Shown: piece by piece, positions 1-64,000 of the stretch
Numbering within the stretch: the first letter of the stretch is position 1
Layout: every line of letters starts with the position of its first letter
Source of the DNA: an uncultured virus (IMG/VR IMGVR_UViG_3300013383_000003)
Taxonomy: Duplodnaviria > Heunggongvirae > Uroviricota > Caudoviricetes > Crassvirales
Virus record (IMG/VR): IMGVR_UViG_3300013383_000003
Strand: one strand, 5' to 3'
Length of the DNA stretch: 64,000 nt
The notes under the pieces: generated by a model
Databases searched by the model: none
What the model saw: only the letters and a program-made list of their open reading frames with translations
Told to the model about the DNA's origin: nothing
Position numbers and translations under genes: made by a program

Positions 1-31
1 TGGGTTTCGGTCTTGCTGTGTTTTGAAATAG
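1..31 (+). CDS. 3' end of DGR target gene (variable repeat; probably a C-type-lectin-fold receptor-binding/tail protein), truncated by window start
   Basis: Reads ...GFRSCCVLK-TAG. Nt 1-14 (TGGGTTTCGGTCTT) are identical to 288-301 of the template repeat. GFR is the typical C-terminal motif of DGR CLec targets. Confidence 0.8.
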   Translation, partial: GFRSCCVLK

Positions 32-132
32 TGCAAGAAATTTAGGAGCAGTTAGTATAAATTAACACATACTTAAAAAGTAATAAATATATAATTATAA
101 ATATACAGTGAATAAACACTGCTAAAAAATTT

Positions 133-350
133 AGGTTGGTTTATTCCATAGTTGTTCTGCAAAAAGAGACATCTATTTTTATTTTTGATTTATCTCTTCT
201 CGTCAGTGGTAACGCTAATAATGGTGCTAACGCAGGTCTCAGGTATTTCAACTCTAATAATGCTGTTTCTAATCAGTGGTCTAACAATGGGTTTCGGTCT
301 TAAATGTGTTTACTTTATAAAAGAAATAGACTAACCTTGTCAATAGACAA
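133..350 (+). ncRNA. DGR template RNA with pairing 5'/3' flanks
   Basis: AGGTTGGTTTATT (133-145) pairs over 13 bp (2 G-U) with AATAGACTAACCT (325-337), enclosing the TR. A hairpin TTGTC-AATA-GACAA (337-350) follows. Confidence 0.7.
193..310 (+). repeat. DGR template repeat (TR)
   Basis: In target frame reads LLVSGNANNGANAGLRYFNSNNAVSNQWSNNGFRS*, with 10 AAY codons. It lies directly upstream of the RT and its 3' end matches the VR end at 1-14. Confidence 0.92.
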
Positions 351-425
351 AAGATAACGTTGTAAATTAAAAAGCAGTATTGGTAAGAATATTCTGAAGA
401 TTCTGTTTTTCAAAACACATGCATA

Positions 426-1616
426 ATGAAAAGAGTGGGAAAATTACATGAGAAAATATGTACTCTTGATAATATAGAGCTTGCTGATAGATATGCAAGG
501 AGAAATAAGAAGGATAGTGGTATAGCGGTGCATGATACTAAGGCTGAAGAAGAAAATCTAATGCTCTTAGATAAGCTGCAAAATCTTACCTATAAAACTT
601 CTAACTATACAAAATTTAAGATAAAAGAAAAGAAAGAAAGGATAATATTCAAACTTCCTTATTATCCAGATAGAATTACTCATTGGGCTATAATGCTTAT
701 TATGGAAGATATTTGGGTAAATACTTTTATAAAACATACTTATTCTTGTGTAAAAGGTAGAGGAATTCATAAAGCTATTATTGATATACAGAAAGCACTA
801 TCAAAGGATAGTAAACATTCTACTTATTGTCTTAAAATGGATGTAAAGAAGTTCTACCCTTCAATAAAGCATGATATATTAGAAAGATTATTAAGAAGGA
901 AGATTAAAGATAAAAAACTTCTTTCAATATTAGATGAGATAGTAGAGTCTGCTGAAGGTGTACCTATAGGTAATTATTTATCTCAATTTTTTGCTAATTT
1001 ATATCTTACATATTATGACCATTGGATGAAAGAAGTCATAGGAGTAAAACATTACTTTAGATATACTGATGATATTATGGTATTGTCTGAAGATAAAAAC
1101 TTCTTAGAAAAAGTAGTAATACTAACAAAACTTTATTTTAAATATGAGCTAAATATAAGTATTAAAGATACTTACTTTATAACTGAGATAACAGATACTC
1201 AAGGTGTTACTTTCTTAGGATATAGATTCTTTAGAAACTATACCTTAATAGGTAAAGATATTAAGAGAGCTATTGAAAAAGTAATGCATAAATATAAACA
1301 AGGTAAGATTGGTAAAGATAAATTGAAAAGAACTATGTCTTCATACTTTGGGTGGTTAAAATGGTGTAATTCTAAGAATTATCTTCAAAAAATAGAAGAT
1401 ATAACAGGACTGCACTTTTCTAACTGGAAAGGTAAGAAAATTAATATTAGTACTTTAAAAGATAAATGTATTTATATAGTAGAGAAAGTAGATTACTCTA
1501 AGTACTTTCAATTACATTTTATATATAAAGGAAAACCTTATATAGTTAATAGCAGAAATGTTAAACTTAAAGAAATCTTAGAAGGTAAGCAATTACCTAT
1601 AAATTTTAAATTATAA
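426..1616 (+). CDS. DGR reverse transcriptase
   Basis: RT motifs KERIIFKLPYYPDRI, YCLKMDVKKFYPSI, DGR-type GVPIGNYLSQFFAN, catalytic YFRYTDD and FLGY; adjacent to TR. Confidence 0.95.
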   Translation: MKRVGKLHEKICTLDNIELADRYARRNKKDSGIAVHDTKAEEENLMLLDKLQNLTYKTSNYTKFKIKEKKERIIFKLPYYPDRITHWAIMLIMEDIWVNTFIKHTYSCVKGRGIHKAIIDIQKALSKDSKHSTYCLKMDVKKFYPSIKHDILERLLRRKIKDKKLLSILDEIVESAEGVPIGNYLSQFFANLYLTYYDHWMKEVIGVKHYFRYTDDIMVLSEDKNFLEKVVILTKLYFKYELNISIKDTYFITEITDTQGVTFLGYRFFRNYTLIGKDIKRAIEKVMHKYKQGKIGKDKLKRTMSSYFGWLKWCNSKNYLQKIEDITGLHFSNWKGKKINISTLKDKCIYIVEKVDYSKYFQLHFIYKGKPYIVNSRNVKLKEILEGKQLPINFKL

Positions 1617-1619
1617 ATT

Positions 1620-1997
1620 ATGTTCGAACAAAATAATAGAATAACACAATCTACAAAACCAGAGACTTTTGTTCCATTAGGTACTGGTAATTATTATTAT
1701 CAGTATGATATTCAATATCAAAAAGTAAAGAAACATCTGGTGGAAGAAGACAAAGATGTAGAGGAGCTTGAATATAGCTTTTTACAGCTAAGAATAGCAG
1801 GAGTTCCAGAGTATAAAGCTTGTGTAGAGGCTGTGATTAGAAGTTATCTAACAGAAACACAAGAATTTGACTTAATTAATTCTGCTAATAAAGATATTCT
1901 TGCAGGTAAAAAGAATAGTGATGATATAACAAAATATCTTGAGTATCTTGCTCTTCTTGATGAAATAAAAGAGAAAGTGAAAAAGGATTTTGCTTAA
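1620..1997 (+). CDS. hypothetical protein downstream of DGR RT (possible DGR accessory or tail-fibre chaperone)
   Basis: 125-aa ORF starting 3 nt after the RT stop and followed by a terminator. Confidence 0.6.
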   Translation: MFEQNNRITQSTKPETFVPLGTGNYYYQYDIQYQKVKKHLVEEDKDVEELEYSFLQLRIAGVPEYKACVEAVIRSYLTETQEFDLINSANKDILAGKKNSDDITKYLEYLALLDEIKEKVKKDFA

Positions 1998-2008
1998 CTT
2001 TTAAAAAG

Positions 2009-2043
2009 AATCCACTTATGCTATTGTGTAGGTGGATTTTTTT
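2009..2043 (+). terminator. rho-independent terminator
   Basis: AATCCACTTATGC-TATT-GTGTAGGTGGATT followed by a T run. Confidence 0.8.
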
Positions 2044-2046
2044 ATT

Positions 2047-2056
2047 TACATTTGCA
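2047..2056 (+). promoter_or_regulatory. Bacteroidota-type -7 promoter element (TAnnTTTG) for lysis genes
   Basis: TACATTTGCA, ending 22 nt before the ATG at 2079. Confidence 0.65.
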
Positions 2057-2078
2057 GGTGTGAAATATTTTAATACAA

Positions 2079-2699
2079 ATGAAAAATACTCTATTGTTGA
2101 TATTCACTACATGTATAATAATATTATTATATATTTCTTATTCTTTTCGTAAAGACAATAAGGGTCTTAATAGTAAACTTACTACAGCTATAAATAATAT
2201 AAAAGCTTATAAGAGTACTAATGATAGTTTAAGAGATAAGTGCATATATTTTAAATATACTGTAGAAGAATTGGAGACATATAATGATTCTATATTAGAT
2301 AAATTAATAAAGGTGCAGCATGAATTAGGGATTAAAGATAAGAACCTTAAACAGTTGCAGTATATAGAGAGTAAAGCAGAAAGAAGAGATACTATAATAT
2401 TTAGAGATACAATCTTTAAAAGTCCTACTTTAAAAGTAGACACATTGATTGGCAATGAATGGTATTATGCTAAACTAAAGTTGGAATACCCTAATATTAT
2501 ATTTATCAATCCTATATGCAAGAGTGAAAAGTACATAGTAACAAGTAAAAGAAAAGAGACAGTGAGACCCCCTAAGAAGTTCTTTCTTTTAAGGTGGTTT
2601 CAAAAGAAACATTGGGTTGTGGAAGTGAACATAGAGGAGAAGAACCCATATATTACTAATATTAATAACAAATTTATAGAAATTATAGACAATGATTGA
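2079..2699 (+). CDS. membrane-anchored lysis accessory protein (spanin-like)
   Basis: N-terminal TM helix followed by a coiled coil; first gene of the holin/endolysin cluster. Confidence 0.55.
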   Translation: MKNTLLLIFTTCIIILLYISYSFRKDNKGLNSKLTTAINNIKAYKSTNDSLRDKCIYFKYTVEELETYNDSILDKLIKVQHELGIKDKNLKQLQYIESKAERRDTIIFRDTIFKSPTLKVDTLIGNEWYYAKLKLEYPNIIFINPICKSEKYIVTSKRKETVRPPKKFFLLRWFQKKHWVVEVNIEEKNPYITNINNKFIEIIDND

Positions 2700-3057
2700 C
2701 CTTGGGATAATAATTACTGGTGGTATAGGAGCTCTTACCACTATAGTAAGTGGTTGGGCATCATGGTTCTACACACGTAGAAAATATAATAGTGAGGTTG
2801 ACTCTAATGTGATTCACAATATGAAAAGTTCTTTAGATTTTTATGAACAACTTACTACAGATACTAATAATAGATTGAAGGAAGTATTACAAAAAAATAA
2901 AGAGCTGGAAACTCAGGTAAATAATCTGAGAAACCAACTATTTAACTTGATGTCTTCAATATGCACAGACTTAACCTGTCAGTTAAGACAGCACAATGAA
3001 GAGAAATTAAAAAATATAAATGATACTAACGCTGGAAAGAAAGTGGAAGAAAAGTAA
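2692..3057 (+). CDS. putative holin-like membrane protein
   Basis: N-terminal hydrophobic helix plus coiled coil; overlaps both neighbours and precedes the endolysin. Confidence 0.55.
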   Translation: MIDLGIIITGGIGALTTIVSGWASWFYTRRKYNSEVDSNVIHNMKSSLDFYEQLTTDTNNRLKEVLQKNKELETQVNNLRNQLFNLMSSICTDLTCQLRQHNEEKLKNINDTNAGKKVEEK

Positions 3058-3484
3058 CTATACTATAGGCAACTTATATATAGATGGTAAATACTTCTGT
3101 GATACTCTTGAAGATGCTGATAGAGGATTGAAAGATACAATGTCACTAGAAGAAATAAAAACATTAAAACAGCCTTCAATTACCGCTATTCCTATAGGTA
3201 CTTATAAAATCACTTTAGATGTGGTAAGTCCTAAGTTTAGTCAATACCCATTTTATAAGAATATTAATGGTGGAAGAGTGCCCAGACTTTTAAATGTAAA
3301 AGGCTTTGATGGTATCTTATTACATGTAATGGATGGTAAGAAAGGGGCTAAACTAAGCTCAGGCTGTATAGGTGTAGGTAAGAATCTTATTAAAGGAGGA
3401 CTACTATTAGGTAAAGAGTATTACAAGAAGTTGTATGATACACTTCTTCCATATAAAGATAATATAACTATAAAAATAATTTAA
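3020..3484 (+). CDS. putative endolysin, DUF5675 family
   Basis: YTIGNLYIDG.YFCDTLED, TAIPIGTY and LLH...SSGCIGVG (His/Cys pair). Confidence 0.75.
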   Translation: MILTLERKWKKSNYTIGNLYIDGKYFCDTLEDADRGLKDTMSLEEIKTLKQPSITAIPIGTYKITLDVVSPKFSQYPFYKNINGGRVPRLLNVKGFDGILLHVMDGKKGAKLSSGCIGVGKNLIKGGLLLGKEYYKKLYDTLLPYKDNITIKII

Positions 3485-3486
3485 GT

Positions 3487-3633
3487 ATGGCAAAACCAAA
3501 GAAAGTAACTAAAGTACCTACTAAAACTACGCAGAAGAAGACTCAGAGTAAATATAGACCATTGCCTATGTCTCCTACTGCAGGTATTAACAGAGGACAT
3601 AGACTTGGGTGTGGAGGGAAACTTAAAAAATAG
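3487..3633 (+). CDS. small basic protein (48 aa; not in ORF track)
   Basis: ATG 3487 to TAG 3633 reads MAKPKKVTKVPTKTTQKKTQSKYRPLPMSPTAGINRGHRLGCGGKLKK and fills the gap after the endolysin. Confidence 0.65.
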   Translation: MAKPKKVTKVPTKTTQKKTQSKYRPLPMSPTAGINRGHRLGCGGKLKK

Positions 3634-4000
3634 ATATTGTAAGCTATTACTATTGATATTGAAATATATACCAATGGTAATAGCTTTATGCTATATAATA
3701 AATTCTATATATTATATAGCACCTTTAAGTAATATAGCAGGAATGTCACTTTTTACTTGGATATTTTTCTATGTGTCCTCAATAGTATTCAAGTTTTGTG
3801 TATATCATCAAATGTTTTTATGGTATATACTTATAGATGATGTGATTAACATTACGGCTTTTTACTGGAATATATCAATGGAGCTGCTAAGAGTACTTAA
3901 AGGATTTAGTGTTTCTATAGGGATAGTATTATTCATAATATTGATTGTATATGTTAAATATAGTAAAGCAACACCTACAAAAAATTATAGAAGATATTGA
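3611..4000 (+). CDS. multi-pass membrane protein
   Basis: 3-4 hydrophobic segments. GTG at 3611 is the likely start; the track gives TTG at 3605. Confidence 0.65.
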   Translation: MEGNLKNRYCKLLLLILKYIPMVIALCYIINSIYYIAPLSNIAGMSLFTWIFFYVSSIVFKFCVYHQMFLWYILIDDVINITAFYWNISMELLRVLKGFSVSIGIVLFIILIVYVKYSKATPTKNYRRY

Positions 4001-4241
4001 TTTAGGCAATAGTAATCTTACAGAAGAAGATGCTTCTATAGTAATAGGCCTTATAAGAAAATATACTGATAAAACTAAGAGGCTAAGTAAGTATCAAGCT
4101 TGTAAGAAACTTAATGTCAGTAGAGCTACATTTGATAATATGGTAAGAGCTGGTAAGATACCTAAAGGAATAAAGGAACAAGGATTTAAAGAATTATCTT
4201 GGACAGAAAAAGACCTTGACAATGTTATAAAAGGATATTAG
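3951..4241 (+). CDS. HTH DNA-binding protein (AlpA/excisionase-like)
   Basis: LSKYQACKKLNVSRATFDNMVRAGKIPKG...LSW. Confidence 0.75.
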   Translation: MLNIVKQHLQKIIEDIDLGNSNLTEEDASIVIGLIRKYTDKTKRLSKYQACKKLNVSRATFDNMVRAGKIPKGIKEQGFKELSWTEKDLDNVIKGY

Positions 4242-4267
4242 CATTATGTTTAAAATTATGATGTAAG

Positions 4268-4305
4268 AAACACTCATAGAGTCAATACTTTATGGGTGTT
4301 TTTTT
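4268..4305 (+). terminator. rho-independent terminator flanked by TTAGCATTAT direct repeats
   Basis: 15-bp stem AAACACTCATAGAGT/ACTTTATGGGTGTTT plus T run; repeats at 4238-4247 and 4312-4321. Confidence 0.75.
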
Positions 4306-4344
4306 ATGCCCTTAGCATTATTAGGTTTATAATAATATAATACA

Positions 4345-4354
4345 TACCTTTGCC
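4345..4354 (+). promoter_or_regulatory. Bacteroidota-type -7 promoter element for the 5-gene cassette
   Basis: TACCTTTGCC upstream of ATG 4395. Confidence 0.6.
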
Positions 4355-4394
4355 ATGTAAAGCTTTACAACAATTTTTTAATACTTATTTAACT

Positions 4395-5288
4395 ATGGAA
4401 AAAACTTATGTATTTGATTCTGCTGATAACAGCAGCTTTAACTCTTCTGCAATCTTAGCTAGTTTAATGCAGAATAAAGGAATTGACCCTAATCTTATGG
4501 CTATGCTTACCAGTGCTTCAAGAAATCAAGATGCTTGGGGAGGCAGTGGCTGTTGGTTTATGTGGGTGATACTTCTCTTCTGGTTATGGGGAGGTAGAGG
4601 TAATGGTATGTTTGGTAATGATACTAATGGCATACCAAATCAACTTAACAATGACTTTGGTAGAGATGTACTATTACAGGCTATTAATGGTAATGCCCAG
4701 GCTATAAGTCAGCTTGCTACTACTCTTAACTGTGACATTAATGCTGTACAAGGAGCTATTAGTAATGTTCAAAACTCTGTACAGGGTATAGCTTCTCAGC
4801 TTGGTATGACTGGACAGCAAGTTATTAATGCTATACAACAGGGCAATTGTCAACTTGGTAATCAGATGGCACAATGCTGCTGCACTATACAGGATGCTAT
4901 AACAAGAACTAATTATGAAAATCAATTGTCTAATGTTAATCAGACTAACACCCTTCAGAATGCTATTAATTTTGTAAATAGCTCTGTAGAAAGAGGATTT
5001 TCTTCTACTGCTTATGCTACAGCACAGCAGACTTGTGATTTAAAGAATGCTATTGCTCAGCAGACTACTCTTATTAATGATAAATTCTGTCAATTAGAAA
5101 TGAGAGAAATGCAGAATAAGATAGATGCCCTTAGACAAGAAAATAATAATCTTGTATTAGCAGCTTCTCAACAAGCTCAAACAGCTAATATAATTAATCA
5201 AGTAAGGCCTACTCCTACACCTGCTTATGTAGTAGCCAATCCTTATTGTAATTGTGGTAGTCCTTATAATAATGGGTGTAATTGTTAA
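4395..5288 (+). CDS. Gln/Asn/Cys-rich protein of unknown function
   Basis: True start is likely ATG 4395 (MEKTYVF). Contains a Trp-rich hydrophobic segment, a Q/N-rich helical region, QCCC and a C-terminal CNC..GCNC. Confidence 0.8.
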   Translation: MEKTYVFDSADNSSFNSSAILASLMQNKGIDPNLMAMLTSASRNQDAWGGSGCWFMWVILLFWLWGGRGNGMFGNDTNGIPNQLNNDFGRDVLLQAINGNAQAISQLATTLNCDINAVQGAISNVQNSVQGIASQLGMTGQQVINAIQQGNCQLGNQMAQCCCTIQDAITRTNYENQLSNVNQTNTLQNAINFVNSSVERGFSSTAYATAQQTCDLKNAIAQQTTLINDKFCQLEMREMQNKIDALRQENNNLVLAASQQAQTANIINQVRPTPTPAYVVANPYCNCGSPYNNGCNC

Positions 5289-5307
5289 TCATTAAATAGT
5301 ATATGTT

Positions 5308-5718
5308 ATGTCAGTAGTAATATCACCTGTAGGATTAGCAGCTGCTCCTGTAGCTAATGTTGCTAATATTATGGCTACTTTTAAAGAAAAATTGTGTAGA
5401 GCATATTGTGTAGATTCTACTATACAGCCTCAAGTATCTTTAGTTTATACTGTAGGTACTGCCAGACTTATAGAAAGTACTGTATTTATACCAATACAAG
5501 CAGTAATTACTATAGTAACACAAACAGAATGTTGTGGATGTAATGCTCACACACAGTTATTTACAGAAAACTTTGTAGTAGCTTTTCAAGGTCAGACAGC
5601 AGTTCCTACTACTATAACAGTAGCTAATATAGGAAGAGATGCCTTTGGCTCTAATATACATTGTGGTAAAGCCTATAGCTATACTATAAATGATTCTTTA
5701 ACTATAACAATTGCTTAA
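5308..5718 (+). CDS. hypothetical beta-rich, Cys-containing protein
   Basis: 136-aa ORF in the cassette, rich in V/T/A, with a CCGC motif. Confidence 0.7.
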   Translation: MSVVISPVGLAAAPVANVANIMATFKEKLCRAYCVDSTIQPQVSLVYTVGTARLIESTVFIPIQAVITIVTQTECCGCNAHTQLFTENFVVAFQGQTAVPTTITVANIGRDAFGSNIHCGKAYSYTINDSLTITIA

Positions 5719-5736
5719 TTTTAAAAATAGAATAAT

Positions 5737-6243
5737 ATGTTTTCAAATCTGAGAGCTAATAGTCAATTATATATATTACATAAAGATAATACTCCTTATG
5801 TAGAGATAGGGCAAGTAGTAAGTGTATCTCAGCCCATGCCAAGATACCAAGTTAATAATTTTATGTCACCACAAGAGTTAGTGGTAGATATAGTAGTAAA
5901 TGTTAATGGTAATAACATTACATTACAGAAGCTTCCTGCTAATTTAGATGTAGCAGACCAAGGAACTGCTAATGGTTCTCTGTTTATATCTACTACAAAA
6001 GAATCTATGAATAATGAGATAACCTTACTCAGACAGAAAAGCCTTGATATACTTAATAGCACTGACTATCACAAGAAAATAATACAGGATTGCGAGATAC
6101 TACTTCAAAGATTAAATCCTGAATTTGCAGAACAAAAACAACAAAAACAAGAGATTGATACTTTAAAGACTCAAATGTCTGAATTAATGTCTAATATGAA
6201 AGACTTAATGTCTCAGATAAAAAATGAAACAATAAAATCTTAA
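5737..6243 (+). CDS. hypothetical protein (beta N-domain plus coiled coil)
   Basis: 168-aa ORF in the cassette. Confidence 0.75.
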   Translation: MFSNLRANSQLYILHKDNTPYVEIGQVVSVSQPMPRYQVNNFMSPQELVVDIVVNVNGNNITLQKLPANLDVADQGTANGSLFISTTKESMNNEITLLRQKSLDILNSTDYHKKIIQDCEILLQRLNPEFAEQKQQKQEIDTLKTQMSELMSNMKDLMSQIKNETIKS

Positions 6244-6249
6244 TATACT

Positions 6250-6483
6250 ATGGGGAAAATATTTCGTGTTATTGATGAAGCAGATGATTATATGTATAAT
6301 CAGAGAGGCTATAGTCAGAGGGAATCTGATGAAAGAATGCTTGAAAAAGCTTTTAAAGAAGGTTGTGAGCATGGCTATAAGAAAGCCATGAGAGAGCTTG
6401 AGGGTTATGGTGAAAGAAGTTCTCATGCTTTTAGAGAAGGTTTTGAAGAAAAGTTAGAAAGACTTAAGAAACGGTATGAATAG
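6250..6483 (+). CDS. small charged hypothetical protein
   Basis: 77 aa, E/R/G/Y-rich, with an AF(K/R)EG repeat. Confidence 0.7.
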   Translation: MGKIFRVIDEADDYMYNQRGYSQRESDERMLEKAFKEGCEHGYKKAMRELEGYGERSSHAFREGFEEKLERLKKRYE

Positions 6484-6485
6484 TT

Positions 6486-6875
6486 ATGAGGCAGAATTTC
6501 AGAATTAATAAATATGGATGGAATGTCATAATCTATTATACAGTAAATGATGTAGAGAAGAAAGAAATCAAAGATATGCTTGCAGGAATAAATTATAAAA
6601 CTTTATCTTCTATAGAAGTTAATCTTGATAAAGCAGAACTTGACACAGGATTTACTTATTCAGATTATGATAAATACTATTCCATAATAGTCATTCATAA
6701 AGCATCTAGTATAGGGGAATTTATCAATACTTTTGAGCATGAGAAAAACCACTTAGAGATGCATATCTGTGAAGCATTAGACATTAATCCTTACTCAGAG
6801 GAAGCAGCTCACATGAGTGGTGACTTAGCCCAATTAATTCTTGAAGAAGCTTTATATGCTATAGTAGAACTTTAA
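6486..6875 (+). CDS. HExxH-motif (zincin-like) small protein
   Basis: FEHEKNHLEMH...SEEAAH. Confidence 0.65.
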   Translation: MRQNFRINKYGWNVIIYYTVNDVEKKEIKDMLAGINYKTLSSIEVNLDKAELDTGFTYSDYDKYYSIIVIHKASSIGEFINTFEHEKNHLEMHICEALDINPYSEEAAHMSGDLAQLILEEALYAIVEL

Positions 6876-6878
6876 TAT

Positions 6879-6914
6879 GAGGGGGGGGGCATTATAAGTG
6901 TCCCCCTTATTTTA
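6879..6914 (+). terminator. rho-independent terminator containing a G9 tract
   Basis: GAGGGGGGGGGCATTATAAGTGTCCCCCTTATTTTT. Confidence 0.75.
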
Positions 6915-6959
6915 TATAAGCACTTTTCTTAAAGTATTTTTTATATTTCCTATTTATAG

Positions 6960-6969
6960 TATCTTTGCA
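6960..6969 (+). promoter_or_regulatory. Bacteroidota-type -7 promoter element for the capsid operon
   Basis: TATCTTTGCA upstream of ATG 7003. Confidence 0.7.
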
Positions 6970-7002
6970 TTGAAGTTTAATTTAAAAAAGAGAAGTGTAG
7001 TT

Positions 7003-8139
7003 ATGGAAGGATTATCACTAGATAATATTACAACAGGAGAAGAGGCAGCTGCACTCTTTTCAGAAGAAACACAGAATGAAAGTACTGAAGAGGTACAAAG
7101 TTCTGAAACAAATGAAGAAGGAGAAAATAAAACTACTGAGGTTATAGATGCAAGCAAATTGTTTGCAGAAGAGCCAGAGAGCGTAGGTAGTGAAGATAAT
7201 AGTAAGGAACAGGAAGATACCTCTTCTAAAGAGGTAACTTCTCCAAACTTCTACTCTTCCATTGCCAAAGCCTTTGCAGAGGATGGTATCTTCCAAAACC
7301 TTAATGATGATTCTCTTTCTAAGGTAAAAGATGCTGAAACTTTTAGAGATTTAATAGAGCAACAAATTAAATCGGAACTTGATGAGAGACAGCAAAGAAT
7401 TGATGATGCCCTTAATGCAGGAATAGAGCCTACAAGAGTACAACAGTATGAGAATAACATGAATATTCTTAATAGTATCTCTGATGAAGCTATTGAAGAA
7501 GAAGGAGAGAAAGGAGAAAACCTTAGAAAGAACATCATTTATGAAGATTATATACAAAGAGGTTTCAGTAAAGAAAGAGCTACTAAAGCAGTAGAGAGGT
7601 CTATAGCTGCTGGAACTGATATAGAAGATGCAAAAGAAGCATTGCAAAGTTGTAAGGAACAAGTTAAGAATGCTTACGATATTGCAGTGAAAGAAGCAAA
7701 GGAAGAAAAAGCAAATGAAGAGAAAGAGCTTTTAAATCAAGCAGAAGCTCTTAAAAATTCAATTCTTTCTGATAAAAAACCATTTGGAGATTTGGAGATA
7801 GATAAGAGTACAAGACAAAGAGTATTTGATGCTATAGCCAAACCAATTTATACAAATCCTAAGACAGGGGAAAGACTTACTGCTATACAAAAGTTTGAAG
7901 CAGAAAACCATAATGACTTTATGAAATATATAGGACTTACTTATGTATTAACTGATGGTTTTAAATCTCTTGATGGGTTAGTTAAAGGTAAAGTAAAGAA
8001 AGAAGTAAAGAAGGGTCTTAAAGAGTTGGAGCATACATTAAATAATACTGCAAGAAACTCGGATGGTACACTTAAATTTGCAAGTGGTGTAACCTCTGAC
8101 CCAGAATCTATGCTTAAGAATTTTACATTAGATATATAG
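7003..8139 (+). CDS. acidic capsid-assembly (scaffold-like) protein upstream of MCP
   Basis: Likely start is ATG 7003 (MEGLSLD). Very acidic N-terminus, coiled-coil body, directly before the MCP. Confidence 0.7.
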   Translation: MEGLSLDNITTGEEAAALFSEETQNESTEEVQSSETNEEGENKTTEVIDASKLFAEEPESVGSEDNSKEQEDTSSKEVTSPNFYSSIAKAFAEDGIFQNLNDDSLSKVKDAETFRDLIEQQIKSELDERQQRIDDALNAGIEPTRVQQYENNMNILNSISDEAIEEEGEKGENLRKNIIYEDYIQRGFSKERATKAVERSIAAGTDIEDAKEALQSCKEQVKNAYDIAVKEAKEEKANEEKELLNQAEALKNSILSDKKPFGDLEIDKSTRQRVFDAIAKPIYTNPKTGERLTAIQKFEAENHNDFMKYIGLTYVLTDGFKSLDGLVKGKVKKEVKKGLKELEHTLNNTARNSDGTLKFASGVTSDPESMLKNFTLDI

Positions 8140-8162
8140 TTTTATTTTTTTAATTTAATATT

Positions 8163-8219
8163 ATGGCAGGAAAACTTAACAAGTTTCAAATATCCCCAGT
8201 CTTTGAGGGATGGCAGGGT
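8163..8219 (+). CDS. MCP exon 1
   Basis: MAGKLNKFQISPVFEGWQG; ends in the U of the P1 U-G pair. Confidence 0.88.
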
Positions 8220-11200
8220 TGACCTAAAGTTAGGCCCTGGATAAATCGGGTAAAAACGGTGAAAGCCTTTTGGGGTGGTTAATACCGTGCTAATTTAATT
8301 AGTAATATAATTAAACAGTGTAACGCGTAGAGAATGAACCTTTGCTATCAATATATAGAGAAGTGTCTTTATAGTTATTTGTGAAAATAAATTTTAGTAA
8401 AGAATATAATTTCTCCAAGAGTGCCCGACACTTTAATAGAGTGAAAATGTACGCTGAGCTTACACAATAATAAAGTGTAAGAACCAAAGGATAAAAAGCC
8501 TTTGGGTTAACAAAATGCTAACAAAGTTGAATCACTTATCATCAGCTTTTGCTCTTGCACCACAGAAAGCTTCTAACCTTATGGTAGAACTATTGGCATA
8601 TAACAGGGGTAATACTCTTAATACTTATATCAGCAAATTGCCTGTACGCACTTTTCAGGATGATGGTGAGTATTATTGGGATATTATTACTAGTGCTAGA
8701 AAAAATATTCCTTTGGTTGAAGCTAGGGATGAAAATGGTACACAAATTACAGCTGCTTCTACAGGTATGGTAGGTGCTGGTACTGCACCCTTCTATTTGG
8801 TATTTGCAGAGGATTATTTCGCTAAATACTTTGGCGCATTATAATGTAAGTTATAATTGAAAATTGGGCAAAAACGGTGAAAGCTGAAATGCTAATACCG
8901 TGCTAATTTATAATGTAATAATTATAAATAGTGTAGAGAGTAGAGATTGAAACTATGCGAGGGTTTATTTATATTATAAAAAATGATATTAATTCAAAAG
9001 TTTACATAGGACAGACCACAAGAGCTTTAAAAGATAGATGGAAAGAACATTTAAGGACTAAATGCTCCAAGAATGAAAACAGTATGCTTATAAAAAAGGC
9101 TATCCATAAATATGGCTCTTCTCATTTTAGGATAGAGTTATTAGAAGTTTGTAATAAAGCTTCATTAAATGAAAGAGAGATGTATTACATACATCTATAT
9201 AATTCATATCATCAAGGGTATAATAGAACTTTAGGAGGACAATCTGGTTCTAAACCTATAAAACTTAAGAATAAACAAAATGAAATTGTTGAACTATATC
9301 AGTATGGTTTTTCAATTAAGTATTTAGCTCAAGAATATAATGTAGATAAAGCTACTATTAAACATGTGTTATTAATTAATAATGTGACTATTAGAGATAT
9401 TCGTTCTGTAAAATATTCTACAGAGGAGCGACAAGCTATATTAGAAGATACTAAGTTATTACCTAGAAATATAGTTATGAAAAAATGGAATATCTCAGCT
9501 AGTTATCTGTCACAACTTATAAATAACAAGCGTAGAATATAACATCTCCAAGAGTGTCCAACACCCTTGATATAGGGTGAAAATGTACTCCGAACTATAG
9601 AGAATAAAATCTATAGAATTAAAGGATAAAGAGCCTTTAAGTTAACATATGAAAGGAGAGGTAATTTTTGGTAACCTAAATCAAGTATATCCTATTAGAA
9701 TATTGGATGATGCAAGGCTTGAAGGAAGTAATGTGGTTTATCGGGTAGAGCTTATGGGTGGTAACCAAGCTGGTATACCTGTAGATAGACTGCAAGCTGG
9801 TGAAAGATTCTCTGTAGGATTTGCTCCTGTAGAAAGAGAGCTGTCAAGAAAAGTAGGAAGTGTAAGATTTAATACACCAGTATCTATGCGCAATGAATGG
9901 ACTACTATTAGAATACATGCCAAAGTTTCAGGTGCTATGCTTAATAGAAAATTGGCTGTAGGTATTCCTATGAAGGATGAAAATACAGGTAAGACATTTA
10001 TTGCTAATAAGTGGATAAACATAGTGTGTTCACTTGCAGCGTAAGTTGCAAAAAATAAATTCCTCTAATTGCTGGAAACTCCTGTTAGAGTATTTATACT
10101 ACAAGTAAAAACAAAATAGTACATTAAATGTAAGGAATTATGACCAATGTAGAAATTGTAAAAAATATAAAGGGTTTTGAAGGAAGATATACAATATCTA
10201 ATCTAGGTATTGTAAGAAGTTTACTTACTAATAAAGTAATGAAACTTAGCATAACTTCTAAAGGTTATGCTAGAGTAAATCTTCGATATGCACATAGTAG
10301 AAAATTTAAGGCTTTCTTAGTACATAGATTAGTAGCAGGTAATTTTATTCCTAATCCTAATCATTATAAGGAATTAAATCATAAAGACTGTAATAGATTA
10401 AATAATAATGTCTCTAATTTAGAGTGGTGTGATAGAAGCTATAATGTGAAATATTCATATTCAAAAGGCAAAGCTTCAAATAAAGGAGAAAAGAATCCAA
10501 ATGCTAAGCTAAATTCTAAAGATGTTATGATTATAAAAGCTATGCTAAAATCTAGAAAATATAGTCAAACTTATATAGCAAAGCTTTTTAAGGTACATCC
10601 TAATACAATTGGAATGATTAATACCAAAAATACTTGGAGTGATAATTAAATACTAGGGACAATCAGCAGCTAAGACTTATTGTGAAATAAGTAAAGTTCA
10701 ACGACTAGTAAGTCCTCTTAATGAGGCATAAGCCTAAGTAGGCTGAAATGGGGAACCCCTTTTAGGGTGAAGATATAGTCTAATCTTAATGGAAACATTA
10801 AGCTGGAAACAGGATTAATAGTAACGACATTAATTAAATAGTATAGTAATATACAATGGCACTATATGGATTGGGTATTGGAGCAGCAATGGGAAGACTA
10901 CAAGAATCTTGCAATGGCTTGGGGTACTTCAAACCGTAATGCTAATGGCCAATACCTTAACTTTGGTGATTCAGGAGAAGCTATCAGGATGGGTAGTGGT
11001 CTTTTTGAACAAATGGAAGTTGCTGGTACTCAATATTATACAAACTTCTCATTGAAAATGATTGAGAATGCTCTTACAGAACTTGTGGCTAATTCTAACC
11101 TCCCTATGAAGGATAGAGTATTTGTACTTAGAACAGGTCTTAGAGGAGCTACTCAATTTAGTAAAGCAGTGGGTGATACTGTATCAGGGTGGACTCAATT

Positions 11201-12940
11201 TACAGTAAATGCAGATAACTTAGGCATTGTGCAGAAGACAAATAATGTAATACATCCTAATGCTCTTGCAGCAGGTTATCAATTTACTGAATTTAGAGCA
11301 CCTAATGGTATAATCATTAAAGTTGAAGTCGACAATTTTTATGATGACCCTGTAAGCAATAAGATGCAGCATCCTCTCGGAGGTCCTGCAAGTTCATATA
11401 GATATGACATTATGGAGATTGGTACTCCAGACCAGCCTAAATTATATTGGGCCTCATAGAGGTAACTCTATGATAAACTTTGAGCAAAAACGGTGAAATC
11501 TTCCAAGAATATTTGGGATATTAAATACATTAGAGAATGTAGAGAAAAGAAAGGTATGAGAAATAGAGATATTTATTCTTTATATCCTAATGTATCACAT
11601 ACTGCTATAGACCAGGTATTAAACTATAAAAGTTATAGATAACACCGTGCTAACTTAATATTTAACATTATTAAGTAGTGTAGAGAGTAGGACTTGAAAC
11701 TATTAATAGAATATAATAGTCCCACGAGTGTTCAACATCTGTACAATATAGTACAGATGAAAATGTACTCCGAACTATAGTGATGGCAAAACTATAGAGT
11801 ATCAAGATAAAGAGCTTGGTAGATAACATTATTTGAATATAATAAAGTGTGAGATTGAAGGACAACCTGAGTATAGAGGTATTCAAGCTGGTATGAGGAA
11901 TCCTTTTACAGGAGCTATGGAAAATAACTTTATGAGTACTGACGAGGATAAACAATTAATGTCCCTTAGTATAGAAATATACTAAAGCAAACAGGGCAAA
12001 AACGGTAAAAATCTATTTGAAATATTAAGTAATATATTCTATATACATGAGTAGTTTAGATTATAAATATATAAAAGGTTATAATAATAAATATTATATC
12101 ACTAGAGATGGTAAAGTATATATCTCTAATTATAGAAATACAGGTAAGCCTAAAGAAATGAAACCTAGAATAATAGCTGGATATTTAGCTTTAGGATTGG
12201 AAGGAAATACTGTAGAAGGTATTAGGAATCAAAAGATACATAAAATACATAGACTTATAGCAGAAGCTTTTGTTCCAAATCCAGAAAATAAGCCTTGTAT
12301 TAATCATATTAATGGTAATAAATTAGATAATAGAGTTGAAAATTTAGAGTGGGTTACTATAGAAGAAAATACTAGACATGCCTATGCTAATAAACTGGCA
12401 CAATGTTGGTGGACTAAAGAGCTAGGAATTGTATGTATAAACTTAATAGAAAATTACAAATATAACTTTGCAGATGTTGCAAGATTATATAAGCTAAGTT
12501 CTAGACAAAATATCTGTTGGTTTTGGAAAAGTGGTTACAAAACTTTTAATCTAAAACATTCTAACCCTTTTATTCCAAAACATAGTAAAAAGTTACCAAT
12601 ATCAGAGGAATATAAAAAATATATATTAAAGTTACTTGAAGACAATACCGTGCTAAATAATCTTTCTAAAAGAAGATTATCAGTGTAACGAGTAGTAGCT
12701 GAACCCCTTTTAACTAAGGGAATATAATGTTACCACGAGTGTCCTGCACCTTAATTATAAACATAAAAGGTGATAATATACTCTAAACTTATAGGATAAT
12801 AAACTATAAGAGCTACAGATAAAGAGCTGTAGGATAATTACAATTTGAGTGCAACTATTCATAAAATGGCTACATTTGGTGTAGCAGTTCTTGACCCAAC
12901 AAGAACTATGTCCTTTATACCGTCTATATTACAAGGTTAA
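8163..12940 (+). CDS. major capsid protein, spliced: join(8163..8219,8518..8823,9652..10016,10859..11438,11836..11949,12848..12940), 504 aa
   Basis: Exons sum to 1515 nt and give one open frame: MAGKLNKFQ...WQG|LTKLNHL...DYFA|KGEVIF...NKWM|HYMDW...PDQP|NIIKC...TDED|SATIHKM...PSILQG*. Recognisable as a crAss-like MCP. Confidence 0.93.
8220..8517 (+). mobile_element. group I intron 1 (298 nt, no ORF)
   Basis: P1 CAGGGU/GCCCUG, P10 GUUAG/CUAAC, P3 UCGGGUA/UGCCCGA, P4 ACGGU/ACCGU, P7 GCGUA/UACGC; terminal G 8517. Confidence 0.92.
8518..8823 (+). CDS. MCP exon 2
   Basis: LTKLNHL...AEDYFA, 102 codons. Confidence 0.9.
8824..9651 (+). mobile_element. group I intron 2 (828 nt) with GIY-YIG endonuclease
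   Basis: P1 CGCU/GGCG, P10 CUUU/AAAG, P3 UUGGGCA/UGUCCAA, P7 GAGUA/UACUC; terminal G 9651. Confidence 0.92.
8955..9542 (+). CDS. intron-encoded GIY-YIG homing endonuclease
   Basis: GFIYIIKN..NSKVYIGQT, RWKEH, E..YI and GYN motifs; C-terminal HTH repeats. Confidence 0.92.
   Translation: MRGFIYIIKNDINSKVYIGQTTRALKDRWKEHLRTKCSKNENSMLIKKAIHKYGSSHFRIELLEVCNKASLNEREMYYIHLYNSYHQGYNRTLGGQSGSKPIKLKNKQNEIVELYQYGFSIKYLAQEYNVDKATIKHVLLINNVTIRDIRSVKYSTEERQAILEDTKLLPRNIVMKKWNISASYLSQLINNKRRI
9652..10016 (+). CDS. MCP exon 3
   Basis: KGEVIFGN...IANKW plus AT (phase-2 junction). Confidence 0.9.
10017..10858 (+). mobile_element. group I intron 3 (842 nt, different core type) with HNH endonuclease
   Basis: P1 AAGUGGAU/GUUCACUU and P10 AUAGUGU/GCACUAU; core AAUUGCUGGAAA..AAUCAGCAG..GUUCAACGACUA..AAGAUAUAGUCU; terminal G 10858. 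Confidence 0.92.
10140..10649 (+). CDS. intron-encoded NUMOD4-HNH homing endonuclease
   Basis: IKGFEGRYTISNLGIVRS, VHRLVA..FIPNP, NHKDCNRLNN.VSNLEW; C-terminal HTH. Confidence 0.92.
   Translation: MTNVEIVKNIKGFEGRYTISNLGIVRSLLTNKVMKLSITSKGYARVNLRYAHSRKFKAFLVHRLVAGNFIPNPNHYKELNHKDCNRLNNNVSNLEWCDRSYNVKYSYSKGKASNKGEKNPNAKLNSKDVMIIKAMLKSRKYSQTYIAKLFKVHPNTIGMINTKNTWSDN
10859..11438 (+). CDS. MCP exon 4
   Basis: G plus HYMDWVLEQQ...IGTPDQP. Confidence 0.9.
11439..11835 (+). mobile_element. group I intron 4 (397 nt) with decayed endonuclease remnant
   Basis: P1 GCCU/GGGC, P10 UUAUAUU/AAUAUAA, P3 UUGAGCA/UGUUCAA, P7 GAGUA/UACUC; terminal G 11835. Confidence 0.9.
11517..11642 (+). pseudogene. remnant of homing endonuclease C-terminal HTH
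   Basis: DIKYIRECREKKGMRNRDIYSLYPNVSHTAIDQVLNYKSYR*, in the same loop that holds the intact HNH gene in intron 5; no nuclease domain. Confidence 0.6.
11836..11949 (+). CDS. MCP exon 5 (missed by ORF track)
   Basis: NIIKCEIEGQPEYRGIQAGMRNPFTGAMENNFMSTDED. Confidence 0.88.
11950..12847 (+). mobile_element. group I intron 5 (898 nt) with HNH endonuclease
   Basis: P1 GGAU/GUCC, P3 CAGGGCA/UGUCCUG, P4 ACGGU/ACCGU, P7 GAGUA/UACUC; terminal G 12847. Confidence 0.9.
12047..12688 (+). CDS. intron-encoded HNH homing endonuclease
   Basis: IHRLIAEAFVPNPENKPCINHINGNKLDNRVENLEWVT; the C-terminus (EDNTVLN...SV) overlaps the ribozyme core. Confidence 0.92.
   Translation: MSSLDYKYIKGYNNKYYITRDGKVYISNYRNTGKPKEMKPRIIAGYLALGLEGNTVEGIRNQKIHKIHRLIAEAFVPNPENKPCINHINGNKLDNRVENLEWVTIEENTRHAYANKLAQCWWTKELGIVCINLIENYKYNFADVARLYKLSSRQNICWFWKSGYKTFNLKHSNPFIPKHSKKLPISEEYKKYILKLLEDNTVLNNLSKRRLSV
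12848..12940 (+). CDS. MCP exon 6 (missed by ORF track)
   Basis: SATIHKMATFGVAVLDPTRTMSFIPSILQG*. Confidence 0.88.
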   Translation, partial: SATIHKMATFGVAVLDPTRTMSFIPSILQG

Positions 12941-12960
12941 TAGGACTATAAAATATAAGT

Positions 12961-12991
12961 AAAAAGGGGAGGAAGAATCCTCTCCTTTTTT
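12961..12991 (+). terminator. terminator after MCP
   Basis: AAAAAGGGGAGGA-AGAA-TCCTCTCCTTTTTT. Confidence 0.85.
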
Positions 12992-13014
12992 AAATATAAA
13001 AAGATAATATAAAT

Positions 13015-13989
13015 ATGGCAAAGGAAGAGATAGAAGGAGTACTTAATAGTACTGAAAATAGTGAAACAGAAATGCCTAAAACAGGCAAAAGAGGTAGAAA
13101 AGCAACAGTTGAAGAAGAGGAACGCCCTTTAATAAACTGTCTTAGGAATGAAAGAGTAATAGTAAGACATATTAATAAACCTAATAGCAGAATTACTAAT
13201 CCAAAGCATGTGCTATATGGAGGTATGGCAGAAGGTGCAAAGAGGATTTTCTGTGTTCCTATGTTATCTTCAGGAAGATACGTTAATGTGCTTACAGATG
13301 ATGAAAAGAAGTTTCTTGAAAATATAATGGGGCTTGAGCCTAATGCTCTTAGTATCTATAGAAAGGTAGACAACTTCTGGGACGATAGTAATAGTACAGG
13401 TATATCAAAAGTAGTACTCGGTAAACAAGATAATTATCTTGATTTAAGTACCCCAGAAGATTATATCAAATATAAAATATTACTTGCTAATAAAGAGTAT
13501 ATAGCACCTTCCTTAGAGGAGCTTGAAAATATGCATAAAGCTACTTATCAATTTGTTATAATCACAGAAAGTTCTGAGTCTAAGATGGCACAAGATAATA
13601 TGTCTGTTACTATGAAATGTTATACTATGTATGGTAAACTTGAAGATAATATAGGAGCATTAAGACATATTGTAGAAACTCTTACAGGTAATAGATTTTC
13701 ATCTGTTACAAAAAAAGAGTTTCTTCAAACTAAGATTAATGAACTTATTCAAGCTAATCCAAAAACATTCCTCAAAGTAGCAACTGACCCAATGCTTAAT
13801 ACCAAAGTATTGATTAAAAAATGTGTTGAAGCAGGTCTTATAGCACAAAGAGGTAATCAGTACTATATTAGAGAAGGTAATGTGCCTATGTGTGATAATG
13901 GTGACCCTACATTAAATGTAGCTGCACAATGGCTTAATTTACCAAAGAATCAAACAATAAAACTTAGTTTAGAAGCTAAGTTACAATAA
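13015..13989 (+). CDS. conserved crAss-like protein following MCP
   Basis: 324-aa ORF; position in the capsid module. Confidence 0.7.
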   Translation: MAKEEIEGVLNSTENSETEMPKTGKRGRKATVEEEERPLINCLRNERVIVRHINKPNSRITNPKHVLYGGMAEGAKRIFCVPMLSSGRYVNVLTDDEKKFLENIMGLEPNALSIYRKVDNFWDDSNSTGISKVVLGKQDNYLDLSTPEDYIKYKILLANKEYIAPSLEELENMHKATYQFVIITESSESKMAQDNMSVTMKCYTMYGKLEDNIGALRHIVETLTGNRFSSVTKKEFLQTKINELIQANPKTFLKVATDPMLNTKVLIKKCVEAGLIAQRGNQYYIREGNVPMCDNGDPTLNVAAQWLNLPKNQTIKLSLEAKLQ

Positions 13990-14012
13990 TATATTAATTA
14001 CTTAATAAGCCC

Positions 14013-15269
14013 ATGACTAATTTAGAGTTTAGTAATGAATTTGATGTACTATATAATAGTATAACCAGTAACCAAGCTCCTGGGCTTGATGAATATGAAA
14101 AGAGTGTCTTTTTAACTAAGGCACAATCTGAAATACTTAGAGAATATTTCAATCCTAGAATTGATGCTGCTAATGGTGGATTTGATGGTAGTCAAAAAAG
14201 ACAATATGACTTCTCTACTTTAATAAGAACAGCAAATCTTTTTAATGTAAACAGCATTAAAGAAAGAATAACTGATATAGAGAAAATAGACAGAAGAAGT
14301 CTTGTATTTCTTTTTCCTCAAGATTACTTTTTAAGTGTTAATGAGGTAGTATATGATGGTAATAAAGCTTTCTCAGTATTACCAATAAGCTATGATACTT
14401 ATCAAAGACTCATGTTAAAGCCTTATACTATGCCTGTAAAAAAAGGAGTATGGAGATTATTCACTGACAAGAAAAATTGTAACTTTGTGCAGGAATATGT
14501 AGACAATAGTCAGACAGATTATAAGATGCTTACAACATGGGCAGACCAAAAGAGAAACCTTAAAATTAAAATAAGGCATATAGGCAATGTACCAGCTGAA
14601 GAAGTAAAAGAAACATTTACTGTATCAAATAATACTATGTGGTACAAAGATACCTATAAGGGTAACGAAGAAGCTTTTATTAATACTACAAGCAAACTAA
14701 CTGCTAATTGTGAATGGAATGAAGATTTTCTTACTTACAATATATATCTTAATTTTGCAAGTTCACTGGAACTTGATGATGAGGAGGTAATACAGTCTAT
14801 AAGAAATGGTTTTGACCAACTAAAAGCTTATAGAGGAGATGATTGGGAAATTAGAAATGGAGATTTAGAGAAAGCAGCTAAAAGACTCGACAATCTTCAC
14901 CAAGCTGAAGCTCCTAGTAAGTTTGAAAACTTTAGTACTAAAGATACATCTAATCCTGTAGAAGTAATAGGTAAAACCTTTACTACAGAAGTAATACAGC
15001 TGCCTATAGCAGAAGTAATAGGTAGAATAAGTAAAGATGCTTCTTATCAACTTAGGTATGTAAAGAAGCCTACTCCTATTATTCTTACAGACTTTACAGG
15101 AGATGAAGTGTCTATTGAAGGAATGCAAAAAGAAACTCAGTGTGAGCTTCCTACACAGCTACATCAAGAAATCCTTGAAAGGGCTGTAACACTAGCTAAG
15201 ATAGCTTATCAAGCAGGAGCTACTGCTACTATGGCAAGACAAGCTAATAACAATAATCAACAGCAGTAA
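14013..15269 (+). CDS. tail ring/adaptor protein with large internal insertion
   Basis: Paralog of the next gene (FSNEFDVL, LDEYEKSV.LT.AQ, KP.PIIL, LH..ILERAV); synteny with crAss ring proteins. Confidence 0.7.
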   Translation: MTNLEFSNEFDVLYNSITSNQAPGLDEYEKSVFLTKAQSEILREYFNPRIDAANGGFDGSQKRQYDFSTLIRTANLFNVNSIKERITDIEKIDRRSLVFLFPQDYFLSVNEVVYDGNKAFSVLPISYDTYQRLMLKPYTMPVKKGVWRLFTDKKNCNFVQEYVDNSQTDYKMLTTWADQKRNLKIKIRHIGNVPAEEVKETFTVSNNTMWYKDTYKGNEEAFINTTSKLTANCEWNEDFLTYNIYLNFASSLELDDEEVIQSIRNGFDQLKAYRGDDWEIRNGDLEKAAKRLDNLHQAEAPSKFENFSTKDTSNPVEVIGKTFTTEVIQLPIAEVIGRISKDASYQLRYVKKPTPIILTDFTGDEVSIEGMQKETQCELPTQLHQEILERAVTLAKIAYQAGATATMARQANNNNQQQ

Positions 15270-15271
15270 TT

Positions 15272-15973
15272 ATGACTATAGAGGAGTTTAGCAATGAGTT
15301 TGATGTTCTGCTTAATAGCTATATAGTAAATCTTCCTTTAGGAACTGATAAAACTATTAGAGAACTAGATGAATATGAAAAATCTGTACTACTTACAGCA
15401 GCCCAAGAAGCTGTAGTTAATGACCTTTATAATGGCAGACTTACAGGAGAAGGATTTGAAAGTACTGAAGAACAAAGAAGGTATCTTGAAAATCTTATAA
15501 AAACTGTAGAACCTGAAGTAGTAGATACTGAATTGCCACATATCTCAGAATACTCAGTGTTTTATAAAACTCCTGAGGATTTATGGTATATTACTTATGA
15601 AGTTGCTACATTAAAGGATGAAAATATTAATTGTGGTGTAGATATAGCTGTAGAAGTAGTTCCTGTAAAACAGGATGAATATCATAAAATAAAAAATAAT
15701 CCTTTTAGGGGAGCTTCTGATAAAAGAGTATTGAGAGTAGATACAGGAAGCTCTATATTAGAGATTGTCTCCAAGTATAAAATAATAAGGTACTTTATAA
15801 AGTACATTAGTAAACCTAAACCAATAATTCTTGTAGATATAACCAATGATGGTTTGTCTATAAATAATGAAACTAAACCAATGACATGTATGCTGAATAC
15901 AGCATTACATAGATTAATCCTTGAGAGGGCTGTTTCCATTGCTATTAAGAGGCTTCCTCAAGGTAATGTTTAA
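15272..15973 (+). CDS. tail ring/adaptor protein
   Basis: Paralog of the preceding gene; synteny. Confidence 0.7.
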   Translation: MTIEEFSNEFDVLLNSYIVNLPLGTDKTIRELDEYEKSVLLTAAQEAVVNDLYNGRLTGEGFESTEEQRRYLENLIKTVEPEVVDTELPHISEYSVFYKTPEDLWYITYEVATLKDENINCGVDIAVEVVPVKQDEYHKIKNNPFRGASDKRVLRVDTGSSILEIVSKYKIIRYFIKYISKPKPIILVDITNDGLSINNETKPMTCMLNTALHRLILERAVSIAIKRLPQGNV

Positions 15974-15991
15974 CTTAAATCAAAATAAACA

Positions 15992-16972
15992 ATGGCATTT
16001 TTTTCTGTAAATCAGAACAGGCAATTTTATGTTGCCACTAAGTTAGCAACTGCTACACCTGCTACAAAAGGTGAAATTAAATTAGGTAATGATGCTGACA
16101 AATCTCACATGTACTTTCAATACATGGGAGTAGATGGTCTTGAAAGAACAGACCTTATTGATGTAAATAAAGTAATGTATGCTAAGTTTACTAAGGCTGC
16201 TGACATGGCTAAGAAACTTAAGACAGCTACTGTTACTTTGAAAGGTGATATTAATGGGGGTGCTCCTATTTCTGGTCAAGATTATATATTGAATATTAAT
16301 ATTCAAGGTTATGTGGGTAAATCTGATGCTAATCAGCTTACTAAGTTTGGTGCAGTACATGCATTCAAGAGTACTGATGCTTCAACTTTCTACAAAGAGA
16401 TGGCTATATCTCTTGCTAATAACTTTAGTAGAGAAATAGTACCTTTGTTTAAATTCTATATTAAGACTGCTAAATCTCAAGTAGAAGTTAAAGCAGGAAC
16501 TAAAGTAGAAGCTCTTACTGATGCTGCTACAGGGCTTATTATAGAAGAGGCTGTGCAACCTTGGAAACTTGGTTCTGCTGCCTTTACTGGGGTATTGTTT
16601 GATGTATATCCTACTACTGTACAGTATGAAGGTGATGAAGTACAGTGGGGTGAGGTAGTAAAGGGAGAATCTGCTACTACTATAGGTAATGGTAAAAAAA
16701 TTGCAGAACTTGAATACTTCTGTATGGGTGAACGAGGAGACCAATATAGAGGTGTTGAAGGTCCTAAATATGCTATCCCTGTAGAATATAGTGTTGACCC
16801 ATCTAAGACCTATAATCTGTTGGACATACATTATTACTTCTTAGGTTCTGGCATTGATGCTGTAAAGTCTGAGAAAGACCTTACAATAGCTTTTGAATCT
16901 TCTGTAGATGTAGCCACTTTGGTTACAGCATTGGGAGACCTGGGTATTACTGTAACAGACCCTAACACTTAA
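15992..16972 (+). CDS. auxiliary capsid (decoration) protein
   Basis: A/T/K-rich 326-aa protein with an LEYFCMGERGD.YRG motif, followed by its own terminator; synteny. Confidence 0.6.
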   Translation: MAFFSVNQNRQFYVATKLATATPATKGEIKLGNDADKSHMYFQYMGVDGLERTDLIDVNKVMYAKFTKAADMAKKLKTATVTLKGDINGGAPISGQDYILNINIQGYVGKSDANQLTKFGAVHAFKSTDASTFYKEMAISLANNFSREIVPLFKFYIKTAKSQVEVKAGTKVEALTDAATGLIIEEAVQPWKLGSAAFTGVLFDVYPTTVQYEGDEVQWGEVVKGESATTIGNGKKIAELEYFCMGERGDQYRGVEGPKYAIPVEYSVDPSKTYNLLDIHYYFLGSGIDAVKSEKDLTIAFESSVDVATLVTALGDLGITVTDPNT

Positions 16973-16991
16973 TAATAAAATATAATAATAT

Positions 16992-17022
16992 AAGGGAAGG
17001 GTAATACCTTCCCTTTATTTTT
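16992..17022 (+). terminator. rho-independent terminator
   Basis: AAGGGAAGG-GTAATA-CCTTCCCTT plus T-rich tail. Confidence 0.8.
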
Positions 17023-17031
17023 CTATACACT

Positions 17032-17619
17032 ATGATACAATTTAGTACTTTAAAGATTACCTCTGATGGTCAGGAATTGCTCATTAGTGCTTATGTTCCA
17101 CTAGAGGAATATTATGATGATGTTCTTATAGAATCTATAGCCATAGATACTCAAGATACTTTTAATGCCAATGGTGTAAGCAGTAATCCTATCTATAGAG
17201 AATCTTTTGTATACACAGACCCTAAGACACTTAAAGAAGTTAAAGGTAGAAAAGAGATTAACTTAGTGCTTAATAATAAGGCACTTAAAAATATCTCTCT
17301 GCAAGATAATATTTTATACATATATCTTATTGCTTCAGGAACTCCAGCTCCTAATACCCCTTGTGGCATGGATAATGCTACTTCCTTAGGAGTAGTTTGC
17401 AGCCTTAATAAAATCTATTCTACAGGTCTTAAATACTTAAAAGAAGTATCTAATAACTGTAGTATTCCTCAATCTTTTATAGATTTTATATGCCAATACA
17501 AAGCTTTGGATTTGGCTATAAGAACAAAGAATTATATCCAAGCTAATAAATATTGGAATAAATTCTTTAAGGGAACTATTGCTAACACTAAAACATCGGG
17601 ATGTGGCTGTACTGGATGA
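17032..17619 (+). CDS. tail hub-like structural protein
   Basis: 195 aa ending GCGCTG; synteny. Confidence 0.55.
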   Translation: MIQFSTLKITSDGQELLISAYVPLEEYYDDVLIESIAIDTQDTFNANGVSSNPIYRESFVYTDPKTLKEVKGRKEINLVLNNKALKNISLQDNILYIYLIASGTPAPNTPCGMDNATSLGVVCSLNKIYSTGLKYLKEVSNNCSIPQSFIDFICQYKALDLAIRTKNYIQANKYWNKFFKGTIANTKTSGCGCTG

Positions 17620-17953
17620 TTTAACAAAGGGAGTAGCACAGTCCTTTGACAACTATCTGAGTTTATTAGGAAGTATAGGATATACCTCTCAATGTGCTGT
17701 AAATAAATTATTGGTATATTCCTTTATAGAAGAGATGTTTGAAAAATTCAGTACATATATTACTGAGGAAGATTATAATATACTTGCAGAAGCTTTAAAC
17801 TGTTTATATGGTACTTGCATGATTCCATACCCCTACTTTATTAATGATGATGCTACTTCAGATTCTACAGACTTTATTCCTGTAGAATATAGAATTACAG
17901 AAGATAAAGTGATGAGAATAACAGAGGATAATTTATTCAGAGTTAAAGCCTAA
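17603..17953 (+). CDS. tail hub-like structural protein (non-ATG start)
   Basis: LNCLYGTCMIPYP motif; no ATG near the 5' end, candidate starts GTG 17603 or CTG 17612. Confidence 0.55.
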   Translation: MAVLDDLTKGVAQSFDNYLSLLGSIGYTSQCAVNKLLVYSFIEEMFEKFSTYITEEDYNILAEALNCLYGTCMIPYPYFINDDATSDSTDFIPVEYRITEDKVMRITEDNLFRVKA

Positions 17954-17993
17954 GTAACTTATTTAAACTGTTGTGAATATAACTGTAAAATGC

Positions 17994-18003
17994 TATATTT
18001 GCA
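17994..18003 (+). promoter_or_regulatory. Bacteroidota-type -7 promoter element
   Basis: TATATTTGCA upstream of ATG 18026. Confidence 0.65.
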
Positions 18004-18025
18004 ACAGTTTTTTATTTATACAACT

Positions 18026-18754
18026 ATGAGTACATACAGAGAAATAGTATATATGTGTTCTGACCAATTAAAAATAGCATCTGATGATAGCTATTTTACT
18101 GAAGACCATATATTATATTTAGTAAAAAAATACAGAGCTTTATTATTAACACAAAGATATAAAGATGTTAGAAAAGAAATTCCTGAATCTAACTATCAAA
18201 CTATATGTGTAGATTTAACTAAATCTCCTGCTATTGAAGGAGAAACTTGTGAAGGAGGGACTTTACTTAAGAGTACTTCAAAGATACCATCATTACTTAC
18301 TGTAGGAACTAATAAAGTGTTTCCTATGAGTTATTTCTATGGAGAAGTTTCTTTAGTTTCTAGAGAAAGAATGAAATATGTAGGATATAATAGATGGCTG
18401 AAGAATGTTATTTATTGCTCTATAGCTCCTGATGGTTATTTATATCTTAAATCCTCAAATCCTCAATTCTTACATCTTGAGAAAGTAAAAGTCTCTGGTA
18501 TATTTGAAGATGTTGATGAAGTAGAGAAATTATCCTGTGATAAGAGTACTGATACTACTTGTGATATTATGGATAGAAAATTCCCATTAGAAGAATCATT
18601 AATACCACAAGTAGTAGAAACTGTTGTAAGATTAATGACAGGAGCTCTCTATAAGCCTGAAGATGATGATAATAATGCTAAAGATGATTTGTCTGACATA
18701 ATGGCTTTTATAAGAAGAAATATGAAATCTAATCTACAAAAACAAATAGAGTAA
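18026..18754 (+). CDS. tail ring protein
   Basis: Likely start MSTYREIV; synteny in the tail module. Confidence 0.6.
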   Translation: MSTYREIVYMCSDQLKIASDDSYFTEDHILYLVKKYRALLLTQRYKDVRKEIPESNYQTICVDLTKSPAIEGETCEGGTLLKSTSKIPSLLTVGTNKVFPMSYFYGEVSLVSRERMKYVGYNRWLKNVIYCSIAPDGYLYLKSSNPQFLHLEKVKVSGIFEDVDEVEKLSCDKSTDTTCDIMDRKFPLEESLIPQVVETVVRLMTGALYKPEDDDNNAKDDLSDIMAFIRRNMKSNLQKQIE

Positions 18755-19254
18755 TGCTTGAAACAATTCCTAAAAAACATATTCATAGAATAACTAATTC
18801 TTGGACTATTAAAGATGCCCGTAATTGGATGAGAAAGAATAAATGGTTTGGTGCTCAACCTCTTACAGAACATATGTTTTATCTTATTGTTAGAGAAGTA
18901 GGAAAAGCAGTTGCTGAGAAATATATTACTACAGGATATATGAAATTTCCTAGAGGTATGGGAGAATTAGTATTAGCCAAAAGAAAGATTATGGCAAGAG
19001 TAGTAGATGGTAAACTTGTAGGAGGTATAGTAGATTGGGCTGAAACTTATAAGTTGTGGAATAGTGACCCAGAAGCTAAGAAAGATAAAATCTTTGTAAG
19101 GTATGAGAGTGACTTCTATAGGACTTATTATAAGAAAAATAAAGCTAGGTATAAAAATAGAATCTATTATTTATTCCACTTACATAAAGCATTACGCAAA
19201 AGACTTAGTAAGAATATCTCTGATGGGATTGTAGATACTTGTATAATTAGATGA
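18754..19254 (+). CDS. basic IHF/HU-like DNA-binding protein
   Basis: Basic 166 aa with a G.MKFPRGMGEL...RK IHF-like segment and VDWAET; usual crAss position. Confidence 0.55.
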   Translation: MLETIPKKHIHRITNSWTIKDARNWMRKNKWFGAQPLTEHMFYLIVREVGKAVAEKYITTGYMKFPRGMGELVLAKRKIMARVVDGKLVGGIVDWAETYKLWNSDPEAKKDKIFVRYESDFYRTYYKKNKARYKNRIYYLFHLHKALRKRLSKNISDGIVDTCIIR

Positions 19255-20132
19255 TTATGTGGAAAGATTTAAATATAACTGATAAAGCTGCTCTTATAAA
19301 AATAGGAGTAGATAATGGGATATATGATTTAAATACTATAAGGAACAGCTATAACCAATTAAGCAATGACACTGGTATATTATATAAAGATGGTGGTTTA
19401 CTTGATAAAATCACTTCAAAAATAAAGTCTTGGTTTACTACAGAAGAAGAAACTCCTAAACCAAGAGATTTTAGGACTGATAGAATAAGACATAATACCA
19501 GTCCTACAGCAAGAGTTTCTGAAGCACTTGAAAATACTATGTATAAGTATTATCCTAAGACAAGAAGTACTACTGATATTCCTTTTATACCTGAGAAAGC
19601 TATTATGGTTAATGGTTATCTTACTAGTACTAATGCTTTAGATTCCTTAGCTAAATATGCAGGTATTCATAATAGGACTTTACAGGTTTCTGAAAAACCT
19701 ATAAAAAGAAATTCTACTACTAGAAAGTTAACTAAAGAAGAATCTATAGGACTTAGTACTCATGAAACTCGTAATGGTGCTATGGGTTATATGTCTGAAA
19801 AAAATATATTAGATGCTGCTAAAAAGAGAAATCTTAATAAGGAACAAACTAAAGAGTATCTTAGAGCTTTTGCTAATGCTAATGTTTTTACAGCTTTTGG
19901 TGGTGCTCCAGCAGTAGCTATGGTAAACAATTATCACTACAATACTACTTCAAGAACTGTACATCCTTTATTAGATGCCTTTAGATATTATGCTCAAGGA
20001 GATTATAATAGAGGAGATAAAACACATACTAAAAAAGTACAAAAAGCAGGTAAAGATGCTTTTATATCTCCTGAAGTAATGAAATGGTGGAATGAGACAG
20101 GAAGAGATTATTTTACAGGAAAAAGAAAATAA
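19251..20132 (+). CDS. putative virion cargo protein, possible lysozyme-like domain
   Basis: Leader MWKDL...YKDGG, then GLSTHETRNG and YNRGD...KV motifs. Confidence 0.5.
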   Translation: MIMWKDLNITDKAALIKIGVDNGIYDLNTIRNSYNQLSNDTGILYKDGGLLDKITSKIKSWFTTEEETPKPRDFRTDRIRHNTSPTARVSEALENTMYKYYPKTRSTTDIPFIPEKAIMVNGYLTSTNALDSLAKYAGIHNRTLQVSEKPIKRNSTTRKLTKEESIGLSTHETRNGAMGYMSEKNILDAAKKRNLNKEQTKEYLRAFANANVFTAFGGAPAVAMVNNYHYNTTSRTVHPLLDAFRYYAQGDYNRGDKTHTKKVQKAGKDAFISPEVMKWWNETGRDYFTGKRK

Positions 20133-20819
20133 ATGGAAAGATATATATCAATAAGAGAAGTAATGGATAATCTTCTTGATAATCCATTATTACAGGACCT
20201 TACACTTGAAAGGACTGTACACTATACTGTAGATTTTATAAGAAAGGTAGGAATGCCTAAACTCTATACAGAAAAAACAGCAAAGCTTGATATAGAAGAG
20301 TATAGAGCAGCATTACCCTGTGACTTTCATAAAGTTATACAAATTAAAAAGATAGATGGAAATACTAGTCAGATGTTAAGAAGCAGTACTGCTACTTTTC
20401 ATATGTCTGAGAATAAACAATACTCTATAGATGCTACCTATAAAATACAAGGATTAATTATATATACTTCTTTTAAAGAGGGTTGTATAGAGCTATCTTA
20501 TGAAGCTATACCAGTAGATTGCGATGGTTATCCTTTAATACCTGATAATAGCTCTTTTAGAGAAGCCTTAGAGCTATATATTACTAAAAGAAAATATAGG
20601 GTATTATTTGACACAGGAAAACTTAGAGGTGATGTATATAATAATATATGTCAAGATTATGCTTTTGCTGTAGGGCAAGCACAAACTAGTCTTACTATGC
20701 CTACTATAGATGAACTTACATCTATTACTAATATGTGGAATACTCTATTACCTAGAACTATGGAAGCAGAAACAGGGTTTATTAATATGGGTACTAGAGA
20801 AAACTTTAAAGTACAATGA
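20133..20819 (+). CDS. tail ring / tail tubular protein
   Basis: LPCDF and DGYPLIPDN motifs; directly before the muzzle gene. Confidence 0.65.
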   Translation: MERYISIREVMDNLLDNPLLQDLTLERTVHYTVDFIRKVGMPKLYTEKTAKLDIEEYRAALPCDFHKVIQIKKIDGNTSQMLRSSTATFHMSENKQYSIDATYKIQGLIIYTSFKEGCIELSYEAIPVDCDGYPLIPDNSSFREALELYITKRKYRVLFDTGKLRGDVYNNICQDYAFAVGQAQTSLTMPTIDELTSITNMWNTLLPRTMEAETGFINMGTRENFKVQ

Positions 20820-23800
20820 TAAAACAAGATATACATTCCTTTAGAGGAATGAGGCAAGATACTCATCCTATAAAACAACCTGCTGATTTTTTATGGGAAG
20901 CACATAATATAGATTTTACTACTAAAGATGATAATACCTTACTTACACTAACTAATGAAAGGGGTACTAAAGATTTACAGTTAACATTAAATTCTATTTA
21001 TATAGGACATTGCATTGTAGGAAAGTACCTTATAGTATTTGCTGGGGATGGCAATGGCAATCAGATATACAGACTTACTAATTCTAATGGTGAATGGCTA
21101 TGGAATATATTATACTCAGGAGATTTAGGAATGCTTCCTGAATATCCATTACAAACATTAGGTATTTATGAAGGACCTTTAGTACAGAAAGTATATTGGG
21201 TAGATGGTAAAAACCCACCAAGATGTATTAATATAACTGCTGATAAACTTTTTCCTAATAAAACTACTCTGAATGAATTATATCCTGAAGGTTGTTTTGA
21301 TTTTACCCCAGAGTTAGCACTTAATGAAGAAGTAACAATAACAAGAGAAGAAGGTGGAGAATTTCCTGCAGGAGTAGTACAATATGCTTTCTCTTATTAT
21401 AATAAGTATGGTCAAGAGACTAATTTATTCTATACTACAGAATTACTTTATACTTCTTTTACAGAAAGGGGGGGAAGTCCTGAAGAGAAGGTTTCTAATA
21501 GTTTTCATATTAACATTAATAATTTAGAATTTGAGAGATTTGATTATATTAGAATATACTCTATATTTAGAACCTCTCTTAATGCCACACCAATGGTAAA
21601 GATAGTAGGAGAAATTCCTATAGAACATAATAGCTATATAACCTTTGTAGATACTGGTAATATAGGAGATAATATAGACCCTACTAAGATGCTTTATATA
21701 GGAGGAGAGTACCTTATAGCTTCTACTATAGCAGAGAAAGACAATACTCTATTTCTAGGTAACATAAGTAAAGTACAAAAAGACAGTAGTACTTATAAAG
21801 ATTTTACTACTGCAGCAGCAGCTATTAGTATATATAATACGGTAAATTCCTCTACTAGGGAAGTAGGAATAGATTTAAATGTTGGAAATAACACTTTCTA
21901 TAACTATGTAAATACATTATCTTCTGGTAATATTACTACCTTTAAAGTAGGAGATTATTATAGACTTGGAGTGCAATTTCAATATAAAACTGGAGAATGG
22001 TCAGAGCCTGTATTTATAAAGGATTATCAAATCCCTACTACTAGTAGGCCTAGTATTAAGACTACAGGGAATCCTTCTTTGATTTTACCTAAGATAGAGA
22101 TGACTTTTAAAGAGAGTCCTTCTGAAAGTAGTCTTAAAGCTGGAAATAGCCTTAAAGATTTTAAGGATTTAGGTTATAAGAAAATAAGACCTGTAGTAGT
22201 ATTACCATCTGTTTATGATAGGCAAGTAGTAGCACAAGGAGTATTATGTCCTACAGTATTTAGTATTGGGCAAAGAAAAACTAATACCCCTTTCTCTCAA
22301 TCTTCTTGGTTCTTTAGACCTATGAGCCTTGAAGACCCTAAGATAACTAATACAACAAACTTAGATAAAGGTTCTGTAGTATCATTTAAGCATCTTGATT
22401 GCCTTTTAGCTAATGATGATAGAGGAGCAGAAATCCAAAATATGTTTTATGATACATTTGAAAATGCTAATACTGCTGCTAGATATAACTATACTTCTAG
22501 AGATAACCTTTTCTTTGTAGACCAATCTATACTTACTTTTCATTCTCCAGATATAGAGTTTGATGATAGTACAAGACAGGCTATTGAGGGCAGTCAGTTT
22601 GACTTAAAAATAGTAGGATTAATACCAATTAAATGTAATGCTGGAGATATTTCTATACAAACTTCTTCTACAGTACCTGCCCCTGATGATGATGGTTTCT
22701 ATCACAGAACATTCTTGTCTACAGATTATTCTAATAGAATACTAGCAGCAGGAATGTTTTATAAGAGTCATATTATAGATGATGCTCAGGAAAATTCTTC
22801 TGATATATATGTATATAAGCCTAAAGAAACTAAATGGGAACTAAACTGGCTAATATATCCTTGGCATAGAAATGGCTCATTAAATAATGATTTTACTAGA
22901 CCTACAGGTAGTGGTACTAGAACTGCTATGCTAAAAAGAAAGGTAATCTCTAATATAAGAATAGCAGAAGATAATATATGGCTAGATACAATATGGGCCC
23001 CAGCAATGGGTATTACTCCTACTTCAATATTTAATAGTAATGAAGTATCTCTTGTAAAAATACCTTCTCCTTTAAATTCTGGAATCACTACACTTAATTA
23101 TTATGGTAATGTTGATACCTTACTTACTTCAGACCAAAAATATTCTTTTTATTTAATTCCTAATACAGGAGAAAATATAAACCTTAAAGATGGAGGTGGT
23201 GGAATAGTAGAAGATGCTTTTACCCACTGCCCATTACAACAAATTAGTGGAAATTTAAATTACTCAGAGATAGGAGACTCTGCAGAATATTTAAAGGTAA
23301 GTACAGAACCTGTAAGAATGAAATATAAATCTTCTCCTCATGCAGTATTTGCTTTAAATTACAGAGATAATAAAGCTAATGAATTTCTTCCTTACATAAC
23401 AACTTCTGCTAATAATGAATTGAAGATTAATAATTATACTGGGAAAAACATTGAACCCTTTTGGTTAGGAGTTAATATCCCACAGAAAACAGCTATAAAT
23501 GCTATAGCATCAGGAGTTTATACTAGAGAAGGCACAGATGCAGTAATACAAGAAGAAGTAACTAAATGGTTAAACTATAATTATAGTGTTGTAAAAGCAG
23601 GGGATTTTGCAATCTGCACATGTGGCATTGCAGGAGATTCTTTAAATTATGCTGACCTTTATATAACTACAGCAGAAAAAACATGGAAATATGTAGCCAT
23701 TACTGAGGATATGGCAGATACCTATTATAGATATGGCAATGAGTTTTGGAAAGTAGTTATTACTAAGGATGGTGTAAGAGGACATCTTGAAAGATTTACT

Positions 23801-25360
23801 GAGGCAATATATCAGTTTGAACAAAATGCCATAGTACAGTCTGATATAGACCTTAATAAACCTTACCTCTTTTTAGCAGAATTAGTTAAACCTAATACAC
23901 CACCAAATCAATTTGGAGGTAGTGATTATACAAGTAACTTATGGATTCCTGCAGGTAAAGCTGTTAATCTTCCTAGTACTGCAGATGCTACCACAACAAT
24001 AGAATATATTTATGGAGATACTTTCTATCAAAGATATGACTGTCTTAAAACTATGTCATTTACTAATGAAGATGAAAATAGTGTTATAGATATACTCTCC
24101 TTTATGTGTGAAAGTAGAGTAAATATAGATGGTAGGTATGATAAAAATAGAGGGCAACTAAGCAATCTCAACATGTCTTCTACTAATTTTAATCTCATTA
24201 ATCCTGTATATTCTCAAAGAAATAATTTCTACAATTATAGAATACTTGATGAGAAGTATCATAAGTCAAAAGAATATCCATCACAAATAGCTTGGTCTCT
24301 TGAAAAGAAGTACCTTGAAGATATAGATACTTGGACTAATATAAATCTTGCTAACTCTATAGACCTTGATGGTTCTGCTGGTCCTATAACTTCATTAGAA
24401 ACATTCAATGATTTACTTATAGCTTTTCAAGAGAAATCTCTAAGTCAAATACTATTTAATAGTAGAGTACAAATACCTACTTCAGAAGGTGTTCCTATAG
24501 AGATAAGTAATAACTATAAAGTAGAAGGAGTAAGAACTATTAGTGATACTGTAGGATGTCAAGATAAAGCTACTATAGCAAAGTCTTTATATGGATTGTA
24601 TTTCATAGATAGTACTACTGATACTTTATATCTTTACAATGGGCAATTACAAGATATTAGTACTAAAGCAGGATTTAACTTCTGGATGAAAAAATACCAT
24701 ACAGATGATTTATGGAATATGGAAAGTGATTCTACAGGTATTAGAGCTAGTTATGACCCTAATAGAAGGAGATTATATTTAAGCTCTTTAAAAGACACTA
24801 GTAATGAAAATACTTTATGTTACTCAGAACAACTTGAAGCAGTAGAATCATTGATGAGCTACAGTAATGTGGTAATGTTCCCTATGGATAATAACTTCTT
24901 TTCTCTTACAAAAATTTGTCAATTATGGCAGAATTATGAAGGAGAATATAATAAATTCTATGGTGAATATAAGATGCCTTGGTTTACTTATATATGTAAT
25001 GATAATCCCTTTGTTACTAAAGTATTTGATACTATAGAGTATCAAGCTGATGTTGATATAATAGATACAAAAAAGTCTGCTTATGTATGGCAATATAATA
25101 AATCTTTTGATTGGATAAGAGCTTATAATGAATATCAAGACAGTGATAAAAAAATACTCACCCAACTGAGAAAAATATCTGGTAATATCTCATTAAGAAA
25201 TAAATTTAGAATGTGGAGAGGACAGATACCAAGACAAGGAAGAGAGAGAATAAGAAACCCTTGGGCTGCTATTACACTAGGATTTAATGACCCTGATGAT
25301 AAAAACCCAAGTGATTTTAAGTTGAGATTACATAATATATCAACAAAATACACTATCTAA
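20816..25360 (+). CDS. muzzle / tail stabilisation protein (P22 gp10-like)
   Basis: 1514-aa beta-rich protein with VYWVDGKNPPR, GDTFYQRYDCLKT and KFRMWR...RIRNPW; synteny. Confidence 0.8.
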   Translation: MIKQDIHSFRGMRQDTHPIKQPADFLWEAHNIDFTTKDDNTLLTLTNERGTKDLQLTLNSIYIGHCIVGKYLIVFAGDGNGNQIYRLTNSNGEWLWNILYSGDLGMLPEYPLQTLGIYEGPLVQKVYWVDGKNPPRCINITADKLFPNKTTLNELYPEGCFDFTPELALNEEVTITREEGGEFPAGVVQYAFSYYNKYGQETNLFYTTELLYTSFTERGGSPEEKVSNSFHININNLEFERFDYIRIYSIFRTSLNATPMVKIVGEIPIEHNSYITFVDTGNIGDNIDPTKMLYIGGEYLIASTIAEKDNTLFLGNISKVQKDSSTYKDFTTAAAAISIYNTVNSSTREVGIDLNVGNNTFYNYVNTLSSGNITTFKVGDYYRLGVQFQYKTGEWSEPVFIKDYQIPTTSRPSIKTTGNPSLILPKIEMTFKESPSESSLKAGNSLKDFKDLGYKKIRPVVVLPSVYDRQVVAQGVLCPTVFSIGQRKTNTPFSQSSWFFRPMSLEDPKITNTTNLDKGSVVSFKHLDCLLANDDRGAEIQNMFYDTFENANTAARYNYTSRDNLFFVDQSILTFHSPDIEFDDSTRQAIEGSQFDLKIVGLIPIKCNAGDISIQTSSTVPAPDDDGFYHRTFLSTDYSNRILAAGMFYKSHIIDDAQENSSDIYVYKPKETKWELNWLIYPWHRNGSLNNDFTRPTGSGTRTAMLKRKVISNIRIAEDNIWLDTIWAPAMGITPTSIFNSNEVSLVKIPSPLNSGITTLNYYGNVDTLLTSDQKYSFYLIPNTGENINLKDGGGGIVEDAFTHCPLQQISGNLNYSEIGDSAEYLKVSTEPVRMKYKSSPHAVFALNYRDNKANEFLPYITTSANNELKINNYTGKNIEPFWLGVNIPQKTAINAIASGVYTREGTDAVIQEEVTKWLNYNYSVVKAGDFAICTCGIAGDSLNYADLYITTAEKTWKYVAITEDMADTYYRYGNEFWKVVITKDGVRGHLERFTEAIYQFEQNAIVQSDIDLNKPYLFLAELVKPNTPPNQFGGSDYTSNLWIPAGKAVNLPSTADATTTIEYIYGDTFYQRYDCLKTMSFTNEDENSVIDILSFMCESRVNIDGRYDKNRGQLSNLNMSSTNFNLINPVYSQRNNFYNYRILDEKYHKSKEYPSQIAWSLEKKYLEDIDTWTNINLANSIDLDGSAGPITSLETFNDLLIAFQEKSLSQILFNSRVQIPTSEGVPIEISNNYKVEGVRTISDTVGCQDKATIAKSLYGLYFIDSTTDTLYLYNGQLQDISTKAGFNFWMKKYHTDDLWNMESDSTGIRASYDPNRRRLYLSSLKDTSNENTLCYSEQLEAVESLMSYSNVVMFPMDNNFFSLTKICQLWQNYEGEYNKFYGEYKMPWFTYICNDNPFVTKVFDTIEYQADVDIIDTKKSAYVWQYNKSFDWIRAYNEYQDSDKKILTQLRKISGNISLRNKFRMWRGQIPRQGRERIRNPWAAITLGFNDPDDKNPSDFKLRLHNISTKYTI

Positions 25361-25365
25361 GTAAT

Positions 25366-25402
25366 GGGGATATAAGAGAAATCTTATGTCCCTATTATTT
25401 TT
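25366..25402 (+). terminator. rho-independent terminator
   Basis: GGGATATAAGA-GAAA-TCTTATGTCCC plus T-rich tail. Confidence 0.8.
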
Positions 25403-25437
25403 ATATTTATCTTATTGTTTATAATATAAACTTTCTA

Positions 25438-25447
25438 TATTTTTGCA
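25438..25447 (+). promoter_or_regulatory. Bacteroidota-type -7 promoter element for cargo genes
   Basis: TATTTTTGCA upstream of ATG 25465. Confidence 0.65.
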
Positions 25448-25464
25448 TGATAAATTATTAAACT

Positions 25465-27285
25465 ATGAACAAAACAATACAAGATATTATAGACTTTCTT
25501 AATAAGTCTGATAAAAATCAAGCTATTACTACTACTGCTGGTGGTGTTCTTGGTAATATGATAGGAGGGAACTATGATAGTGGAGTAGGAAATGCCTTAT
25601 CAGGATTATCTACAGTGGCACAAGCTATTCCAGGTCCTTGGGGAGCTATAGCAAGTACAGGACTTAATGTATTAGGTGGTGTAACTAACAGGTTATTTGG
25701 TTCTAGTATGAATGAGCAGAATATTGCTAAAGTAGAGAATACTATTAATAATCTTAATAGTATGCAATCTGATACAAATAGCTATGATACCCTTGCTGAT
25801 ACTTGGAGTAATACTGCTTTTGGTGGTAATTTCTCTAATAAATATATTGGTAAAGATGGTTTATTCTCTAATAAAGCAAAAAATAAAGCAAGAGCCTTAA
25901 GAGACCAAATGAACCTTGCTAATAGTTTTGCTTTAAATACTTTAGAAAATAATGCTGATAATATTGCAGAAACTACTAAGAACAACTTAGAGGCTACTTA
26001 TGCTGCTTTAGGAGGATTATTGCATCAATATGGAAATGGTGGCTCTATTCACATCAACCCTGCTAATAAAGGCAAGTTTAATGCTACTAAGAAAAGAACT
26101 GGTAAAACTACAGAAGAACTAACACATAGTAAAAATCCTTTGACTAGAAAAAGAGCTATCTTTGCTCAAAATGCTGCTAAATGGAATCATGCTTTTGGTG
26201 GAGAATTAAATACTCAAGGTGGAGACTTTAGTACAGGACTTACTTTTGTAAATGCTGGCAGTAGTCATGAAGAAAATCCTTATGGAGGTATAATGATGGG
26301 TATAGCACCCGATGGTAATCCTAATTTAGTAGAAGAAGGAGAAGCTATATATAATAATTATGTATTTAGCAATAGATTGAAGTTACCTAAAGAAGTACTA
26401 GATAAATACAAACTTAAGGGTGAAGATATAACATTTGCTGATGCTGTAAAACAAATATCAAAAGACTCTGAAGAAAGACCTAATGACCCTGTAAGTAAAG
26501 CTACATTAGATGATATAATGTCAGAGTTAGCAGCTGTACAGGAAGGGTTAAAAGAGGAGACACAAGGACATACCTATGCTCCAGGAGGATATTTAAGATA
26601 TGCTCCTGCTATAGGTCTTGGTATAATGAGTGCTACTGATGCTTTAGGTATTACCAATAAACCTGACTATACAGAAGCTGATGCACTAGAAGATGCTGCA
26701 AAGAAGTTATCTTATAATCCTGTAAATTGGACTCCTATAAGTAATAAACTTACATATAGACCTTTAGATAGAGATTATTATAGTAATAAACTTAGTGCTG
26801 AAGCAGGAGCTACAAGAAGAGCTATAGCTAATCAAAGTGGTGGAAATACTAGTAGGACTATAGCAGGATTATTAGCTGCTGATTATAATGCTCAAAATCA
26901 ATTAGGAGAATTGTTTAGAAAATCTGAAGAATATAATAGAGAACAACAGCAGAGAGTTGAAGACTTTAATAGAAGTACTAACTTATCTAATGCTCAAGGT
27001 ATATTACAAGCAGATTCTGCAAATCAACAAGCTGCTATGAATATACAAAATACCTATCTTAATGCATTAAGTAATGTTGGTAATATAAGGAGACAAGAAA
27101 GACAAATAATTGATGCAGCAAAAGCTAATAACTTGTCAGGGCTTCTTGATACTCTTGGTGATATAGGTAGAGAAGAAACTGATATAGAAGTTGTAAAAGC
27201 TCTTAATGATGCAGGGGTATTTAGAGCACATCCTGAATTACTTGCTAAATTCCCCCACATTGGAAAGCTAAAGTTAAATATATAA
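25465..27285 (+). CDS. virion cargo/ejection protein 1
   Basis: Gly/Ala-rich hydrophobic segments, GSSHEENPYGG..VEEGE motif, no Cys; follows the muzzle. Confidence 0.7.
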   Translation: MNKTIQDIIDFLNKSDKNQAITTTAGGVLGNMIGGNYDSGVGNALSGLSTVAQAIPGPWGAIASTGLNVLGGVTNRLFGSSMNEQNIAKVENTINNLNSMQSDTNSYDTLADTWSNTAFGGNFSNKYIGKDGLFSNKAKNKARALRDQMNLANSFALNTLENNADNIAETTKNNLEATYAALGGLLHQYGNGGSIHINPANKGKFNATKKRTGKTTEELTHSKNPLTRKRAIFAQNAAKWNHAFGGELNTQGGDFSTGLTFVNAGSSHEENPYGGIMMGIAPDGNPNLVEEGEAIYNNYVFSNRLKLPKEVLDKYKLKGEDITFADAVKQISKDSEERPNDPVSKATLDDIMSELAAVQEGLKEETQGHTYAPGGYLRYAPAIGLGIMSATDALGITNKPDYTEADALEDAAKKLSYNPVNWTPISNKLTYRPLDRDYYSNKLSAEAGATRRAIANQSGGNTSRTIAGLLAADYNAQNQLGELFRKSEEYNREQQQRVEDFNRSTNLSNAQGILQADSANQQAAMNIQNTYLNALSNVGNIRRQERQIIDAAKANNLSGLLDTLGDIGREETDIEVVKALNDAGVFRAHPELLAKFPHIGKLKLNI

Positions 27286-27303
27286 TTAAAAGGAGAAATA
27301 ATT

Positions 27304-28599
27304 ATGGCAATAACAATAACAAGCAGATTTAAGCCTTTTACATATGAAGAGCTTATAAGGCCATTACTACAATATAGAGAAGCTTATGATAAAGTAGAAG
27401 CAGACTATACTACTTTAGCTACACAAGCTGAAGCATGGAAAGATGCTGCTAATAGGGAAACTAATCCCGAAGCATATAAAGCTTATACTAAATATACAGA
27501 TGACCTTAATAAAATTATAGAAGACTTTAGTAAAGGTATGAATCTTAATAATAGCAATACTCTTAATATGAAAAGAAGATATGCTAGTGAAATTATGCCT
27601 ATAGCTAAAGCTGCAGAAGCACAAAGAGAAGCTAATGACCTAAGAGTAAAAGCAGGTCCTGATGCCATATTTGAAGTTGGTAACTATAATTCTTTAGATA
27701 ATTTTCTTAATGGCAAGGTGGCTAATAACAATTATATAAGCAAAGAAGCTCTAATGAAAAGAACTGCCATGGAAACAGAAGCTGCCATGCAAGCTGCTAT
27801 GAATAATATTGAGTTTAGAAAGATATTAGGTGACCAATATTGGGAAATGGTACAGCATAATGGGGGTTCTTATACAGACCTTAGGGATGCTATAGTTAAT
27901 AACCCCCAAGCTCAAAGTATATTTTCTGAAATTAAAAAGCAGGTAATGCAGGACTCAGGATATAATAGATATGATGATAGAGGAAAACAAGCTATAGAAG
28001 AAGCTATAAATACTGGGTTATATGCAGGACTTGATAAGCCAGCTAGGTCATTCCAGGCTAATCAAGCTTATCTTAATCCTTTACAAGCAGAAAGCCTACG
28101 CCAATCTAGAGAAGAGTTTAAATGGAAACAAGATGCCAGAGAACCTATTTCTATAGGAGATAGCTCTTACTTAGACCCTATTACAGGACTTACATTTACT
28201 AAGGATGCTGCAGGAAAGAGAATCTATGATTTAACTTATAAAAAGAATCCTAATAGTTCTACTGGAAAGAGCTCATCTGTAAGTTCAGGAAGTAAAGGTG
28301 GAGGAAGCACTTCTAACAGAGAATATAGACCTAAAGGAGTTACTGTATATGACACAGAAGATGGCAGAGTAATAGAACATGATGTTACTGGTGCTTTAGA
28401 CTTAGAAGACTATAAAGTTATTCCTTATAAGGAGCTGTCAGACCATGATAAAAAAATAGTAGATAAGCATCTTAATGGTGCTACTCCTAATGGGGTAACT
28501 GTTTATAGAAAACATGGACATTTGGCTGTAATAACTAATCCTTCAGAGATAATACCTACAGGGGATAATACTGATACAGGAGAGCATACTGATATTTAA
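27304..28599 (+). CDS. virion cargo/ejection protein 2
   Basis: N-terminus SRFKPFTYEEL..P; helical, no Cys. Confidence 0.6.
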   Translation: MAITITSRFKPFTYEELIRPLLQYREAYDKVEADYTTLATQAEAWKDAANRETNPEAYKAYTKYTDDLNKIIEDFSKGMNLNNSNTLNMKRRYASEIMPIAKAAEAQREANDLRVKAGPDAIFEVGNYNSLDNFLNGKVANNNYISKEALMKRTAMETEAAMQAAMNNIEFRKILGDQYWEMVQHNGGSYTDLRDAIVNNPQAQSIFSEIKKQVMQDSGYNRYDDRGKQAIEEAINTGLYAGLDKPARSFQANQAYLNPLQAESLRQSREEFKWKQDAREPISIGDSSYLDPITGLTFTKDAAGKRIYDLTYKKNPNSSTGKSSSVSSGSKGGGSTSNREYRPKGVTVYDTEDGRVIEHDVTGALDLEDYKVIPYKELSDHDKKIVDKHLNGATPNGVTVYRKHGHLAVITNPSEIIPTGDNTDTGEHTDI

Positions 28600-28609
28600 G
28601 CTATAGTAT

Positions 28610-31600
28610 ATGGAAGAAAATAAACTAAAAGGACTACGGAAGCTACAAGGTCTCCAGGGCATTTCTAAGGAAGAACAAGAAATTTGGAGAACTATTAATA
28701 GAGAAAAACTTAAAGGCAAGGATAGTAGATATGAAGACAGACTTTATAGAAATCAACAATTTGTTAAAACTTTCGGTAAGGAAGCTTTGTTATCTTATAA
28801 TAAAAATCAAAGAGATGCTATATATAAAGACTATGTAGCTAATGAGATATTTAAAGAGACATATAGTCCTTATACAGGTAAGGTAGATAAACTTGGTAAT
28901 CCTATAGTAGACCCTAATAAAGGTATGGGTAACGCTGAGGAATATGAGAAGTATAACAGTATGACCGCTGATGGTAAGATTAAACTACTTGAAAGTGGTT
29001 GGAAGTCTGAAAATCAGCTAAATAACTTATTAAAAAAGAGACAAGAATCTCACCGAAAGGCTTTAAGTAATACAAATGCTTTTATTGGTGCTCCTGCTTA
29101 TGCTCAAGGTGCAGCACTTTATTCAAAAGAAGTTACTGACTTTACACCTATAGCTGAAGTATATTCTAAGGGAAAAAATAATGCTATTATTGATAAAATT
29201 TATAGTGATGATTTAAAAAAGCAAACTAAGTTATTAGATAAAGAAGTTGCTGTTGAGTATGATACTAATATTAGAAACCTAAGTGATGATGAGGTAAACA
29301 AAGAGTTTATGCAAAGAATAACTCCTAGTGAAAACAGCTTAGGCAATAATAACTTTAAAGCCTTTTTTCATGATGGTAATAATATAGAAAGTGAAGTAAA
29401 GGATTATAGCATAGATGATAAGAGATTATATCTTGCTAAAGCTAATGTTTATAATAAATACTTTGGGGCTTATACTGCTAAAGATGCTTTAGAGTATGAG
29501 GCTCAAGAATATATCAGTGACCATCAAGATATTATAGACTATAGTGGGGCTTTAGCTAATGATATTGGTATAGCAACAATGTCTTATACAGCATCAAAGG
29601 TTAATGGTATTAGGCAAGGTATAAATCGCTTTAGGGGAAATTCTTTAGTGTGGATAGATTCAGATGGTAATATAATAGCTCCTAATAAAATAAAAACTGC
29701 TAGTAATGGTGCTCATTATTATACTAATAATGAAGGTTATAATACCATAGTAAAGCAGAGAGAAATGAGCATAGCAAACCTTGATTTGTTAGGTAAAGAT
29801 GCTGATGGTTATGATTTACCAAATATTTTTAATAATCAATACTGGTCTGATGCTGAGCAATTTGGTACTCTTAATAAAGAAGAACAACAAGAATATAAAA
29901 AACTTGGTGTATCTCCACATAAAGTAATGTATAAGCCTGGAGAAGGTACAGATTATAAGTATGAGACTGCTAAGATGCTTTCTTTTGGAATGGCAGATGC
30001 ACTTATTAATCTCTTACCTTATGGGTTAGGATGGGCAGGAAAAACATTACAAGGTGCTAACACTTTTCTTAATGCTACTGGTAAAGTAATGCAGTGGTCA
30101 GGAAAAATGTCTGGAGCTATACAACCTACTGCAAGTGCTATAGGTCTTGGACATCAGTATGGTATAGGTACTTTTAATGAGGGGTTTGCACAGAATATGG
30201 CAAATCTTGAAGAAAAAGTATATAATAATATAGAGACTGAATTTAAAGAGAAGTATCAAAATGATGCTAAGTTTAAAGCTAGTATAGATAAGCAAGTTCA
30301 AGCTGAATATAATAAATTAAAGAAAGAGCAACAAAGGCAACTTTCTGCTGGAGAAAATAATATGCAAATAGCTGACCAAAAAGTTAATGATGAGTTACTT
30401 AAAAGGCAAGCTATGAACAATGTAGGTACTGCTTATAAACAAGAAGAACTAAAGAAAGCTAGAAACTCTGATAAATATTTTAATAGTGTTTCTAAAGCTA
30501 TAGAGGATGCAGGTGTCAGTGCCACTGCAATGGCTGTTACTGATGCTGCAAAGTATAGTATAGTAAATAACTTTGGATATAGAAAATATCTTTTTGGTAC
30601 TGCAGAAAGTAGAAAAGTCTCTGCTCTTAAAAAAATGTCTGATAAAGTTTCTGAGAAAGATGGTATTTTAAAGTTTAATGGGCTATTAAACTTAAAGGAG
30701 AATGCTAAAAAGTTAAAAACCGCATTATCAGATGCAGAGAAAAGAGCAGTACTAGCAGAGAAAGCAAAAACTATAGGTAAGATAGTTAAAGACCAAGCTA
30801 TTGGAGGAGCTTGGACTAATTACACTGATGAAATGCAGTCCTGGGGTAGTAAACAGATTAATGAAGATATGTTTACCTCTTACCTTAATAATACCTATGA
30901 TGTGGAGTCTGCTGTGGACTTATATAATGCTTTAGACGGAGTAGAATCTTTCCTTAAAGGTGCTACTGGTTCTATAGGTAGAAAAAGTAATACTGATGCA
31001 GGTATTGTGGGAATAACAGGTTCTTTATTTACACTAGCTCCTAATGTGGCAGGTATATTGCATGCCTTTACTAAGGAAGGGAAGAAACAATGGTCTAAGG
31101 CTACTAATGGAGAAAGAATAAATATGATAGTCCAGCAAGGTATTTTGAATAATTACTATGCAAAGAAACAAGCAGAAGCTGAGATACAAAGAAGTGTAGA
31201 CATGGTTAATACACTTAATCAACAAAATGATAATTTTACATCTTTAAGACAAGTACTGACTTTAAATAGAGCTATTGAAAATGCTACAAACCAAGAACAA
31301 AAGAATATACTGACATATCTTCAAGCACTTACATCTATACAGAATTTACATAAATTTTCTACAGATGTAGGGGTACAAGAGCAATCTTCCTCTAGAATAA
31401 AAGAGTGGTTTAGAAAAAAGTTTGGAGGAGATGAAAGTGCATTAGATGCAGTAGCTGCACAATCTACTATACTCACAAAAGCTTTAGCTGAATTAAGTGA
31501 AATTACTTCAGGGAATTTTAATGATGCTACTAAGAAAGAACTCCTTGCAGAGTACTATGCTAAGAATCCTGATAAAGCACAAACAGAAGAAAATAATAAT

Positions 31601-34600
31601 AAAGCTCTAGAGGAAATTACTAATAATGCTAAGTCTTTGATAGAAGCTGAAAGTAAGTGGCAAGAAATTGATGCTAAACTTAAGCAAGTAGAAGAAGATA
31701 GAGGAGAACCTATTAATAGCAAAGCTAGAGAGAAGCTACTTACAAATTCTGCCTTAGATAGTTATTATGGTGAAAGAATAAATACTTTAGAAGAAAAAAT
31801 TTCTGGTAAAGCTGCTAATACTTCTAGAGAATTTATAGGAGAAATTTATGGTAAAGCTAAAGCAGTAAAAAGACAAATAACTACATTAGAAAGAGATAAG
31901 AAAGAAACAGAAAGAAGGATTCAAAGTGCTAAAGATGCTTATGAAAAAACAGAAGCTTTATTAAAGAAATATGAAGAAACTCATGATTTTGAACATCTTA
32001 GTGATTTTGAGAAAACTGAATATAGAGAGCTTGTGCAAAAAGCAGAAGCTGAAAGATTACAATTAGAATATCTTCAACAACTATCGGAGCAACAATCTTC
32101 TAAGATAGAACAACTTACTGAATATACTAAGGAAACTAACTCAAGAGTTTTAACTAAGGAAGAAATTTTGATGTTACCTTCTGAAGCTAGAGCTTTTATG
32201 CTGGATGAAAGCAATCTTAATAGATATTCTAAGGAGCAACAGAAGGTATTAAAAGAATTAACAAAGGAACTTAATTTAAAAGACCCTTCTATATTACAAT
32301 CTATTCAAGACCAAGCATATTTAGCAAGACTAAAAGAAGCTAATGCCAGTGCCTATAATATGATACTTAGTAATCCTGAAGCTGCAGCTGTACAGTTACA
32401 AGTACAGCAAGAAATCAATAGTTCACAGGTTAATAATTATATATCACGTCTTATAGGAGAACAGCTTGATAGAGCTGTCAGAAGATTAGCTCGTGAAAGT
32501 AATATGTCTAAAGAAGATATAGGAAATGTGCTATATAGTAAATTAAGGGAGTATAACCCATATATATTAGATTATCTTTACAATACTAGAACTGATGAAA
32601 AAGGTCTTGGAACTATAGCTACTTATAAAGAAATTATGCAGAAGGCAAAAGATTGGTCTGAGATGGTGGCCAATATAAGAAATGCTATAGATAAAATGGA
32701 ACTTGATGATACTACTACTAAATTATTCAGTAAAAATATAGAACATCTTATAGATGAGGCAGGTTCTACAGAGGAAGCTATGCAAATCCTTAATGACATT
32801 AGTGAATCTATGGATGTATCTACAGAAGATAGGGCCAACTTCAAAAAGCTTCTTAGTATGATTGATGGTATAGAGAAACAAAAAGCTTCTACAGTAAAGG
32901 AAACTAAGGAAAGCAAAGAAGCTAGACAGGAATCTCAAGAAACTCAAGTCAAACAAGAAGAGAAAAAAGTGCAAGATGCTGAAAACAAAGTTGATATAGA
33001 GAAATCTAATGAAAAAAATGCTCAAGAAGCTATCGAAGTTACTGATAAAGAAGCTGCTAATGATAACTATACAGAGGAACATAAAGAAGAAATAATAACC
33101 AATGGAGAAGAAGCTCCTACAGAATCCCCTAACTTAGATAAACAAGTAGCAAATACTAAGAGCGAAAAACCTATTACAGTAAGAGAAGTAACTACAGATG
33201 TTACTAATCAAGGTAATACTTTACAGTCTTCTTCTAGTGATATGTTAGGCAATACTATGTATGGTTATGATAATAAGGCTCTTGAAGAAGATGGTAAGGA
33301 AGTAGTAAGAGCAGGTTCTGACCCTAAAGATGCTATGAGCAGATATTTTAATTGGCTTCATAATGAAGGTATTAAATTACAAGAAATCATTGATAATGAA
33401 CTTCATAGCATTTCAAAGGTTAATAAAAAGATAGAATTACTTTATGTAAATCCATTACAGAATGCTACAGATGATGCTGCTCTTGGTAATTTTACATTAT
33501 TATGTGTTGAATATACAGACGAAGTAGCTAAGATTCATAAAGAAGAAAGAGGAGGAGTAGTAACTGCTGGTGGTAAAAAATATCTTATAGTTGGAACTTT
33601 AGGTTTTGCTAAAAATAATACTGCCCAAGGGGATGCTTTTAGAAGTATTACAAGACAGGGGCATCAGCAAAGAGATTCTTATTTTAGAGATAATCCTACA
33701 GAAAGATTCTTTGTAGATAAAAGTATGTCTACAGAAATAGAGCAAATGACTTCTGGAAGAATTGTTAGAGAAAAGATTGGGGATTCTGAAACTAAAGTAA
33801 GACCTATTACAGAAATATTGAATGATTCTAGCAGGAATCCTAAAGGACTTAAGCTTGTAGACCTTAAATGGGGTATTCAGTATGGTAGAAAATTTGCTAC
33901 TGTGGGAGTTTCTGAAAGAAATACAGTATATCCTCCTAGAGATTCTATTAGCAACAGCGGAGCAGTATTTGTACTTATAGAAGCAGCTAACGGTAATTAT
34001 ATTCCTGCTGCTATAAAACCAACTTTACTAGGAGATATTCAAGAGGGGACTTTTAAAACCATACTTAATAATTTATTTAATGAACTTACTTCTGTAAACT
34101 ATAATGATAGGAAAAAAGCTATTAGTCAACTTGTACAGCTACTTGTATTAAATAAGAATGGTAATAATATTCTTATAGGTAAAGAGGGTATTAATACTGT
34201 AAGTATAGTAAGGGAAGGTAATATATTAAAGACCTTTAATGTTGCAGATAGTAACTTTGATAGAATGGAGTTAATTAGAGCTATCGAAGACTTAAATCCA
34301 AGGATAAATATAACTCTGTCTACTCTTAGTGACCCTGTGTTATTACAGGCGTTTGCTGATGCAGGAGCTTTAAACACTGATATAGCTAAGCTAGGTACTT
34401 CTAATGCAGGATTTACTGTTAGTGCTATAGATGCTGAAGGAAAGCCAATAAAAACTGTTACTATAGAAAATAAAGAACCTAATCTTGAAGGTAACAGCGA
34501 CCTTGCAAAAGCTAATTATAAGCAGCAACACTCTATATACTATAAAGGAACTCTGTATAGAGAGAAAAACAATAAATGGTATACTGATAATTGGAAAGAA

Positions 34601-36106
34601 GTTACTGATATAGATACTATACAGCAACTTAAACTTTCTAACTATATTAGAACTAATAATTTATCCCCAGTATTAGTAAATAGTAGTAAGCAAAAAGGAA
34701 AAGTTGTAGAAGTTTATGTTATTAATGATTCTAAAGTAATAACAAAAGAAGATGGAGTATTAATAGAAAGAAATGAAGAGGATTCTAAAAAAATTACAAC
34801 ATACTTACGTAATAAGCAGTTACAAAAAGATAGAGAACAAAAAGCTCAAGAAGAGTTAAAAACTAAGCAACCTGAAGCATCTGAAAACACAACTCCAAAA
34901 GTACTTACTGATGAGCAGCTTATAGCTCAAGGTAATGGTGACTTTACTTCTACTGCTAAACCTCAGTCTACTGACTCAGAGGTAAGAGCACAAGAAGTAG
35001 TTGATAGAATTATCACTGATACACATGATATAGTTCTTGATGAAAAGAGAAGTATCTACACTGATTCTACAGGCAAGGAATATGCTAGAGTAACTTCAGT
35101 AATACAAGCCACAGAAGGTGCAAAAAGATTTTACCCTAATAGTCCTTGGATTCTTCCCTCTACTAAAATTGGCACAGGCATAGATGAGTTTGTAAGAGAC
35201 TTCTTCGCAGGGAAACTAGGTAATCTAGAGAATCTACATAAAAGATACCCAAATGCTTCTTTACCCCAGCTCCAGGCTTTTGAAAAGCAGTTAAAGGAGC
35301 TAAAGGCAGACTTTGATAAGAAAGGTCTTACAGTAGTTCCTAGAGATGTTACAGTAACAGGTGAAGTAGAAGTAACAGATGCTAATGGAAAGAAATATAA
35401 ACTTTCAGTAGCAGGAACTTTAGATTTACTTGCTTATGATAAAGATGGTAACTTCTACATCTTTGACATGAAGACCAATAGAAGTATTCCTAATGATAAT
35501 AAAGCTTCTAAATGGAGTAAGCAATTATCTTTGTATAAGCAATTCTTGGAAGAGAAATATGGTATCAATGTGAAGGGTACTGAAATTATTCCTATAAAGG
35601 TAAGTTATCCATCTCCTTATGCAGTTAGTTATAAAGCGGAGGGCAATCAACTATCAACTACTGTTGATGGTCTAGAGGAATCATTTAGAAGTTCTAAGCC
35701 AATTCTTTATCCCAATATACCAATCTCTACTAGCCCTGTAAAAGTTGAATATAATCTACTTACTAATGAAGAAAGGTCTATGCTATCGCCTATCATAGAT
35801 GGTACATATAACCCCACTACAGGCACTATAAACAAAGAATCTGTAAATAAGAGCAATGAAGACATTAATAAGACAGGTAACAAGTCATTAGCTGAATTAC
35901 AGGCTAGTGCTAATACTAATCCTACTGATATTAACTCAATACTAAAGAACAGAACTTATAGTAGAAGAGTAAGAGAAGTACTAAAGAAGAAAGGTTTTAA
36001 AGGTAAACCTTCTGAAGTAACAGAGTGGTTAAAAGAGCATAATATGCCAAGTACTAATATACAAGATATTGATGCTTGGTTAGATATGTTAGAAAACTGT
36101 AGATAA
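28610..36106 (+). CDS. giant virion (ejected) protein with C-terminal PD-(D/E)xK nuclease domain
   Basis: 2498 aa; RVTSVI...AGTLDLLAYD..G..YIFDMKT...QLSLY near the C-terminus. Confidence 0.8.
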   Translation: MEENKLKGLRKLQGLQGISKEEQEIWRTINREKLKGKDSRYEDRLYRNQQFVKTFGKEALLSYNKNQRDAIYKDYVANEIFKETYSPYTGKVDKLGNPIVDPNKGMGNAEEYEKYNSMTADGKIKLLESGWKSENQLNNLLKKRQESHRKALSNTNAFIGAPAYAQGAALYSKEVTDFTPIAEVYSKGKNNAIIDKIYSDDLKKQTKLLDKEVAVEYDTNIRNLSDDEVNKEFMQRITPSENSLGNNNFKAFFHDGNNIESEVKDYSIDDKRLYLAKANVYNKYFGAYTAKDALEYEAQEYISDHQDIIDYSGALANDIGIATMSYTASKVNGIRQGINRFRGNSLVWIDSDGNIIAPNKIKTASNGAHYYTNNEGYNTIVKQREMSIANLDLLGKDADGYDLPNIFNNQYWSDAEQFGTLNKEEQQEYKKLGVSPHKVMYKPGEGTDYKYETAKMLSFGMADALINLLPYGLGWAGKTLQGANTFLNATGKVMQWSGKMSGAIQPTASAIGLGHQYGIGTFNEGFAQNMANLEEKVYNNIETEFKEKYQNDAKFKASIDKQVQAEYNKLKKEQQRQLSAGENNMQIADQKVNDELLKRQAMNNVGTAYKQEELKKARNSDKYFNSVSKAIEDAGVSATAMAVTDAAKYSIVNNFGYRKYLFGTAESRKVSALKKMSDKVSEKDGILKFNGLLNLKENAKKLKTALSDAEKRAVLAEKAKTIGKIVKDQAIGGAWTNYTDEMQSWGSKQINEDMFTSYLNNTYDVESAVDLYNALDGVESFLKGATGSIGRKSNTDAGIVGITGSLFTLAPNVAGILHAFTKEGKKQWSKATNGERINMIVQQGILNNYYAKKQAEAEIQRSVDMVNTLNQQNDNFTSLRQVLTLNRAIENATNQEQKNILTYLQALTSIQNLHKFSTDVGVQEQSSSRIKEWFRKKFGGDESALDAVAAQSTILTKALAELSEITSGNFNDATKKELLAEYYAKNPDKAQTEENNNKALEEITNNAKSLIEAESKWQEIDAKLKQVEEDRGEPINSKAREKLLTNSALDSYYGERINTLEEKISGKAANTSREFIGEIYGKAKAVKRQITTLERDKKETERRIQSAKDAYEKTEALLKKYEETHDFEHLSDFEKTEYRELVQKAEAERLQLEYLQQLSEQQSSKIEQLTEYTKETNSRVLTKEEILMLPSEARAFMLDESNLNRYSKEQQKVLKELTKELNLKDPSILQSIQDQAYLARLKEANASAYNMILSNPEAAAVQLQVQQEINSSQVNNYISRLIGEQLDRAVRRLARESNMSKEDIGNVLYSKLREYNPYILDYLYNTRTDEKGLGTIATYKEIMQKAKDWSEMVANIRNAIDKMELDDTTTKLFSKNIEHLIDEAGSTEEAMQILNDISESMDVSTEDRANFKKLLSMIDGIEKQKASTVKETKESKEARQESQETQVKQEEKKVQDAENKVDIEKSNEKNAQEAIEVTDKEAANDNYTEEHKEEIITNGEEAPTESPNLDKQVANTKSEKPITVREVTTDVTNQGNTLQSSSSDMLGNTMYGYDNKALEEDGKEVVRAGSDPKDAMSRYFNWLHNEGIKLQEIIDNELHSISKVNKKIELLYVNPLQNATDDAALGNFTLLCVEYTDEVAKIHKEERGGVVTAGGKKYLIVGTLGFAKNNTAQGDAFRSITRQGHQQRDSYFRDNPTERFFVDKSMSTEIEQMTSGRIVREKIGDSETKVRPITEILNDSSRNPKGLKLVDLKWGIQYGRKFATVGVSERNTVYPPRDSISNSGAVFVLIEAANGNYIPAAIKPTLLGDIQEGTFKTILNNLFNELTSVNYNDRKKAISQLVQLLVLNKNGNNILIGKEGINTVSIVREGNILKTFNVADSNFDRMELIRAIEDLNPRINITLSTLSDPVLLQAFADAGALNTDIAKLGTSNAGFTVSAIDAEGKPIKTVTIENKEPNLEGNSDLAKANYKQQHSIYYKGTLYREKNNKWYTDNWKEVTDIDTIQQLKLSNYIRTNNLSPVLVNSSKQKGKVVEVYVINDSKVITKEDGVLIERNEEDSKKITTYLRNKQLQKDREQKAQEELKTKQPEASENTTPKVLTDEQLIAQGNGDFTSTAKPQSTDSEVRAQEVVDRIITDTHDIVLDEKRSIYTDSTGKEYARVTSVIQATEGAKRFYPNSPWILPSTKIGTGIDEFVRDFFAGKLGNLENLHKRYPNASLPQLQAFEKQLKELKADFDKKGLTVVPRDVTVTGEVEVTDANGKKYKLSVAGTLDLLAYDKDGNFYIFDMKTNRSIPNDNKASKWSKQLSLYKQFLEEKYGINVKGTEIIPIKVSYPSPYAVSYKAEGNQLSTTVDGLEESFRSSKPILYPNIPISTSPVKVEYNLLTNEERSMLSPIIDGTYNPTTGTINKESVNKSNEDINKTGNKSLAELQASANTNPTDINSILKNRTYSRRVREVLKKKGFKGKPSEVTEWLKEHNMPSTNIQDIDAWLDMLENCR

Positions 36107-36145
36107 AAAAATAAGCCAGTAGGGAATTTCCTTACTGGCTTTATT
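36107..36145. terminator. bidirectional terminator between convergent arms
   Basis: A-run, AAGCCAGTAGGG-AATTT-CCTTACTGGCTT, T-rich tail. Confidence 0.85.
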
Positions 36146-36151
36146 ATTATA

Positions 36152-39100
36152 TTATTTTTGCATTATATTTTTATTGAATATATTGAAAACACTTTCATCT
36201 TCTCCCATATTATATATTTGCTCTAACTGTCCATAGAAAGGCACTGTATATTTTTTAATATTTCTCCAATATTTATTTTCTCCTTTATGTGGTCCTGATT
36301 TAATTGTTTCCCCTATATCATCTATACATACAAATGGGTATAATAAAGAATTGACTGTGTTAGTAGCAGCTACAGGACTATTTATTAAAGTATTCATCTC
36401 CATAGGAATACCCCAAGGAGTAGAACCATTTACATCTACTGTAGACCTTTTAACTTGATACATAAACATCCTTAACCACCATCCTCTTTTATGTTCATCT
36501 GGTTCTCCAAGAGCAAATCCCAAGGTTAATAAACAAGATAGTACACTTAGTTCAGTAAGTGCTCTTCTAACATTAGCTTTTTGTAAAGTATCTAATTTAT
36601 TCCAATGAGCCCCTATTTGGAATTCAAGATTTATAGCATCTTTAAATAAGTCTGCTGCAAAATCAAAAGTAGTTCTATAAAACCCTTCTCTATATTCTTC
36701 TAGTCTAGCATCCCAATGTTTACTCCTATACCTTCTAGCGTAATGTTCTATCATCCATTGCCTCATATTTAAAATAAGCCTACCTGCCATATATTGCTGT
36801 ATATACCCTTTATCTTCAGTATTCATAGCACCTTGAGTAGTCTGATTGACATACCTTATTTTCTTTCTAATAGTTTGTATAAAGACATTATCTATAGGAA
36901 CTTCTTTTTCTTCATTATTAGTATAAGTAGCATTCTTATCAAATACTAATTCTGAATTACCGTCTTTGTTGTTTTGTATATTAAATATATCATATAATGA
37001 GACTTCTTTGCCATTTAGTTTTACTTTAGTATTATGTAGTACTGCATACATTGTGGTAAATCTAAGAAAGGCATCCCCAGCACCATAACCTATCATAGAT
37101 AAATCAGTACTTATAAGTTTATTTATAATACCTCTGTCATACCTTTTATGAGAAGCTCTTTCAAAATTATCATCTGTTGGGTCAAATAATTGTCCAAGCA
37201 AAGCTGCTTTACTGTTTTTACTATTAGTGACCCAGTCAACTATTTCTCCTGGTGTTTTTGTAACAGCATTTCCAAATAATTTAGCCTCTGCCCAAGCTAA
37301 ATCTTTAAAACCAAAAAATTCTCCTCCTCCTGCTTCAATGATTAATTGTAAATTACCCACAGTAGCATTTGAAATCATACCTTTAACATTCAAAGCAAGG
37401 TTCTTTATAGATGTATATTGTATAAGATTTCTAAGTAAATAATGCCACTTTCCTATTTTAACATGTTCACCATATATAGCACTGTTTATAAAGCCATTTA
37501 CAAGTGATATAGTATTAGACTTATTAGAAAATGCAGTCAATGATTTAAAGATTCTTATACCATTATTTTCTATAAGTTCTGCTTTCCTTTGGTTAGAACC
37601 ATCAGAAGCTGCTACTTCTTGATTTACTATATAATCTTGCATAAATTCTACAGTATCTTTAATATTATTCATAGCTTCATAATTAATAGCTGTGCCTGCA
37701 AGATGCTGTATTGCTGAAGAAAAATCTTTAAATAATTCATTGGAGTCATTAATTTTATTAATGAAAAATATAGGTATTTGCCTAAAAGGAGTATTATCCA
37801 TAGTACCACTATATAATGTATATTCCTCGGTATTTACCGTGCCTTGCTGTCCATATCTAGTATCATCTTCTCTTATGGTTACAAGGTCTTTAAATTTATT
37901 TCTTAAGGCTTTTACAATTCCCTTGAAATCTCCATTCTTTATAGATTCTCTAGTAGCATCCCAGAAGGACCTTCTAATTTGAGGAGGTACATACTGTCTT
38001 TGTGCATAAGGAGGTAATAGTGTTCCTAACTCTCCTTTTATTTGCATCATAGTATCATAGTATTCTTGTTGCTCCTTAGTAAGCTGTGGGAATGGTTTTC
38101 TATAATTACTATTAGGGACTCTTTCAGTTCTACCACTTACTTTATCCACAACTCTATCCTCAGTATTGGCCTCTTCCCAATTATCCATAGCTTCTTTTAA
38201 AGATAATCCCTTATATCCTAGTTTTTCAAGTCTCATTTTATGAGTGTTCTTATGCCTTATGTAAGTATTCCAATCTATATCACTAATGATATAGCCATTA
38301 TTTTCATACATAAATGCAGAAGTACTTCCTGATTTTCTTAAAGCATTTTCTGCTCTCCTAATTCTAAGGGATATATCATTCATCTTTGCATCTCTACCAC
38401 TTTGGGCGTCTCTTATTATATTACCCATAACAGCAATTAAGGGATTAGACACAGTACCCATACTATAAAGAATATCATAGATAGAGGAGTCAGCGTTAGC
38501 CATACTTACAATATTAACCACAGCTTCTCCATTAGGCAGTTTATCCCCCAAGAATTCTGTAGCTATATTAGTCATATTTTCTACTTTGAGGTCTTCTATA
38601 ACATTTTTATATTTATCAAAGAACCCTACTAACTTAGAAGCTTGGTCTTTAAGGTTTTGTATTTCTTGAGTACTCATATCTTCATCAGTAAGCATAGTAT
38701 CTGCTTTTGATAGAGCTTTTAAAATATGTTCATAACCTTCTGTAATCCTTTTTACTTGCATTAAAGTACTGGATAAAGCAGCAGCTTTTTCTAAATTAGT
38801 ACCACTTTGTGGGGTATTTTTTATTAAAGTCTCTAATTGTTGTATTTGTAAAGTAGCTTCTCCTAAAAATCCTAATAGTCCTGCATAGTAGTTATTACCA
38901 CTTAACTCTTTAGTAATTATACTAAGAGTTTTTTCTACTCTAAGAGCTTCTGGAGTAACTCCTTGAGTTGATACAATTTGATTTAGTTGTCTTTGTAGAG
39001 TAACAGCAGCTTCTGATGCAGCTCTAGATAACGACCTAATTCTATTACCAATTAATAGTACTTCATTAAAATCTATCTTATATTGTTTATTTAAGCTCTG

Positions 39101-40003
39101 CAAAGTAGCTTCTATAGAAGCTTCTTCTGTATTACTAAGATTATTGTCAATATTAGATAATTGTTTCTTTAATGCAGTAATATCTAAATTCTTAAATTTC
39201 TTACATGTATTTAGAGCAGCCTCTATAAGAGTCATTTGATTATTAGTAACTGAGCCTCCCCTATATGATTCATATATTTTCTGTGCTACATCATCTAAAG
39301 AACCAAACAATTGCTTTAACCTCTTTACTTGTGAAGAGTCCTCACTAATAACTAATAAATCCTTTATTTCTCCTTTGCTTAAGTACTTATTATCAGTATT
39401 TTGCACATTAGATATCCACTGTATAGCATCTTTAGCATTAACAGCATTAAATATTGATTTACGTAAATCCGCAGTATTAATATCTATTCCTATAGAGTTC
39501 ATAGCATGTGACAACACACTCCACTGCTGTAACTGTTTATCTACTTGTAAACTTCTCATATGTGTTCTAGAGGTTTTAGCTTCAAGAACAATATTAAACT
39601 TATCTCCCTTAGAATATACAGCGGCTACTATACCTTTATAAGTATTATTTATCTTTTGTGCTTTATCAAGAGCTTTTTTAGCATCAGTAAAATCAATAGG
39701 AATATTTTGAGAATCAATAGTTCCTTCCATTCTAGCTATTCTCTCTACTCCTACGTTTTGAGACCCTAATTCTTTCTTTAAATCTACAAGGTTTAAAGCT
39801 TTTTCTACATCAGCTATAGAATGCTCACCTTGTTGATTTCTTACAAAATTATTACTATCCATCTGTGCAGCTACACTTGTAGTGTAGGCTGCATAGAAGT
39901 AGTTTGCCATGGGTCTATTTCCTGTATATTTCAATAGGTCTTTATATAATTGACTAGGTTTTCCATCTTTACCTAGAGGATATAGTACACAATCATTTCT
40001 CAT
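36152..40003 (-). CDS. giant virion protein downstream of the RNAP
   Basis: About 1283 aa; likely start MRNDC at 40003, next to the RNAP stop. Confidence 0.75.
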   Translation of the reverse strand: MRNDCVLYPLGKDGKPSQLYKDLLKYTGNRPMANYFYAAYTTSVAAQMDSNNFVRNQQGEHSIADVEKALNLVDLKKELGSQNVGVERIARMEGTIDSQNIPIDFTDAKKALDKAQKINNTYKGIVAAVYSKGDKFNIVLEAKTSRTHMRSLQVDKQLQQWSVLSHAMNSIGIDINTADLRKSIFNAVNAKDAIQWISNVQNTDNKYLSKGEIKDLLVISEDSSQVKRLKQLFGSLDDVAQKIYESYRGGSVTNNQMTLIEAALNTCKKFKNLDITALKKQLSNIDNNLSNTEEASIEATLQSLNKQYKIDFNEVLLIGNRIRSLSRAASEAAVTLQRQLNQIVSTQGVTPEALRVEKTLSIITKELSGNNYYAGLLGFLGEATLQIQQLETLIKNTPQSGTNLEKAAALSSTLMQVKRITEGYEHILKALSKADTMLTDEDMSTQEIQNLKDQASKLVGFFDKYKNVIEDLKVENMTNIATEFLGDKLPNGEAVVNIVSMANADSSIYDILYSMGTVSNPLIAVMGNIIRDAQSGRDAKMNDISLRIRRAENALRKSGSTSAFMYENNGYIISDIDWNTYIRHKNTHKMRLEKLGYKGLSLKEAMDNWEEANTEDRVVDKVSGRTERVPNSNYRKPFPQLTKEQQEYYDTMMQIKGELGTLLPPYAQRQYVPPQIRRSFWDATRESIKNGDFKGIVKALRNKFKDLVTIREDDTRYGQQGTVNTEEYTLYSGTMDNTPFRQIPIFFINKINDSNELFKDFSSAIQHLAGTAINYEAMNNIKDTVEFMQDYIVNQEVAASDGSNQRKAELIENNGIRIFKSLTAFSNKSNTISLVNGFINSAIYGEHVKIGKWHYLLRNLIQYTSIKNLALNVKGMISNATVGNLQLIIEAGGGEFFGFKDLAWAEAKLFGNAVTKTPGEIVDWVTNSKNSKAALLGQLFDPTDDNFERASHKRYDRGIINKLISTDLSMIGYGAGDAFLRFTTMYAVLHNTKVKLNGKEVSLYDIFNIQNNKDGNSELVFDKNATYTNNEEKEVPIDNVFIQTIRKKIRYVNQTTQGAMNTEDKGYIQQYMAGRLILNMRQWMIEHYARRYRSKHWDARLEEYREGFYRTTFDFAADLFKDAINLEFQIGAHWNKLDTLQKANVRRALTELSVLSCLLTLGFALGEPDEHKRGWWLRMFMYQVKRSTVDVNGSTPWGIPMEMNTLINSPVAATNTVNSLLYPFVCIDDIGETIKSGPHKGENKYWRNIKKYTVPFYGQLEQIYNMGEDESVFNIFNKNIMQK

Positions 40004-40004
40004 T

Positions 40005-43000
40005 TCAACATAATTTTTCAAATTCCTTGTTTAAAGATTCCTCATTATAAGGTACTTTTAATTCTGTAAGCCTTCTTCTTAGGAAATCTTTTATTCTTGT
40101 TTCCATAGATTCTTTCTGCTCTGCAGGAAGGCTCTTAGCCTCTTGTATTGTGGCTTCAGCCTCTTCAAAAGTTTTTCCATCTGTCATAAATATTCTATGT
40201 AATAAATCTACTTGCTCTTGTTTAGACTGTGTTATCTCAGCATCTTGTGTATCTGTAGTAGTTGGGAAGATTTCTCCGTAGTCAATAGTATCATCCATAA
40301 GGCTATCAAAGTTTTCAATAGGATTCTTACTAACATCTGTGATTTCAACGTAATCTTTATTACTTCCTAGAGGTTTAACTTCTTTATAAGCTCTAGTTCC
40401 TTCTGCTTTATAAGTAAGCTTATATATTTTATAAGAATCTTCTGTCTTTATTTTAAAATATTGAGCATTGCCTACTATATCCAAGCTATCTTGGTCTGTA
40501 ATAATAATATTATCTCCTTGTTCTACCCATCTTATACCTTCCTTTATAGGTACTAATTTATTATTATCCCAATTATTCCTTACAAATTGGTCATACACTA
40601 CCTCAGGAACTACTTTAGGTAATAATCTATAAGTATCTACATATCCCTTAATTCTTTCTTTTACATATACAGGAGTCAAAGAGATAAAAGTCTTAGGATT
40701 AAATCCTATTCCTCCTCTAAAAAAACAATACTTAAATAGCTTCTCTGATAATTCTGGATTTTTCCTATGTAAGTCTATCCAAGCACTACTTAAAGTTTCC
40801 TTATAAGTAGAATCAAGCCCAGTAGTATCTATTTTTAGTACCATTCTTCCTGCTTTATCAGTATCATACTTAATAGCTTGAATTAAAGCATTATCAGAAT
40901 ATTGAGCTTTATATTTTTTATTATAAAATTCTTTTGGAAATTTTGTTATATAGTAATACAACTCATCTTTATTAATAGTACCATTAGCTGTGAGTAAATA
41001 CGATTGATAAAAATCACTTAAATCACTTAGTATCTTTCTATTTCCCAGTAAATAACTATTATTTTCAAAGATATAATTTAAGATTTCTCTAAAGCCTATA
41101 CTATTAGCTGGCATTCCTTTAAATAATTCATTGGCTATATCATAAGATTTGCTAAACTGCTTTAGAATAGGATGCTTTTCAAGTAACTCTGTTAGTCCTA
41201 TGGGGGTTTCTCTAGCATCTAAAATATTACTTTCTAATACTAGTTTTAAAGCTTTATATTTGGCTATAAGATTATCTATAATGAGTGGTCCTACAGCACT
41301 TGTAATAGAGTTATATCTAGTAGCAAATGTTAGTAATTGTAGGGATTGTGATAATTTAAGAAGATTCTGTAGAGCTATCAGCACCTTATAATTGATTTCC
41401 TGAGTCCCTTCTTTTAATCCTTGAATAAGCTCTTTTTTTGTAAGTGCCTCTTTGTTAAGAGCACTTTCTTTAGTAATGTGAGCATCTTTAATAATCTTAT
41501 TCTTAAGTCTTTCTACTATATTATATAAAGGTGTATTACCTGTAATATTTGCCTTATTATATTCATTAAGAACCTCAGTAATAATGTTCTGAGATAAGAA
41601 TAAAGAAGCATCTTCAAATGGCATTCCAAGTCTTATAAGAGTAATAAGAATATTAGCAGTATTACTATTAATATTCATAAGATTTAACACAGGGTCTTTT
41701 ACAGCATCTACAGAACTTGCTACAAGACATCCTAATACTTTACCTAAAGATTCTCCCTTAATATTATTTCTAGGGTCTATAGTCATTTTATGTGTAAAAG
41801 TCATGTTTCCTATAGTGAATGACTCTCCCACTCCACAAGCATTAAAGACATTAACTTTATACCCTTCATTTTCTATAACAGCATGTGCTACTCTATTAAC
41901 AGCAAATATGCCTATAAGAGCTCCTGCAGCATTATTTTGTTTATAGAATTGCACATGAGTATCAATAAACATCAAATTTTTACCTTTTACAGCTAAGTTT
42001 TTGAGGTCTTCAGTTTTCATTTTAGAAAGCTGCTCATAACTCATATCAGTATTTTTTGTTGCTGTTATAAGATAGCCCATTCTTTTTTGAGGTTCAAATC
42101 CTCCAGGGTTAAGCATTTCTGCAGCACTAGATTCCTGTGTTAATACTTCATAAGTCATATCTACAATTTTATTATTTCTATAGATTCTACCTTCTGTAGG
42201 TTTTTCTATAGTATAGGCGTTTTGTAAATACAACCTTAGCATCTTATTATAAGCCCCTTCTGGTAAAGACATTACTCCTTCTGCAGTTCTTTGATTAACA
42301 AGAGCATTCTTACTAAAAGGATTATCTAAGAACATACTAACTAAATCTCCAAGTTGCTGCTTTAATTCAAAACTTAACTTTCCACTTTGTGATTCTACTA
42401 AGGAATCATATAATATTTTATGTAATCCAGACTTAGAGGTTTTAGTTCTTTTAATATTTAAATCTTTCAGCATTAAATATGCTTTATCTATATCGTAGTC
42501 AGAGCCATTAATTAGTGTTATATCATAAGGCATCATTATGCCATCTCCTGCTTCCCTAGGTAAGAATCCTACAATCTTCATAGGAGCTATAGAATATTTA
42601 CTTTCAGTGGGTATTCTATAGCCAATCATCTTTAATAGGTCAGGGTCAAGAGCCTCTATAGCTTCTATATTAATATTACCTTCTTTATCAGCAAATTGGT
42701 TAAATAACTCATTAGTATAAATAGGGGCAAATACTTCATAATAAGCTATGCCTCCTTGATTTTCTTTTACATATTCTAAATATTCAGTTTCTCTATTTTT
42801 TCCTTCGGTATTTAAAATTTTCTTTGCATAGAAACCTAATGCTTTTTTATCACTGCTATCCCTGTCTTTCCCTTTAGAAAGTTTCCTTTCTTTACTCCAA
42901 GTTTCGTAAGTTTCTCGTCTAGCTTCTTTATCCAAGTATCTTGACTGGATGTATTCTTTTTCTGTTCCAACATAATTATCTTTTAAATTTTGTATTAATA

Positions 43001-46000
43001 ATTCTATATTATCTCCAAATTCATCAGCATTTTTTGAAAATGCTAGTAATGTAATTTCATTAGTAGTTTCATTAAAAGTGTAATCCATAAATCCTGACTT
43101 TTCTAATATATCAGGAACATTATCAGCATTTTTTACTTTTATTTTAAGGGCTAAAGCATCTGCTGCCTCTTCAGAATTTGCTGAATTATAAGAAATTACA
43201 GCTTCTTGTTGCTCATATCCTAAATCCCCCATTATAGAAGCAAATAAGTCAGCTTTTGATTTATCTGTCGTATTTAATTCAAAAGTGTAACTAAGTTCTC
43301 TTACTTGTGTACCTACAGTTTCACCTTCTTGAAACTGAAAACCTCCTATATTCTTACTAAAACTTGCTATAGAGATACCTAAGTTATTAGCTACCTCTTG
43401 CGCTTTATCTAAGAATATTTTTTGTATTTTATTAGTAATTTCTTCTTTATTGCTTTCTGTTATTTTAGTATTATAATAGGGAGCTATAGTAGTATATATA
43501 GGTTCTATAGGTGTAGTGGTTTTCTTAGAGCTCTGCCATTCTTCTCTAGTCTTTAATAAACCTCCATTTTTATCTTTAAATCTAATATTTAATTCTCTTG
43601 AAGTACCAAAATTAGTAACCTGTACTACAGGGCCTCCCTTTATTTCCTGTTTATTAACTCTATTCTTTATAATAGAATTGATAAGTTGTTCTACTCTCTT
43701 ACTTTGTATTGGGTCTCCAAGAGGAATCCTAAACTTTCCATTCTCATCAACAGAGCAGGCCTGTAATAAATCTATACTATATCTAGAGCTTGATAATATT
43801 TCTCTCTGTAATAGTTTACTTAGGGCAATATTTCTTTCTTTAGCATTATAATCATTTAAATGTAGTTCTTCACTTAATTCTTTTAAGCTTTCTTCTATAT
43901 TAGCTGCTATAGTATCTTCATATTCTTTTTTAAATTCTTCAGCTGAAAGTTTTCTACCTTCTACATTATAAGTAACCTCATTACCATAAGCATCTTTATC
44001 TGCAAGCTCTGAAACTATAATATATCTAAGTTGAGAACCATGCATTTGTTCATGATTTTTAAAGTGCTCTGGTACTTCTTGCTGCAATGTATAATCCTCT
44101 AGGTCTAAAGTATCTACATAATCAGGGTTATATTCAGTGCTTTTACTTTCTATAGCAATAGTTTCTACTTCTCCTGTAACACTATTAAGCCTTTGTGTAG
44201 TAATAGGTTCTGTTTTATATATACAAGCCTCTAATACAGCTTTGGCTTTAGCTTCACCATTAGCATCATTAATATATTTATTAATATCTATAGCACCATG
44301 TAATCCTGACTTTACTGTAGATTCAAACTGTACAGTATCTATACCATCAGTTTTATAATTACCATCAGCATCATAATGGCTATTTTCCATTACTTCATAT
44401 ATAGCCCTTAATAAATTAGGTCTTCCTGTATTTTCTCCTTGCAGTATAGCATCTGCCATAATCAGAAGATATTCAGAGTTTTTATTTTGTACAGGTACTT
44501 TTAAATTTGTTATAGGAGCTTCTGATACGCCAGAAGACATCTCGTGTTGACTATAAACAAAAGGCTTTAGAGGCTGAAAAGCAATATTTAAATCGCTATA
44601 GTTATAATCACCTTTTCTTAGTTTTTGATAAATCTCTTCAGCTTTAGTGCTCCATTTACCAAACATCAAGGCTTTCTTTCTATAAGAAGTAGGAGAAGCA
44701 TAGCCTTGAGCATCTGCAACATTAATTTTTCTATAAGCACCATCTTTTCCAACTAAGGATTCTTTAAGTGCTTTAAGAGCTGTTTTTTGTTCTCTAGGAG
44801 CTTCTGCTATCTTTTTATCAAACACTACAGAGATATTATCTATAATATTAGATATAAAGTTATCAAAGTCTTTTAAGTATAAAGTTCTAGTTTTGCCATC
44901 TGTAACTCTCTGACCTTTATAATCCAACACATTAATGTTAGCTCTAATTCCTGGAGAATGAAGCTGTGCAAGTCTCTTTTGCAAATCTTCAGCATCTTTA
45001 TAATAAGCTATATCAGTAATAGTTAGTTCTATTATATTCATTGCTGCAAAGGTATCATTCCATACAAAATTTTCAAGATTATGCATTATCTCTGCTTTAG
45101 AACTTCCTATTCCTGTAATCTTCTTAGCAGCTTTTACTATACCATTATCATTCCACTGTTCTACTATAGCTTTAGCTCTAGTTTCCATAGTATCATAAAT
45201 AGCATCATAAGCTAATTTATATAGTTGTGCTTCATCTATCTCTTTACCATCAATCTTATCTTTAAGTAGTTTACCAAGTTCACTGTCTTTTTTCTTCCCT
45301 ATAAGATAATCATTCATAAAATCAAGGAAGCAAAATTTCTTACCATTTTTATCAAAGTTCTTTATAAATCTTGGGTCTTTGCTATCAAGATTTCTCATCA
45401 TTACAGTCTGGATTCTACTTAATTCTTGATTAAATATATCCATAAAACCATTAGTGAGTGTATCTTTATAGTTAACTCCTCGTTCACTATAAAATCTTAT
45501 AAACTCTGAAGAAGGTTTGTTAGATAGCATAGGAACTCTGAACCATGCAGGAACTTTAGATTGTGTATCATTAGTAGCTTCTGAAAAATATTCTGTAATT
45601 AATGATAGGGTATACTGCAAATTATCCATATTCTTCATATAGTTGTGCTTATCAAAATTAAGCTGTACTTTATGACTGAATATTTCTCTAGACTTTCTAT
45701 CAGTAACTAAGGCTTTTAACCATGCATTTCTCCATCCTCTCTCAATATCAGTACCATTATGAAACCATTCTGAGTTACCATATTCCGACATTATAAAGTT
45801 ATCAAAGGATTCTCCCTTTTGCTTAAATTTAGTAATTAACTTAGTCATATAAGAAGGAGTAATATAACTTTGATACATCTTTCCACTATCATAAAAAGCA
45901 GAAACCATAGTATCTTCAAGTCCTTCAGTAATAGGCTTTAAGAATTCTCTAACATTACCTACTATACTGCCCTCTGACTTAAAAGTAAAAGGTGTATAAG

Positions 46001-48818
46001 TCTTATTGTCTAAGTTTTTACCAAGAGCATCTACTATATAGTATAAAGCACTGTACATCTTTCGGTAATTCTCATTATTAAGATTTTGTTTTACCATATC
46101 TGGAGTAACATAATATCCTAATATATTTGAGATATAACCTAATGTATTGGCGACTTCATTTTTATTAGCCTCATTATTAATATCATATCCAGAATGCTTA
46201 AATTTTTCCAAGCTTTCAAAGGCTTCTTTCAGCTCTTTATAATTATGTCTATTAATACCTTCAGAAGTAAATAAAGGGTGCTCTCCTACTTTATATTGTG
46301 TAGTAATTTGTGTTATAGCTTCTGTAAGAGCTGGGTTATTATTTACTATAATACTTTTATATTTACCATTTTCTTTAATTACTACAGAATAAGGTTGGAA
46401 ATGCTTGCAAAAGGTACTAAAAAACTGACTTTGAAAATCACTTTCTTTGCCTGTAGTATCTATAAGTCTTTCTATAACTTGTTTAAGCCAAGGATTTTTA
46501 TTTTGTTGTTCTTGTAACTTTGCTACCATGTCCTCAAGAGTTAATGCACCTTGTGTTAACCTCAATATAGTATTAGTAGCTTGTCTTACATTAACTCTCT
46601 CTTTTATACCAAATTCAGAAACTATAGGATTACCATTATTATCTAGTTGATAGCATTGCAATAAAGCTTTCTTTACTAGTTGTGACATGCTTCCTAGCAC
46701 ATCTAGGCATCTTGATTCAATTTGCCAATGTTCTTGTAGATTACCCTCTGCTTCCTCTACACTATCTGAATCATTAGATTCATTAAAGTTATCAGCATCT
46801 GCAAATATATCTTCATTTACCTCATTAACCTTACCATCATTAGAAGATACTATACTAAAATTCTCTGTATTTAAGAATGTATTTTGTGCTATAGCCATTA
46901 TAGCTTCCCAGTTATCTGTAATAGCAGTAGCTTTGTCTATAGTATCAAAGCTATCAAAATCATTATTTTCAGGAGAAAACTTTTGTTTACACATCTCCAT
47001 AATGTTATCTACACCTATAGTTCTGACTACATCAGCTCTAGACATTGCAGAGAAATTTTTTCCTTCAAATCTATCTCCATAGATAGTTTTAGCTAACTCT
47101 GGATTCTCCTGTAATTCAGTAATATGGTCTGAAATCCAATATACAGCTTGTTCAGCTATATGTCTTACTTCTGTTGCAGAAAGGAGATTATCATTAAGAA
47201 GATTATCTATTTGCTTTATTATTTTTTGCTGTTTTGTTATATAAGAATCTTCAGTGGAGAGTTTATCATTGTCAAAGTAATCACTACTACCTGTATAATC
47301 ATCAATACCTCCCCTTAAATCCTTATTAGCAGCATTAAAGTACTCTTGAGATATAGACATAATCTCTTCTAAAGCAGAGTTTTTAAGTTCTATCCCTTGT
47401 GCTTTGAATACTTTATTAAATAGATTTGTGATATAGTTTATAAACCTTTTAAAAGCATTCTCTTTCTTATCTATCTTTATTTTACTAAGCACTATTTGAA
47501 ATTCTCTATTAGTTAGAGCTTCAGCTATAAATTCTTTAGCATTAGTTAAACCATACCATTCAGTTCCTTTTAATTGCTCTTTGCATTGAAGATATAAATT
47601 CCATGTATTAGTTGCAAACTCTGTTTGTGCCTCATTAAATCCTTTTATTTTAGACCAAGAAGGATGATAATTTAAGATTTCAGCAGTAACAGAATGTACC
47701 AATTCATGTGTTAATACCTTCATTAGATTTCCTTTTATATTATTTCTATCATCAGTCATTAGATATTCTAATAATAATGAAGGATTGAATCTTATAGTAG
47801 CTGTTTTAAAACCATCTTGCTTTCTTGCTGCTATACTAGGTAAAGAAGAGTCTATCACTATATTAATAGGAATATCATTATTCCTTAATATCCCAACTAT
47901 TTGTTTAAATAGTTGGTGATAAGGATTGTCAGGTTTTGCTTTACTTAAAAGGTCATCTATTAAGGAATTATCAAGAGTTACACCTTCTTGTTTTAGTATT
48001 TCTAAAGCATTTTCACTTTCTTGCTTAGCCTTTTCACTAGAATAATAATCCTCTCTTTCAAGTAATTTAAGGTCTTTATTTATCTCTTCTTGCCTTGCAG
48101 TAGCTTGCTCTGTATGCCATCCTTTTACTAAATCCTCTATTAAATTAGGATTCTCCAATTTACTTAGAAGATTTTCAAGTCTAGATAGGTTGTGAATAAT
48201 ATTACCATAATTATCTACTCTAACATTAGTATTATATTCTCTATTAAAAGCAGCTACTTTTTTTCTTAATGCTCCTACTTTTCTTTTTAATGGAAGAAAC
48301 TCAAAGTCTCTCTTAGCTATCTCCATTAAACCAAGAACATTATTTAAAGCTCTTACTTTTCGTTTTACAGCATCTATTCTATTATCTATAGTGTTTCTTA
48401 AAGAAGATTCAGATTCTCCATCATAAGAAATATCAAGTTCATTATCTCTATAATAATCTATATTATAATTAGCAGGCCTTCCAACAACTACATCATAAGT
48501 ATTATTTTTCTTTTCTATAATAGACACACTATTATCTCCAAAGAATTTCTTTGCATTAGTAGCTTCTACATTAGCCATTTCTAATGTAAGACAGTTAATA
48601 GGAGAAGAGTATTGTTTTCTCCATAATTCTATAATATCTTTATTACCCTCAAAAGGTTTTGGCTTTAAAAGATTATTTACCTCTTCTACTGTAGGAAATC
48701 TATCATTATTCTCAGCATTTTGTCTTTTATGAATAATTAATTCCAGCATAGGAGAAGAAATATCTACTTTATTAAGGAGGTATTTAAACTCCTTTGAACT
48801 AGTATTTACACAACTCAT
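40005..48818 (-). CDS. single-chain virion RNA polymerase (two-barrel) with N-terminal zincin domain
   Basis: 2937 aa; GYRIPTE and GSDYDIDK (catalytic DxDxD), ASSVDAVKDP, THELVH...EFIAE. Confidence 0.92.
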   Translation of the reverse strand: MSCVNTSSKEFKYLLNKVDISSPMLELIIHKRQNAENNDRFPTVEEVNNLLKPKPFEGNKDIIELWRKQYSSPINCLTLEMANVEATNAKKFFGDNSVSIIEKKNNTYDVVVGRPANYNIDYYRDNELDISYDGESESSLRNTIDNRIDAVKRKVRALNNVLGLMEIAKRDFEFLPLKRKVGALRKKVAAFNREYNTNVRVDNYGNIIHNLSRLENLLSKLENPNLIEDLVKGWHTEQATARQEEINKDLKLLEREDYYSSEKAKQESENALEILKQEGVTLDNSLIDDLLSKAKPDNPYHQLFKQIVGILRNNDIPINIVIDSSLPSIAARKQDGFKTATIRFNPSLLLEYLMTDDRNNIKGNLMKVLTHELVHSVTAEILNYHPSWSKIKGFNEAQTEFATNTWNLYLQCKEQLKGTEWYGLTNAKEFIAEALTNREFQIVLSKIKIDKKENAFKRFINYITNLFNKVFKAQGIELKNSALEEIMSISQEYFNAANKDLRGGIDDYTGSSDYFDNDKLSTEDSYITKQQKIIKQIDNLLNDNLLSATEVRHIAEQAVYWISDHITELQENPELAKTIYGDRFEGKNFSAMSRADVVRTIGVDNIMEMCKQKFSPENNDFDSFDTIDKATAITDNWEAIMAIAQNTFLNTENFSIVSSNDGKVNEVNEDIFADADNFNESNDSDSVEEAEGNLQEHWQIESRCLDVLGSMSQLVKKALLQCYQLDNNGNPIVSEFGIKERVNVRQATNTILRLTQGALTLEDMVAKLQEQQNKNPWLKQVIERLIDTTGKESDFQSQFFSTFCKHFQPYSVVIKENGKYKSIIVNNNPALTEAITQITTQYKVGEHPLFTSEGINRHNYKELKEAFESLEKFKHSGYDINNEANKNEVANTLGYISNILGYYVTPDMVKQNLNNENYRKMYSALYYIVDALGKNLDNKTYTPFTFKSEGSIVGNVREFLKPITEGLEDTMVSAFYDSGKMYQSYITPSYMTKLITKFKQKGESFDNFIMSEYGNSEWFHNGTDIERGWRNAWLKALVTDRKSREIFSHKVQLNFDKHNYMKNMDNLQYTLSLITEYFSEATNDTQSKVPAWFRVPMLSNKPSSEFIRFYSERGVNYKDTLTNGFMDIFNQELSRIQTVMMRNLDSKDPRFIKNFDKNGKKFCFLDFMNDYLIGKKKDSELGKLLKDKIDGKEIDEAQLYKLAYDAIYDTMETRAKAIVEQWNDNGIVKAAKKITGIGSSKAEIMHNLENFVWNDTFAAMNIIELTITDIAYYKDAEDLQKRLAQLHSPGIRANINVLDYKGQRVTDGKTRTLYLKDFDNFISNIIDNISVVFDKKIAEAPREQKTALKALKESLVGKDGAYRKINVADAQGYASPTSYRKKALMFGKWSTKAEEIYQKLRKGDYNYSDLNIAFQPLKPFVYSQHEMSSGVSEAPITNLKVPVQNKNSEYLLIMADAILQGENTGRPNLLRAIYEVMENSHYDADGNYKTDGIDTVQFESTVKSGLHGAIDINKYINDANGEAKAKAVLEACIYKTEPITTQRLNSVTGEVETIAIESKSTEYNPDYVDTLDLEDYTLQQEVPEHFKNHEQMHGSQLRYIIVSELADKDAYGNEVTYNVEGRKLSAEEFKKEYEDTIAANIEESLKELSEELHLNDYNAKERNIALSKLLQREILSSSRYSIDLLQACSVDENGKFRIPLGDPIQSKRVEQLINSIIKNRVNKQEIKGGPVVQVTNFGTSRELNIRFKDKNGGLLKTREEWQSSKKTTTPIEPIYTTIAPYYNTKITESNKEEITNKIQKIFLDKAQEVANNLGISIASFSKNIGGFQFQEGETVGTQVRELSYTFELNTTDKSKADLFASIMGDLGYEQQEAVISYNSANSEEAADALALKIKVKNADNVPDILEKSGFMDYTFNETTNEITLLAFSKNADEFGDNIELLIQNLKDNYVGTEKEYIQSRYLDKEARRETYETWSKERKLSKGKDRDSSDKKALGFYAKKILNTEGKNRETEYLEYVKENQGGIAYYEVFAPIYTNELFNQFADKEGNINIEAIEALDPDLLKMIGYRIPTESKYSIAPMKIVGFLPREAGDGIMMPYDITLINGSDYDIDKAYLMLKDLNIKRTKTSKSGLHKILYDSLVESQSGKLSFELKQQLGDLVSMFLDNPFSKNALVNQRTAEGVMSLPEGAYNKMLRLYLQNAYTIEKPTEGRIYRNNKIVDMTYEVLTQESSAAEMLNPGGFEPQKRMGYLITATKNTDMSYEQLSKMKTEDLKNLAVKGKNLMFIDTHVQFYKQNNAAGALIGIFAVNRVAHAVIENEGYKVNVFNACGVGESFTIGNMTFTHKMTIDPRNNIKGESLGKVLGCLVASSVDAVKDPVLNLMNINSNTANILITLIRLGMPFEDASLFLSQNIITEVLNEYNKANITGNTPLYNIVERLKNKIIKDAHITKESALNKEALTKKELIQGLKEGTQEINYKVLIALQNLLKLSQSLQLLTFATRYNSITSAVGPLIIDNLIAKYKALKLVLESNILDARETPIGLTELLEKHPILKQFSKSYDIANELFKGMPANSIGFREILNYIFENNSYLLGNRKILSDLSDFYQSYLLTANGTINKDELYYYITKFPKEFYNKKYKAQYSDNALIQAIKYDTDKAGRMVLKIDTTGLDSTYKETLSSAWIDLHRKNPELSEKLFKYCFFRGGIGFNPKTFISLTPVYVKERIKGYVDTYRLLPKVVPEVVYDQFVRNNWDNNKLVPIKEGIRWVEQGDNIIITDQDSLDIVGNAQYFKIKTEDSYKIYKLTYKAEGTRAYKEVKPLGSNKDYVEITDVSKNPIENFDSLMDDTIDYGEIFPTTTDTQDAEITQSKQEQVDLLHRIFMTDGKTFEEAEATIQEAKSLPAEQKESMETRIKDFLRRRLTELKVPYNEESLNKEFEKLC

Positions 48819-48848
48819 ATTGCATATAATTTTATTTTATGTAGTTTC

Positions 48849-48858
48849 TGCAAATATA
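48849..48858 (-). promoter_or_regulatory. Bacteroidota-type -7 promoter element for the vRNAP operon
   Basis: TATATTTGCA on the - strand, 30 nt before ATG 48818. Confidence 0.7.
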
Positions 48859-48913
48859 CAGTTTTATTCTTATTTTACAAAACACTTAATTATAGGTATT
48901 ACAGAGAGTAAGT

Positions 48914-48949
48914 AAAAAAATAAGGGAGAAGCATATTGCCTCTCCCCTT
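48914..48949 (-). terminator. terminator ending the replication arm
   Basis: Hairpin AAGGGAGAAGCA-TAT-TGCCTCTCCCCTT, with A7 on its left side (U-tail on the - strand). Confidence 0.75.
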
Positions 48950-48957
48950 TATAAATA

Positions 48958-49173
48958 TTACTCTATTTCCTTCTTTAAATCTTCAATCCTCATATCAAGT
49001 ATCATAGAGTATTGTAGCATAATTTTGTACTGAGCCTTAAGTAATTCTCTTTGCTTATCACTTATAGTTTTGTATTCTTTCTTTATAAAATTACCAAGCC
49101 TTGATATCTTAATATTAAGCTCTTGTTGTTCTTGCTCTACTTTTACTAAAGCAGTAGTTATATCACTTTTCAT
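48958..49173 (-). CDS. small helical protein (crAss001_48-like)
   Basis: E..EL..KI..L..FI...Q..LL..Q...M..Y..IL..RI pattern. Confidence 0.6.
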   Translation of the reverse strand: MKSDITTALVKVEQEQQELNIKISRLGNFIKKEYKTISDKQRELLKAQYKIMLQYSMILDMRIEDLKKEIE

Positions 49174-49420
49174 ATTCCTTTATTTTATCATTAATTACTT
49201 CAGATTTAATAATACCAGTCCATCTTGCTATTACATCATCATTATCATCTAATAGAATCATTGTAGGAAGATTTTTGATATTATACTTTGTAGTAGTTTC
49301 TTCATCTTCTTCTATATTAATGTTTCTATAGATGGAAACATTAATAGGATTAGTCTTAAATTCTCTATCTAGTACTTTACATTGTCCACACCAAGGGGCA
49401 TAAAACTTCAATAATTTCAT
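49163..49420 (-). CDS. trxA: thioredoxin
   Basis: FYAPWCGQCK...YNIKNLPT. Confidence 0.9.
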   Translation of the reverse strand: MKLLKFYAPWCGQCKVLDREFKTNPINVSIYRNINIEEDEETTTKYNIKNLPTMILLDDNDDVIARWTGIIKSEVINDKIKEYEK

Positions 49421-49587
49421 TGTATTTCAACTTTTATATTTTCACTAAACATCCAACTGCATTCATCTGTATTATGCCCTAGCTTTTTGAGTAATTCTTC
49501 ACTATCTTCTATACTAGATAGTTCCTCATCTAATGTATATATAGTGATACTGCTATTACTATAATCCATTACTGCTAACTTCTCCAT
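49417..49587 (-). CDS. hypothetical protein (56 aa, not in track)
   Basis: MEKLAVMDYS...IKVEIQ*; stop overlaps the thioredoxin start. Confidence 0.6.
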   Translation of the reverse strand: MEKLAVMDYSNSSITIYTLDEELSSIEDSEELLKKLGHNTDECSWMFSENIKVEIQ

Positions 49588-49589
49588 AT

Positions 49590-49724
49590 TTACTCTTTAT
49601 TTTTATGTTCAAAATCTTCACATATAGGGTCATTAGGTTGTGTCTCTGTATATAAGTCTTTTATAAGACAGTAACTAAATGTCTCACTTTGCTCAAACCA
49701 TTCACAATCCTTACAGTATTTCAT
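49590..49724 (-). CDS. small Cys-rich protein (44 aa, not in track)
   Basis: MKYCKDCEWF...YCLIK...PICEDFEHKNKE*. Confidence 0.6.
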   Translation of the reverse strand: MKYCKDCEWFEQSETFSYCLIKDLYTETQPNDPICEDFEHKNKE

Positions 49725-49993
49725 ACTTTATGCTCTTCATTCCATTTTTTATTCCATGGTTTATCAGGCATCAATTGCTGTATTACCTTAATATTAGTAA
49801 TATCAGCTTCTATATACCCATCATCCCAAGTTAAATCGACCCCTGTAAGAAGTCTTATAGTACCACTTTCAAGATGCACCTCATTATCTCCCATAGGTAG
49901 CCATATATTACTATCATCTCTTAAAGGAGGTTTATCAAAAGCTCCCTCTACGTTATCTGACATTATATCATCTACTGCAAAATATACTTTCAT
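49721..49993 (-). CDS. hypothetical protein
   Basis: 90 aa, packed into the operon. Confidence 0.65.
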   Translation of the reverse strand: MKVYFAVDDIMSDNVEGAFDKPPLRDDSNIWLPMGDNEVHLESGTIRLLTGVDLTWDDGYIEADITNIKVIQQLMPDKPWNKKWNEEHKV

Positions 49994-49994
49994 A

Positions 49995-50243
49995 TTAAAT
50001 TTCTGAATTATAGGTTTCTATGTAATCTCCACAACATTCACAAGGCTCATCAATACTTGTATATTCTCCATATTGTACAATAAACCATTGTAATAAATAG
50101 TTTAGTTCATCAGGGTTTTGTTTTAGCCAATCAGCTATTTTATTCATAGCTTCCTGTCTTTCAGTATCTGTTAAATTAATTTCTTCTTTACCATCTACTG
50201 TAAGACTATCACAAACACACCCTCTTACTAATTGTAAATTCAT
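49995..50243 (-). CDS. hypothetical Cys-motif protein
   Basis: GCVCD...PCECCGD. Confidence 0.7.
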   Translation of the reverse strand: MNLQLVRGCVCDSLTVDGKEEINLTDTERQEAMNKIADWLKQNPDELNYLLQWFIVQYGEYTSIDEPCECCGDYIETYNSEI

Positions 50244-50485
50244 TCTTCTATTACTGTAAAATCATCAACACACCAATCAAGAAATTCTTCAGAAGGAAGA
50301 GTAATTTGCTCTTTTACATAATCTTCTAAATTGTATTCTTCAGCATCTATAGGAACATCTATAGTTCTAGTAGTACTTAAAGTTTCTGATATAGTTACCT
50401 CTATTTCCTTTGTTTCAGTACCTTTATTATAAGGAGCTCTGGGGTCATATTGAGCTCCTGCTGGATAATCACCATCTTGTGTCAT
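50240..50485 (-). CDS. hypothetical acidic protein
   Basis: N-terminus YPAGA..DPRAPYN. Confidence 0.7.
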   Translation of the reverse strand: MTQDGDYPAGAQYDPRAPYNKGTETKEIEVTISETLSTTRTIDVPIDAEEYNLEDYVKEQITLPSEEFLDWCVDDFTVIEE

Positions 50486-51375
50486 AACAAATGTTTTTCT
50501 TCAAATAGCTTATATAATTTATCAGCTAATTCTGCTGCTTGTGGATGAGGTTTACCTGTCTTAGCTAAGAAAGAACATCTCTGATTAAAGAAATCTTGCC
50601 AGTCACTTACAAAACCTGTAATTATAAGTTCAGTCTTTATAGATAGAGGAAGTACTACTCTTGCTTGTTCAGGTCTCCACCCCAATTCAAGTAATTTAAA
50701 GTAAGAATTTTCAGCATGTAATAAATGTGATATAAGTATTTTGGTATCTTCAGAGTATATATAATTATTAAAAGTCTCTTCAGTAACACTGATACCCCCC
50801 TCTATTTGAAATACATCACACCAATGTGGTATAATATAAGTAATTTCTTTGTTAAATTTATCTTTACTATAGTTGCAGAAACGTGTACTCTCCATGCAGA
50901 AACTAAATTTCCTATGCCTTACAAATTCATGGGATACTCCTCTATCACAGATAAACCTTGCTGTAACTCTAGCAGAGTGATATTCACTAGGTTCAGTTAT
51001 AAACTCTAGTAATCCATGCATTTGATTTTCTAGCAATACTCTATAGTTTGTAGTAATATAGAGATATTTATCTCCATCATGTTCATCTATATAACTTATA
51101 GAGTAAGGATTTTTATTAAAGAAATCTACTAATGCATAAAACTCCTCTCTACCAGAAGTCTTATAATCAGGAATAGTAAGATATACAGTACCATGCTCTA
51201 AAGGAGCATAGTGCCTGGATTCTATAAGTCTTCTTACAAAAGGAGTGGCAGAATTCTCTGATATACTATGAGTAGATTGATAACATACTTTACCTGCTTT
51301 TTCAATCTGCTTATATACTCCTAATAATCCTATCTCTTGTGATAATATTTCTACAGATGGTTCTATTAATTTCAT
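50482..51375 (-). CDS. thyX: FAD-dependent thymidylate synthase
   Basis: H.APLEH and RGVSHEFVRHR.FSF..ESTRFCNY motifs; ARVVLP. Confidence 0.93.
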   Translation of the reverse strand: MKLIEPSVEILSQEIGLLGVYKQIEKAGKVCYQSTHSISENSATPFVRRLIESRHYAPLEHGTVYLTIPDYKTSGREEFYALVDFFNKNPYSISYIDEHDGDKYLYITTNYRVLLENQMHGLLEFITEPSEYHSARVTARFICDRGVSHEFVRHRKFSFCMESTRFCNYSKDKFNKEITYIIPHWCDVFQIEGGISVTEETFNNYIYSEDTKILISHLLHAENSYFKLLELGWRPEQARVVLPLSIKTELIITGFVSDWQDFFNQRCSFLAKTGKPHPQAAELADKLYKLFEEKHLL

Positions 51376-51381
51376 GATATT

Positions 51382-51594
51382 CTATATTTTATAAGTTTCA
51401 TAATCACCACAAGGAGTGATATTTTTTACTTCATAAGAATCAATGATAAGATTACCTCCTTCCATGAGGAATTTAATTCTTTCATTATCTTCTAATTGTT
51501 GCATTCTAGCATAATCTTTTGTAGAAAGGTCACATTCTATATGACCTTTCTTTAGTGTACCATCTAAATGGACGGGTAATAGTACTCTAAACAT
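51382..51594 (-). CDS. hypothetical protein
   Basis: 70 aa, operon packing. Confidence 0.65.
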   Translation of the reverse strand: MFRVLLPVHLDGTLKKGHIECDLSTKDYARMQQLEDNERIKFLMEGGNLIIDSYEVKNITPCGDYETYKI

Positions 51595-51599
51595 AATAA

Positions 51600-51875
51600 T
51601 TACTGATTAATAAAATAATAATTTAAACTTTCTGTTTCTTTAGGAACATTTTCTAATGTAATAACCTCTATATAATCTGGTATAGGATATAGATAATTTC
51701 TTTGTTTATTTGTAGTTCCTGAATAACTAGTGTTATTAACTAATAACACCTTTCCACTCTGCCATTCTGCTATTGTAGTAGCATAACTTACTAACTTATC
51801 TCCAGTACTATATAGGTTACTTCCTGTGGCGGGTTCATGGTTTAAAAACTCTCTTACTACTTCTCTATTTCTCAT
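51600..51875 (-). CDS. hypothetical protein
   Basis: 91 aa; SYATTIA..YSGTTNKQ. Confidence 0.7.
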   Translation of the reverse strand: MRNREVVREFLNHEPATGSNLYSTGDKLVSYATTIAEWQSGKVLLVNNTSYSGTTNKQRNYLYPIPDYIEVITLENVPKETESLNYYFINQ

Positions 51876-52050
51876 TTCTTTCTTTCCTAAGATTTTCTAT
51901 ATCTTCTTTTGTTATTACAGGAACATCACATGCTTCTAAACGGTATATGGGCATTCCTCTCCATTCTTTATGATACTCTATAGCTTGGTCATCAGTGTCA
52001 GCAACATACCAAATACCATTTATTTTAAATATTTTTTTAGATGCTGTCAT
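51865..52050 (-). CDS. hypothetical protein
   Basis: 61 aa, operon packing. Confidence 0.6.
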   Translation of the reverse strand: MTASKKIFKINGIWYVADTDDQAIEYHKEWRGMPIYRLEACDVPVITKEDIENLRKERNEK

Positions 52051-52051
52051 A

Positions 52052-52330
52052 TTATATCTTGTATTTAGGATTATATTTTATATTATATAAAGGGGTTAAT
52101 GTACATCCGTCACTATAACATCGCCTAGCAATATTTCTAATTTCTTCAAGATACTTTGGGGTATTATAAGTCACTATATCTATCATATAGAAACCACCAA
52201 ACTTTAATTTTCTTGTAACAATACCCAATTGCAATTTACACAATTGTTGTACAAAGCAGTTTGTTGCTACAAAAGGGTCATCTGGAGAGATAGCTTTAAG
52301 GTAGCAAAACACTAAATCAGGAGTTCTCAT
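52052..52330 (-). CDS. hypothetical protein
   Basis: 92 aa, operon packing. Confidence 0.6.
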   Translation of the reverse strand: MRTPDLVFCYLKAISPDDPFVATNCFVQQLCKLQLGIVTRKLKFGGFYMIDIVTYNTPKYLEEIRNIARRCYSDGCTLTPLYNIKYNPKYKI

Positions 52331-52808
52331 TTTCTAATCTTTTTATTTCATCATTAATATAAAACCTTGCTTTCTTAAGGTCTTCAATTTGTTTATCTTT
52401 ATTAGTCATACCTTCTTCTTTTTTATGTCCAGCCCTTAGGGTATATTTTATAATATTTCCTATATTAAAATTCAAATGCCTTGTAATATCAATGACTTCT
52501 ATACCACATTTATCTTTAAGCCAAGTATAATGACTTGGATGCTCTACTCTATTATATATAGATTTAGTAATATCCAGAGGGGAAACATCTACCTGCTTTT
52601 CTTTTACTTTATAATGTGTTTTAATATAATCTTCTGATATTATAAAGCTTTCAGTTTCTTTACTTACAGGAGATATACGAAAAGTTTTATACTCATATAA
52701 TCCTGCTTTAATTCTATAGTACTGATAAGCAGTATATGAAGTACCGTCATGTACTATAGCTTCTATAGTATCTCCAATTCTTAATTGTTCTAGTTCTTCT
52801 TGTGTCAT
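52317..52808 (-). CDS. DUF3310 domain protein (T7 gp1.7-like nucleotide kinase family)
   Basis: VEHPSHY...IEVIDI...FNIGNIIKY..RAGHK...EDLKKARFY; likely start MTQEEL. Confidence 0.8.
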   Translation of the reverse strand: MTQEELEQLRIGDTIEAIVHDGTSYTAYQYYRIKAGLYEYKTFRISPVSKETESFIISEDYIKTHYKVKEKQVDVSPLDITKSIYNRVEHPSHYTWLKDKCGIEVIDITRHLNFNIGNIIKYTLRAGHKKEEGMTNKDKQIEDLKKARFYINDEIKRLENENS

Positions 52809-52819
52809 ATTATTAGTTT

Positions 52820-54856
52820 TTAATGTACCCAACATGTTGGTAAACTACCATCTTCATTATAGCTTATTTTAGCATCAAGTTTACATCTTGTACAGAAAAA
52901 AGAACCAGCTTTTATCATGCATTGATGTAATACTTCTGCTACCTTAGGAGCAATGTCTTTAGGAGCTTCAACATTCCATTCATCATGTGCTGGGATGCAG
53001 AACTTCACTACATTAAATAGATTATTTTTCACTATATAATCAAAGAAATACACTGAAGCTACCTTAAATATTATAGCTCCTGTACCTTGAATTTCATAAT
53101 TTGAGGAATATCTATCCCATGCAGACTTTTGTTTAAAAAAGTTCTTCACTCTTTGTACAGTAGCACATTCTGGATTAGTTTTTTTCATCTCTTTATAATA
53201 TTCCCAATCTAATGTAGACATCCATTCTTTATCCTCCTTTAACTCTTTGTAATTATGAATATAGGATTTATGACCAGTAATACTACTAATCAGTATATAG
53301 CCTTTATCCCACCATTCTTTATGTTTTCTTTCCTGATAAGCTTTTAGACCATTAAATCCCTTCATATAGGCATTATATATCCTATTAGCTTCTTCTTCAG
53401 ATAATCCAAAGTTTCTTTTTATAGTTTCAGCATTACCATTGTAATTAAAGGCAAACTCATAGCCTTTTGCAATTTTTCTAAGGTCATGATATTTATCTGT
53501 AACTACTGAGGTTGGGCAATCTTTAGGGATAATATCAGAAAATACTATTTTAGCAGTTAGAGTGTGCAAATCTTTATCTCCATGTATTAACTCATCAAGC
53601 ATAGCTTTATCATTTGCTATAGAAGCCATTAAGAAGGATTCTTCTCCTGAATAATCAATACTTATCCATGAGTTTCCTTTTTCTGCTACAAAGCAAGCCC
53701 TAGTTTCTTCATCTGAAGGAAGATTTTGCATATTAACATATTCTATATGGTTTATTTTGTCCTTACCTCCTGAATTAAGCCTTCCTGTAGAAGTAAATAA
53801 CTGTCCAAAATTTGTATGTATTCTCCCACTTATAGGATTTATCTGCTTTATAAAAGTTTCTCCATAAGTAGAAGTGATTTTCACAGCCTTTTTATACTCT
53901 AAATAAAGGGGAATAAGACTACATTTATCTTTTTGTGGTTTTAAACTTTTTACATCAATACTATCCTTTTCTCCTCCTTTTTTTCTATCTTCTATAGTTA
54001 CATTTACTCCATATTTTTTGAATAATGGAATTAATTGTTTTGCACTATTCCAATTCAAAGTAACTTGAGGTTCTAGATTGAATCCATTAAATAAATCTCC
54101 TTGTCTATCAATAAATATATAGGAGCTATTTGATTCATTTTCTAAAATCCATTTATTACAAGCTTCTAAAGCATTATTAACTCTAATAGTATCTTTCTGG
54201 ATTTTAGCTTTCCATTTTTCAATATCAAGCTTTACTCCACAATATTCACAATATGCTAAAGGTATTACAAACTTATTTTCATAAACAATAGCTTTTTGTA
54301 ATCCTTTCTCCTCTAGAGCTTTTTTTTGTTTATTCATTATTTGCTCAAGGTACTTAACATCATTAGCACTATACATTATAACATCTTCTGTTAGTCCTGC
54401 ATACATTATTTTACCTCTAACACTTTTATCAAGCTCTATATTAAGATATTCTTCTCCTGCAGACTTTAAGCTCATTGAGTGATAACCTCTAGGATAACCT
54501 AGCCACATTAAACACTCTGCTAAAAATCCATCCCAAACTTGTCTTACTACTATATTATATTTAAACAAAAACTTTAAATCAAATTTTAAGTTCCATCCTA
54601 AAAATACTCTATTAGACTCAAGATATTCTTTATATAAGGAGATATTTATAGTAGAAGTGTCTATTACTATTTGAAAATCAAAACATCCTAATTGAAGAAT
54701 CTTTAAGTCACATGTCCAAGGGTCTAATCCAGTAGTTTCAGTGTCTAATCCTACTACAGTAAGAGGTTCAAGTAGTTTTAATGAGTTTTCTACATCTATT
54801 ATTTTATAGGATTCATTATTAAATAGTTCTCTATTATTAGTAACCAGATAAATCAT
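52820..54856 (-). CDS. polA: family A DNA polymerase with 3'-5' exonuclease
   Basis: DTETTGLD, TGRLNS, DYSGEE, RKIAKGYEFAFNY, IQGTGA and HDE motifs. Confidence 0.95.
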   Translation of the reverse strand: MIYLVTNNRELFNNESYKIIDVENSLKLLEPLTVVGLDTETTGLDPWTCDLKILQLGCFDFQIVIDTSTINISLYKEYLESNRVFLGWNLKFDLKFLFKYNIVVRQVWDGFLAECLMWLGYPRGYHSMSLKSAGEEYLNIELDKSVRGKIMYAGLTEDVIMYSANDVKYLEQIMNKQKKALEEKGLQKAIVYENKFVIPLAYCEYCGVKLDIEKWKAKIQKDTIRVNNALEACNKWILENESNSSYIFIDRQGDLFNGFNLEPQVTLNWNSAKQLIPLFKKYGVNVTIEDRKKGGEKDSIDVKSLKPQKDKCSLIPLYLEYKKAVKITSTYGETFIKQINPISGRIHTNFGQLFTSTGRLNSGGKDKINHIEYVNMQNLPSDEETRACFVAEKGNSWISIDYSGEESFLMASIANDKAMLDELIHGDKDLHTLTAKIVFSDIIPKDCPTSVVTDKYHDLRKIAKGYEFAFNYNGNAETIKRNFGLSEEEANRIYNAYMKGFNGLKAYQERKHKEWWDKGYILISSITGHKSYIHNYKELKEDKEWMSTLDWEYYKEMKKTNPECATVQRVKNFFKQKSAWDRYSSNYEIQGTGAIIFKVASVYFFDYIVKNNLFNVVKFCIPAHDEWNVEAPKDIAPKVAEVLHQCMIKAGSFFCTRCKLDAKISYNEDGSLPTCWVH

Positions 54857-55353
54857 TATTTACTAGTATATATTTCTAGAGTTTTAAAATCTACAGTATA
54901 TTTATAATTCTGTAGAAAGTCAGTTCCTAAGATGCCATCTATTTTAGTTCCTGTATGAACTTCTAAAGCACCTAAGGTACTTTCAATACCTTCTGATACA
55001 AGAAATTCTATATCATAATTATTACCCATAATATCAACAAATGGTGCTATACAACTAAGTTCTTGAGTAGCATTACCTCCAATGCCTATAGTTTCATTAT
55101 TAATATTATTAGTTACACAATTTATTAGCTTCTTATAAGGTGTATGTCCAATATGACATACATTACTTCCAGTATCTATAAGAAAATTAAAGGTATTATC
55201 CCCATTATTAAGTTCTATAATAGGCATACCACCATCCATATTTTTCTTTATAGAAATACTTTCTCTAGGATATTGTTTATTCTTCATAAAGAGATTAACT
55301 ACACTTGCTGTTGCAGCTACTCCTATCATTACTAATATTGCTTCTAAAATCAT
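54856..55353 (-). CDS. membrane-anchored retropepsin-like aspartyl protease
   Basis: N-terminal TM, FLIDTGS, DGILGTDFL. Confidence 0.85.
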   Translation of the reverse strand: MILEAILVMIGVAATASVVNLFMKNKQYPRESISIKKNMDGGMPIIELNNGDNTFNFLIDTGSNVCHIGHTPYKKLINCVTNNINNETIGIGGNATQELSCIAPFVDIMGNNYDIEFLVSEGIESTLGALEVHTGTKIDGILGTDFLQNYKYTVDFKTLEIYTSK

Positions 55354-55363
55354 ATATTATTAT

Positions 55364-55912
55364 TTATTTTACACCTGTACTACCATGTCCTCCACGGTTT
55401 TCATTATTTAATCCCTCTACCCATTCAAAGGTAATCTTATTACTAAATAGCCATTTAATTTTCTGCCATATAGTAGCATATTGATTAGGCACTATCATAA
55501 ACTGACAAATTCTGTCTCCTTTATGTATAGAAGTAGCTTGTAATGCTATACAATAGAATCCCCATTCATCATTATTACCATTATAACTATTATCAACATA
55601 ACCACTTGTAGCCATGAGAAGCCCTAATTTCTTTGTAGTAGAACTTCTTTGTCTTATAATAGCACTAAAGCCTTTAGGTAATTGCATTGCTATACCTAAT
55701 TTAATTAGTTGCTTGTCAAACAATACTTCTCTATATTTTGTATTATCATGTTGTTTTAATCTTTCTGCTAAGGGAGCTTTAAATGTATAATCCTTAGCAG
55801 CTCTTAGGTCTATACAATCTCCCTTAGGATTAACAAATGGTGTTATATTACCTTGTTCATCCTTAGCCTCTGTATAAAGGCCTTTAGTCAATTCTCTTAC
55901 TTTAATCTTCAT
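55364..55912 (-). CDS. dut: trimeric dUTPase
   Basis: IDLRA, RSS, GYVDNSYNG, GDRICQF and RGGHGSTG motifs. Confidence 0.93.
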   Translation of the reverse strand: MKIKVRELTKGLYTEAKDEQGNITPFVNPKGDCIDLRAAKDYTFKAPLAERLKQHDNTKYREVLFDKQLIKLGIAMQLPKGFSAIIRQRSSTTKKLGLLMATSGYVDNSYNGNNDEWGFYCIALQATSIHKGDRICQFMIVPNQYATIWQKIKWLFSNKITFEWVEGLNNENRGGHGSTGVK

Positions 55913-56087
55913 TATTATATCCTTTTATAGTTGTTTTATTAGGTTGTTTAAACTGAGAAACTACTTCATTATTAGTAGTAGATTCTTTGTATTGGTATAG
56001 TTTAATACCAAATATTTTTATAGTTCTTATAGTTGCTGCTTCTTTATTTTTAGTATCATAGAAGCTTTTAATATCTATATTAATCAC
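55902..56087 (-). CDS. hypothetical protein
   Basis: 61 aa, overlaps both neighbours. Confidence 0.6.
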   Translation of the reverse strand: MINIDIKSFYDTKNKEAATIRTIKIFGIKLYQYKESTTNNEVVSQFKQPNKTTIKGYNNED

Positions 56088-56542
56088 CAGAATTTATATG
56101 TTATATCTACCCATTTATTGTCTACATTCTTATAAAATCTTTGATTAGTAGTTTTACTATTTAAAGGTCCTTTATCCTTAATGTAAGGGCCTGTTTTTAC
56201 AAAATCAAATAGTCCCATATCAAATAATGATGTACTTCTTAATCCATGTAATCCTGTATACCAGCATGTTTTTAATGAAGTATTCATCTTTACCCATTGT
56301 GCTAATAGAGCTAGAGAGGTGAGGTCATTTCCCTCACCTAAAAAGCATACACAAGTAATGCCTTTATTTTGCTCTATCAGCTCCTTCAATTTATTAATGG
56401 TTAATTCCTCACCTATATCTTCTCTAAGCTGTTTAGAATGACAATAGGCACATCTATGAGGACAATTAGTGATATTAATACATAAAGATATTTCATCAGG
56501 AACTTCTGAAAATGTTACCTGTGTCTCTAAGTATTTAACCAT
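56084..56542 (-). CDS. nrdG: anaerobic RNR activase (radical SAM)
   Basis: CPHRCAYCH, GPLNSKTTNQRFY; adjacent to nrdD. Confidence 0.93.
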   Translation of the reverse strand: MVKYLETQVTFSEVPDEISLCINITNCPHRCAYCHSKQLREDIGEELTINKLKELIEQNKGITCVCFLGEGNDLTSLALLAQWVKMNTSLKTCWYTGLHGLRSTSLFDMGLFDFVKTGPYIKDKGPLNSKTTNQRFYKNVDNKWVDITYKFW

Positions 56543-58778
56543 CTATATCTTCAGCTTTTGTATAAACTCTTGTTTTTTGTTCTATTTGTCTCCCATTAGA
56601 CCAATTACTTATCTTAGTTAAATATCCGATTATTCTATCCCACAAAGAGGTATTAGTAGAACTACACTTAGGGCATTTATCAAATGGTTGTTTTGCTATA
56701 TAATGGCACTCTTCACATTCACAGTTAGGAATATTAAAAGTAAAGTACTTGCATCCTACTTCTGCAGCATATTTTATGAGATGCTTATATTGCTCTTTAG
56801 TTAAATGAGAATCTAAATTAATATGTGCAGCACTCCCACCATCAAGCATATCTCCACAGAAGTCTTTACCATGTAGATATAGTTTATCTAATACAGAAAT
56901 ATCTTCATCATTAGGTTTATAGATATAGCTAGCATAAAGATTAGTATCTTTAGGTACATAATAACCATCCTTTTTATCTCTATTATAGAGCTTTATAGCT
57001 GCTGATTCACAAGGAGTAAATTCAGTGTTAAACATTAATTCTTTAGTTTTGTGTAGAGCATTTTGTTCTTTTATAGTATTAAATATAATGTTACAAAACT
57101 CTTTATAAGAAGAATTATTATTACATTGTATTCCTAAGAACTCTGCTGCTTGGTTTAGCCCATTAATGCCTATAGTAAGGTATTGTTTCTTCATATCTAT
57201 AAATCCTGCTTTATATACAGTTAAAAGGTTAGCATTATATAAATCTTTGAGTATTTCATTATAAGCAGTATGATATTTATAGATTCTTTCGAGAATACTT
57301 ATTAAATATTTAGGAAAAAGTTTTATAATTTGCTCTTTATAAAGTGATATTTCTTCAAAACTTAAAGTATTAGGATTCTTTGGGAGAGGTAAATTATCTT
57401 TTAAAACTTCCCTATGCAATATAAATTGGTCTTTAATGCTATTTACAAAATCTTGAACAATTCTATTAATATTAAGTGTAATAACATTCTTAGAACCTGT
57501 CATTTCACTGAGTTGTCCATTTGTAAAATTAAATTGAGGTTTGTTAATTTTTGATGATAATCTACAACAAGAACTTAACGAATCTGCACTATCACTAATA
57601 TATGTAAAAAATGAATTACCTTGAGAGTACTCTTCACATAAATAGTTGTATAAATCTTCATCTAAAAATTTACCATTTTGATATATAAGGCATGATGATA
57701 CTACAGGAAAAGTAAGAATACATTTTAATCTTTCTTGATTTAACCAATGAAGAAAGTCTTTCTGTAACCAATTAATAGATTCCCATTGTGCTTTAGTACT
57801 ATCTGGATAATAAAAATCACTATACATAGCATCAAAGAAGGGTTTATCAAAGATACTAACATTCCAAAAGACTGCTTGATTTCCACGAGAACCACTTGGC
57901 TGCATTAGGCTATAGCATATTTGTTGAAAATATTGATGTATTTGTTTATGTATAGTTTGCTTTCTATTAGTATATTCTGAGGAGGCACTGAGCTCAAGTT
58001 TTTCATAATATTTATCTCCCCATTCTTTTCTTAGATACCAATCCATGCCTATAAAGGTGCTAGGGATGCTTACAGCCCCTTTAAACTGTGAAGCAATAGC
58101 AAATACTAAATTTATAAACATTCCACAGAAACTATCTATATTCTTAGGAGCTACACTTAATCCCCCTATTTCTTTAATACCGTTAAGATAAAATGGATAT
58201 AAAGTAATAGCAACACAATAAGGCATACCTATTTGTGAAGAAAGGTCATGAAGATAGCATATTGAATTAGCATCCTTTACAAGCAATTTATAGTCAAAAT
58301 CAGGGTACAATTCTTTTAGCTTTAATTCCCACATTCTAAGATTTACTTCAGCATTATCTTCTTTATGTATCTCAGAATTAAGAACTGCAATATTATGATT
58401 ACTTACATTAGCATTATCATCTATAGTAGCATTAGCAGTATTATCAGATTTCTTAAATTTTTCTATGAATTTTATTTTCTTTTGAGCAGCTTCCCTGATA
58501 TCTTTTCTACGTTGTCTATAAATAATATAAGCTTTAACTACATCATAGTAATAGTACGGAAAACGCATTAAAGACTTTTCTACAGCATTCTGTATAGTTT
58601 CTACATCAAGATTTTCTTTAGGGCAATCCATTAAGGCATACTCTACAATTCTATTAATCTGTTTTAGGATTAGTTCTTCTACATCATATCCACATTCTTT
58701 AAAAGCTTTAATTACAGCTTTTACAATCTTCTCTTTATCAAACTTTTCTAATGTTCCATCTCTTTTTATTACTTCCAT
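56535..58778 (-). CDS. nrdD: class III anaerobic ribonucleotide reductase with ATP cone
   Basis: VIKRDG ATP cone, PYCV, SSCCRL, CxxC..CxxC and RIIGYL glycyl-radical motif. Confidence 0.95.
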   Translation of the reverse strand: MEVIKRDGTLEKFDKEKIVKAVIKAFKECGYDVEELILKQINRIVEYALMDCPKENLDVETIQNAVEKSLMRFPYYYYDVVKAYIIYRQRRKDIREAAQKKIKFIEKFKKSDNTANATIDDNANVSNHNIAVLNSEIHKEDNAEVNLRMWELKLKELYPDFDYKLLVKDANSICYLHDLSSQIGMPYCVAITLYPFYLNGIKEIGGLSVAPKNIDSFCGMFINLVFAIASQFKGAVSIPSTFIGMDWYLRKEWGDKYYEKLELSASSEYTNRKQTIHKQIHQYFQQICYSLMQPSGSRGNQAVFWNVSIFDKPFFDAMYSDFYYPDSTKAQWESINWLQKDFLHWLNQERLKCILTFPVVSSCLIYQNGKFLDEDLYNYLCEEYSQGNSFFTYISDSADSLSSCCRLSSKINKPQFNFTNGQLSEMTGSKNVITLNINRIVQDFVNSIKDQFILHREVLKDNLPLPKNPNTLSFEEISLYKEQIIKLFPKYLISILERIYKYHTAYNEILKDLYNANLLTVYKAGFIDMKKQYLTIGINGLNQAAEFLGIQCNNNSSYKEFCNIIFNTIKEQNALHKTKELMFNTEFTPCESAAIKLYNRDKKDGYYVPKDTNLYASYIYKPNDEDISVLDKLYLHGKDFCGDMLDGGSAAHINLDSHLTKEQYKHLIKYAAEVGCKYFTFNIPNCECEECHYIAKQPFDKCPKCSSTNTSLWDRIIGYLTKISNWSNGRQIEQKTRVYTKAEDIDG

Positions 58779-58779
58779 A

Positions 58780-59832
58780 TTATAATTTATTTAACCATTG
58801 TCTTAATGAATTAGGCTTATCAAGGAATATCCCATCAGGGACTTTAGGGCTATCCTTCAAATAATGTTGTAGTTCTTTACCTATAACAAAAGGGTCTCTT
58901 GCTTTATACTGACTATTTTTACCATATATAAGGTCTCCAGTAGTAAAAGTATCTTCAAAGTCCCATACTAATGGAGTTAGGGAATATCTATTTACTACAA
59001 TAAATTTATAGGGTGCTATAGTATAATCTTTAAAATAATCATCCTTTGATATATTATCCCTTATTATATTAGCATATAACTTCCCTTGAATCATATAGCA
59101 CCATTTATCAAAACTATGAGCAAAATCCCATTCTTTTGAGCTTGAAGTTTTTAAATCTACAGGAATTATTAATTTCTTATCATTCAATACTACAATTAAA
59201 TCAGCCATACATCTATAGTCTACATCATCAAATGTAGCTTTAAACTTCAATTGATAGAACCTCTGTATTCTATCATCAAACATATTATTAGGCTCAAAGT
59301 AAAACTTTGTAGCAGGAGAAGTTCTAAGAGCATCTACCATCTTTAAAGCATCATTATAAATATAAGTGCTTATAATAGTTCTTCCATTAGCAAGATATAA
59401 CAAGCCATAATATCCTGCACCATCCTCTTTAATTTTCTTTACTCTCGTTCTAGGTAGCCAGTGATTATTCCATTGTATATCTTCTATAACACTAATAATT
59501 TCATCTTCTGATATAGCTGTAAGGCTATTATGTTTATTAGAGTACACAGAGAATAATTTTTTTACTATAGTAGCTACAGTATCTGATAGTTCATTATTAA
59601 GCTCTGCTACCATAAATCTCTCATTAAACTCTTCATCAGTACCTGTTATAAGAGTATCTACAATAGAACCCAGAGTAAGAGAGGGACTCTCTACTTTAGT
59701 AAATAAGTTACCTAAGTTATTGAATCCCTCTCTTTCATATCTAGCTAATGTACTGTAAGATAATGCATGGTCTCTCCTATATTCTTCTTCTGTAACTAGC
59801 CATGAAATATCTTTTAATGTTTTATTCATCAT
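58780..59832 (-). CDS. PD-(D/E)xK exonuclease
   Basis: LSYSTL, GSIVD, RCMADL...VDLKT, Y..Q..LY. Confidence 0.8.
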   Translation of the reverse strand: MMNKTLKDISWLVTEEEYRRDHALSYSTLARYEREGFNNLGNLFTKVESPSLTLGSIVDTLITGTDEEFNERFMVAELNNELSDTVATIVKKLFSVYSNKHNSLTAISEDEIISVIEDIQWNNHWLPRTRVKKIKEDGAGYYGLLYLANGRTIISTYIYNDALKMVDALRTSPATKFYFEPNNMFDDRIQRFYQLKFKATFDDVDYRCMADLIVVLNDKKLIIPVDLKTSSSKEWDFAHSFDKWCYMIQGKLYANIIRDNISKDDYFKDYTIAPYKFIVVNRYSLTPLVWDFEDTFTTGDLIYGKNSQYKARDPFVIGKELQHYLKDSPKVPDGIFLDKPNSLRQWLNKL

Positions 59833-60019
59833 CTAAGTGTTTAATAGTAATTTCATAATCTATTTCCCCCTGTAAAGTATGTAGAGCACCAAGTTTTTTC
59901 TTTACTTTTCTTATGGTACTTTCTATGTTACATTTAAAGGTCAATAAATCTGTACTATAAATTAATATAGGGCATTGATTAGCTTCATCCATTAGTTTTT
60001 TCAGTATCTCCTTCTGCAT
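59822..60019 (-). CDS. hypothetical protein
   Basis: 65 aa, operon packing. Confidence 0.5.
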   Translation of the reverse strand: MQKEILKKLMDEANQCPILIYSTDLLTFKCNIESTIRKVKKKLGALHTLQGEIDYEITIKHLDDE

Positions 60020-60500
60020 AGCTCTTTATTATTTCTACCATCTGTAATAGCTGATGTTTAGTATGTACTTCAAAATACATGGATTTCTGCCCTGTTTTTT
60101 CATATAAATCATCTAAGTATTTAAGAAACATCTTCTTTTTAATATAAAAGACATCGTTCTCAATAGATTTAAGTTCTACCCAAATATCAATATTTTGATA
60201 TTTAAAGTATATATCACATGTATATCTAATACCAATAATCTTATCTTTCTTACAGATTAATTTCTTAGGTCCTGTGATACCTTCTTCTATTCTTCTTGTA
60301 TAAGCATACTTAGATTCTTCATCATAGAAAGGTGTTATAGGTTTAAACCCTTCCCATAGAGTTAATTGCTTAGGTTCATACTGAGGATTAAGCCCTAACT
60401 CTTTTAAAGTTATATAAGCAGATTTTTCAAGTTTACTTTTAAAAGTTATCTTACCTTCTTTACAGACAGTAGCATTACGTATCTTTTTATTGCTGCTCAT
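59985..60500 (-). CDS. PD-(D/E)xK endonuclease (T7 endonuclease I / resolvase-like)
   Basis: FKSKLE...YEP...YTCD...VELKS. Confidence 0.75.
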   Translation of the reverse strand: MSSNKKIRNATVCKEGKITFKSKLEKSAYITLKELGLNPQYEPKQLTLWEGFKPITPFYDEESKYAYTRRIEEGITGPKKLICKKDKIIGIRYTCDIYFKYQNIDIWVELKSIENDVFYIKKKMFLKYLDDLYEKTGQKSMYFEVHTKHQLLQMVEIIKSYAEGDTEKTNG

Positions 60501-60876
60501 TGTTAAGTAGCTCAGTAAGACATTTTTTATATAGCCAATAAGTCTCTCTACTATTTGTTGCTACTTCCTCAATAGCTCGACTTATAAGTAATTTAGAAGC
60601 TTGCTCAGAGGCATAATTAATGGCTCTTAACATCTTTGGTACTACAGATTTCTTTACTTGCATAATACTTGCAAGTTTTCCTAATACATCATCTACAGTA
60701 GGAACTTTACTTTCTTTAATCACTCCGTACTTTTGCAATAATTCTGCCAATTCTTGGTTAAACCCTTCAGTATCTTTATTTTTAAAGATACTATAATTTA
60801 TACCACTATAGAATCCTGCAAATAAATCTTCCATGCATATTTTCTCTCCTGTACTTAAAATTTTAAATTCTTTCAT
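60487..60876 (-). CDS. hypothetical protein
   Basis: 129 aa, operon packing. Confidence 0.65.
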   Translation of the reverse strand: MKEFKILSTGEKICMEDLFAGFYSGINYSIFKNKDTEGFNQELAELLQKYGVIKESKVPTVDDVLGKLASIMQVKKSVVPKMLRAINYASEQASKLLISRAIEEVATNSRETYWLYKKCLTELLNNEQQ

Positions 60877-60878
60877 AT

Positions 60879-61061
60879 CTATTTATAGTTTAATAATATA
60901 TCTTGTCTAACATCTTTTGGTATAGAATCTAAGCAAAACCTAATAAATTCTTCTTGTTCACTAATACTCAAAGAATCAAAAATTTCTGTAGGGTCTACAT
61001 CAATTATAATGTTTTTTGTAGTTTCAATCTGAACAGTCATACCATTTAATTTTTTCATCAA
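60879..61061 (-). CDS. hypothetical protein
   Basis: Short acidic ORF; start uncertain. Confidence 0.55.
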   Translation of the reverse strand: MMKKLNGMTVQIETTKNIIIDVDPTEIFDSLSISEQEEFIRFCLDSIPKDVRQDILLNYK

Positions 61062-61698
61062 ATCTTTTATAACATTCTTTGTTTATATCTCTCCATATTG
61101 AAGAAGGCATAGGTTTCTTAATTCTTGCATAGTGAGAAGGATGAGCTACAGTAATAATGCTGTTATTTTTACCTATAAAGGGCTTTAGCATCTCAGCTTG
61201 TTTACCAAACAGAACATAGATGAGGCCAGGATTTATCTCTGAAATGTGGTTTAATAAGGCAATTGTAAATTTTCTCCATTTCAAAGAATGTACTCCTGTC
61301 TCACCTACCTCTGTTGTTAATGCTGAGTTAAGCATTAATATGCCTTGCTTACTCCAACTCTCTAATGTGGGGTCAAAGTTAATCAAATTATGTGGAATCT
61401 CCAAATCAATAACAGAATCTCTTATTACTTTTAGAGATGGTGATAATTGTTCTTCTGGAGTATTACTTTTATTACCAAATAAAATGCCTGTAGCAACTCC
61501 TTTCTGAGGGTAAGGGTCATATCCTATAAATATCATCTTACACTCTTTATAAGGACATAATCTAAAAGCCTTAAAAACATTCTCTATAGAAGGACATAGC
61601 TTATCTTTTTTAAAGGAAGAAAGCCATGATAGTAACTTTAGTAATTCCGTCCTATCAATGACTTTCATCCAATCTCCAAAATATTCCTCTACTGTCAT
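61024..61698 (-). CDS. ung: uracil-DNA glycosylase (family 1)
   Basis: GYDPYP, ATGILF, W..QGILMLNSALT, HPS. Confidence 0.9.
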   Translation of the reverse strand: MTVEEYFGDWMKVIDRTELLKLLSWLSSFKKDKLCPSIENVFKAFRLCPYKECKMIFIGYDPYPQKGVATGILFGNKSNTPEEQLSPSLKVIRDSVIDLEIPHNLINFDPTLESWSKQGILMLNSALTTEVGETGVHSLKWRKFTIALLNHISEINPGLIYVLFGKQAEMLKPFIGKNNSIITVAHPSHYARIKKPMPSSIWRDINKECYKRFDEKIKWYDCSD

Positions 61699-62634
61699 TT
61701 ATTTTCTCTCAGTAATACATTTCATAGCTATTTCTAATAAAGAATCTTGAATACTTTCTTTCTTAAAGTCTTTGGGAATAATAATCCTATAAGGAGAATC
61801 TTCCTCAGTACCCATAAGACCTTCATAAATAACTTTAGATACATAGCTACAATCAAAGCCATTTTCTACATTTAAAGGTATCACATTGCCACTCTCATTA
61901 AAGTCTATTTTATCTATTGGAAGATAAGCGCAAGTCCTTAACTTACCAAATTCACTACATCCGATAGGTACTGCAACTACATCCGCAGGATTAACAAGAC
62001 AAGCTACTCCAATATTACCAAAGTAATTTTTAGAAAGCCATTGTGCAGAGGCTACATGCAATCCAGGGGCACATTCTACATTACTATCACAATTACACTT
62101 CTTTCTGTCAAGTATTACCATTTCTCCCATTTTAATAACAGTAGAATGACTATAATGGTCTGTATATACTCTTTTTTTACTAGTAGCTTCTACATTTCTA
62201 TAAGCTACAAAGAATCCACACTTGGCAAGTTTTATACCAAAGTTATTTAGAAATTTATAAAGATTCTCTCTACATTGTCTATTAGTATTAAGAGACATAA
62301 GAGTCCAGAAGTTTTTATAAGTCTCTAATAATAGCTTATTTTTAGCTTTCTCTGCTTCTATAATAGACGATACTAAATCTGCTGGTAATGAAAGTGGTGA
62401 CACATTCTTCCAATATATACAGCCATTCTTTACAGTAAGTATTTGAGAGCTTTTTATAGTTCTCTCAGTATTTAATATCTCCTTATAATTAGGGTCAAGT
62501 AATGCTTTAATTTCTTCATCACTCTTAAGAGTAACAAGTTCTTTAAATTGCTCTTCTGTAAGCTGCTGCTCAATAATTTCTCCTGAATCTAGGAAGATGC
62601 ATGCCTTACTTCCTACTTTAATTATTTTTTGCAT
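61699..62634 (-). CDS. rIIB: rIIB-like protein
   Basis: CAPGLHVAS...LVNPADVVAVP...GKLRTCAY. Confidence 0.85.
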   Translation of the reverse strand: MQKIIKVGSKACIFLDSGEIIEQQLTEEQFKELVTLKSDEEIKALLDPNYKEILNTERTIKSSQILTVKNGCIYWKNVSPLSLPADLVSSIIEAEKAKNKLLLETYKNFWTLMSLNTNRQCRENLYKFLNNFGIKLAKCGFFVAYRNVEATSKKRVYTDHYSHSTVIKMGEMVILDRKKCNCDSNVECAPGLHVASAQWLSKNYFGNIGVACLVNPADVVAVPIGCSEFGKLRTCAYLPIDKIDFNESGNVIPLNVENGFDCSYVSKVIYEGLMGTEEDSPYRIIIPKDFKKESIQDSLLEIAMKCITERK

Positions 62635-63998
62635 AATAGTTTTATTAAATCATTATTTATCATTGTATTATAAGCTTCTGTTCCAACTCTAAAAGCTTTA
62701 GTTTTAATTATTGCTTTTGTAAGAAAAATATTAGAACTACCTACATTTAATTGTGTAGACTGTAGTAGGGCTGTTGGTAATAGTTTTTCTACTTTCTGTA
62801 TGGCTTCTTCATATTTTACTAATTTAGTAATTAAGGAGTCATACATACTCTTCTTATTAATAGTTGATATGTTCTCTATGCCTAAATACTTACCCCAGAA
62901 AAGACTAAATTTTTGTAGTATTTTTATTAGTAGTATAGTCTCCTGCTTTATAGATTCTGGCAAATAGGGGAGTAGTTTTCTTACTTTAAAATAAGATACA
63001 GGTATATCATATGAAGATAATTCACATTTTACTCGTCCCAATAGCTTAAATTCAATAAGTTCTTTATCTTTAAATATATCTTCTAAAGTAACAAATCTAT
63101 TAGGAATTTCTTGTAATATCTTAGGTATCAATGTCTTGGGTGCTTGACACAAATTAAATCCTTTAAAGTCTGCTAAGTTTTTATACACTTCAAGATTTCT
63201 ACTATCAGTTAATAATATTCCTCCCCTAATTTCAGTCTTTATACTATGTTTTAATAGCTTTATACTATTGTAAATACTAGCATTATGAATATTGGTCTTG
63301 TAATGTACATTACTATACATTACAATTTTAATATCTTTTTGTGTACTAGTCTTAGTTTTCTTTTTCTTGAATTTTAGGTATTCTCTATCTGTTTTTACAT
63401 CTAATACTATAGCATTTTTTACAAATTCTTTGGTTATCTTAGTTCTAATATCATTAAAGGCTTTAAAGTCTGAATTAATAATGGTAGTGAATACTCTATC
63501 TAGTACACCAATATCTCCAGTAAGTATAGAATCATCACATATAACATAATAGCCTTGAAAGTTTTCAATAAGATATTTTCTTAAGGTTGGAGAGATAGTT
63601 TTAGTTCCAGAAATAACCAAATATTTTTTATTTATTTCTAGGAATTGGCAATAAGTCTTATAGTCTTGTGTTATTATTCTGTTATTATTAATTAATCTAA
63701 TAGCATTATCTGATAATCCATTTGCATGTGTTACACTACAATATAATACATTTTTAATGATGTCAATTTGTGATGTATTAAGAGTATATCCATATAATTG
63801 TATATTATCTGAAGAAATACAACAAGGGTAACCAAAGCTTGAACAAGCTATTTCTTTATCAGATAATAGATTAAATACACATTTTTTATTTGCAACATGT
63901 AAATATTCTAAGACATTATTATAGTTTTTATGAAATTCTTGAGTTACAATATCATCCAGCTCTTTTTTAGCCTCTTTTAGTCTTTTCTCTATTATTTC
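62622..63998 (-). CDS. rIIA: rIIA-like protein, C-terminal part (5' truncated by window)
   Basis: The frame stays open from the window end (EIIEKRLKEAKKELDDIV...) through 63620 to 62622. It lies directly upstream of rIIB; the ATPase domain is not in the window. Confidence 0.65.
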   Translation of the reverse strand, partial: EIIEKRLKEAKKELDDIVTQEFHKNYNNVLEYLHVANKKCVFNLLSDKEIACSSFGYPCCISSDNIQLYGYTLNTSQIDIIKNVLYCSVTHANGLSDNAIRLINNNRIITQDYKTYCQFLEINKKYLVISGTKTISPTLRKYLIENFQGYYVICDDSILTGDIGVLDRVFTTIINSDFKAFNDIRTKITKEFVKNAIVLDVKTDREYLKFKKKKTKTSTQKDIKIVMYSNVHYKTNIHNASIYNSIKLLKHSIKTEIRGGILLTDSRNLEVYKNLADFKGFNLCQAPKTLIPKILQEIPNRFVTLEDIFKDKELIEFKLLGRVKCELSSYDIPVSYFKVRKLLPYLPESIKQETILLIKILQKFSLFWGKYLGIENISTINKKSMYDSLITKLVKYEEAIQKVEKLLPTALLQSTQLNVGSSNIFLTKAIIKTKAFRVGTEAYNTMINNDLIKLLCKK

Positions 63999-64000
63999 TA

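Follow-up and report, generated by a model that had tools for sequence, protein, structure and literature searches.

The major capsid protein (MCP) gene of a Steigviridae-like crAss-like phage from the gut is very probably split by five group I introns, the splicing of which would restore its reading frame. The gene was analyzed in a stretch of 64,000 nt, referred to here as the 64-kb window, and the coordinates of its parts are listed in Table 1. The arrangement of six exons and five introns, which had been proposed in the initial annotation, is confirmed. Joined together, the six exons (57 + 306 + 365 + 580 + 114 + 93 = 1515 nt) form a single frame of 504 codons plus stop codon with no internal stop. 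The introns sum up to 3263 nt (298 + 828 + 842 + 397 + 898), and the recalculated intron share of 68% of the 4778-nt locus matches the value given initially.

Table 1. Exons, introns and the downstream hairpin of the MCP locus; positions are those of the 64-kb window.
Feature	Position	Strand	Length	Description
MCP exon 1	8163..8219	+	57 nt	codons 1-19, ATG start; in-frame join to exon 2
Intron 1	8220..8517	+	298 nt	without ORF; P1 6 bp, P10 5 bp; covarying core helices
MCP exon 2	8518..8823	+	306 nt	PF23898 positions 18-121, E 1.5e-28; homologue alignment
Intron 2	8824..9651	+	828 nt	P1 4 bp, P10 4 bp; covariation; predicted GIY-YIG ORF 8955-9542
MCP exon 3	9652..10016	+	365 nt	3′ end in codon phase 2; PF23898 positions 121-240, E 8.5e-41
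Intron 3	10017..10858	+	842 nt	predicted group I of the RF00028 type; P1 9 bp, P10 7 bp; predicted endonuclease ORF 10140-10649 in the P5 loop
MCP exon 4	10859..11438	+	580 nt	PF23898 positions 242-429, E 7e-68
Intron 4	11439..11835	+	397 nt	P1 4 bp, P10 8 bp; 49-aa ORF 11493-11642 in the P5 loop
MCP exon 5	11836..11949	+	114 nt	PF23898 positions 430-474, E 1.2e-7; homologue alignment
Intron 5	11950..12847	+	898 nt	P1 4 bp; core motifs 11999-12010 and 12644-12656
MCP exon 6	12848..12940	+	93 nt	including TAA stop; PF23898 positions 469-495, E 6.9e-6
Terminator-like hairpin and T-run	12965..12995	+		directly after the MCP stop codon

The exon path was verified by comparison with uninterrupted capsid proteins. 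Searched singly against the Pfam family Crass_capsid (PF23898, 496 positions), exons 2 to 6 matched in collinear order and together span positions 18-495; exons 2 to 5 each scored above the cut-off of 27 bits, and exon 6 lay slightly below it with 25.2 bits. The residues encoded by exon 1 align with the MCP N-termini of IAS virus and cr85_1, exon 4 shares 68% identity with the MCP of cr116_1, and the C-terminus is a near residue-for-residue match to that of IAS virus. In an alignment of the joined product with the intron-less MCP of IAS virus, the gene of which is also 1515 nt long, 356 of 507 columns are identical and none of the five junctions carries a gap, in agreement with the proposed splice path. 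The codon split by intron 3 encodes a methionine that is conserved within a WMH motif. A preference of the introns for highly conserved parts of the protein was considered but found no support: among all windows of the protein, the conservation within ±6 residues of the five sites falls at percentiles 50, 57, 49, 88, and 57, which is not above average. Weak matches to Rfam sRNA families near the locus correspond to the terminator-like hairpin listed in Table 1.

The splice sites follow the rules described initially: all five introns are preceded by a U and end in a G, and in each of them the exon end is part of a P1 helix (6, 4, 9, 4, and 4 bp in introns 1 to 5) with a terminal U·G pair. The P1 helices of introns 2, 4, and 5 are short, with just 4 bp each. 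A P10 helix directly adjoining the P1 strand was found in introns 1 to 4 (5, 4, 7, and 8 bp), and its restriction to these four introns was borne out, as the corresponding pairing in intron 5 amounts to 3 bp at an offset of 3 nt and was counted as absent. The boundaries of intron 4 carry an ambiguity of 2 nt in the comparison with the contig L005 described below, which lacks this intron, and the proposed boundary is the only one that places a U before the intron and a G at its end.

Intron 3 is predicted to be a canonical phage-type group I intron. The Rfam model RF00028 yielded no group I match in the whole window at the gathering threshold or in positions 8000-13100 at E-values up to 10, and intron 3 was missed in both scans because the endonuclease ORF inside hid it. 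Searched apart from this ORF, the 3′ part scored 55.1 bits against RF00028 (gathering threshold 50, E 1.1e-13, model positions 74-253) and the 5′ part reached 16.8 bits (E 0.013, model positions 1-83). With RF00028, a group I covariance model of the kind proposed in the initial annotation as a means of verification, the 3′ part of intron 3 was recognized once the ORF was left out, and introns 1, 2, 4, and 5 were not recognized. In the Rfam alignment, intron 3 carries two hairpins in an insertion between P7 and P3′, and its P7 shows an unpaired base followed by a G-C pair, judged by eye to be the same pattern as in the other four introns.

Introns 1, 2, 4, and 5 are classed as paralogs of a single divergent family. 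Against RF00028, intron 1 alone reached 10.8 bits (E 2.8), and introns 2, 4, and 5 gave no match at E-values up to 10. A covariance model of the family (R1) scored 129.2 bits for intron 4 and 126.1 bits for intron 1, the latter being a training sequence. Since Rfam does not recognize these four introns, their group I label is based on the structural alignment made here, which supports a group I core consisting of P3 to P9 with the P3/P7 pseudoknot and P7.1.

In this alignment of nine distinct members, the helices P3, P4, P6a, P7, P7.1, P9, and P9.1 show standard pairs in every cell, with two to four pair types at most positions, i.e., compensatory changes. Over all helices, 85.9% of the cells pair, including P2 and P8, which are out of register and need a per-subgroup shift; at most 74.0% was reached in 500 shuffles, and 33-49% when the partners were slid. 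Within P7, column 157 is unpaired and the adjacent pair 158-244 is G-C in all nine members, and by its position this pair is presumably the guanosine site. In a second alignment of 82 distinct 3′ halves from IMG/VR, 95-98% of the cells in P8, P9, and P9.1 hold pairs, and none of 500 shuffles reached any of the observed measures; this alignment was fitted to the covariance model and is therefore biased to the structure of the model, and helix 1 of the alignment, with 77.6% paired, is an artefact of RNAalifold. A covarying helix of 5 bp, which encloses an ORF or a small hairpin, directly follows P7 in the four paralogs. This extra helix between P7 and P3′, P7.1, is the single feature that suggests an assignment to subgroup IA. 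Motifs of the family were found in at least 112 IMG/VR stretches, and 66 of 80 motif-bearing loci have no similarity to the capsid protein analyzed here, which places the family in other genes and other phages. These finds point to a widespread phage group I family that the Rfam model does not score, and model-based intron counts may be too low.

Three of the introns encode putative homing endonucleases, one of the GIY-YIG and two of the HNH type, as identified by Pfam and by matches to PHROG homing/HNH families. The ORF of intron 2 sits in the loop of P7.1, the helix after P7, and contains a GIY-YIG domain (PF01541, E 4.2e-10) and HTH_7; it matches phrog_7168 (E 1.4e-24). The ORF of intron 3 contains NUMOD4 and HNH_3. 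In intron 5, the ORF (12047-12688) starts in the P5 loop and extends over P4′ and P6; it matches HNH_3 (PF13392, E 8.1e-12) and phrog_59 (E 4.6e-37). The small ORF of intron 4 has no match in Pfam or PHROG. Its interpretation as a remnant of the C-terminus of an HNH endonuclease was rejected after a BLASTP comparison with the intron 3 protein (E = 24).

As far as it is testable, the absence of interruptions from all other genes of the 64-kb window, as claimed initially, was supported. None of 39 other ORFs in the window contains a homing-endonuclease domain, the core motifs of the family do not occur in the window outside introns 1, 2, 4, and 5, and a search of the whole window with the family covariance model and filters off returned the four copies, then weakly intron 3, and nothing else. 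A hidden interruption of thyX or of the genes in 48.8-52.3 kb was considered and discarded, as the gaps are filled by small ORFs and have no Rfam match. Elsewhere in the window, the crAss-like gene set is intact and densely coded.

Presence and absence of individual introns was observed directly in close relatives. The independent contig L005, which is 99.6-99.7% identical, lacks exactly positions 10017-10858 (intron 3) and 11439-11835 (intron 4); it has introns 2 and 5 in the positions where the window has them. At least introns 3 and 4 are therefore dispensable. Of the six exon differences to L005, three, at positions 10011, 10862, and 11841, are synonymous and lie no more than 6 nt from a junction of these two introns; one of these three changes an A-C mismatch to a G-C pair in the P1 of intron 3. 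In the ORF of intron 2, the two sequences differ by an indel of 1 nt. Such a natural pair with and without introns is suited for homing and fitness tests. In L022, another relative, sites 1 and 2 are both occupied by introns with the same layout of exon 1 and intron, and its site-1 intron contains a GIY-YIG ORF. The intron of cr111_1 (NC_055880) shares 84% identity with intron 2, and an ORF-less intron of cr116_1 (NC_055882) is a full-length match to RF00028 (71.4 bits).

Intron sites and numbers vary between close relatives. At least 12 distinct insertion sites were found in the capsid genes of relatives, with intron bounds set partly by eye and those of L001 approximate, and the description of the capsid gene as an intron hotspot is thus supported. 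Partial loci with about three capsid introns exist as well (L083). Five introns are the maximum among 117 sampled capsid loci, of which 96 show no interruption; these counts are lower bounds from a biased sample, since the best 80 of 414 relatives favor uninterrupted genes and the motif loci (3 kb each) favor intron-bearing ones, and site-1 introns are missed, so that the window itself was scored as 4. The intron load had been called extreme initially, which holds for this sample, but a capsid gene with four interruptions has already been published.

From these observations, the following course of events is proposed. The whole 4.8 kb would be transcribed into a single pre-mRNA with its end at the hairpin that follows the stop codon, in which each intron would fold as a group I ribozyme. 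Free guanosine would attack the phosphate 3′ of the last U of the exon, held in P1 by the U·G pair, and the freed exon end would then attack behind the last G of the intron, the next exon being positioned by P10 in introns 1 to 4. Five such splicing events would restore the 504-codon frame. The predicted endonucleases of introns 2, 3, and 5 (GIY-YIG, HNH, and HNH, respectively) presumably cleave the capsid alleles of co-infecting relatives that lack the intron, the repair of which would copy the intron in; introns 1 and 4 may have lost their endonuclease gene or may never have had one. The presence/absence polymorphism points to selfish mobility. A further step, which is possible but rather doubtful, would be to regard the capsid gene as a battleground, on which the stacked introns act as weapons and immunity markers between related crAss-like phages. 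If true, this would explain the pile-up of introns in one gene and the clustering of synonymous changes where the two polymorphic introns join the exons.

The existence of a 99.6-99.7% identical phage without two of the five introns speaks against the idea that the introns are kept as a regulatory device, in which serial splicing delays or limits capsid synthesis. This explanation draws on the location of all five introns in the most highly expressed late gene, with none found elsewhere in the 64 kb, and on the ORF ends, according to which the frame of every 5′ exon meets a stop codon 0-12 codons into the intron, so that unspliced RNA cannot yield capsid protein. It is nevertheless improbable, given that 96 of the 117 loci in the biased sample are uninterrupted, that close relatives differ in intron sites and numbers, that endonuclease genes of a type usual in selfish homing are found in three of the introns, and that the intron family also occurs in other genes and phages (66 of 80 motif loci unlike the capsid). 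The proposal in the initial annotation that the introns throttle or time capsid synthesis found no support, and the 99.7%-identical phage does without introns 3 and 4.

Even less probable, and indeed very unlikely, is a broken gene that gives rise to separate peptides or to no product, be it in a defective phage or through mis-assembly, although in GenBank the capsid pieces of both cr111_1 and cr116_1 do appear as individual "major head protein" fragments. Exons 1, 5, and 6 comprise just 19-38 codons and have no plausible start codon each, intron 3 lies within a codon, and the junctions restore conserved motifs without any indel. Furthermore, ribozyme structure is seen in all five introns, the sites of introns 2 and 5 are likewise occupied in the independent contig L005 and sites 1 and 2 in L022, and the gene set in the rest of the window is intact and densely coded. 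An MCP gene carrying mobile group I introns that are removed by splicing remains the preferred interpretation.

Phage introns of subgroup IA are known from T4 (td with I-TevI, nrdB, and nrdD) and from Twort (orf142 with three introns). They interrupt essential genes, carry GIY-YIG or HNH ORFs in peripheral loops, possess extra helices between P7 and P3′ and bring in stop codons soon past the 5′ splice site, with several introns per gene in Twort. The locus described here shares with them the essential gene, the endonuclease ORFs, the P7-P3′ helices, and the early stops, whereas the T4 and Twort introns belong to another phage group and other host genes, and the four paralogs found here are undetected by RF00028.

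For the Jug jumbo phages of the gut, which have Bacteroides-type hosts, essential genes split by numerous group I introns and by endonucleases of the HNH or GIY-YIG type have been described, and metatranscriptome reads support the splicing of their introns (PMC12880540). The examples given in the passages of that paper used here are terL, nrdD, and DNA polymerase genes in genomes of 360-402 kb and do not include the capsid gene. The intron endonuclease gp210 of PhiPA3 was reported to give an advantage in competition with a co-infecting phage (Science 2024, PMC11620839).

Group I introns in crAss-like capsid genes, to which the initial annotation had correctly referred, are documented in passages of Yutin et al. 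(2021; Nat Commun, PMC7886860), where they are called typical of the MCP genes of Delta-group phages. There, the MCP-encoding gene in OLRF01000054, a cMAG of the Zeta group, is found in five fragments, i.e., with four interruptions, and the intervening segments with endonuclease-type domains are read as group I self-splicing introns. That capsid gene resembles the present one in being split by segments with endonuclease-type domains, but it has five fragments versus six exons here, and it was recognized from protein domains, whereas here the junctions and RNA helices were all resolved. The phage of the window is nearest to the Steigviridae (Beta group; PMC10136315), a group that the passages of PMC7886860 used here do not single out for introns. 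Split MCP genes are also present in cr111_1 and cr116_1, which belong to the Steigviridae, the same family as the nearest relatives of the window, and differ from it in their sites: cr111_1 has one interruption between codons 150 and 151, and cr116_1 has two, between codons 62 and 63 and at about codon 456. In both annotations, each MCP piece is given as a gene in its own right, and that of cr116_1 omits the last exon. Capsid genes of crAss-like phages were thus already known to contain mobile group I introns; the present locus adds an unusually heavy load and a full splice map for a capsid gene that is fragmented by gene callers and in the GenBank annotation of relatives, which aids crAss-like genome annotation and capsid phylogenies.

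The six exons of the capsid gene, joined by their coordinates, give 1515 nt without an internal stop codon, and the pieces cover the crassvirus capsid protein profile PF23898 (496 positions) collinearly (18-121, 121-240, 242-429, 430-474 and 469-495). The single reading frame described in the initial annotation could thereby be verified. The capsid gene of IAS virus is uninterrupted and likewise 1515 nt long. In alignments with the intron-less capsid proteins of IAS virus (356 identities in 507 columns) and cr85_1 (309 identities), none of the five junctions carries a gap. The residues spanning the junctions are conserved (junctions marked by a slash: G/LTK, FA/.GE, the M of WMH, which is encoded by a split codon, DQP/NI and DED/SA). 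Each exon frame runs into a stop 0 to 12 codons inside the following intron, so that no capsid protein would be made from unspliced RNA. Such early stops are expected if ribosomes must stay off the ribozyme core.

Structure of the capsid gene locus and interruption sites across the capsid genes examined (positions and codon numbers refer to the window)
Feature	Position	Exon length (nt)	P1 (bp)	P10 (bp)	ORF	Place of ORF
Exon 1	8163-8219	57
Intron 1	8220-8517		6	5	without ORF
Exon 2	8518-8823	306
Intron 2	8824-9651		4	4	195-aa GIY-YIG protein with HTH (8955-9542)	loop of helix after P7
Exon 3	9652-10016	365
Intron 3	10017-10858		9	7	NUMOD4+HNH_3 protein	P5 loop
Exon 4	10859-11438	580
Intron 4	11439-11835		4	8	49-aa ORF, no match to anything searched
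Exon 5	11836-11949	114
Intron 5	11950-12847		4		HNH_3 protein (12047-12688)	P5 loop, continuing into P4'-P6
Exon 6	12848-12940	93
Interruption sites	codons 19/20, 62/63, 121/122, 150/151, 190/191, 242/243, ~285-292, ~322, ~402-409, 436/437, ~456, 474/475

As judged by sequence comparison, the strongest single piece of evidence for this gene structure is the near-identical IMG/VR contig L005. It matches the window at 8920-10016, 10859-11440 and 11836-17395 with 99.6-99.7% identity, and introns 3 and 4 are missing from it. This clean absence identifies both as separate insertions whose ends lie precisely where predicted. The comparison fixes the ends of intron 4 to within 2 nt, and of the possible choices only the annotated one has the intron preceded by U and terminated by G. 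Intron 5 and the portion of intron 2 within the reach of the contig are retained. Exons 3-5 differ from L005 at six positions, of which three, all synonymous, are 4-6 nt away from a junction of intron 3 or 4, the two that are polymorphic, against about 0.14 expected by chance according to our own estimate. One of them, position 10011, forms a G-C pair in P1 of intron 3; with the intron-less allele, A would face C at this point. These differences could be a trace either of co-conversion during homing or of selection on the endonuclease target. Within the intron 2 endonuclease gene, L005 carries one extra A at 9479, so that the C-terminal frame differs between the near-identical phages. The third aligned block contains 14 differences in 5560 nt, including 6 in the 642 nt of the intron 5 HNH ORF, a possible sign that constraint on this gene is relaxed.

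All five introns are preceded by a U and end in G, and each P1 closes with a U.G pair. Introns 1-4 also have a P10, formed between the first bases of the following exon and the intron bases immediately 5' to the P1 strand; nothing comparable was found for intron 5, all as initially annotated. Rfam gave no match on the whole window, nor on the 5-kb locus at E-values up to 10. Intron 3 was missed in these scans because it contains an ORF of 510 nt: in separate searches, the 3' part matches the Rfam group I model RF00028 with 55.1 bits (gathering threshold 50, E = 1.1e-13, model positions 74-253) and the 5' part with 16.8 bits (E = 0.013, positions 1-83 including P1). For comparison, an ORF-less intron in the capsid gene of cr116_1 scores 71.4 bits on the full model; the last capsid exon downstream of it (3426-3572) is unannotated in the GenBank record. 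On RF00028 intron 1 alone reaches only 10.8 bits, although the weak alignment places P3-P7 as the assignment by eye did.

Introns 1, 2, 4 and 5 share sequence blocks found nowhere else in the window, with one 12-mer matching four times against 0.24 expected. Further members of this family were taken from the capsid genes of relatives (L001, L006, L009, L022), the cores were aligned after removal of ORF and loop interiors, and pairs were counted on nine distinct members, L009 being left out as a near-duplicate of L006. Standard pairs occur in essentially every cell of P3 (7 pairs), P4 (6), P7 (6) and the helix after P7 (5), and likewise throughout P6a (8; two unpaired cells), P9 (7) and P9.1 (6); at most positions of these helices two to four pair types are seen. 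The crossing of P3 and P7 is that required for the group I pseudoknot, and a single unpaired base in P7 precedes a G-C pair that is the same in all members. In total, 85.9% of 576 cells are paired with P2 and P8 counted out of register, compared to a mean of 69.8% and a maximum of 74.0% in shuffles and 33-49% with slid partners. P8 pairs once its 3' strand is moved by one column in six members. A helix between P7 and P3' is a mark of subgroup IA. Selles Vidal et al. (PMC11835236) assign more than half of the group I introns of viruses to subtype IA2.

Within the window, a covariance model built on the family's 3' half (R1) matches the four family members alone, with scores of 109-129 bits that follow from its construction; the next match is intron 3 (16.9 bits, E = 0.077). 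On 80 of the IMG/VR loci listed with the P4'-P6 motif, R1 gives 91 matches, 82 of them distinct. In the alignment of these matches, which is fitted to the model and whose first helix is an RNAalifold artefact, 95-98% of the cells of P8, P9 and P9.1 are paired, and none of 500 shuffles reaches any of the measures.

The HNH proteins of introns 3 and 5 are 30% identical (E = 1e-13). At the site of intron 1, the intron of L022 contains a GIY-YIG gene. The ORF-less family member L006:4332-4653 keeps the first ~50 nt of a GIY-YIG frame after the conserved start context and looks like a case of endonuclease gene loss through internal deletion. Taken together with the ORF-less intron 1, this suggests that ORF loss by deletion is common.

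Across the loci examined, the capsid gene is interrupted at no fewer than 12 places. The intron of cr111_1 (about 5931-6846) is 84% identical to intron 2, including the GIY-YIG gene, and sits at codon 150/151 instead of 121/122; one intron lineage therefore occupies different sites in related phages. The family is not capsid-specific: among the matches listed, only 14 of the 80 motif-bearing loci resemble the capsid protein of the window, and two further loci match an SU10-type capsid profile. Similarity to its 3' core is also seen in unannotated regions of Clostridium, Clostridioides, Bacillus, Staphylococcus and Enterocloster phages. The IMG/VR contigs L094, L096/L104 and L103, without crAss capsid similarity, carry three to four copies of the 3' half within 1.5-3 kb, with endonuclease VII-type and GIY-YIG ORFs between them; other genes in other phages are as heavily invaded.

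The window is identified as crAss-like phage DNA by its Pfam matches, including ring, tail hub, muzzle, cargo and auxiliary capsid proteins, family A DNA polymerase, NrdD and ThyX. Over exon 4 the nearest capsids are those of cr116_1 (68%) and IAS virus (66.5%), both Steigviridae, Asinivirinae, a grouping that corresponds to the 'Beta' group (PMC10136315). In-frame TAG codons are present in capsid genes of relatives (two each in L013:2204-3697 and L014:2669-4162, three in L027:3896-5407), as are five in-frame stops, codon kind not distinguished, in L167:6001-7509. This fits the reported stop-codon recoding of Beta-group crAss-like phages; the capsid gene of the window itself has none. No tRNA genes were found in the window. 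As initially annotated, no other gene is visibly interrupted: none of the 39 other ORFs of at least 100 aa has an endonuclease domain, and neither Rfam nor R1 matches elsewhere in the window, a search blind to introns of other families whose ORF is short or of unknown type. Small ORFs fill the apparent gaps at 48.8-52.3 kb. Furthermore, a 396-aa ORF at 426-1616 (+) matches the reverse transcriptase domain RVT_1 (E = 5.9e-17); direct repeats of 40 nt or more, as a possible template/variable pair of a diversity-generating retroelement, were not detected in window 1-8200.

The anatomy of the six-exon, five-intron capsid gene was thus confirmed, whereas the proposal that the introns throttle or time capsid synthesis is unsupported; a near-identical phage does without two of them and most relatives without any. 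The introns are taken to be selfish homing elements, tolerated because they splice. The boldest reading left is that the endonucleases might serve competition between co-infecting relatives, by analogy with the role of an endonuclease in competition with a co-infecting phage described for PhiPA3 (PMC11620839).

Among 117 sampled capsid-bearing loci, a biased sample that includes partial loci and was scored with a method blind to introns after codon 19, 96 are without interruption, 14 have one and 6 have two; the window itself was scored four by the same crude chain, the true number being five. About three interruptions already lie within a 3-kb piece of another contig, L083. Group I introns in crAss-like capsid genes are known from Yutin et al. 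(2021, PMC7886860), who describe them as typical of the Delta group and report a capsid gene of the Zeta group that is split into five fragments. Five introns, initially called extreme, are therefore the highest number seen among the sampled loci, marking the upper end of a continuum rather than something different in kind, and the locus is a further case of an already known phenomenon.

Follow-up and report, generated by a model that had tools for sequence, protein, structure and literature searches.

The question raised by this locus is whether a capsid gene broken into six pieces is a working gene that carries introns and, if it is, where those introns came from. The window, i.e., the whole 64,000-nucleotide (64-kb) stretch of DNA analyzed, belongs to a crAss-like phage that is nearest to Steigviridae (crAss001, cr116_1). 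Its MCP gene (8163-12940, plus strand) comprises six exons interrupted by five group I introns, which very probably represent four members of one family (family A) and one member of another (family B), the two families being homologous and sister to one another within group IA. The mapped features are listed below.

8163..8219, plus strand: MCP exon 1, 19 codons; tblastn with crAss001 MCP residues 1-18
8220..8517, plus strand: intron 1, family A, 298 nt, no ORF and no P2 hairpin; MCP site 18/19
8518..8823, plus strand: MCP exon 2; PF23898 E-value 1.5e-28, tblastn
8824..9651, plus strand: intron 2, family A, 828 nt; MCP site 119/120
8955..9542, plus strand: GIY-YIG homing endonuclease gene with HTH tail, 195 aa, in intron 2
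9652..10016, plus strand: MCP exon 3; PF23898 E-value 8.5e-41, tblastn
10017..10858, plus strand: intron 3, family B (T4/Twort-like IA2 lineage), 842 nt; inserted within MCP codon 244
10140..10649, plus strand: HNH homing endonuclease gene (NUMOD4, HNH_3 and HTH), 169 aa, in intron 3
10859..11438, plus strand: MCP exon 4; PF23898 E-value 7e-68, tblastn
11439..11835, plus strand: intron 4, family A, 397 nt; MCP site 436/437
11493..11642, plus strand: 49-codon open frame of doubtful coding status, in the P5 loop of intron 4
11836..11949, plus strand: MCP exon 5; PF23898 E-value 1.2e-7, tblastn
11950..12847, plus strand: intron 5, family A, 898 nt; MCP site 474/475
12047..12688, plus strand: HNH homing endonuclease gene, 213 aa, in intron 5
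12848..12940, plus strand: MCP exon 6 and stop codon; tblastn, 80.6% identity to crAss001 residues 475-505

Intron borders were set by tblastn alignment to the intron-less crAss001 MCP, by the rule that the exon ends in U and the intron in G, and by P1/P10 pairing. A U directly precedes the intron, and a G terminates it, in all five cases, and the outer limits of the array (8220 and 12847) came out the same as in the first-pass annotation. Every intron has a P1 helix of 4-7 bp with a U·G wobble; P10 spans 4-8 bp in four of the five, while that of intron 5 is weak (3 bp, non-adjacent). The proposal that each intron carries an internal guide sequence matched to its own exon agrees with P1/P10 pairing at every site, with the weak P10 of intron 5. 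When the exons are joined, they form a 1515-nt coding sequence for 504 amino acids with a single terminal stop and no internal stop, and the spliced product is 62.9% identical to the crAss001 MCP (gp32) across residues 1-504. A scan with the Pfam family PF23898 (Crass_capsid) took in exons 2-6, exon 1 being left out because it is too short; four of these five pieces scored above the 27-bit cut-off, and exon 6 fell slightly under it at 25.2 bits. This gene structure is read directly from the alignments.

Introns 1, 2, 4, and 5 had been described as one ribozyme family with common motifs, compensatory changes, and a fold still under selection, and each of these points was borne out. The motif ACCGTGCTAA occurs in exactly four copies in the 64 kb, one in each of these introns and nowhere else; with one mismatch allowed, six matches were found versus 1.25 expected, a number reached in none of 100 shuffles. 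The covarying P3 and P7 pairings quoted for the four introns were recovered exactly. Across P3, P4, P6, P7, P7.1, P9, and P9.1, 156 of 156 base-pair cells are paired and 20 of the 39 pairs have changed on both sides in a compensatory manner, the complete pairing being partly a matter of construction because the helices were delimited by eye and by regular expressions with the sequences in view. For a larger sample, 32 ORF-less family A members were aligned with MAFFT. RNAalifold predicted P3-P9.1 from this alignment, with 41 of 51 pairs compensatory; with P7 (two covarying pairs and a bulged base) added, the count became 43 of 57. Paired cells amounted to 96.6%, compared to 72.5% in shuffles (0/500 as high) and 32-42% when the partners were slid, both this alignment and that of family B being drawn from pattern scans that hold some motifs fixed. 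Between P7 and P3′, an outer stem (5/5 pairs compensatory) surrounds an internal loop and an inner stem, such that family A is marked by a single two-part hairpin with a conserved GAAUAUAA internal loop, along with a GAUAAAGAGC-type loop in P9.1. The alignment, trimmed from 230 to 211 positions, was built into the family A covariance model, R1, with which family membership could be scored directly.

A scan with a pattern for the 3′ core placed family A in at least 122 IMG/VR loci. An earlier pattern (ACCGTGCTAA...GTGTA) was too loose, with 34 matches among 116 loci passing a filter that required a second family motif on either side, and the 3′-core pattern was adopted. Family A matches were also seen in the GenBank phages phiCD211, phiCP39-O, CB457P1, PJN02, and bajarodcaudo; a literature search pairing these names with 'group I intron' returned no report, although one may exist. 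In phiAGATE, R1 identified no family A member at E ≤ 1e-4. Beyond the five introns, R1 and the family B model R2 gave only weak matches in the 64-kb window, at 27880-27942 (minus strand), 46980-47074 (minus strand), 746-856, 907-920, and 12964-13035; these are taken as chance, and the first of them lies within coding-looking sequence.

Introns 2, 3, and 5 house an endonuclease ORF in a peripheral loop, and intron 1 has none. In intron 1, P1 is formed by 8214-8219 with 8234-8239 and P10 by 8518-8522 with 8229-8233; the fold has a z-score of -2.78, and the R1 score is 178.6 bits, intron 1 being itself a member of the R1 seed alignment. Intron 2 matches R1 in two parts, 55.3 bits at 8869-8985 and 73.2 bits at 9485-9639, because its ORF separates them. 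This ORF, housed in the loop of the P7-P3′ hairpin, matches Pfam GIY-YIG (4.2e-10) and HTH_7 (5.7e-5) as well as the homing endonuclease family phrog_7168 (1.4e-24), and its stop codon falls within the conserved GAATATAA motif. Intron 5 (R1 116 bits at 12638-12832, P1 of 4 bp) houses its endonuclease gene in the P5 loop; the product matches HNH_3 (8.1e-12) and phrog_59 (4.6e-37), and the gene overlaps P4′, P6, and P6a, ending with its stop codon in J6/7. The HNH protein of intron 5 is 30% identical to that of intron 3 (E-value 4e-13), which matches NUMOD4 (5.9e-11), HNH_3 (3.3e-6), and phrog_59 (2.8e-46) and is likewise encoded in a P5 loop.

Intron 4 (R1 127 bits at 11608-11820, P1 of 4 bp, P10 of 8 bp) has an insert of ~145 nt in its P5 loop. 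The open frame at 11493..11642 has a GTG 'start' that belongs to P4, and it found no match in Pfam or PHROGs, the best loose-cut-off Pfam E-value being 0.043, below threshold. That it derives from the HTH tail of a former endonuclease gained no significant support, and a comparison with the ORFs of the other introns showed no significant similarity.

None of the five introns was found by the Rfam group I model RF00028, either in the window at gathering score or in 8000-13100 at E ≤ 10. As a control, the same model does find the T4 nrdD intron and three Twort introns, and it also misses family A in 12 other loci, with a best score of 21.3 bits. The silence of RF00028 is read as a gap in the model and not as evidence against a group I fold. 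Surveys seeded from RF00028 would consequently under-count family A. The Rfam scan also returned weak sRNA matches at 12872-13033, which correspond to a terminator-like hairpin.

That silence, together with an intron 4 frame that encodes no recognizable protein, could be cited for a different reading of the locus, in which the interruptions are not working introns and the phage is defective or mis-assembled, with an MCP gene that is decaying into a pseudogene. Such decay is highly improbable: the exons join in frame into a full-length MCP with no internal stop, all helices keep their pairing through compensatory change, the guide sequences match each site, same-site introns recur in other contigs and in GenBank phages, and tblastn with the crAss001 MCP revealed no second capsid gene in the 64-kb window. 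The observation of the first-pass annotation, an intron-split MCP with a family of four introns and a third intron that differs from them, is confirmed.

The difference of intron 3 is evident from its scores, 95.9 bits with R2 (10628-10819) but 15 bits with R1. Reciprocally, R2 scored 19.4 bits for intron 5 and did not list introns 1, 2, and 4. Intron 3 has a P1 and a P10 of 7 bp each and, by inspection, P3 at 10060-10065/10750-10755, P4 at approximately 10070-10075/10663-10668, and P7 at 10703-10707/10776-10780. The UGCUG/CAGCA and GACUA/UAGUC pairings earlier noticed in its core are indeed present, as P4 and P7, respectively. Family B, identified by pattern scan in at least 121 loci, has 40 pairs of which 33 are compensatory, with 90.1% of cells paired compared to 63.1% in shuffles, and its P7 is invariant by construction since the pattern scan fixes motifs. 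R2 recognizes the T4 introns nrdD, nrdB, and td (123.8, 79.8, and 77.2 bits), three tandem Twort introns just downstream of the tail-sheath gene (156, 136, and 63 bits), and introns in all five records examined from SPbeta, DT1, r1t, LL-H, and SPO1 (38-140 bits). In these same phages, T4 and Twort included, R1 reached 46 bits at most, and it gave no intron match in T4. The three Twort introns are reported to be those of orf142 (Landthaler and Shub, 1999).

The core of intron 3 had also been called unrelated to the others, and this part of the claim did not survive. A common group IA layout, models that match across the family boundary (R1 to a Twort intron at 46 bits; R2 to a family A intron in locus L004 at 46.6 bits), and the existence of A/B hybrids (intron c of L004, L260, L347, and L360) indicate that families A and B are homologous. 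The two pairings of intron 3 are covarying versions of P4 and P7. Intron 3 still stands as a separate lineage on the reciprocal R1 and R2 scores.

How deep the A/B split runs is a further matter. Excerpts of PMC4227781 give a pair of hairpins in the P7-P3′ interval, P7.1 and P7.2, as a feature of subgroup IA2. Two such hairpins stand in tandem in intron 3 and family B, as seen in both the RNAalifold consensus and the R2 alignment, a feature not found in introns 1, 2, 4, and 5; moreover, likeness at the model level to the experimentally studied IA2 introns is confined to intron 3, family A showing it only weakly. It is nevertheless plausible, if somewhat improbable, that the split is merely a lineage difference inside one formal subgroup, with all five introns IA2 or IA and the term 'different type' overstated. 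Both families have an extra P7-P3′ domain and have J3/4, P4′-P6, and J8/7 motifs in common, they cross-match at about 46 bits each way and are linked by the four hybrids, and phage IA2 introns are described as heterogeneous, in a subgroup scheme that needs revision, in excerpts of a 2025 NAR paper (PMC11878797). Against placing all five in one subgroup are the single two-part hairpin of family A, compared to the two described for IA2 in the excerpts of PMC4227781, the fact that RF00028 sees family B and not family A, and the strong reciprocity of the R1 and R2 scores. The favored description keeps two homologous sister lineages within group IA.

With regard to the origin of the introns, the first-pass annotation held that one ribozyme lineage colonised four sites of this gene. 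The one-family part of that claim stands; a burst within the gene does not, since the four introns do not form a clade. On concatenated cores, the topology uniting introns 1, 2, 4, and 5 was rejected (AU p = 0.013, log-likelihood 51 lower), in a tree whose bootstrap is unsettled and from which the introns that match introns 1 and 5 in site are absent because they failed the block filters. On the 3′ segments, introns 1, 2, and 5 each fall into a starred clade together with introns that occupy the corresponding MCP site in other phage contigs. For instance, intron 5 is joined by L150, which lies at its MCP site (support of 97, starred), and the same-site relatives of intron 1 are intron a of L004 and L065. 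The four introns are 63-75% identical to one another in their cores; introns 1 and 2 are matched at 81-84% by relatives elsewhere.

The alternative, that one ribozyme lineage multiplied inside the MCP gene so that the four introns are more closely related to one another than to any others, with an unrelated second type invading separately, is improbable. It draws on the single model R1 that covers all four, on the 3′ segments alone, for which a four-intron clade was not rejected (AU p = 0.064), and on introns 2 and 4, which on concatenated cores sit together in a 4-row clade with site-120 introns (96/90). The AU rejection, the lower identity inside the set than to relatives elsewhere, and the starred same-site clades oppose it, and the cross-matching models and hybrids oppose its unrelated second type. 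For intron 4 alone do the data suggest an origin within the gene, by descent from the site-120 lineage: introns at site 120 are its closest matches in each of the three core blocks. Counting against this placement, in the 3′-segment tree it lies on a long branch apart from intron 2. A more specific proposal, that family A is a large phage group I clade not separately described and that intron 4 records a jump from site 120 to site 437 with its guide rewritten, is offered tentatively, as doubtful though possible. By tblastn-based mapping, the MCP gene is an intron hotspot, with approximately 11 distinct insertion sites across relatives. Since most introns of the present gene are faithful to their sites across phages, homing between co-infecting phages fits better than a burst in one genome. 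Of the earlier interpretation as a whole, what remains is one family kept foldable and a separate lineage for intron 3, without the unrelated cores and the within-gene burst.

In the mechanism proposed here, each MCP intron would excise itself from the late mRNA in a guanosine-initiated two-step reaction. The internal guide sequence would pair with the last 4-7 exon bases, placing a U·G wobble at the cleavage site; in four introns it would pair with the first bases of the downstream exon as well; splicing itself is predicted from these pairings. Family A would be a large clade of phage introns that share a conserved P3-P9 core and the single two-part P7-P3′ hairpin. Intron 3 would come from family B, the classical IA2 lineage of phages, which includes the tandem Twort introns and those in T4 td, nrdB, and nrdD. 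The MCP introns are probably mobile elements, and the homing endonuclease genes of introns 2, 3, and 5 may, through the putative activity of their products, carry them into capsid alleles that lack introns when phages co-infect. Introns 1, 2, and 5 would represent site-specific lineages held in common with other crAss-like phages, and intron 4 would have branched off ectopically from the site-120 lineage, its guide sequence having been retargeted, the direction of these transfers being presumed.

A capsid gene with five group I introns is a dense case of a kind already published. Excerpts of Yutin et al. (2021, Nat Commun; PMC7886860) describe crAss-like MCP genes with inserted group I introns and endonuclease genes, found via endonuclease domains in the Delta and Zeta groups, including one Zeta-group MCP in five fragments. 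The present gene is the same in combining group I introns with endonuclease genes in a crAss-like MCP; it differs from what those excerpts contain in that the phage is nearest Steigviridae, there are five introns, and the RNA cores were modeled and resolved into two lineages. Compared to the T4 td/nrdB/nrdD and Twort introns, intron 3 is alike in its R2 range (63-156 bits), in two P7-P3′ hairpins, and in a peripheral-loop HNH gene, but it resides in the capsid gene of a Bacteroidota-type phage, and family A resembles them only weakly (best 46 bits, Twort). In Bastillevirinae, excerpts of PMC11878797 (NAR 2025) report core genes that contain two or three group I introns, a decoupling of intron clade from nuclease type, sequential colonization of one gene by distinct introns, and heterogeneous IA2 introns; the multi-intron core genes are alike, whereas the phages and genes differ from those studied here. 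In the GenBank relatives bajarodcaudo virus 1, cr116_1, and cr111_1, the same gene is split and both intron families occur. The introns of bajarodcaudo virus 1 lie at site 18/19 (R1 179.8 bits), near site 120, and, for family B, at site 456; sites 244, 436/437, and 474/475, occupied in the window, are empty in all three phages. In the regions fetched from their records, the capsid pieces are annotated as separate CDS with no intron features.

Because the occurrence of group I introns in the capsid genes of crAss-like phages has already been published, the existence of this MCP case by itself changes little. What it adds is a tested RNA-level picture of two homologous intron lineages, with strong covariation, within one essential late gene. 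Since family A, the commoner of the two, escapes RF00028, intron censuses built on that model miss it, and annotation pipelines keep reporting such capsid genes as fragments.

By blastn against GenBank phages, window positions 8000-13000 match crAss-like phages, and the MCP of crAss001, whose own capsid gene is uninterrupted, aligns by tblastn to six collinear pieces in the window. With borders placed so that each intron comes directly after an exon U and has G as its last base, as is the rule for group I introns, these pieces delineate the following exons and introns (all on the + strand; insertion sites are crAss001 MCP residue numbers):

8163-8219, MCP exon 1
8220-8517, intron 1, site 18/19
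8518-8823, MCP exon 2
8824-9651, intron 2, site 119/120
9652-10016, MCP exon 3
10017-10858, intron 3, codon 244
10859-11438, MCP exon 4
11439-11835, intron 4, site 436/437
11836-11949, MCP exon 5
11950-12847, intron 5, site 474/475
12848-12940, MCP exon 6

Joined by script, the exons form 1515 nt, or 504 codons plus one terminal stop, and the product is 62.9% identical to the crAss001 MCP over residues 1 to 504. All five exon pieces scanned with Pfam (exon 1 being too short) matched successive parts of PF23898 (Crass_capsid), exon 6 at 25.2 bits, slightly under the cut-off of 27 bits. In each intron, the final 4-7 exon bases are paired by a guide sequence to form P1, with a U.G at the junction; the first-pass annotation was correct in describing each guide as tailored to its own exon. 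In four of the five, P10 pairs 4-8 bases of the next exon immediately 5' of the P1 guide, the intron 5 P10 being weak and non-adjacent. On these sequence features, the MCP introns are predicted to be spliced in the window phage. About 25 nt past the capsid stop codon, a hairpin rich in G+C and a T run next to it (12966-12991) resemble an intrinsic terminator, and weak matches to Rfam sRNA families are due to this hairpin. Three loci, L130 and L131 (on a single 7238-bp IMG/VR contig) and L106, have 3' core segments identical to introns 5 and 2, indicating a near-identical phage in IMG/VR.

Introns 1, 2, 4 and 5 belong to one family (family A) with compensatory changes, in agreement with the first-pass annotation. 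The sequence ACCGTGCTAA occurs exactly four times in the 64 kb, once in each of these introns, and a pattern scan for the family A 3' core matched at least 122 IMG/VR loci. From a MAFFT alignment of 32 ORF-less members including intron 1, RNAalifold predicted P3, P4, P5, P6/P6a, P8, P9, P9.1 and a two-part hairpin between P7 and P3', with compensatory changes in 41 of 51 pairs. The P7 pseudoknot was added by hand (six pairs and one bulged base), and two of its pairs covary (A-U/G-C and C-G/A-U); the full structure has 57 pairs, 43 of them with changes on both sides. The pairings proposed for this family have statistical support: 96.6% of cells are paired versus 72.5% in shuffled alignments, with none of 500 shuffles as high, and sliding the partners by 1-3 columns drops pairing to 32-42%. 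Among the four window introns themselves, all 156 cells are paired over 39 pairs (P3, P4, P6, P7, P7.1, P9 and P9.1), 20 of which show compensatory double changes, and the P3 and P7 covariation examples originally quoted are exact; since these helices were delimited while looking at the four sequences, a fairer test is given by the counts over the whole family. The family A covariance model R1 (211 positions) scored intron 1, a seed member, at 178.6 bits, intron 4 at 127 bits and intron 5 at 116 bits, while intron 2 was matched in two pieces (55.3 and 73.2 bits) because its ORF interrupts the core. Intron 3 scored only 15 bits, spanning P8-P9. Intron 1 is without an ORF (its energy when folded by itself has z = -2.78), and its P1 guide runs nearly directly into P3 without a P2 hairpin (8220-8245); introns 2, 4 and 5 each have P2.

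The 3' core of intron 3 matches introns of Staphylococcus, Vibrio ICP1 and Bacillus phages by blastn, and its pattern (family B) was found in at least 121 IMG/VR loci. Family B model R2 was built from 37 ORF-less members with 40 pairs, 33 of which show double changes; 90.1% of cells are paired versus 63.1% shuffled. Across the window, R2 gave 95.9 bits for intron 3 and 19.4 bits for intron 5, with no match listed for introns 1, 2 and 4. R2 also found all three T4 introns (nrdD, 123.8; nrdB, 79.8; td, 77.2 bits), three tandem Twort introns directly downstream of the tail-sheath gene (156, 136 and 63 bits), presumably those reported in orf142 by Landthaler and Shub, and introns in all five records of SPbeta, DT1, r1t, LL-H and SPO1. 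R1 did not exceed 46 bits across these seven records. On these model scores, intron 3 is placed in the classical phage IA2 lineage, with family A as a different clade.

The separation of intron 3 from the other four stands, but the accompanying claim that its core is unrelated does not. The two families are not unrelated: both are laid out as group IA introns and carry an additional domain that separates P7 from P3', and they cross-match, R1 reaching 46 bits on a Twort intron and R2 46.6 bits on a family A intron of bajarodcaudo virus 1. UGCUG/CAGCA and GACUA/UAGUC are covarying states of P4 and P7, not a foreign core. Intron c of bajarodcaudo virus 1 (PQ006092; locus L004, 5465-6380; MCP site 292/293) is a hybrid that combines a family A-like P3-P6 with the P7 GACUA/UAGUC, scoring 40-42 bits with R1, 27-30 with R2 and 32 with the Rfam model RF00028. 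Three further hybrids among the IMG/VR loci from the family B scan (L260, L347 and L360) have family B P4-P7 together with a single hairpin in the style of family A and the CAAGAGUG/CCAAGAGUG motif before P3', suggesting modular exchange or a continuum between the families. What differs is the P7-P3' domain, which consists of two side-by-side hairpins in family B, and of one outer stem around a conserved internal loop plus an inner stem in family A. In the scheme of Michel and Westhof, IA1 introns typically have a P7.1/P7.1a arrangement. Family B shares the two hairpins between P7 and P3' described as an IA2 hallmark (PMC4227781), whereas family A has a single two-part hairpin instead; phage IA2 introns are described as heterogeneous, with a subgroup scheme that needs revision (PMC11878797, 2025 NAR).

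RF00028 did not match any of the five introns in the window, at the gathering score or with the limit relaxed to E <= 10. In the control scan, it scored T4 nrdD at 105 bits, three Twort introns at 101, 97 and 64 bits and T4 nrdB at a sub-threshold 35.7 bits, and did not find T4 td. In a set made up of the bajarodcaudo virus 1 locus and 12 IMG/VR loci that each hold a family A intron free of an ORF, no family A intron reached the gathering score (best, 21.3 bits); family B introns in those loci scored 77-81.5 bits. In addition to its site-120 family A intron, locus L119 has a second group I intron (119-452, - strand; RF00028, 81.5 bits), which probably belongs to family B and lies farther along that capsid gene.

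The intron 2 GIY-YIG gene (8955-9542) lies within the P7-P3' hairpin, starting just past its 5' strand, and the conserved GAATATAA motif contains its stop codon. The genes of introns 3 and 5 encode HNH enzymes that fall in one PHROG family (phrog_59) and are 30% identical; each occupies the P5 loop of its intron, even though the two host ribozymes are of different families, and that of intron 5 (12047-12688) continues through P4', P6 and P6a to end in J6/7. Because the intron 2 and intron 5 genes overlap ribozyme elements, translation and folding would compete. A 49-codon frame in intron 4 had no match in Pfam or PHROGs.

Relatives have further MCP insertion sites at about 61/62, 148/149, 292/293, 337-341, 404 and 456, approximate positions read from tblastn segment ends. 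Of the proposal that one lineage colonised four sites of this gene, membership of one family is supported and a single clade is not. In a quick-search tree built from 3' segments (86 rows and 117 columns), intron 1 clusters with two site-19 introns and L105, which has no assigned site (support 96); intron 2 belongs to a clade of 12 rows, 11 of them at sites 120-122 (96); and the partners of intron 5 are one site-475 intron and L147, likewise without an assigned site (97). Intron 4 is a long branch. Forcing the four into one clade cost 52 log-likelihood units, but this tree did not reject it (AU p 0.064). A carefully searched tree of concatenated cores (three blocks, 60 rows, 192 columns), in which bootstrap had not settled, rejected that clade (AU p = 0.013) and placed introns 2 and 4 with site-120 introns (96/90) within a capsid-gene intron clade (98/89); same-site partners of introns 1 and 5 are absent from it because the block filters missed them. 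In all three core blocks, the best matches of intron 4 are or include site-120 introns, its single top match in the short 18-nt block being L105. Core identity among the four is 63-75%, and introns 1 and 2 have relatives elsewhere at 81-84%. Introns 1, 2 and 5 group by site, and intron 4 groups with site 120 on the concatenated cores. We read this as repeated arrival of introns from a common pool, with homing keeping them to their sites; in addition, a single jump inside the gene that took intron 4 from site 120 to site 437 is somewhat favored.

Overall, the original observation was confirmed and its interpretation was partly right. Group I introns have been described in MCP, PolB and primase genes of Delta-group crAss-like phages, along with a five-fragment MCP from the Zeta group (Yutin et al. 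2021, PMC7886860), cases restated in a 2023 review (PMC10136315). The capsid genes of cr116_1, cr111_1 and bajarodcaudo virus 1 are annotated as multiple 'major capsid protein' pieces with endonuclease genes interspersed, and whole-record model scans found both families in several genes of these phages, with further introns in genes other than that of the capsid. In the capsid regions covered of MT774389, MT774387 and PQ006092, each piece is a CDS of its own, labelled 'major capsid protein' or 'hypothetical protein', and intron features are absent from the annotation. A 2025 intron database is described as seeded from RF00028 (PMC11835236). Intron-split crAss-like capsid genes are already known, and the window MCP adds another case; a modest extra point is that a widespread intron clade, family A, is missed by the standard model.

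Follow-up and report, generated by a model that had tools for sequence, protein, structure and literature searches.

Terminal cysteines as candidate links between the three giant cargo proteins of crAss-like phages

We propose that three giant cargo proteins of a crAss-like phage are joined end to end in the particle by two inter-protein disulfide bonds, a reading that we consider probable from comparison of the proteins across the Crassvirales and from analogy with a characterized ejection system. The proteins, referred to here as modules A, R and B, are encoded in a 64,000-nucleotide stretch of DNA from an uncultured virus (IMG/VR record IMGVR_UViG_3300013383_000003; hereafter the window). 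The first link would connect the C-terminal cysteine of A with the N-terminal cysteine of R, and the second the C-terminal cysteine of R with the N-terminal cysteine of B, giving an unbranched chain of ~6,700 residues that begins with the N-terminus of A and finishes with the C-terminus of B.

The cargo block of the window and its cysteine residues

Module A is a predicted 2498-aa virion protein (28610..36106, + strand; ORF and translation) that corresponds to crAss001 gp47 and phi14:2 gp67, with weak but significant similarity to both (blastp E 5e-10 and 8e-6 respectively), and resembles PD-(D/E)XK nucleases over residues 2243-2333 (Pfam PF12705, E 1.1e-4). The three genes before it match the Pfam families crAss_MUZ, crAss_CARG1 and crAss_CARGO2, and the resulting order of muzzle, cargo 1, cargo 2 and module A is that of crAss001. 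Module R is the predicted 2937-aa virion RNA polymerase (RNAP; 40005..48818, − strand), the counterpart of crAss001 gp50 (blastp E 1e-78) and of phi14:2 gp66 (PDB 6vr4; phmmer E 8e-22). As a homologue of gp66 it belongs to the giant two-barrel polymerases with a DxDxD catalytic motif, which was found in the sequence as DYDID at residues 2107-2111 (nt 42486-42500, − strand). Module B, a predicted 1283-aa RNAP-associated virion protein (36152..40003, − strand), corresponds to crAss001 gp49 (blastp E 8e-64) and phi14:2 gp65 (E 1e-21), and tblastn aligned it with the crAss001 'putative RNA-polymerase subunit' at 26% identity (E 7e-55). Its gene lies directly downstream of that of the RNAP, beginning 1 nt past the RNAP stop; the ATG start is backed by homologues, and a 1283-aa protein with 100% identity is on record. 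Judged by these matches, the three giants make up the RNA-polymerase cargo block known from crAss-like phages. The proteins of this block have been detected by mass spectrometry in the virions of crAss001 and phi14:2 (PMC10172136; bioRxiv 10.1101/2020.03.07.982082), and crAss001 gp47, gp49 and gp50 are placed in the capsid cargo zone in the former report.

The cysteine residues of the three giants were found where the first-pass annotation, which had proposed the chain, had counted them. Module A has only two, Cys1632 and the penultimate residue Cys2497 (TGT codon at 36098..36100, + strand; C-terminus ...LENCR). The RNAP has 14, of which one lies at each end, namely Cys3 (TGT, 48810..48812, − strand; MSC...) and the last residue Cys2937 (TGT, 40008..40010, − strand; ...EKLC), and the other 12 are internal. 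Module B has four, at positions 5, 267, 1157 and 1226, and Cys5 (TGT, 39989..39991, − strand) forms part of a C-x-L-Y-P motif. Both outer ends of the putative chain (MEENK... of module A and ...NIMQK of module B) are free of cysteine. Thus a cysteine lay within five residues of all four junction-facing ends (4/4) and of neither outer end (0/2), and among the other ORFs of the window 13 of 114 termini had one within ten residues. Overall, cysteine made up 0.30% of the three giants versus 1.48% of the other ORFs.

The 606-, 431- and 293-aa proteins of the window contain no cysteine, as had been noted earlier. All three had been described as smaller cargo proteins; Pfam identified the first two as crassvirus cargo proteins 1 and 2, but returned no family match for the 293-aa protein. 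A small gp48-like protein encoded upstream of the RNAP was rejected as a member of the chain on the ground that it too is Cys-free.

The first-pass annotation had also pointed to a thioredoxin gene just upstream of the RNAP. The gene (49163-49420) does encode a true thioredoxin with a WCGQC site and is close to the RNAP, but one 71-aa gene separates it from the RNAP start. It lies beside ThyX and other nucleotide-metabolism genes, and the thioredoxins of cr111_1, p-crAssphage and cr8_1 lie among dNMP kinase, dUTPase or reductase genes; no thioredoxin annotation was present in the 30-kb crAss001 stretch. Given this setting in the window and its relatives, the gene lends the link little support, and thioredoxin as part of a linking device was rejected as unsupported.

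Conservation of the terminal cysteines and the pattern of gene fusions

Conservation across the Crassvirales, which had been set as the test of the proposal, was assessed in a panel of 28 genomes comprising Steigviridae, Intestiviridae, Crevaviridae, Suoliviridae (including Oafivirinae), Dulem virus 41, the Flavobacterium phage FpV4 and the Leptolyngbya phage Lbo-JY46; four termini, at the polymerase splits of cr116_1 and IAS virus, did not enter the counts. A cysteine was present within ten residues of the end in 71/73 junction-facing termini (67/73 within five residues) and in 0/49 outer termini, counts that do not represent independent events since the genomes are related by descent, and the Fisher p-value calculated from them carries no phylogenetic correction. 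The interior cysteine density of the panel, 0.13%, would give 1.3% expected per terminus, and 17 of the 55 complete panel proteins had no cysteine other than those at the junctions. One of the two misses was crAss002 gp33, whose cysteine is at residue 35 from the annotated start and for which an internal Met33 would give MSC; the other was the cr273_1 giant, with its last cysteine 49 residues before the end. A few N-termini, for example those of crAss002 gp33 and P0359, do hinge on the choice of start codon, as an artefact of gene calling might produce. However, C-termini are set by stop codons, and there the cysteine was present in every homologue listed for module A (120/120, at the penultimate position, and as the sole cysteine in 33/120) and for the RNAP (120/120, as the C-terminal residue, an invariant alignment column). 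Together with the panel counts set against the 1.3% expected, this makes chance or a gene-calling artefact extremely improbable.

The N-terminal residues behaved similarly. Among the RNAP homologues listed, 116/120 had a cysteine within the first seven residues. For module B the Cys5 column was invariant in two homologue alignments, and an N-terminal cysteine was present in 107/108 close homologues; in 132 full-length representatives of 50%-identity clusters, it fell within the first 12 residues in 128 and at positions 14-15 in three more, and the last ten residues held none (0/132). A search for related loci with a single protein returned one locus only. The RNAPs of the clade to which the window belongs carry 12-15 cysteines, with seven internal ones invariant among close relatives, so that in this clade cysteine is not confined to the ends. 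In 6/28 genomes, the window among them, gene A lies on the other strand and is not adjacent to R; the cysteines are retained there, and a nucleotide signal at the start or stop is therefore no explanation for them.

The residues flanking the cysteine are conserved as well (C-x-L-Y-P in the clade of the window, C-P-N in Suoliviridae), which suggests a specific docking surface and more than a bare tether. Such motifs would suit a non-covalent docking of the ends in which the cysteines act only after injection, for example by switching the polymerase complex, through redox state or metal binding, once it is in the host cytoplasm. We regard that reading as improbable: with cysteine otherwise stripped from these proteins, a single invariant one at the very end is what a covalent tether would require, and in the A4 ejection proteins docking and a disulfide occur together (PMC12002296).

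The order of the modules in the chain, proposed earlier as 2498-aa protein, RNAP and 1283-aa protein, was supported by natural gene fusions, in which the cysteine pair is kept only at the remaining junction. R and B are fused in six Intestiviridae, in a Crevaviridae genome (cr127_1) and in Lbo-JY46. In these genomes A ends in cysteine, and the fusion protein starts with M-x(1-3)-C but lacks a C-terminal cysteine. A and R are fused in ten Suoliviridae and in FpV4, where the giant has no N-terminal cysteine and retains the C-terminal one, and B starts with Cys3-6. No cysteine pair was found at the estimated fused junctions. At the extreme, FpV4 gp32 has one cysteine in 4287 residues, and Lbo-JY46 has two in 4300, both at the open junction. 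The existence of these fusions also shows that neither release nor a reversible link is obligatory for function. A new cysteine pair was not seen where the polymerase itself appears split. The cr116_1 split is a group I intron that interrupts the catalytic DFDVD motif and has a LAGLIDADG endonuclease inside, and the cysteine at the end of the 5' piece is intron read-through; the IAS virus split falls within a stretch of ambiguous bases.

The loss of cysteine at a fused junction would also be expected if the terminal cysteines tied each protein to another partner, such as the portal, the capsid interior or cargo proteins 1 and 2, or carried a modification, for packaging or anchoring. A lone cysteine near residue 5 does occur elsewhere, in FpV4 gp30 (sole Cys5) and in a 1182-aa protein of cr8_1 (Cys5), and many disulfides connect different proteins in the crAss001 particle (PMC10172136). 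However, this reading leaves unexplained why cysteine is restricted to the ends that face a junction, with none at the 49 outer ends, and why the cysteines always add up to an even count that complements the fusions; furthermore, cargo proteins 1 and 2 of the window, being Cys-free, cannot be the partners. Attachment to another partner, or a modification, thus appears unlikely, and we return to links between the giants themselves.

The nature of the link and comparison with other ejection systems

The closest known parallel is in the cyanopodophage A4 (Anabaena phage A-4L), where a disulfide between Cys1715 of gp27 and Cys5 of gp26 was observed by cryo-EM in the pre-ejectosome, with the C-terminal helix of gp27 docked in gp26 (PNAS 2025, PMC12002296). 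These are the sole cysteines of the two proteins (gp27, 1717 aa; gp26, 1114 aa). A4 resembles the crassviruses in storing large ejection proteins in the capsid, and its pair is encoded by consecutive genes. In both systems, the window included, the upstream protein has one cysteine near its C-terminus and the downstream one has another near residue 5; gp26 starts with MSKHC, compared with MSKRC and MAKKC in crAss001. The partners are otherwise depleted of cysteine in A4, as are the giants of the window (0.30% versus 1.48%), despite the 12 internal cysteines of its RNAP. The A4 assembly differs, however, in having one link, no three-module chain and no polymerase, and in forming a fivefold ring round the portal axis, and in the available text its authors present the disulfide neither as a rule nor as a threading device (PMC12002296). 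Bit scores were negative or close to zero throughout when the crAss proteins were compared with A-4L gp25-gp29 (hmmsearch with an eight-sequence profile; phmmer with nine crAss references), and a PDB profile search with the eight-sequence crAss profile gave no phage match. The likeness, as far as sequences allow it to be judged, is one of how the system works and not of descent. For Crassvirales we found no description of end-to-end cysteine linking of cargo in the literature, and in that respect the earlier statement that no such mechanism had been described stands; the single C-terminal-to-Cys5 disulfide of the A4 ejection proteins (PMC12002296) limits it.

The orthologous trios of crAss001 (gp47-gp50-gp49) and phi14:2 (gp67-gp66-gp65) have the same terminal cysteines as the window. 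In phi14:2, the only cysteines of the 2180-residue gp66 are Cys3 and Cys2179, Cys3 is the sole one of gp65, and gp67 terminates with cysteine. In crAss001 the facing cysteines of the second junction lie in the predicted terminal tryptic peptides ICGANTLYEL (gp50) and CAIIPQVR (gp49). The word 'cysteine' does not occur in the available text of the two reports on these phages (PMC10172136; bioRxiv 10.1101/2020.03.07.982082), where the terminal residues go unmentioned; as far as the text of the latter extends, fused crassvirus forms are called polyproteins that are 'likely cleaved', and no covalent link between separate proteins is proposed. Inter-subunit disulfides are present in the tail and portal vertex of the crAss001 virion (PMC10172136), although those described brace fixed parts (the tail hub, ring proteins and the gp57 dimer) rather than ejected cargo. 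In the N4-like phages (Schitoviridae), the giant virion RNAP and its companion ejection proteins are nearly Cys-free, which has been read as allowing unhindered crossing of the periplasm (PMC11445570). Their ejected cargo is thus Cys-poor like that of the crassviruses. In contrast, the polymerase of the N4 type, a single protein of ~3,400 residues, has essentially zero cysteine, and the group shows no conserved terminal cysteine and no sign of inter-protein links.

The A4 analogy and the disulfides of crAss001 virions led us to infer a disulfide as the link. The conservation and fusion pattern would suit any pairwise link, including a clasp in which a Zn or Fe ion is held between the facing cysteines of the same head-to-tail chain, and the reducing cytoplasm in which the particle is assembled would allow a metal site to form. 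However, there is one cysteine per end with no conserved neighbouring Cys or His, and a normal Zn site needs more than two thiolates; a zinc clasp or hook (paired CxxC) has at least two metal ligands per partner, which the ends do not supply. A four-Cys metal site common to all ends was rejected because the fused lineages keep two cysteines (two in total in Lbo-JY46). Given, in addition, that A4, the sole solved case with this signature, has a disulfide (PMC12002296), a metal clasp seems a rather remote prospect, and the A4 analogy and the single cysteine per end lead us to favour the disulfide.

With an anoxic gut and a reducing cytoplasm, the source of the oxidant is a difficulty for the disulfide reading. 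The disulfides in purified crAss001 could in principle have arisen during aerobic handling. A co-fold of residues 1-450 of module B (with alignment) and residues 2738-2937 of the RNAP (without alignment) gave a score of 0.00, which weighs neither for nor against the link.

Meaning for ejection of the crassvirus polymerase

No viruses of the human gut are more abundant than crassviruses, and how a polymerase-associated protein mass of ~700 kDa passes through a narrow tail is an open question that the proposed links address; in crAss001, gp47, gp50 and gp49 together come to about 694 kDa. A 2026 paper on N4 notes that the crassvirus ejection proteins still await structures. Crassvirus cargo proteins are thought to traverse the tail partly unfolded (PMC10172136). 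A tether of the kind proposed would hold the three proteins in order at a 1:1:1 ratio, with each following the next through the tail, and the reducing cytoplasm may open the links; single-chain threading followed by release through reduction in the cytoplasm would be the outcome.

A bolder version, which we put forward only tentatively and think doubtful as a whole, is that the modules are stitched together post-translationally into a 'disulfide polyprotein' of ~6,700 residues that travels as one thread, each module pulling the next, with host reductants then freeing or activating the polymerase. If the device is shared with unrelated podophages such as A4, facing pairs of terminal cysteines would be a general sequence signature, and ejected proteins and their linkage could then be read from genomes alone.

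At the level of the Crassvirales, the tether is cheaply testable on cultured phages, and facing terminal cysteines would provide a simple annotation rule by which ejected proteins can be recognized and ordered. A conserved covalent tether would explain the fixed stoichiometry and fixed order of the cargo proteins, together with the free splitting and fusing of their gene block in evolution.

Cysteine residues of the cargo block

The window comes from a crAss-like phage genome and carries genes for ring protein 1 (20133–20819), the crassvirus muzzle protein (20816–25360), cargo protein 1 (25465–27285) and cargo protein 2 (27304–28599), all identified using Pfam. The first of three giant genes follows cargo protein 2 and encodes A (28610–36106, + strand; 2498 aa). 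B (36152–40003, − strand; 1283 aa) is convergent with A, and R (40005–48818, − strand; 2937 aa) lies directly upstream of B. Judged from its sequence, R is the virion RNA polymerase, as it matched both the solved phi14:2 gp66 (PDB 6vr4; E 8e-22) and crAss001 gp50 (E 1e-78), with its catalytic DYDID at residues 2107–2111. B matched crAss001 gp49 and phi14:2 gp65. A showed a weak match to crAss001 gp47 (E 5e-10), contains a PD-(D/E)XK region and, standing after cargo protein 2, occupies the position of gp47 in crAss001. The nearest named genome was uncultured phage cr116_1 (Steigviridae), whose B is 61% identical. The N-terminal part of R carries a zincin-like HELVH motif (residues 371–375; gene 40005–48818, − strand) without a Pfam hit; since R homologues vary in length (2692–3554 aa) and domain content (extra PF18760 ART-PolyVal or PF01966 HD domains in some), this part appears to be a variable 'polyvalent' region. 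Just upstream of R is the gene for a cysteine-free 71-aa crAss001_48-family protein (48958–49173, − strand; Pfam PF21825, E 5e-15), whereas the gp48 gene of crAss001 lies downstream of gp49.

The cysteine counts of the first-pass annotation were all correct for the giants, their outer ends and the smaller proteins. The only two cysteine residues of A are residues 1632 and 2497 (of 2498). R has 14, including Cys3 and the final residue Cys2937, and B has four, at 5, 267, 1157 and 1226. Each of the four termini facing a junction (the C-terminus of A, both ends of R and the N-terminus of B) thus has a cysteine within five residues of its end; neither outer end (N-terminus of A, C-terminus of B) has any, and the 606-, 431- and 293-aa proteins are devoid of cysteine. 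Cysteine makes up 0.30% of the three giants compared with 1.48% of the window's other ORFs, in which 13 of 114 termini had one within ten residues of the end. Four out of four facing ends against such a low content excludes a composition effect.

Conservation of the terminal cysteine residues

The panel comprised 28 genomes, namely the window and 27 others hand-picked from tblastn hit lists for taxonomic spread; near-duplicates, among them the 25 PhiCrAssBcn isolates, stayed outside it. Termini were taken from annotated genes; the counts leave out eight N-termini beyond the fetched stretch and the four termini created where R appeared split in two genomes. A cysteine was present within ten residues of the end in 71/73 facing termini (within five in 67/73) and in 0/49 outer termini, where the interior density of 0.13% leads one to expect 1.3% per terminus (Fisher p = 3.5e-32, facing against outer, with related genomes treated as independent and shared ancestry uncorrected). 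Moreover, 17 of the 55 complete panel proteins had no cysteine beyond the junction ones. Some single cases are striking. In phi14:2, gp66 (2180 residues) has only Cys3 and Cys2179, gp65 a single one at 3, and the C-terminal residue of gp67 is cysteine; crAss001 gp47 has one, at 2339 of 2341, and gp49 one, at 5. As sequence identities across the order fall to 17–26% while these residues persist, selection has held them. The observation on terminal cysteine residues is confirmed, and extends to an order-wide rule.

The first of the two misses was crAss002 gp33, with a cysteine at residue 35 from the annotated start; the true start is probably 32 codons downstream of the annotated one (4172–4270 of fetched locus L010), and from the internal Met33 the protein reads MSCTPS, like the MSC start of other Intestiviridae fusions. 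In the second, the cr273_1 giant, the last cysteine lies 49 residues before the end, within an acidic tail. Many in-frame stop codons were seen in several Suoliviridae genes (L023 6741–30275, from cr273_1, and loci L014, L015, L021, L022, L026 and L027). Stops were typed in two cr273_1 genes: the giant has 36 and its partner 12, every one of them TAG, and both genes end in TAA, consistent with TAG being recoded in late genes.

The 'split' R of cr116_1, annotated in its record as two separate proteins, was rejected as a real split. A group I intron (L002 8653–9492) interrupts the polymerase gene within the catalytic DFDVD, and two Rfam Intron_gpI matches (E 7e-7 and 4e-6, each below the gathering score) flank a 215-aa ORF for a LAGLIDADG homing endonuclease (Pfam LAGLIDADG_2, E 9e-25). 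In IAS virus, R is split where the bases are ambiguous, and this case was set aside.

Close relatives gave the same picture among the matches listed in each search. For A, the penultimate residue was cysteine in 120/120 (best 120 of 682), being the sole cysteine in approximately 2,500 residues in 33 of them, and none of the 120 had one in the first 12 residues. For R, the C-terminal residue was cysteine in 120/120 (best 120 of 1189) and 116 had one within the first seven residues; the other four N-termini are of unrelated sequence and look like start miscalls. Among the B homologues listed, 107/108 had a cysteine within the first nine residues, the exception being an N-terminally truncated 1051-aa form, and none of the 108 had one in the last eight. 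A wider sampling used the first 1200 residues of B against one representative per 50%-identity cluster; the best 150 of 1648 matches yielded 132 full-length-like proteins (1200–1500 aa, Met start) after 18 fragments or fusions were dropped. Of these 132 matches, 128 had a cysteine within the first 12 residues and three at 14–15, after a longer basic leader; the last starts directly after the motif, probably a start miscall. None had a cysteine in the last ten residues.

Gene fusions and module order

Three architectures of the cargo block were found. Steigviridae-like genomes have separate A, R and B, with cysteine at all four facing ends. R and B are fused in six Intestiviridae, in the Crevaviridae genome cr127_1 and in Leptolyngbya phage Lbo-JY46; here A keeps its C-terminal cysteine, and the fusion begins M-x(1-3)-C and has no cysteine at its C-terminus. 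Lbo-JY46 has two cysteine residues in 4,300, both at the open junction. A and R are fused in ten Suoliviridae and Flavobacterium phage FpV4, with matches along the giant to the nuclease region of gp47 followed by gp66. The giant lacks an N-terminal cysteine and has one 1–3 residues before its C-terminus (49 in cr273_1); B of these genomes has a cysteine at residue 3–6. FpV4 gp32 has a single, penultimate cysteine in 4,287 residues. No cysteine pair was found at the estimated fused junctions. Every inter-module junction is thus either a peptide bond or a facing cysteine pair, an alternation that would be expected from these sequences if the pair substitutes for the peptide bond. Because fusions and remaining pairs complement each other, the module order is fixed as A–R–B. 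The phi14:2 polymerase preprint supposed the fused forms to be cleaved polyproteins (bioRxiv 10.1101/2020.03.07.982082).

The genes are collinear in this order in 18/28 genomes. In 6/28, the window included, A is on the opposite strand and far from R, which rules out a nucleotide signal at starts and stops as the cause of the cysteine residues.

A proposed disulfide-linked chain and its precedent

With the position and conservation of the cysteine residues and their complementarity with fusions established, we consider an end-to-end disulfide chain A–R–B, by analogy, rather probably the best explanation. In cyanopodophage A4 (Anabaena phage A-4L), the C-terminal helix of gp27 lies in a cleft of gp26, fixed by a Cys1715–Cys5 disulfide bond (PMC12002296). 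According to the genome record these are the sole cysteine residues of gp27 (1717 aa) and of gp26 (1114 aa, encoded by the adjacent gene). As in the crassviruses, a C-terminal cysteine of one ejection protein faces one near the N-terminus of its partner. No sequence similarity was found between A4 gp26/gp27 and the crAss proteins, so this is the same device in a different family; described once before, in A4, it would have a variant in the proposed crassvirus chain. The first-pass annotation knew of no such mechanism, which holds for crassviruses only: our searches, outside subscription journals, found no published mention of their terminal cysteine residues, and the word 'cysteine' does not occur in the available text of the crAss001 atlas, extended data tables aside (PMC10172136), or of the phi14:2 polymerase preprint (bioRxiv 10.1101/2020.03.07.982082).

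The crAss001 atlas reports gp47, gp49 and gp50 as particle components, and inter-subunit disulfide bonds in the particles (PMC10172136). In N4-like phages, cysteine is suppressed in ejected proteins, which has been explained by their having to cross the periplasm (PMC11445570), and the terminal cysteine residues retained in crAss proteins therefore stand out. Against a disulfide chain, the source of oxidant is a difficulty in an anaerobic host, and R of the window's clade keeps 12–15 cysteine residues, of which seven are internal and do not vary among close relatives. The head-to-tail link had been proposed as disulfides or metal. The A4 analogy favours the disulfide. As one cysteine, with no conserved second ligand, is available at each end, a metal bridge between facing cysteine residues is less likely.

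Thioredoxin near R, cited earlier in support, was set aside as part of the device. The gene (49163–49420) is genuine, with a WCGQC active site; in the window and in relatives it sits among nucleotide-metabolism genes. Here it belongs with ThyX thymidylate synthase to a run of small genes by the cargo block (49163–51375, − strand), the usual crAss nucleotide-metabolism cluster, and no thioredoxin is annotated in the crAss001 stretch.

Two further virion-block proteins have Cys5: FpV4 gp30 (L020 6779–8575; 598 aa), where it is the sole cysteine (MKKKC), and a 1182-aa protein of cr8_1 (L019 2178–5726; MTKKC). Through this residue, either protein may likewise be tied to some partner.

A 2026 N4 paper states that structures of crassvirus ejection proteins are still needed (PMC13434306). 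In the disulfide chain, the facing pairs would form inside the particle, and, with links only a few residues from the protein ends, the chain would be unbranched. It could pass along the N-to-C path suggested for cargo protein gp45, with every protein pulling its successor behind it. The proteins may be set free by reduction once in the cytoplasm; such release would not be essential, since natural fusions exist. The tie would also secure a 1:1:1 ratio of A, R and B.
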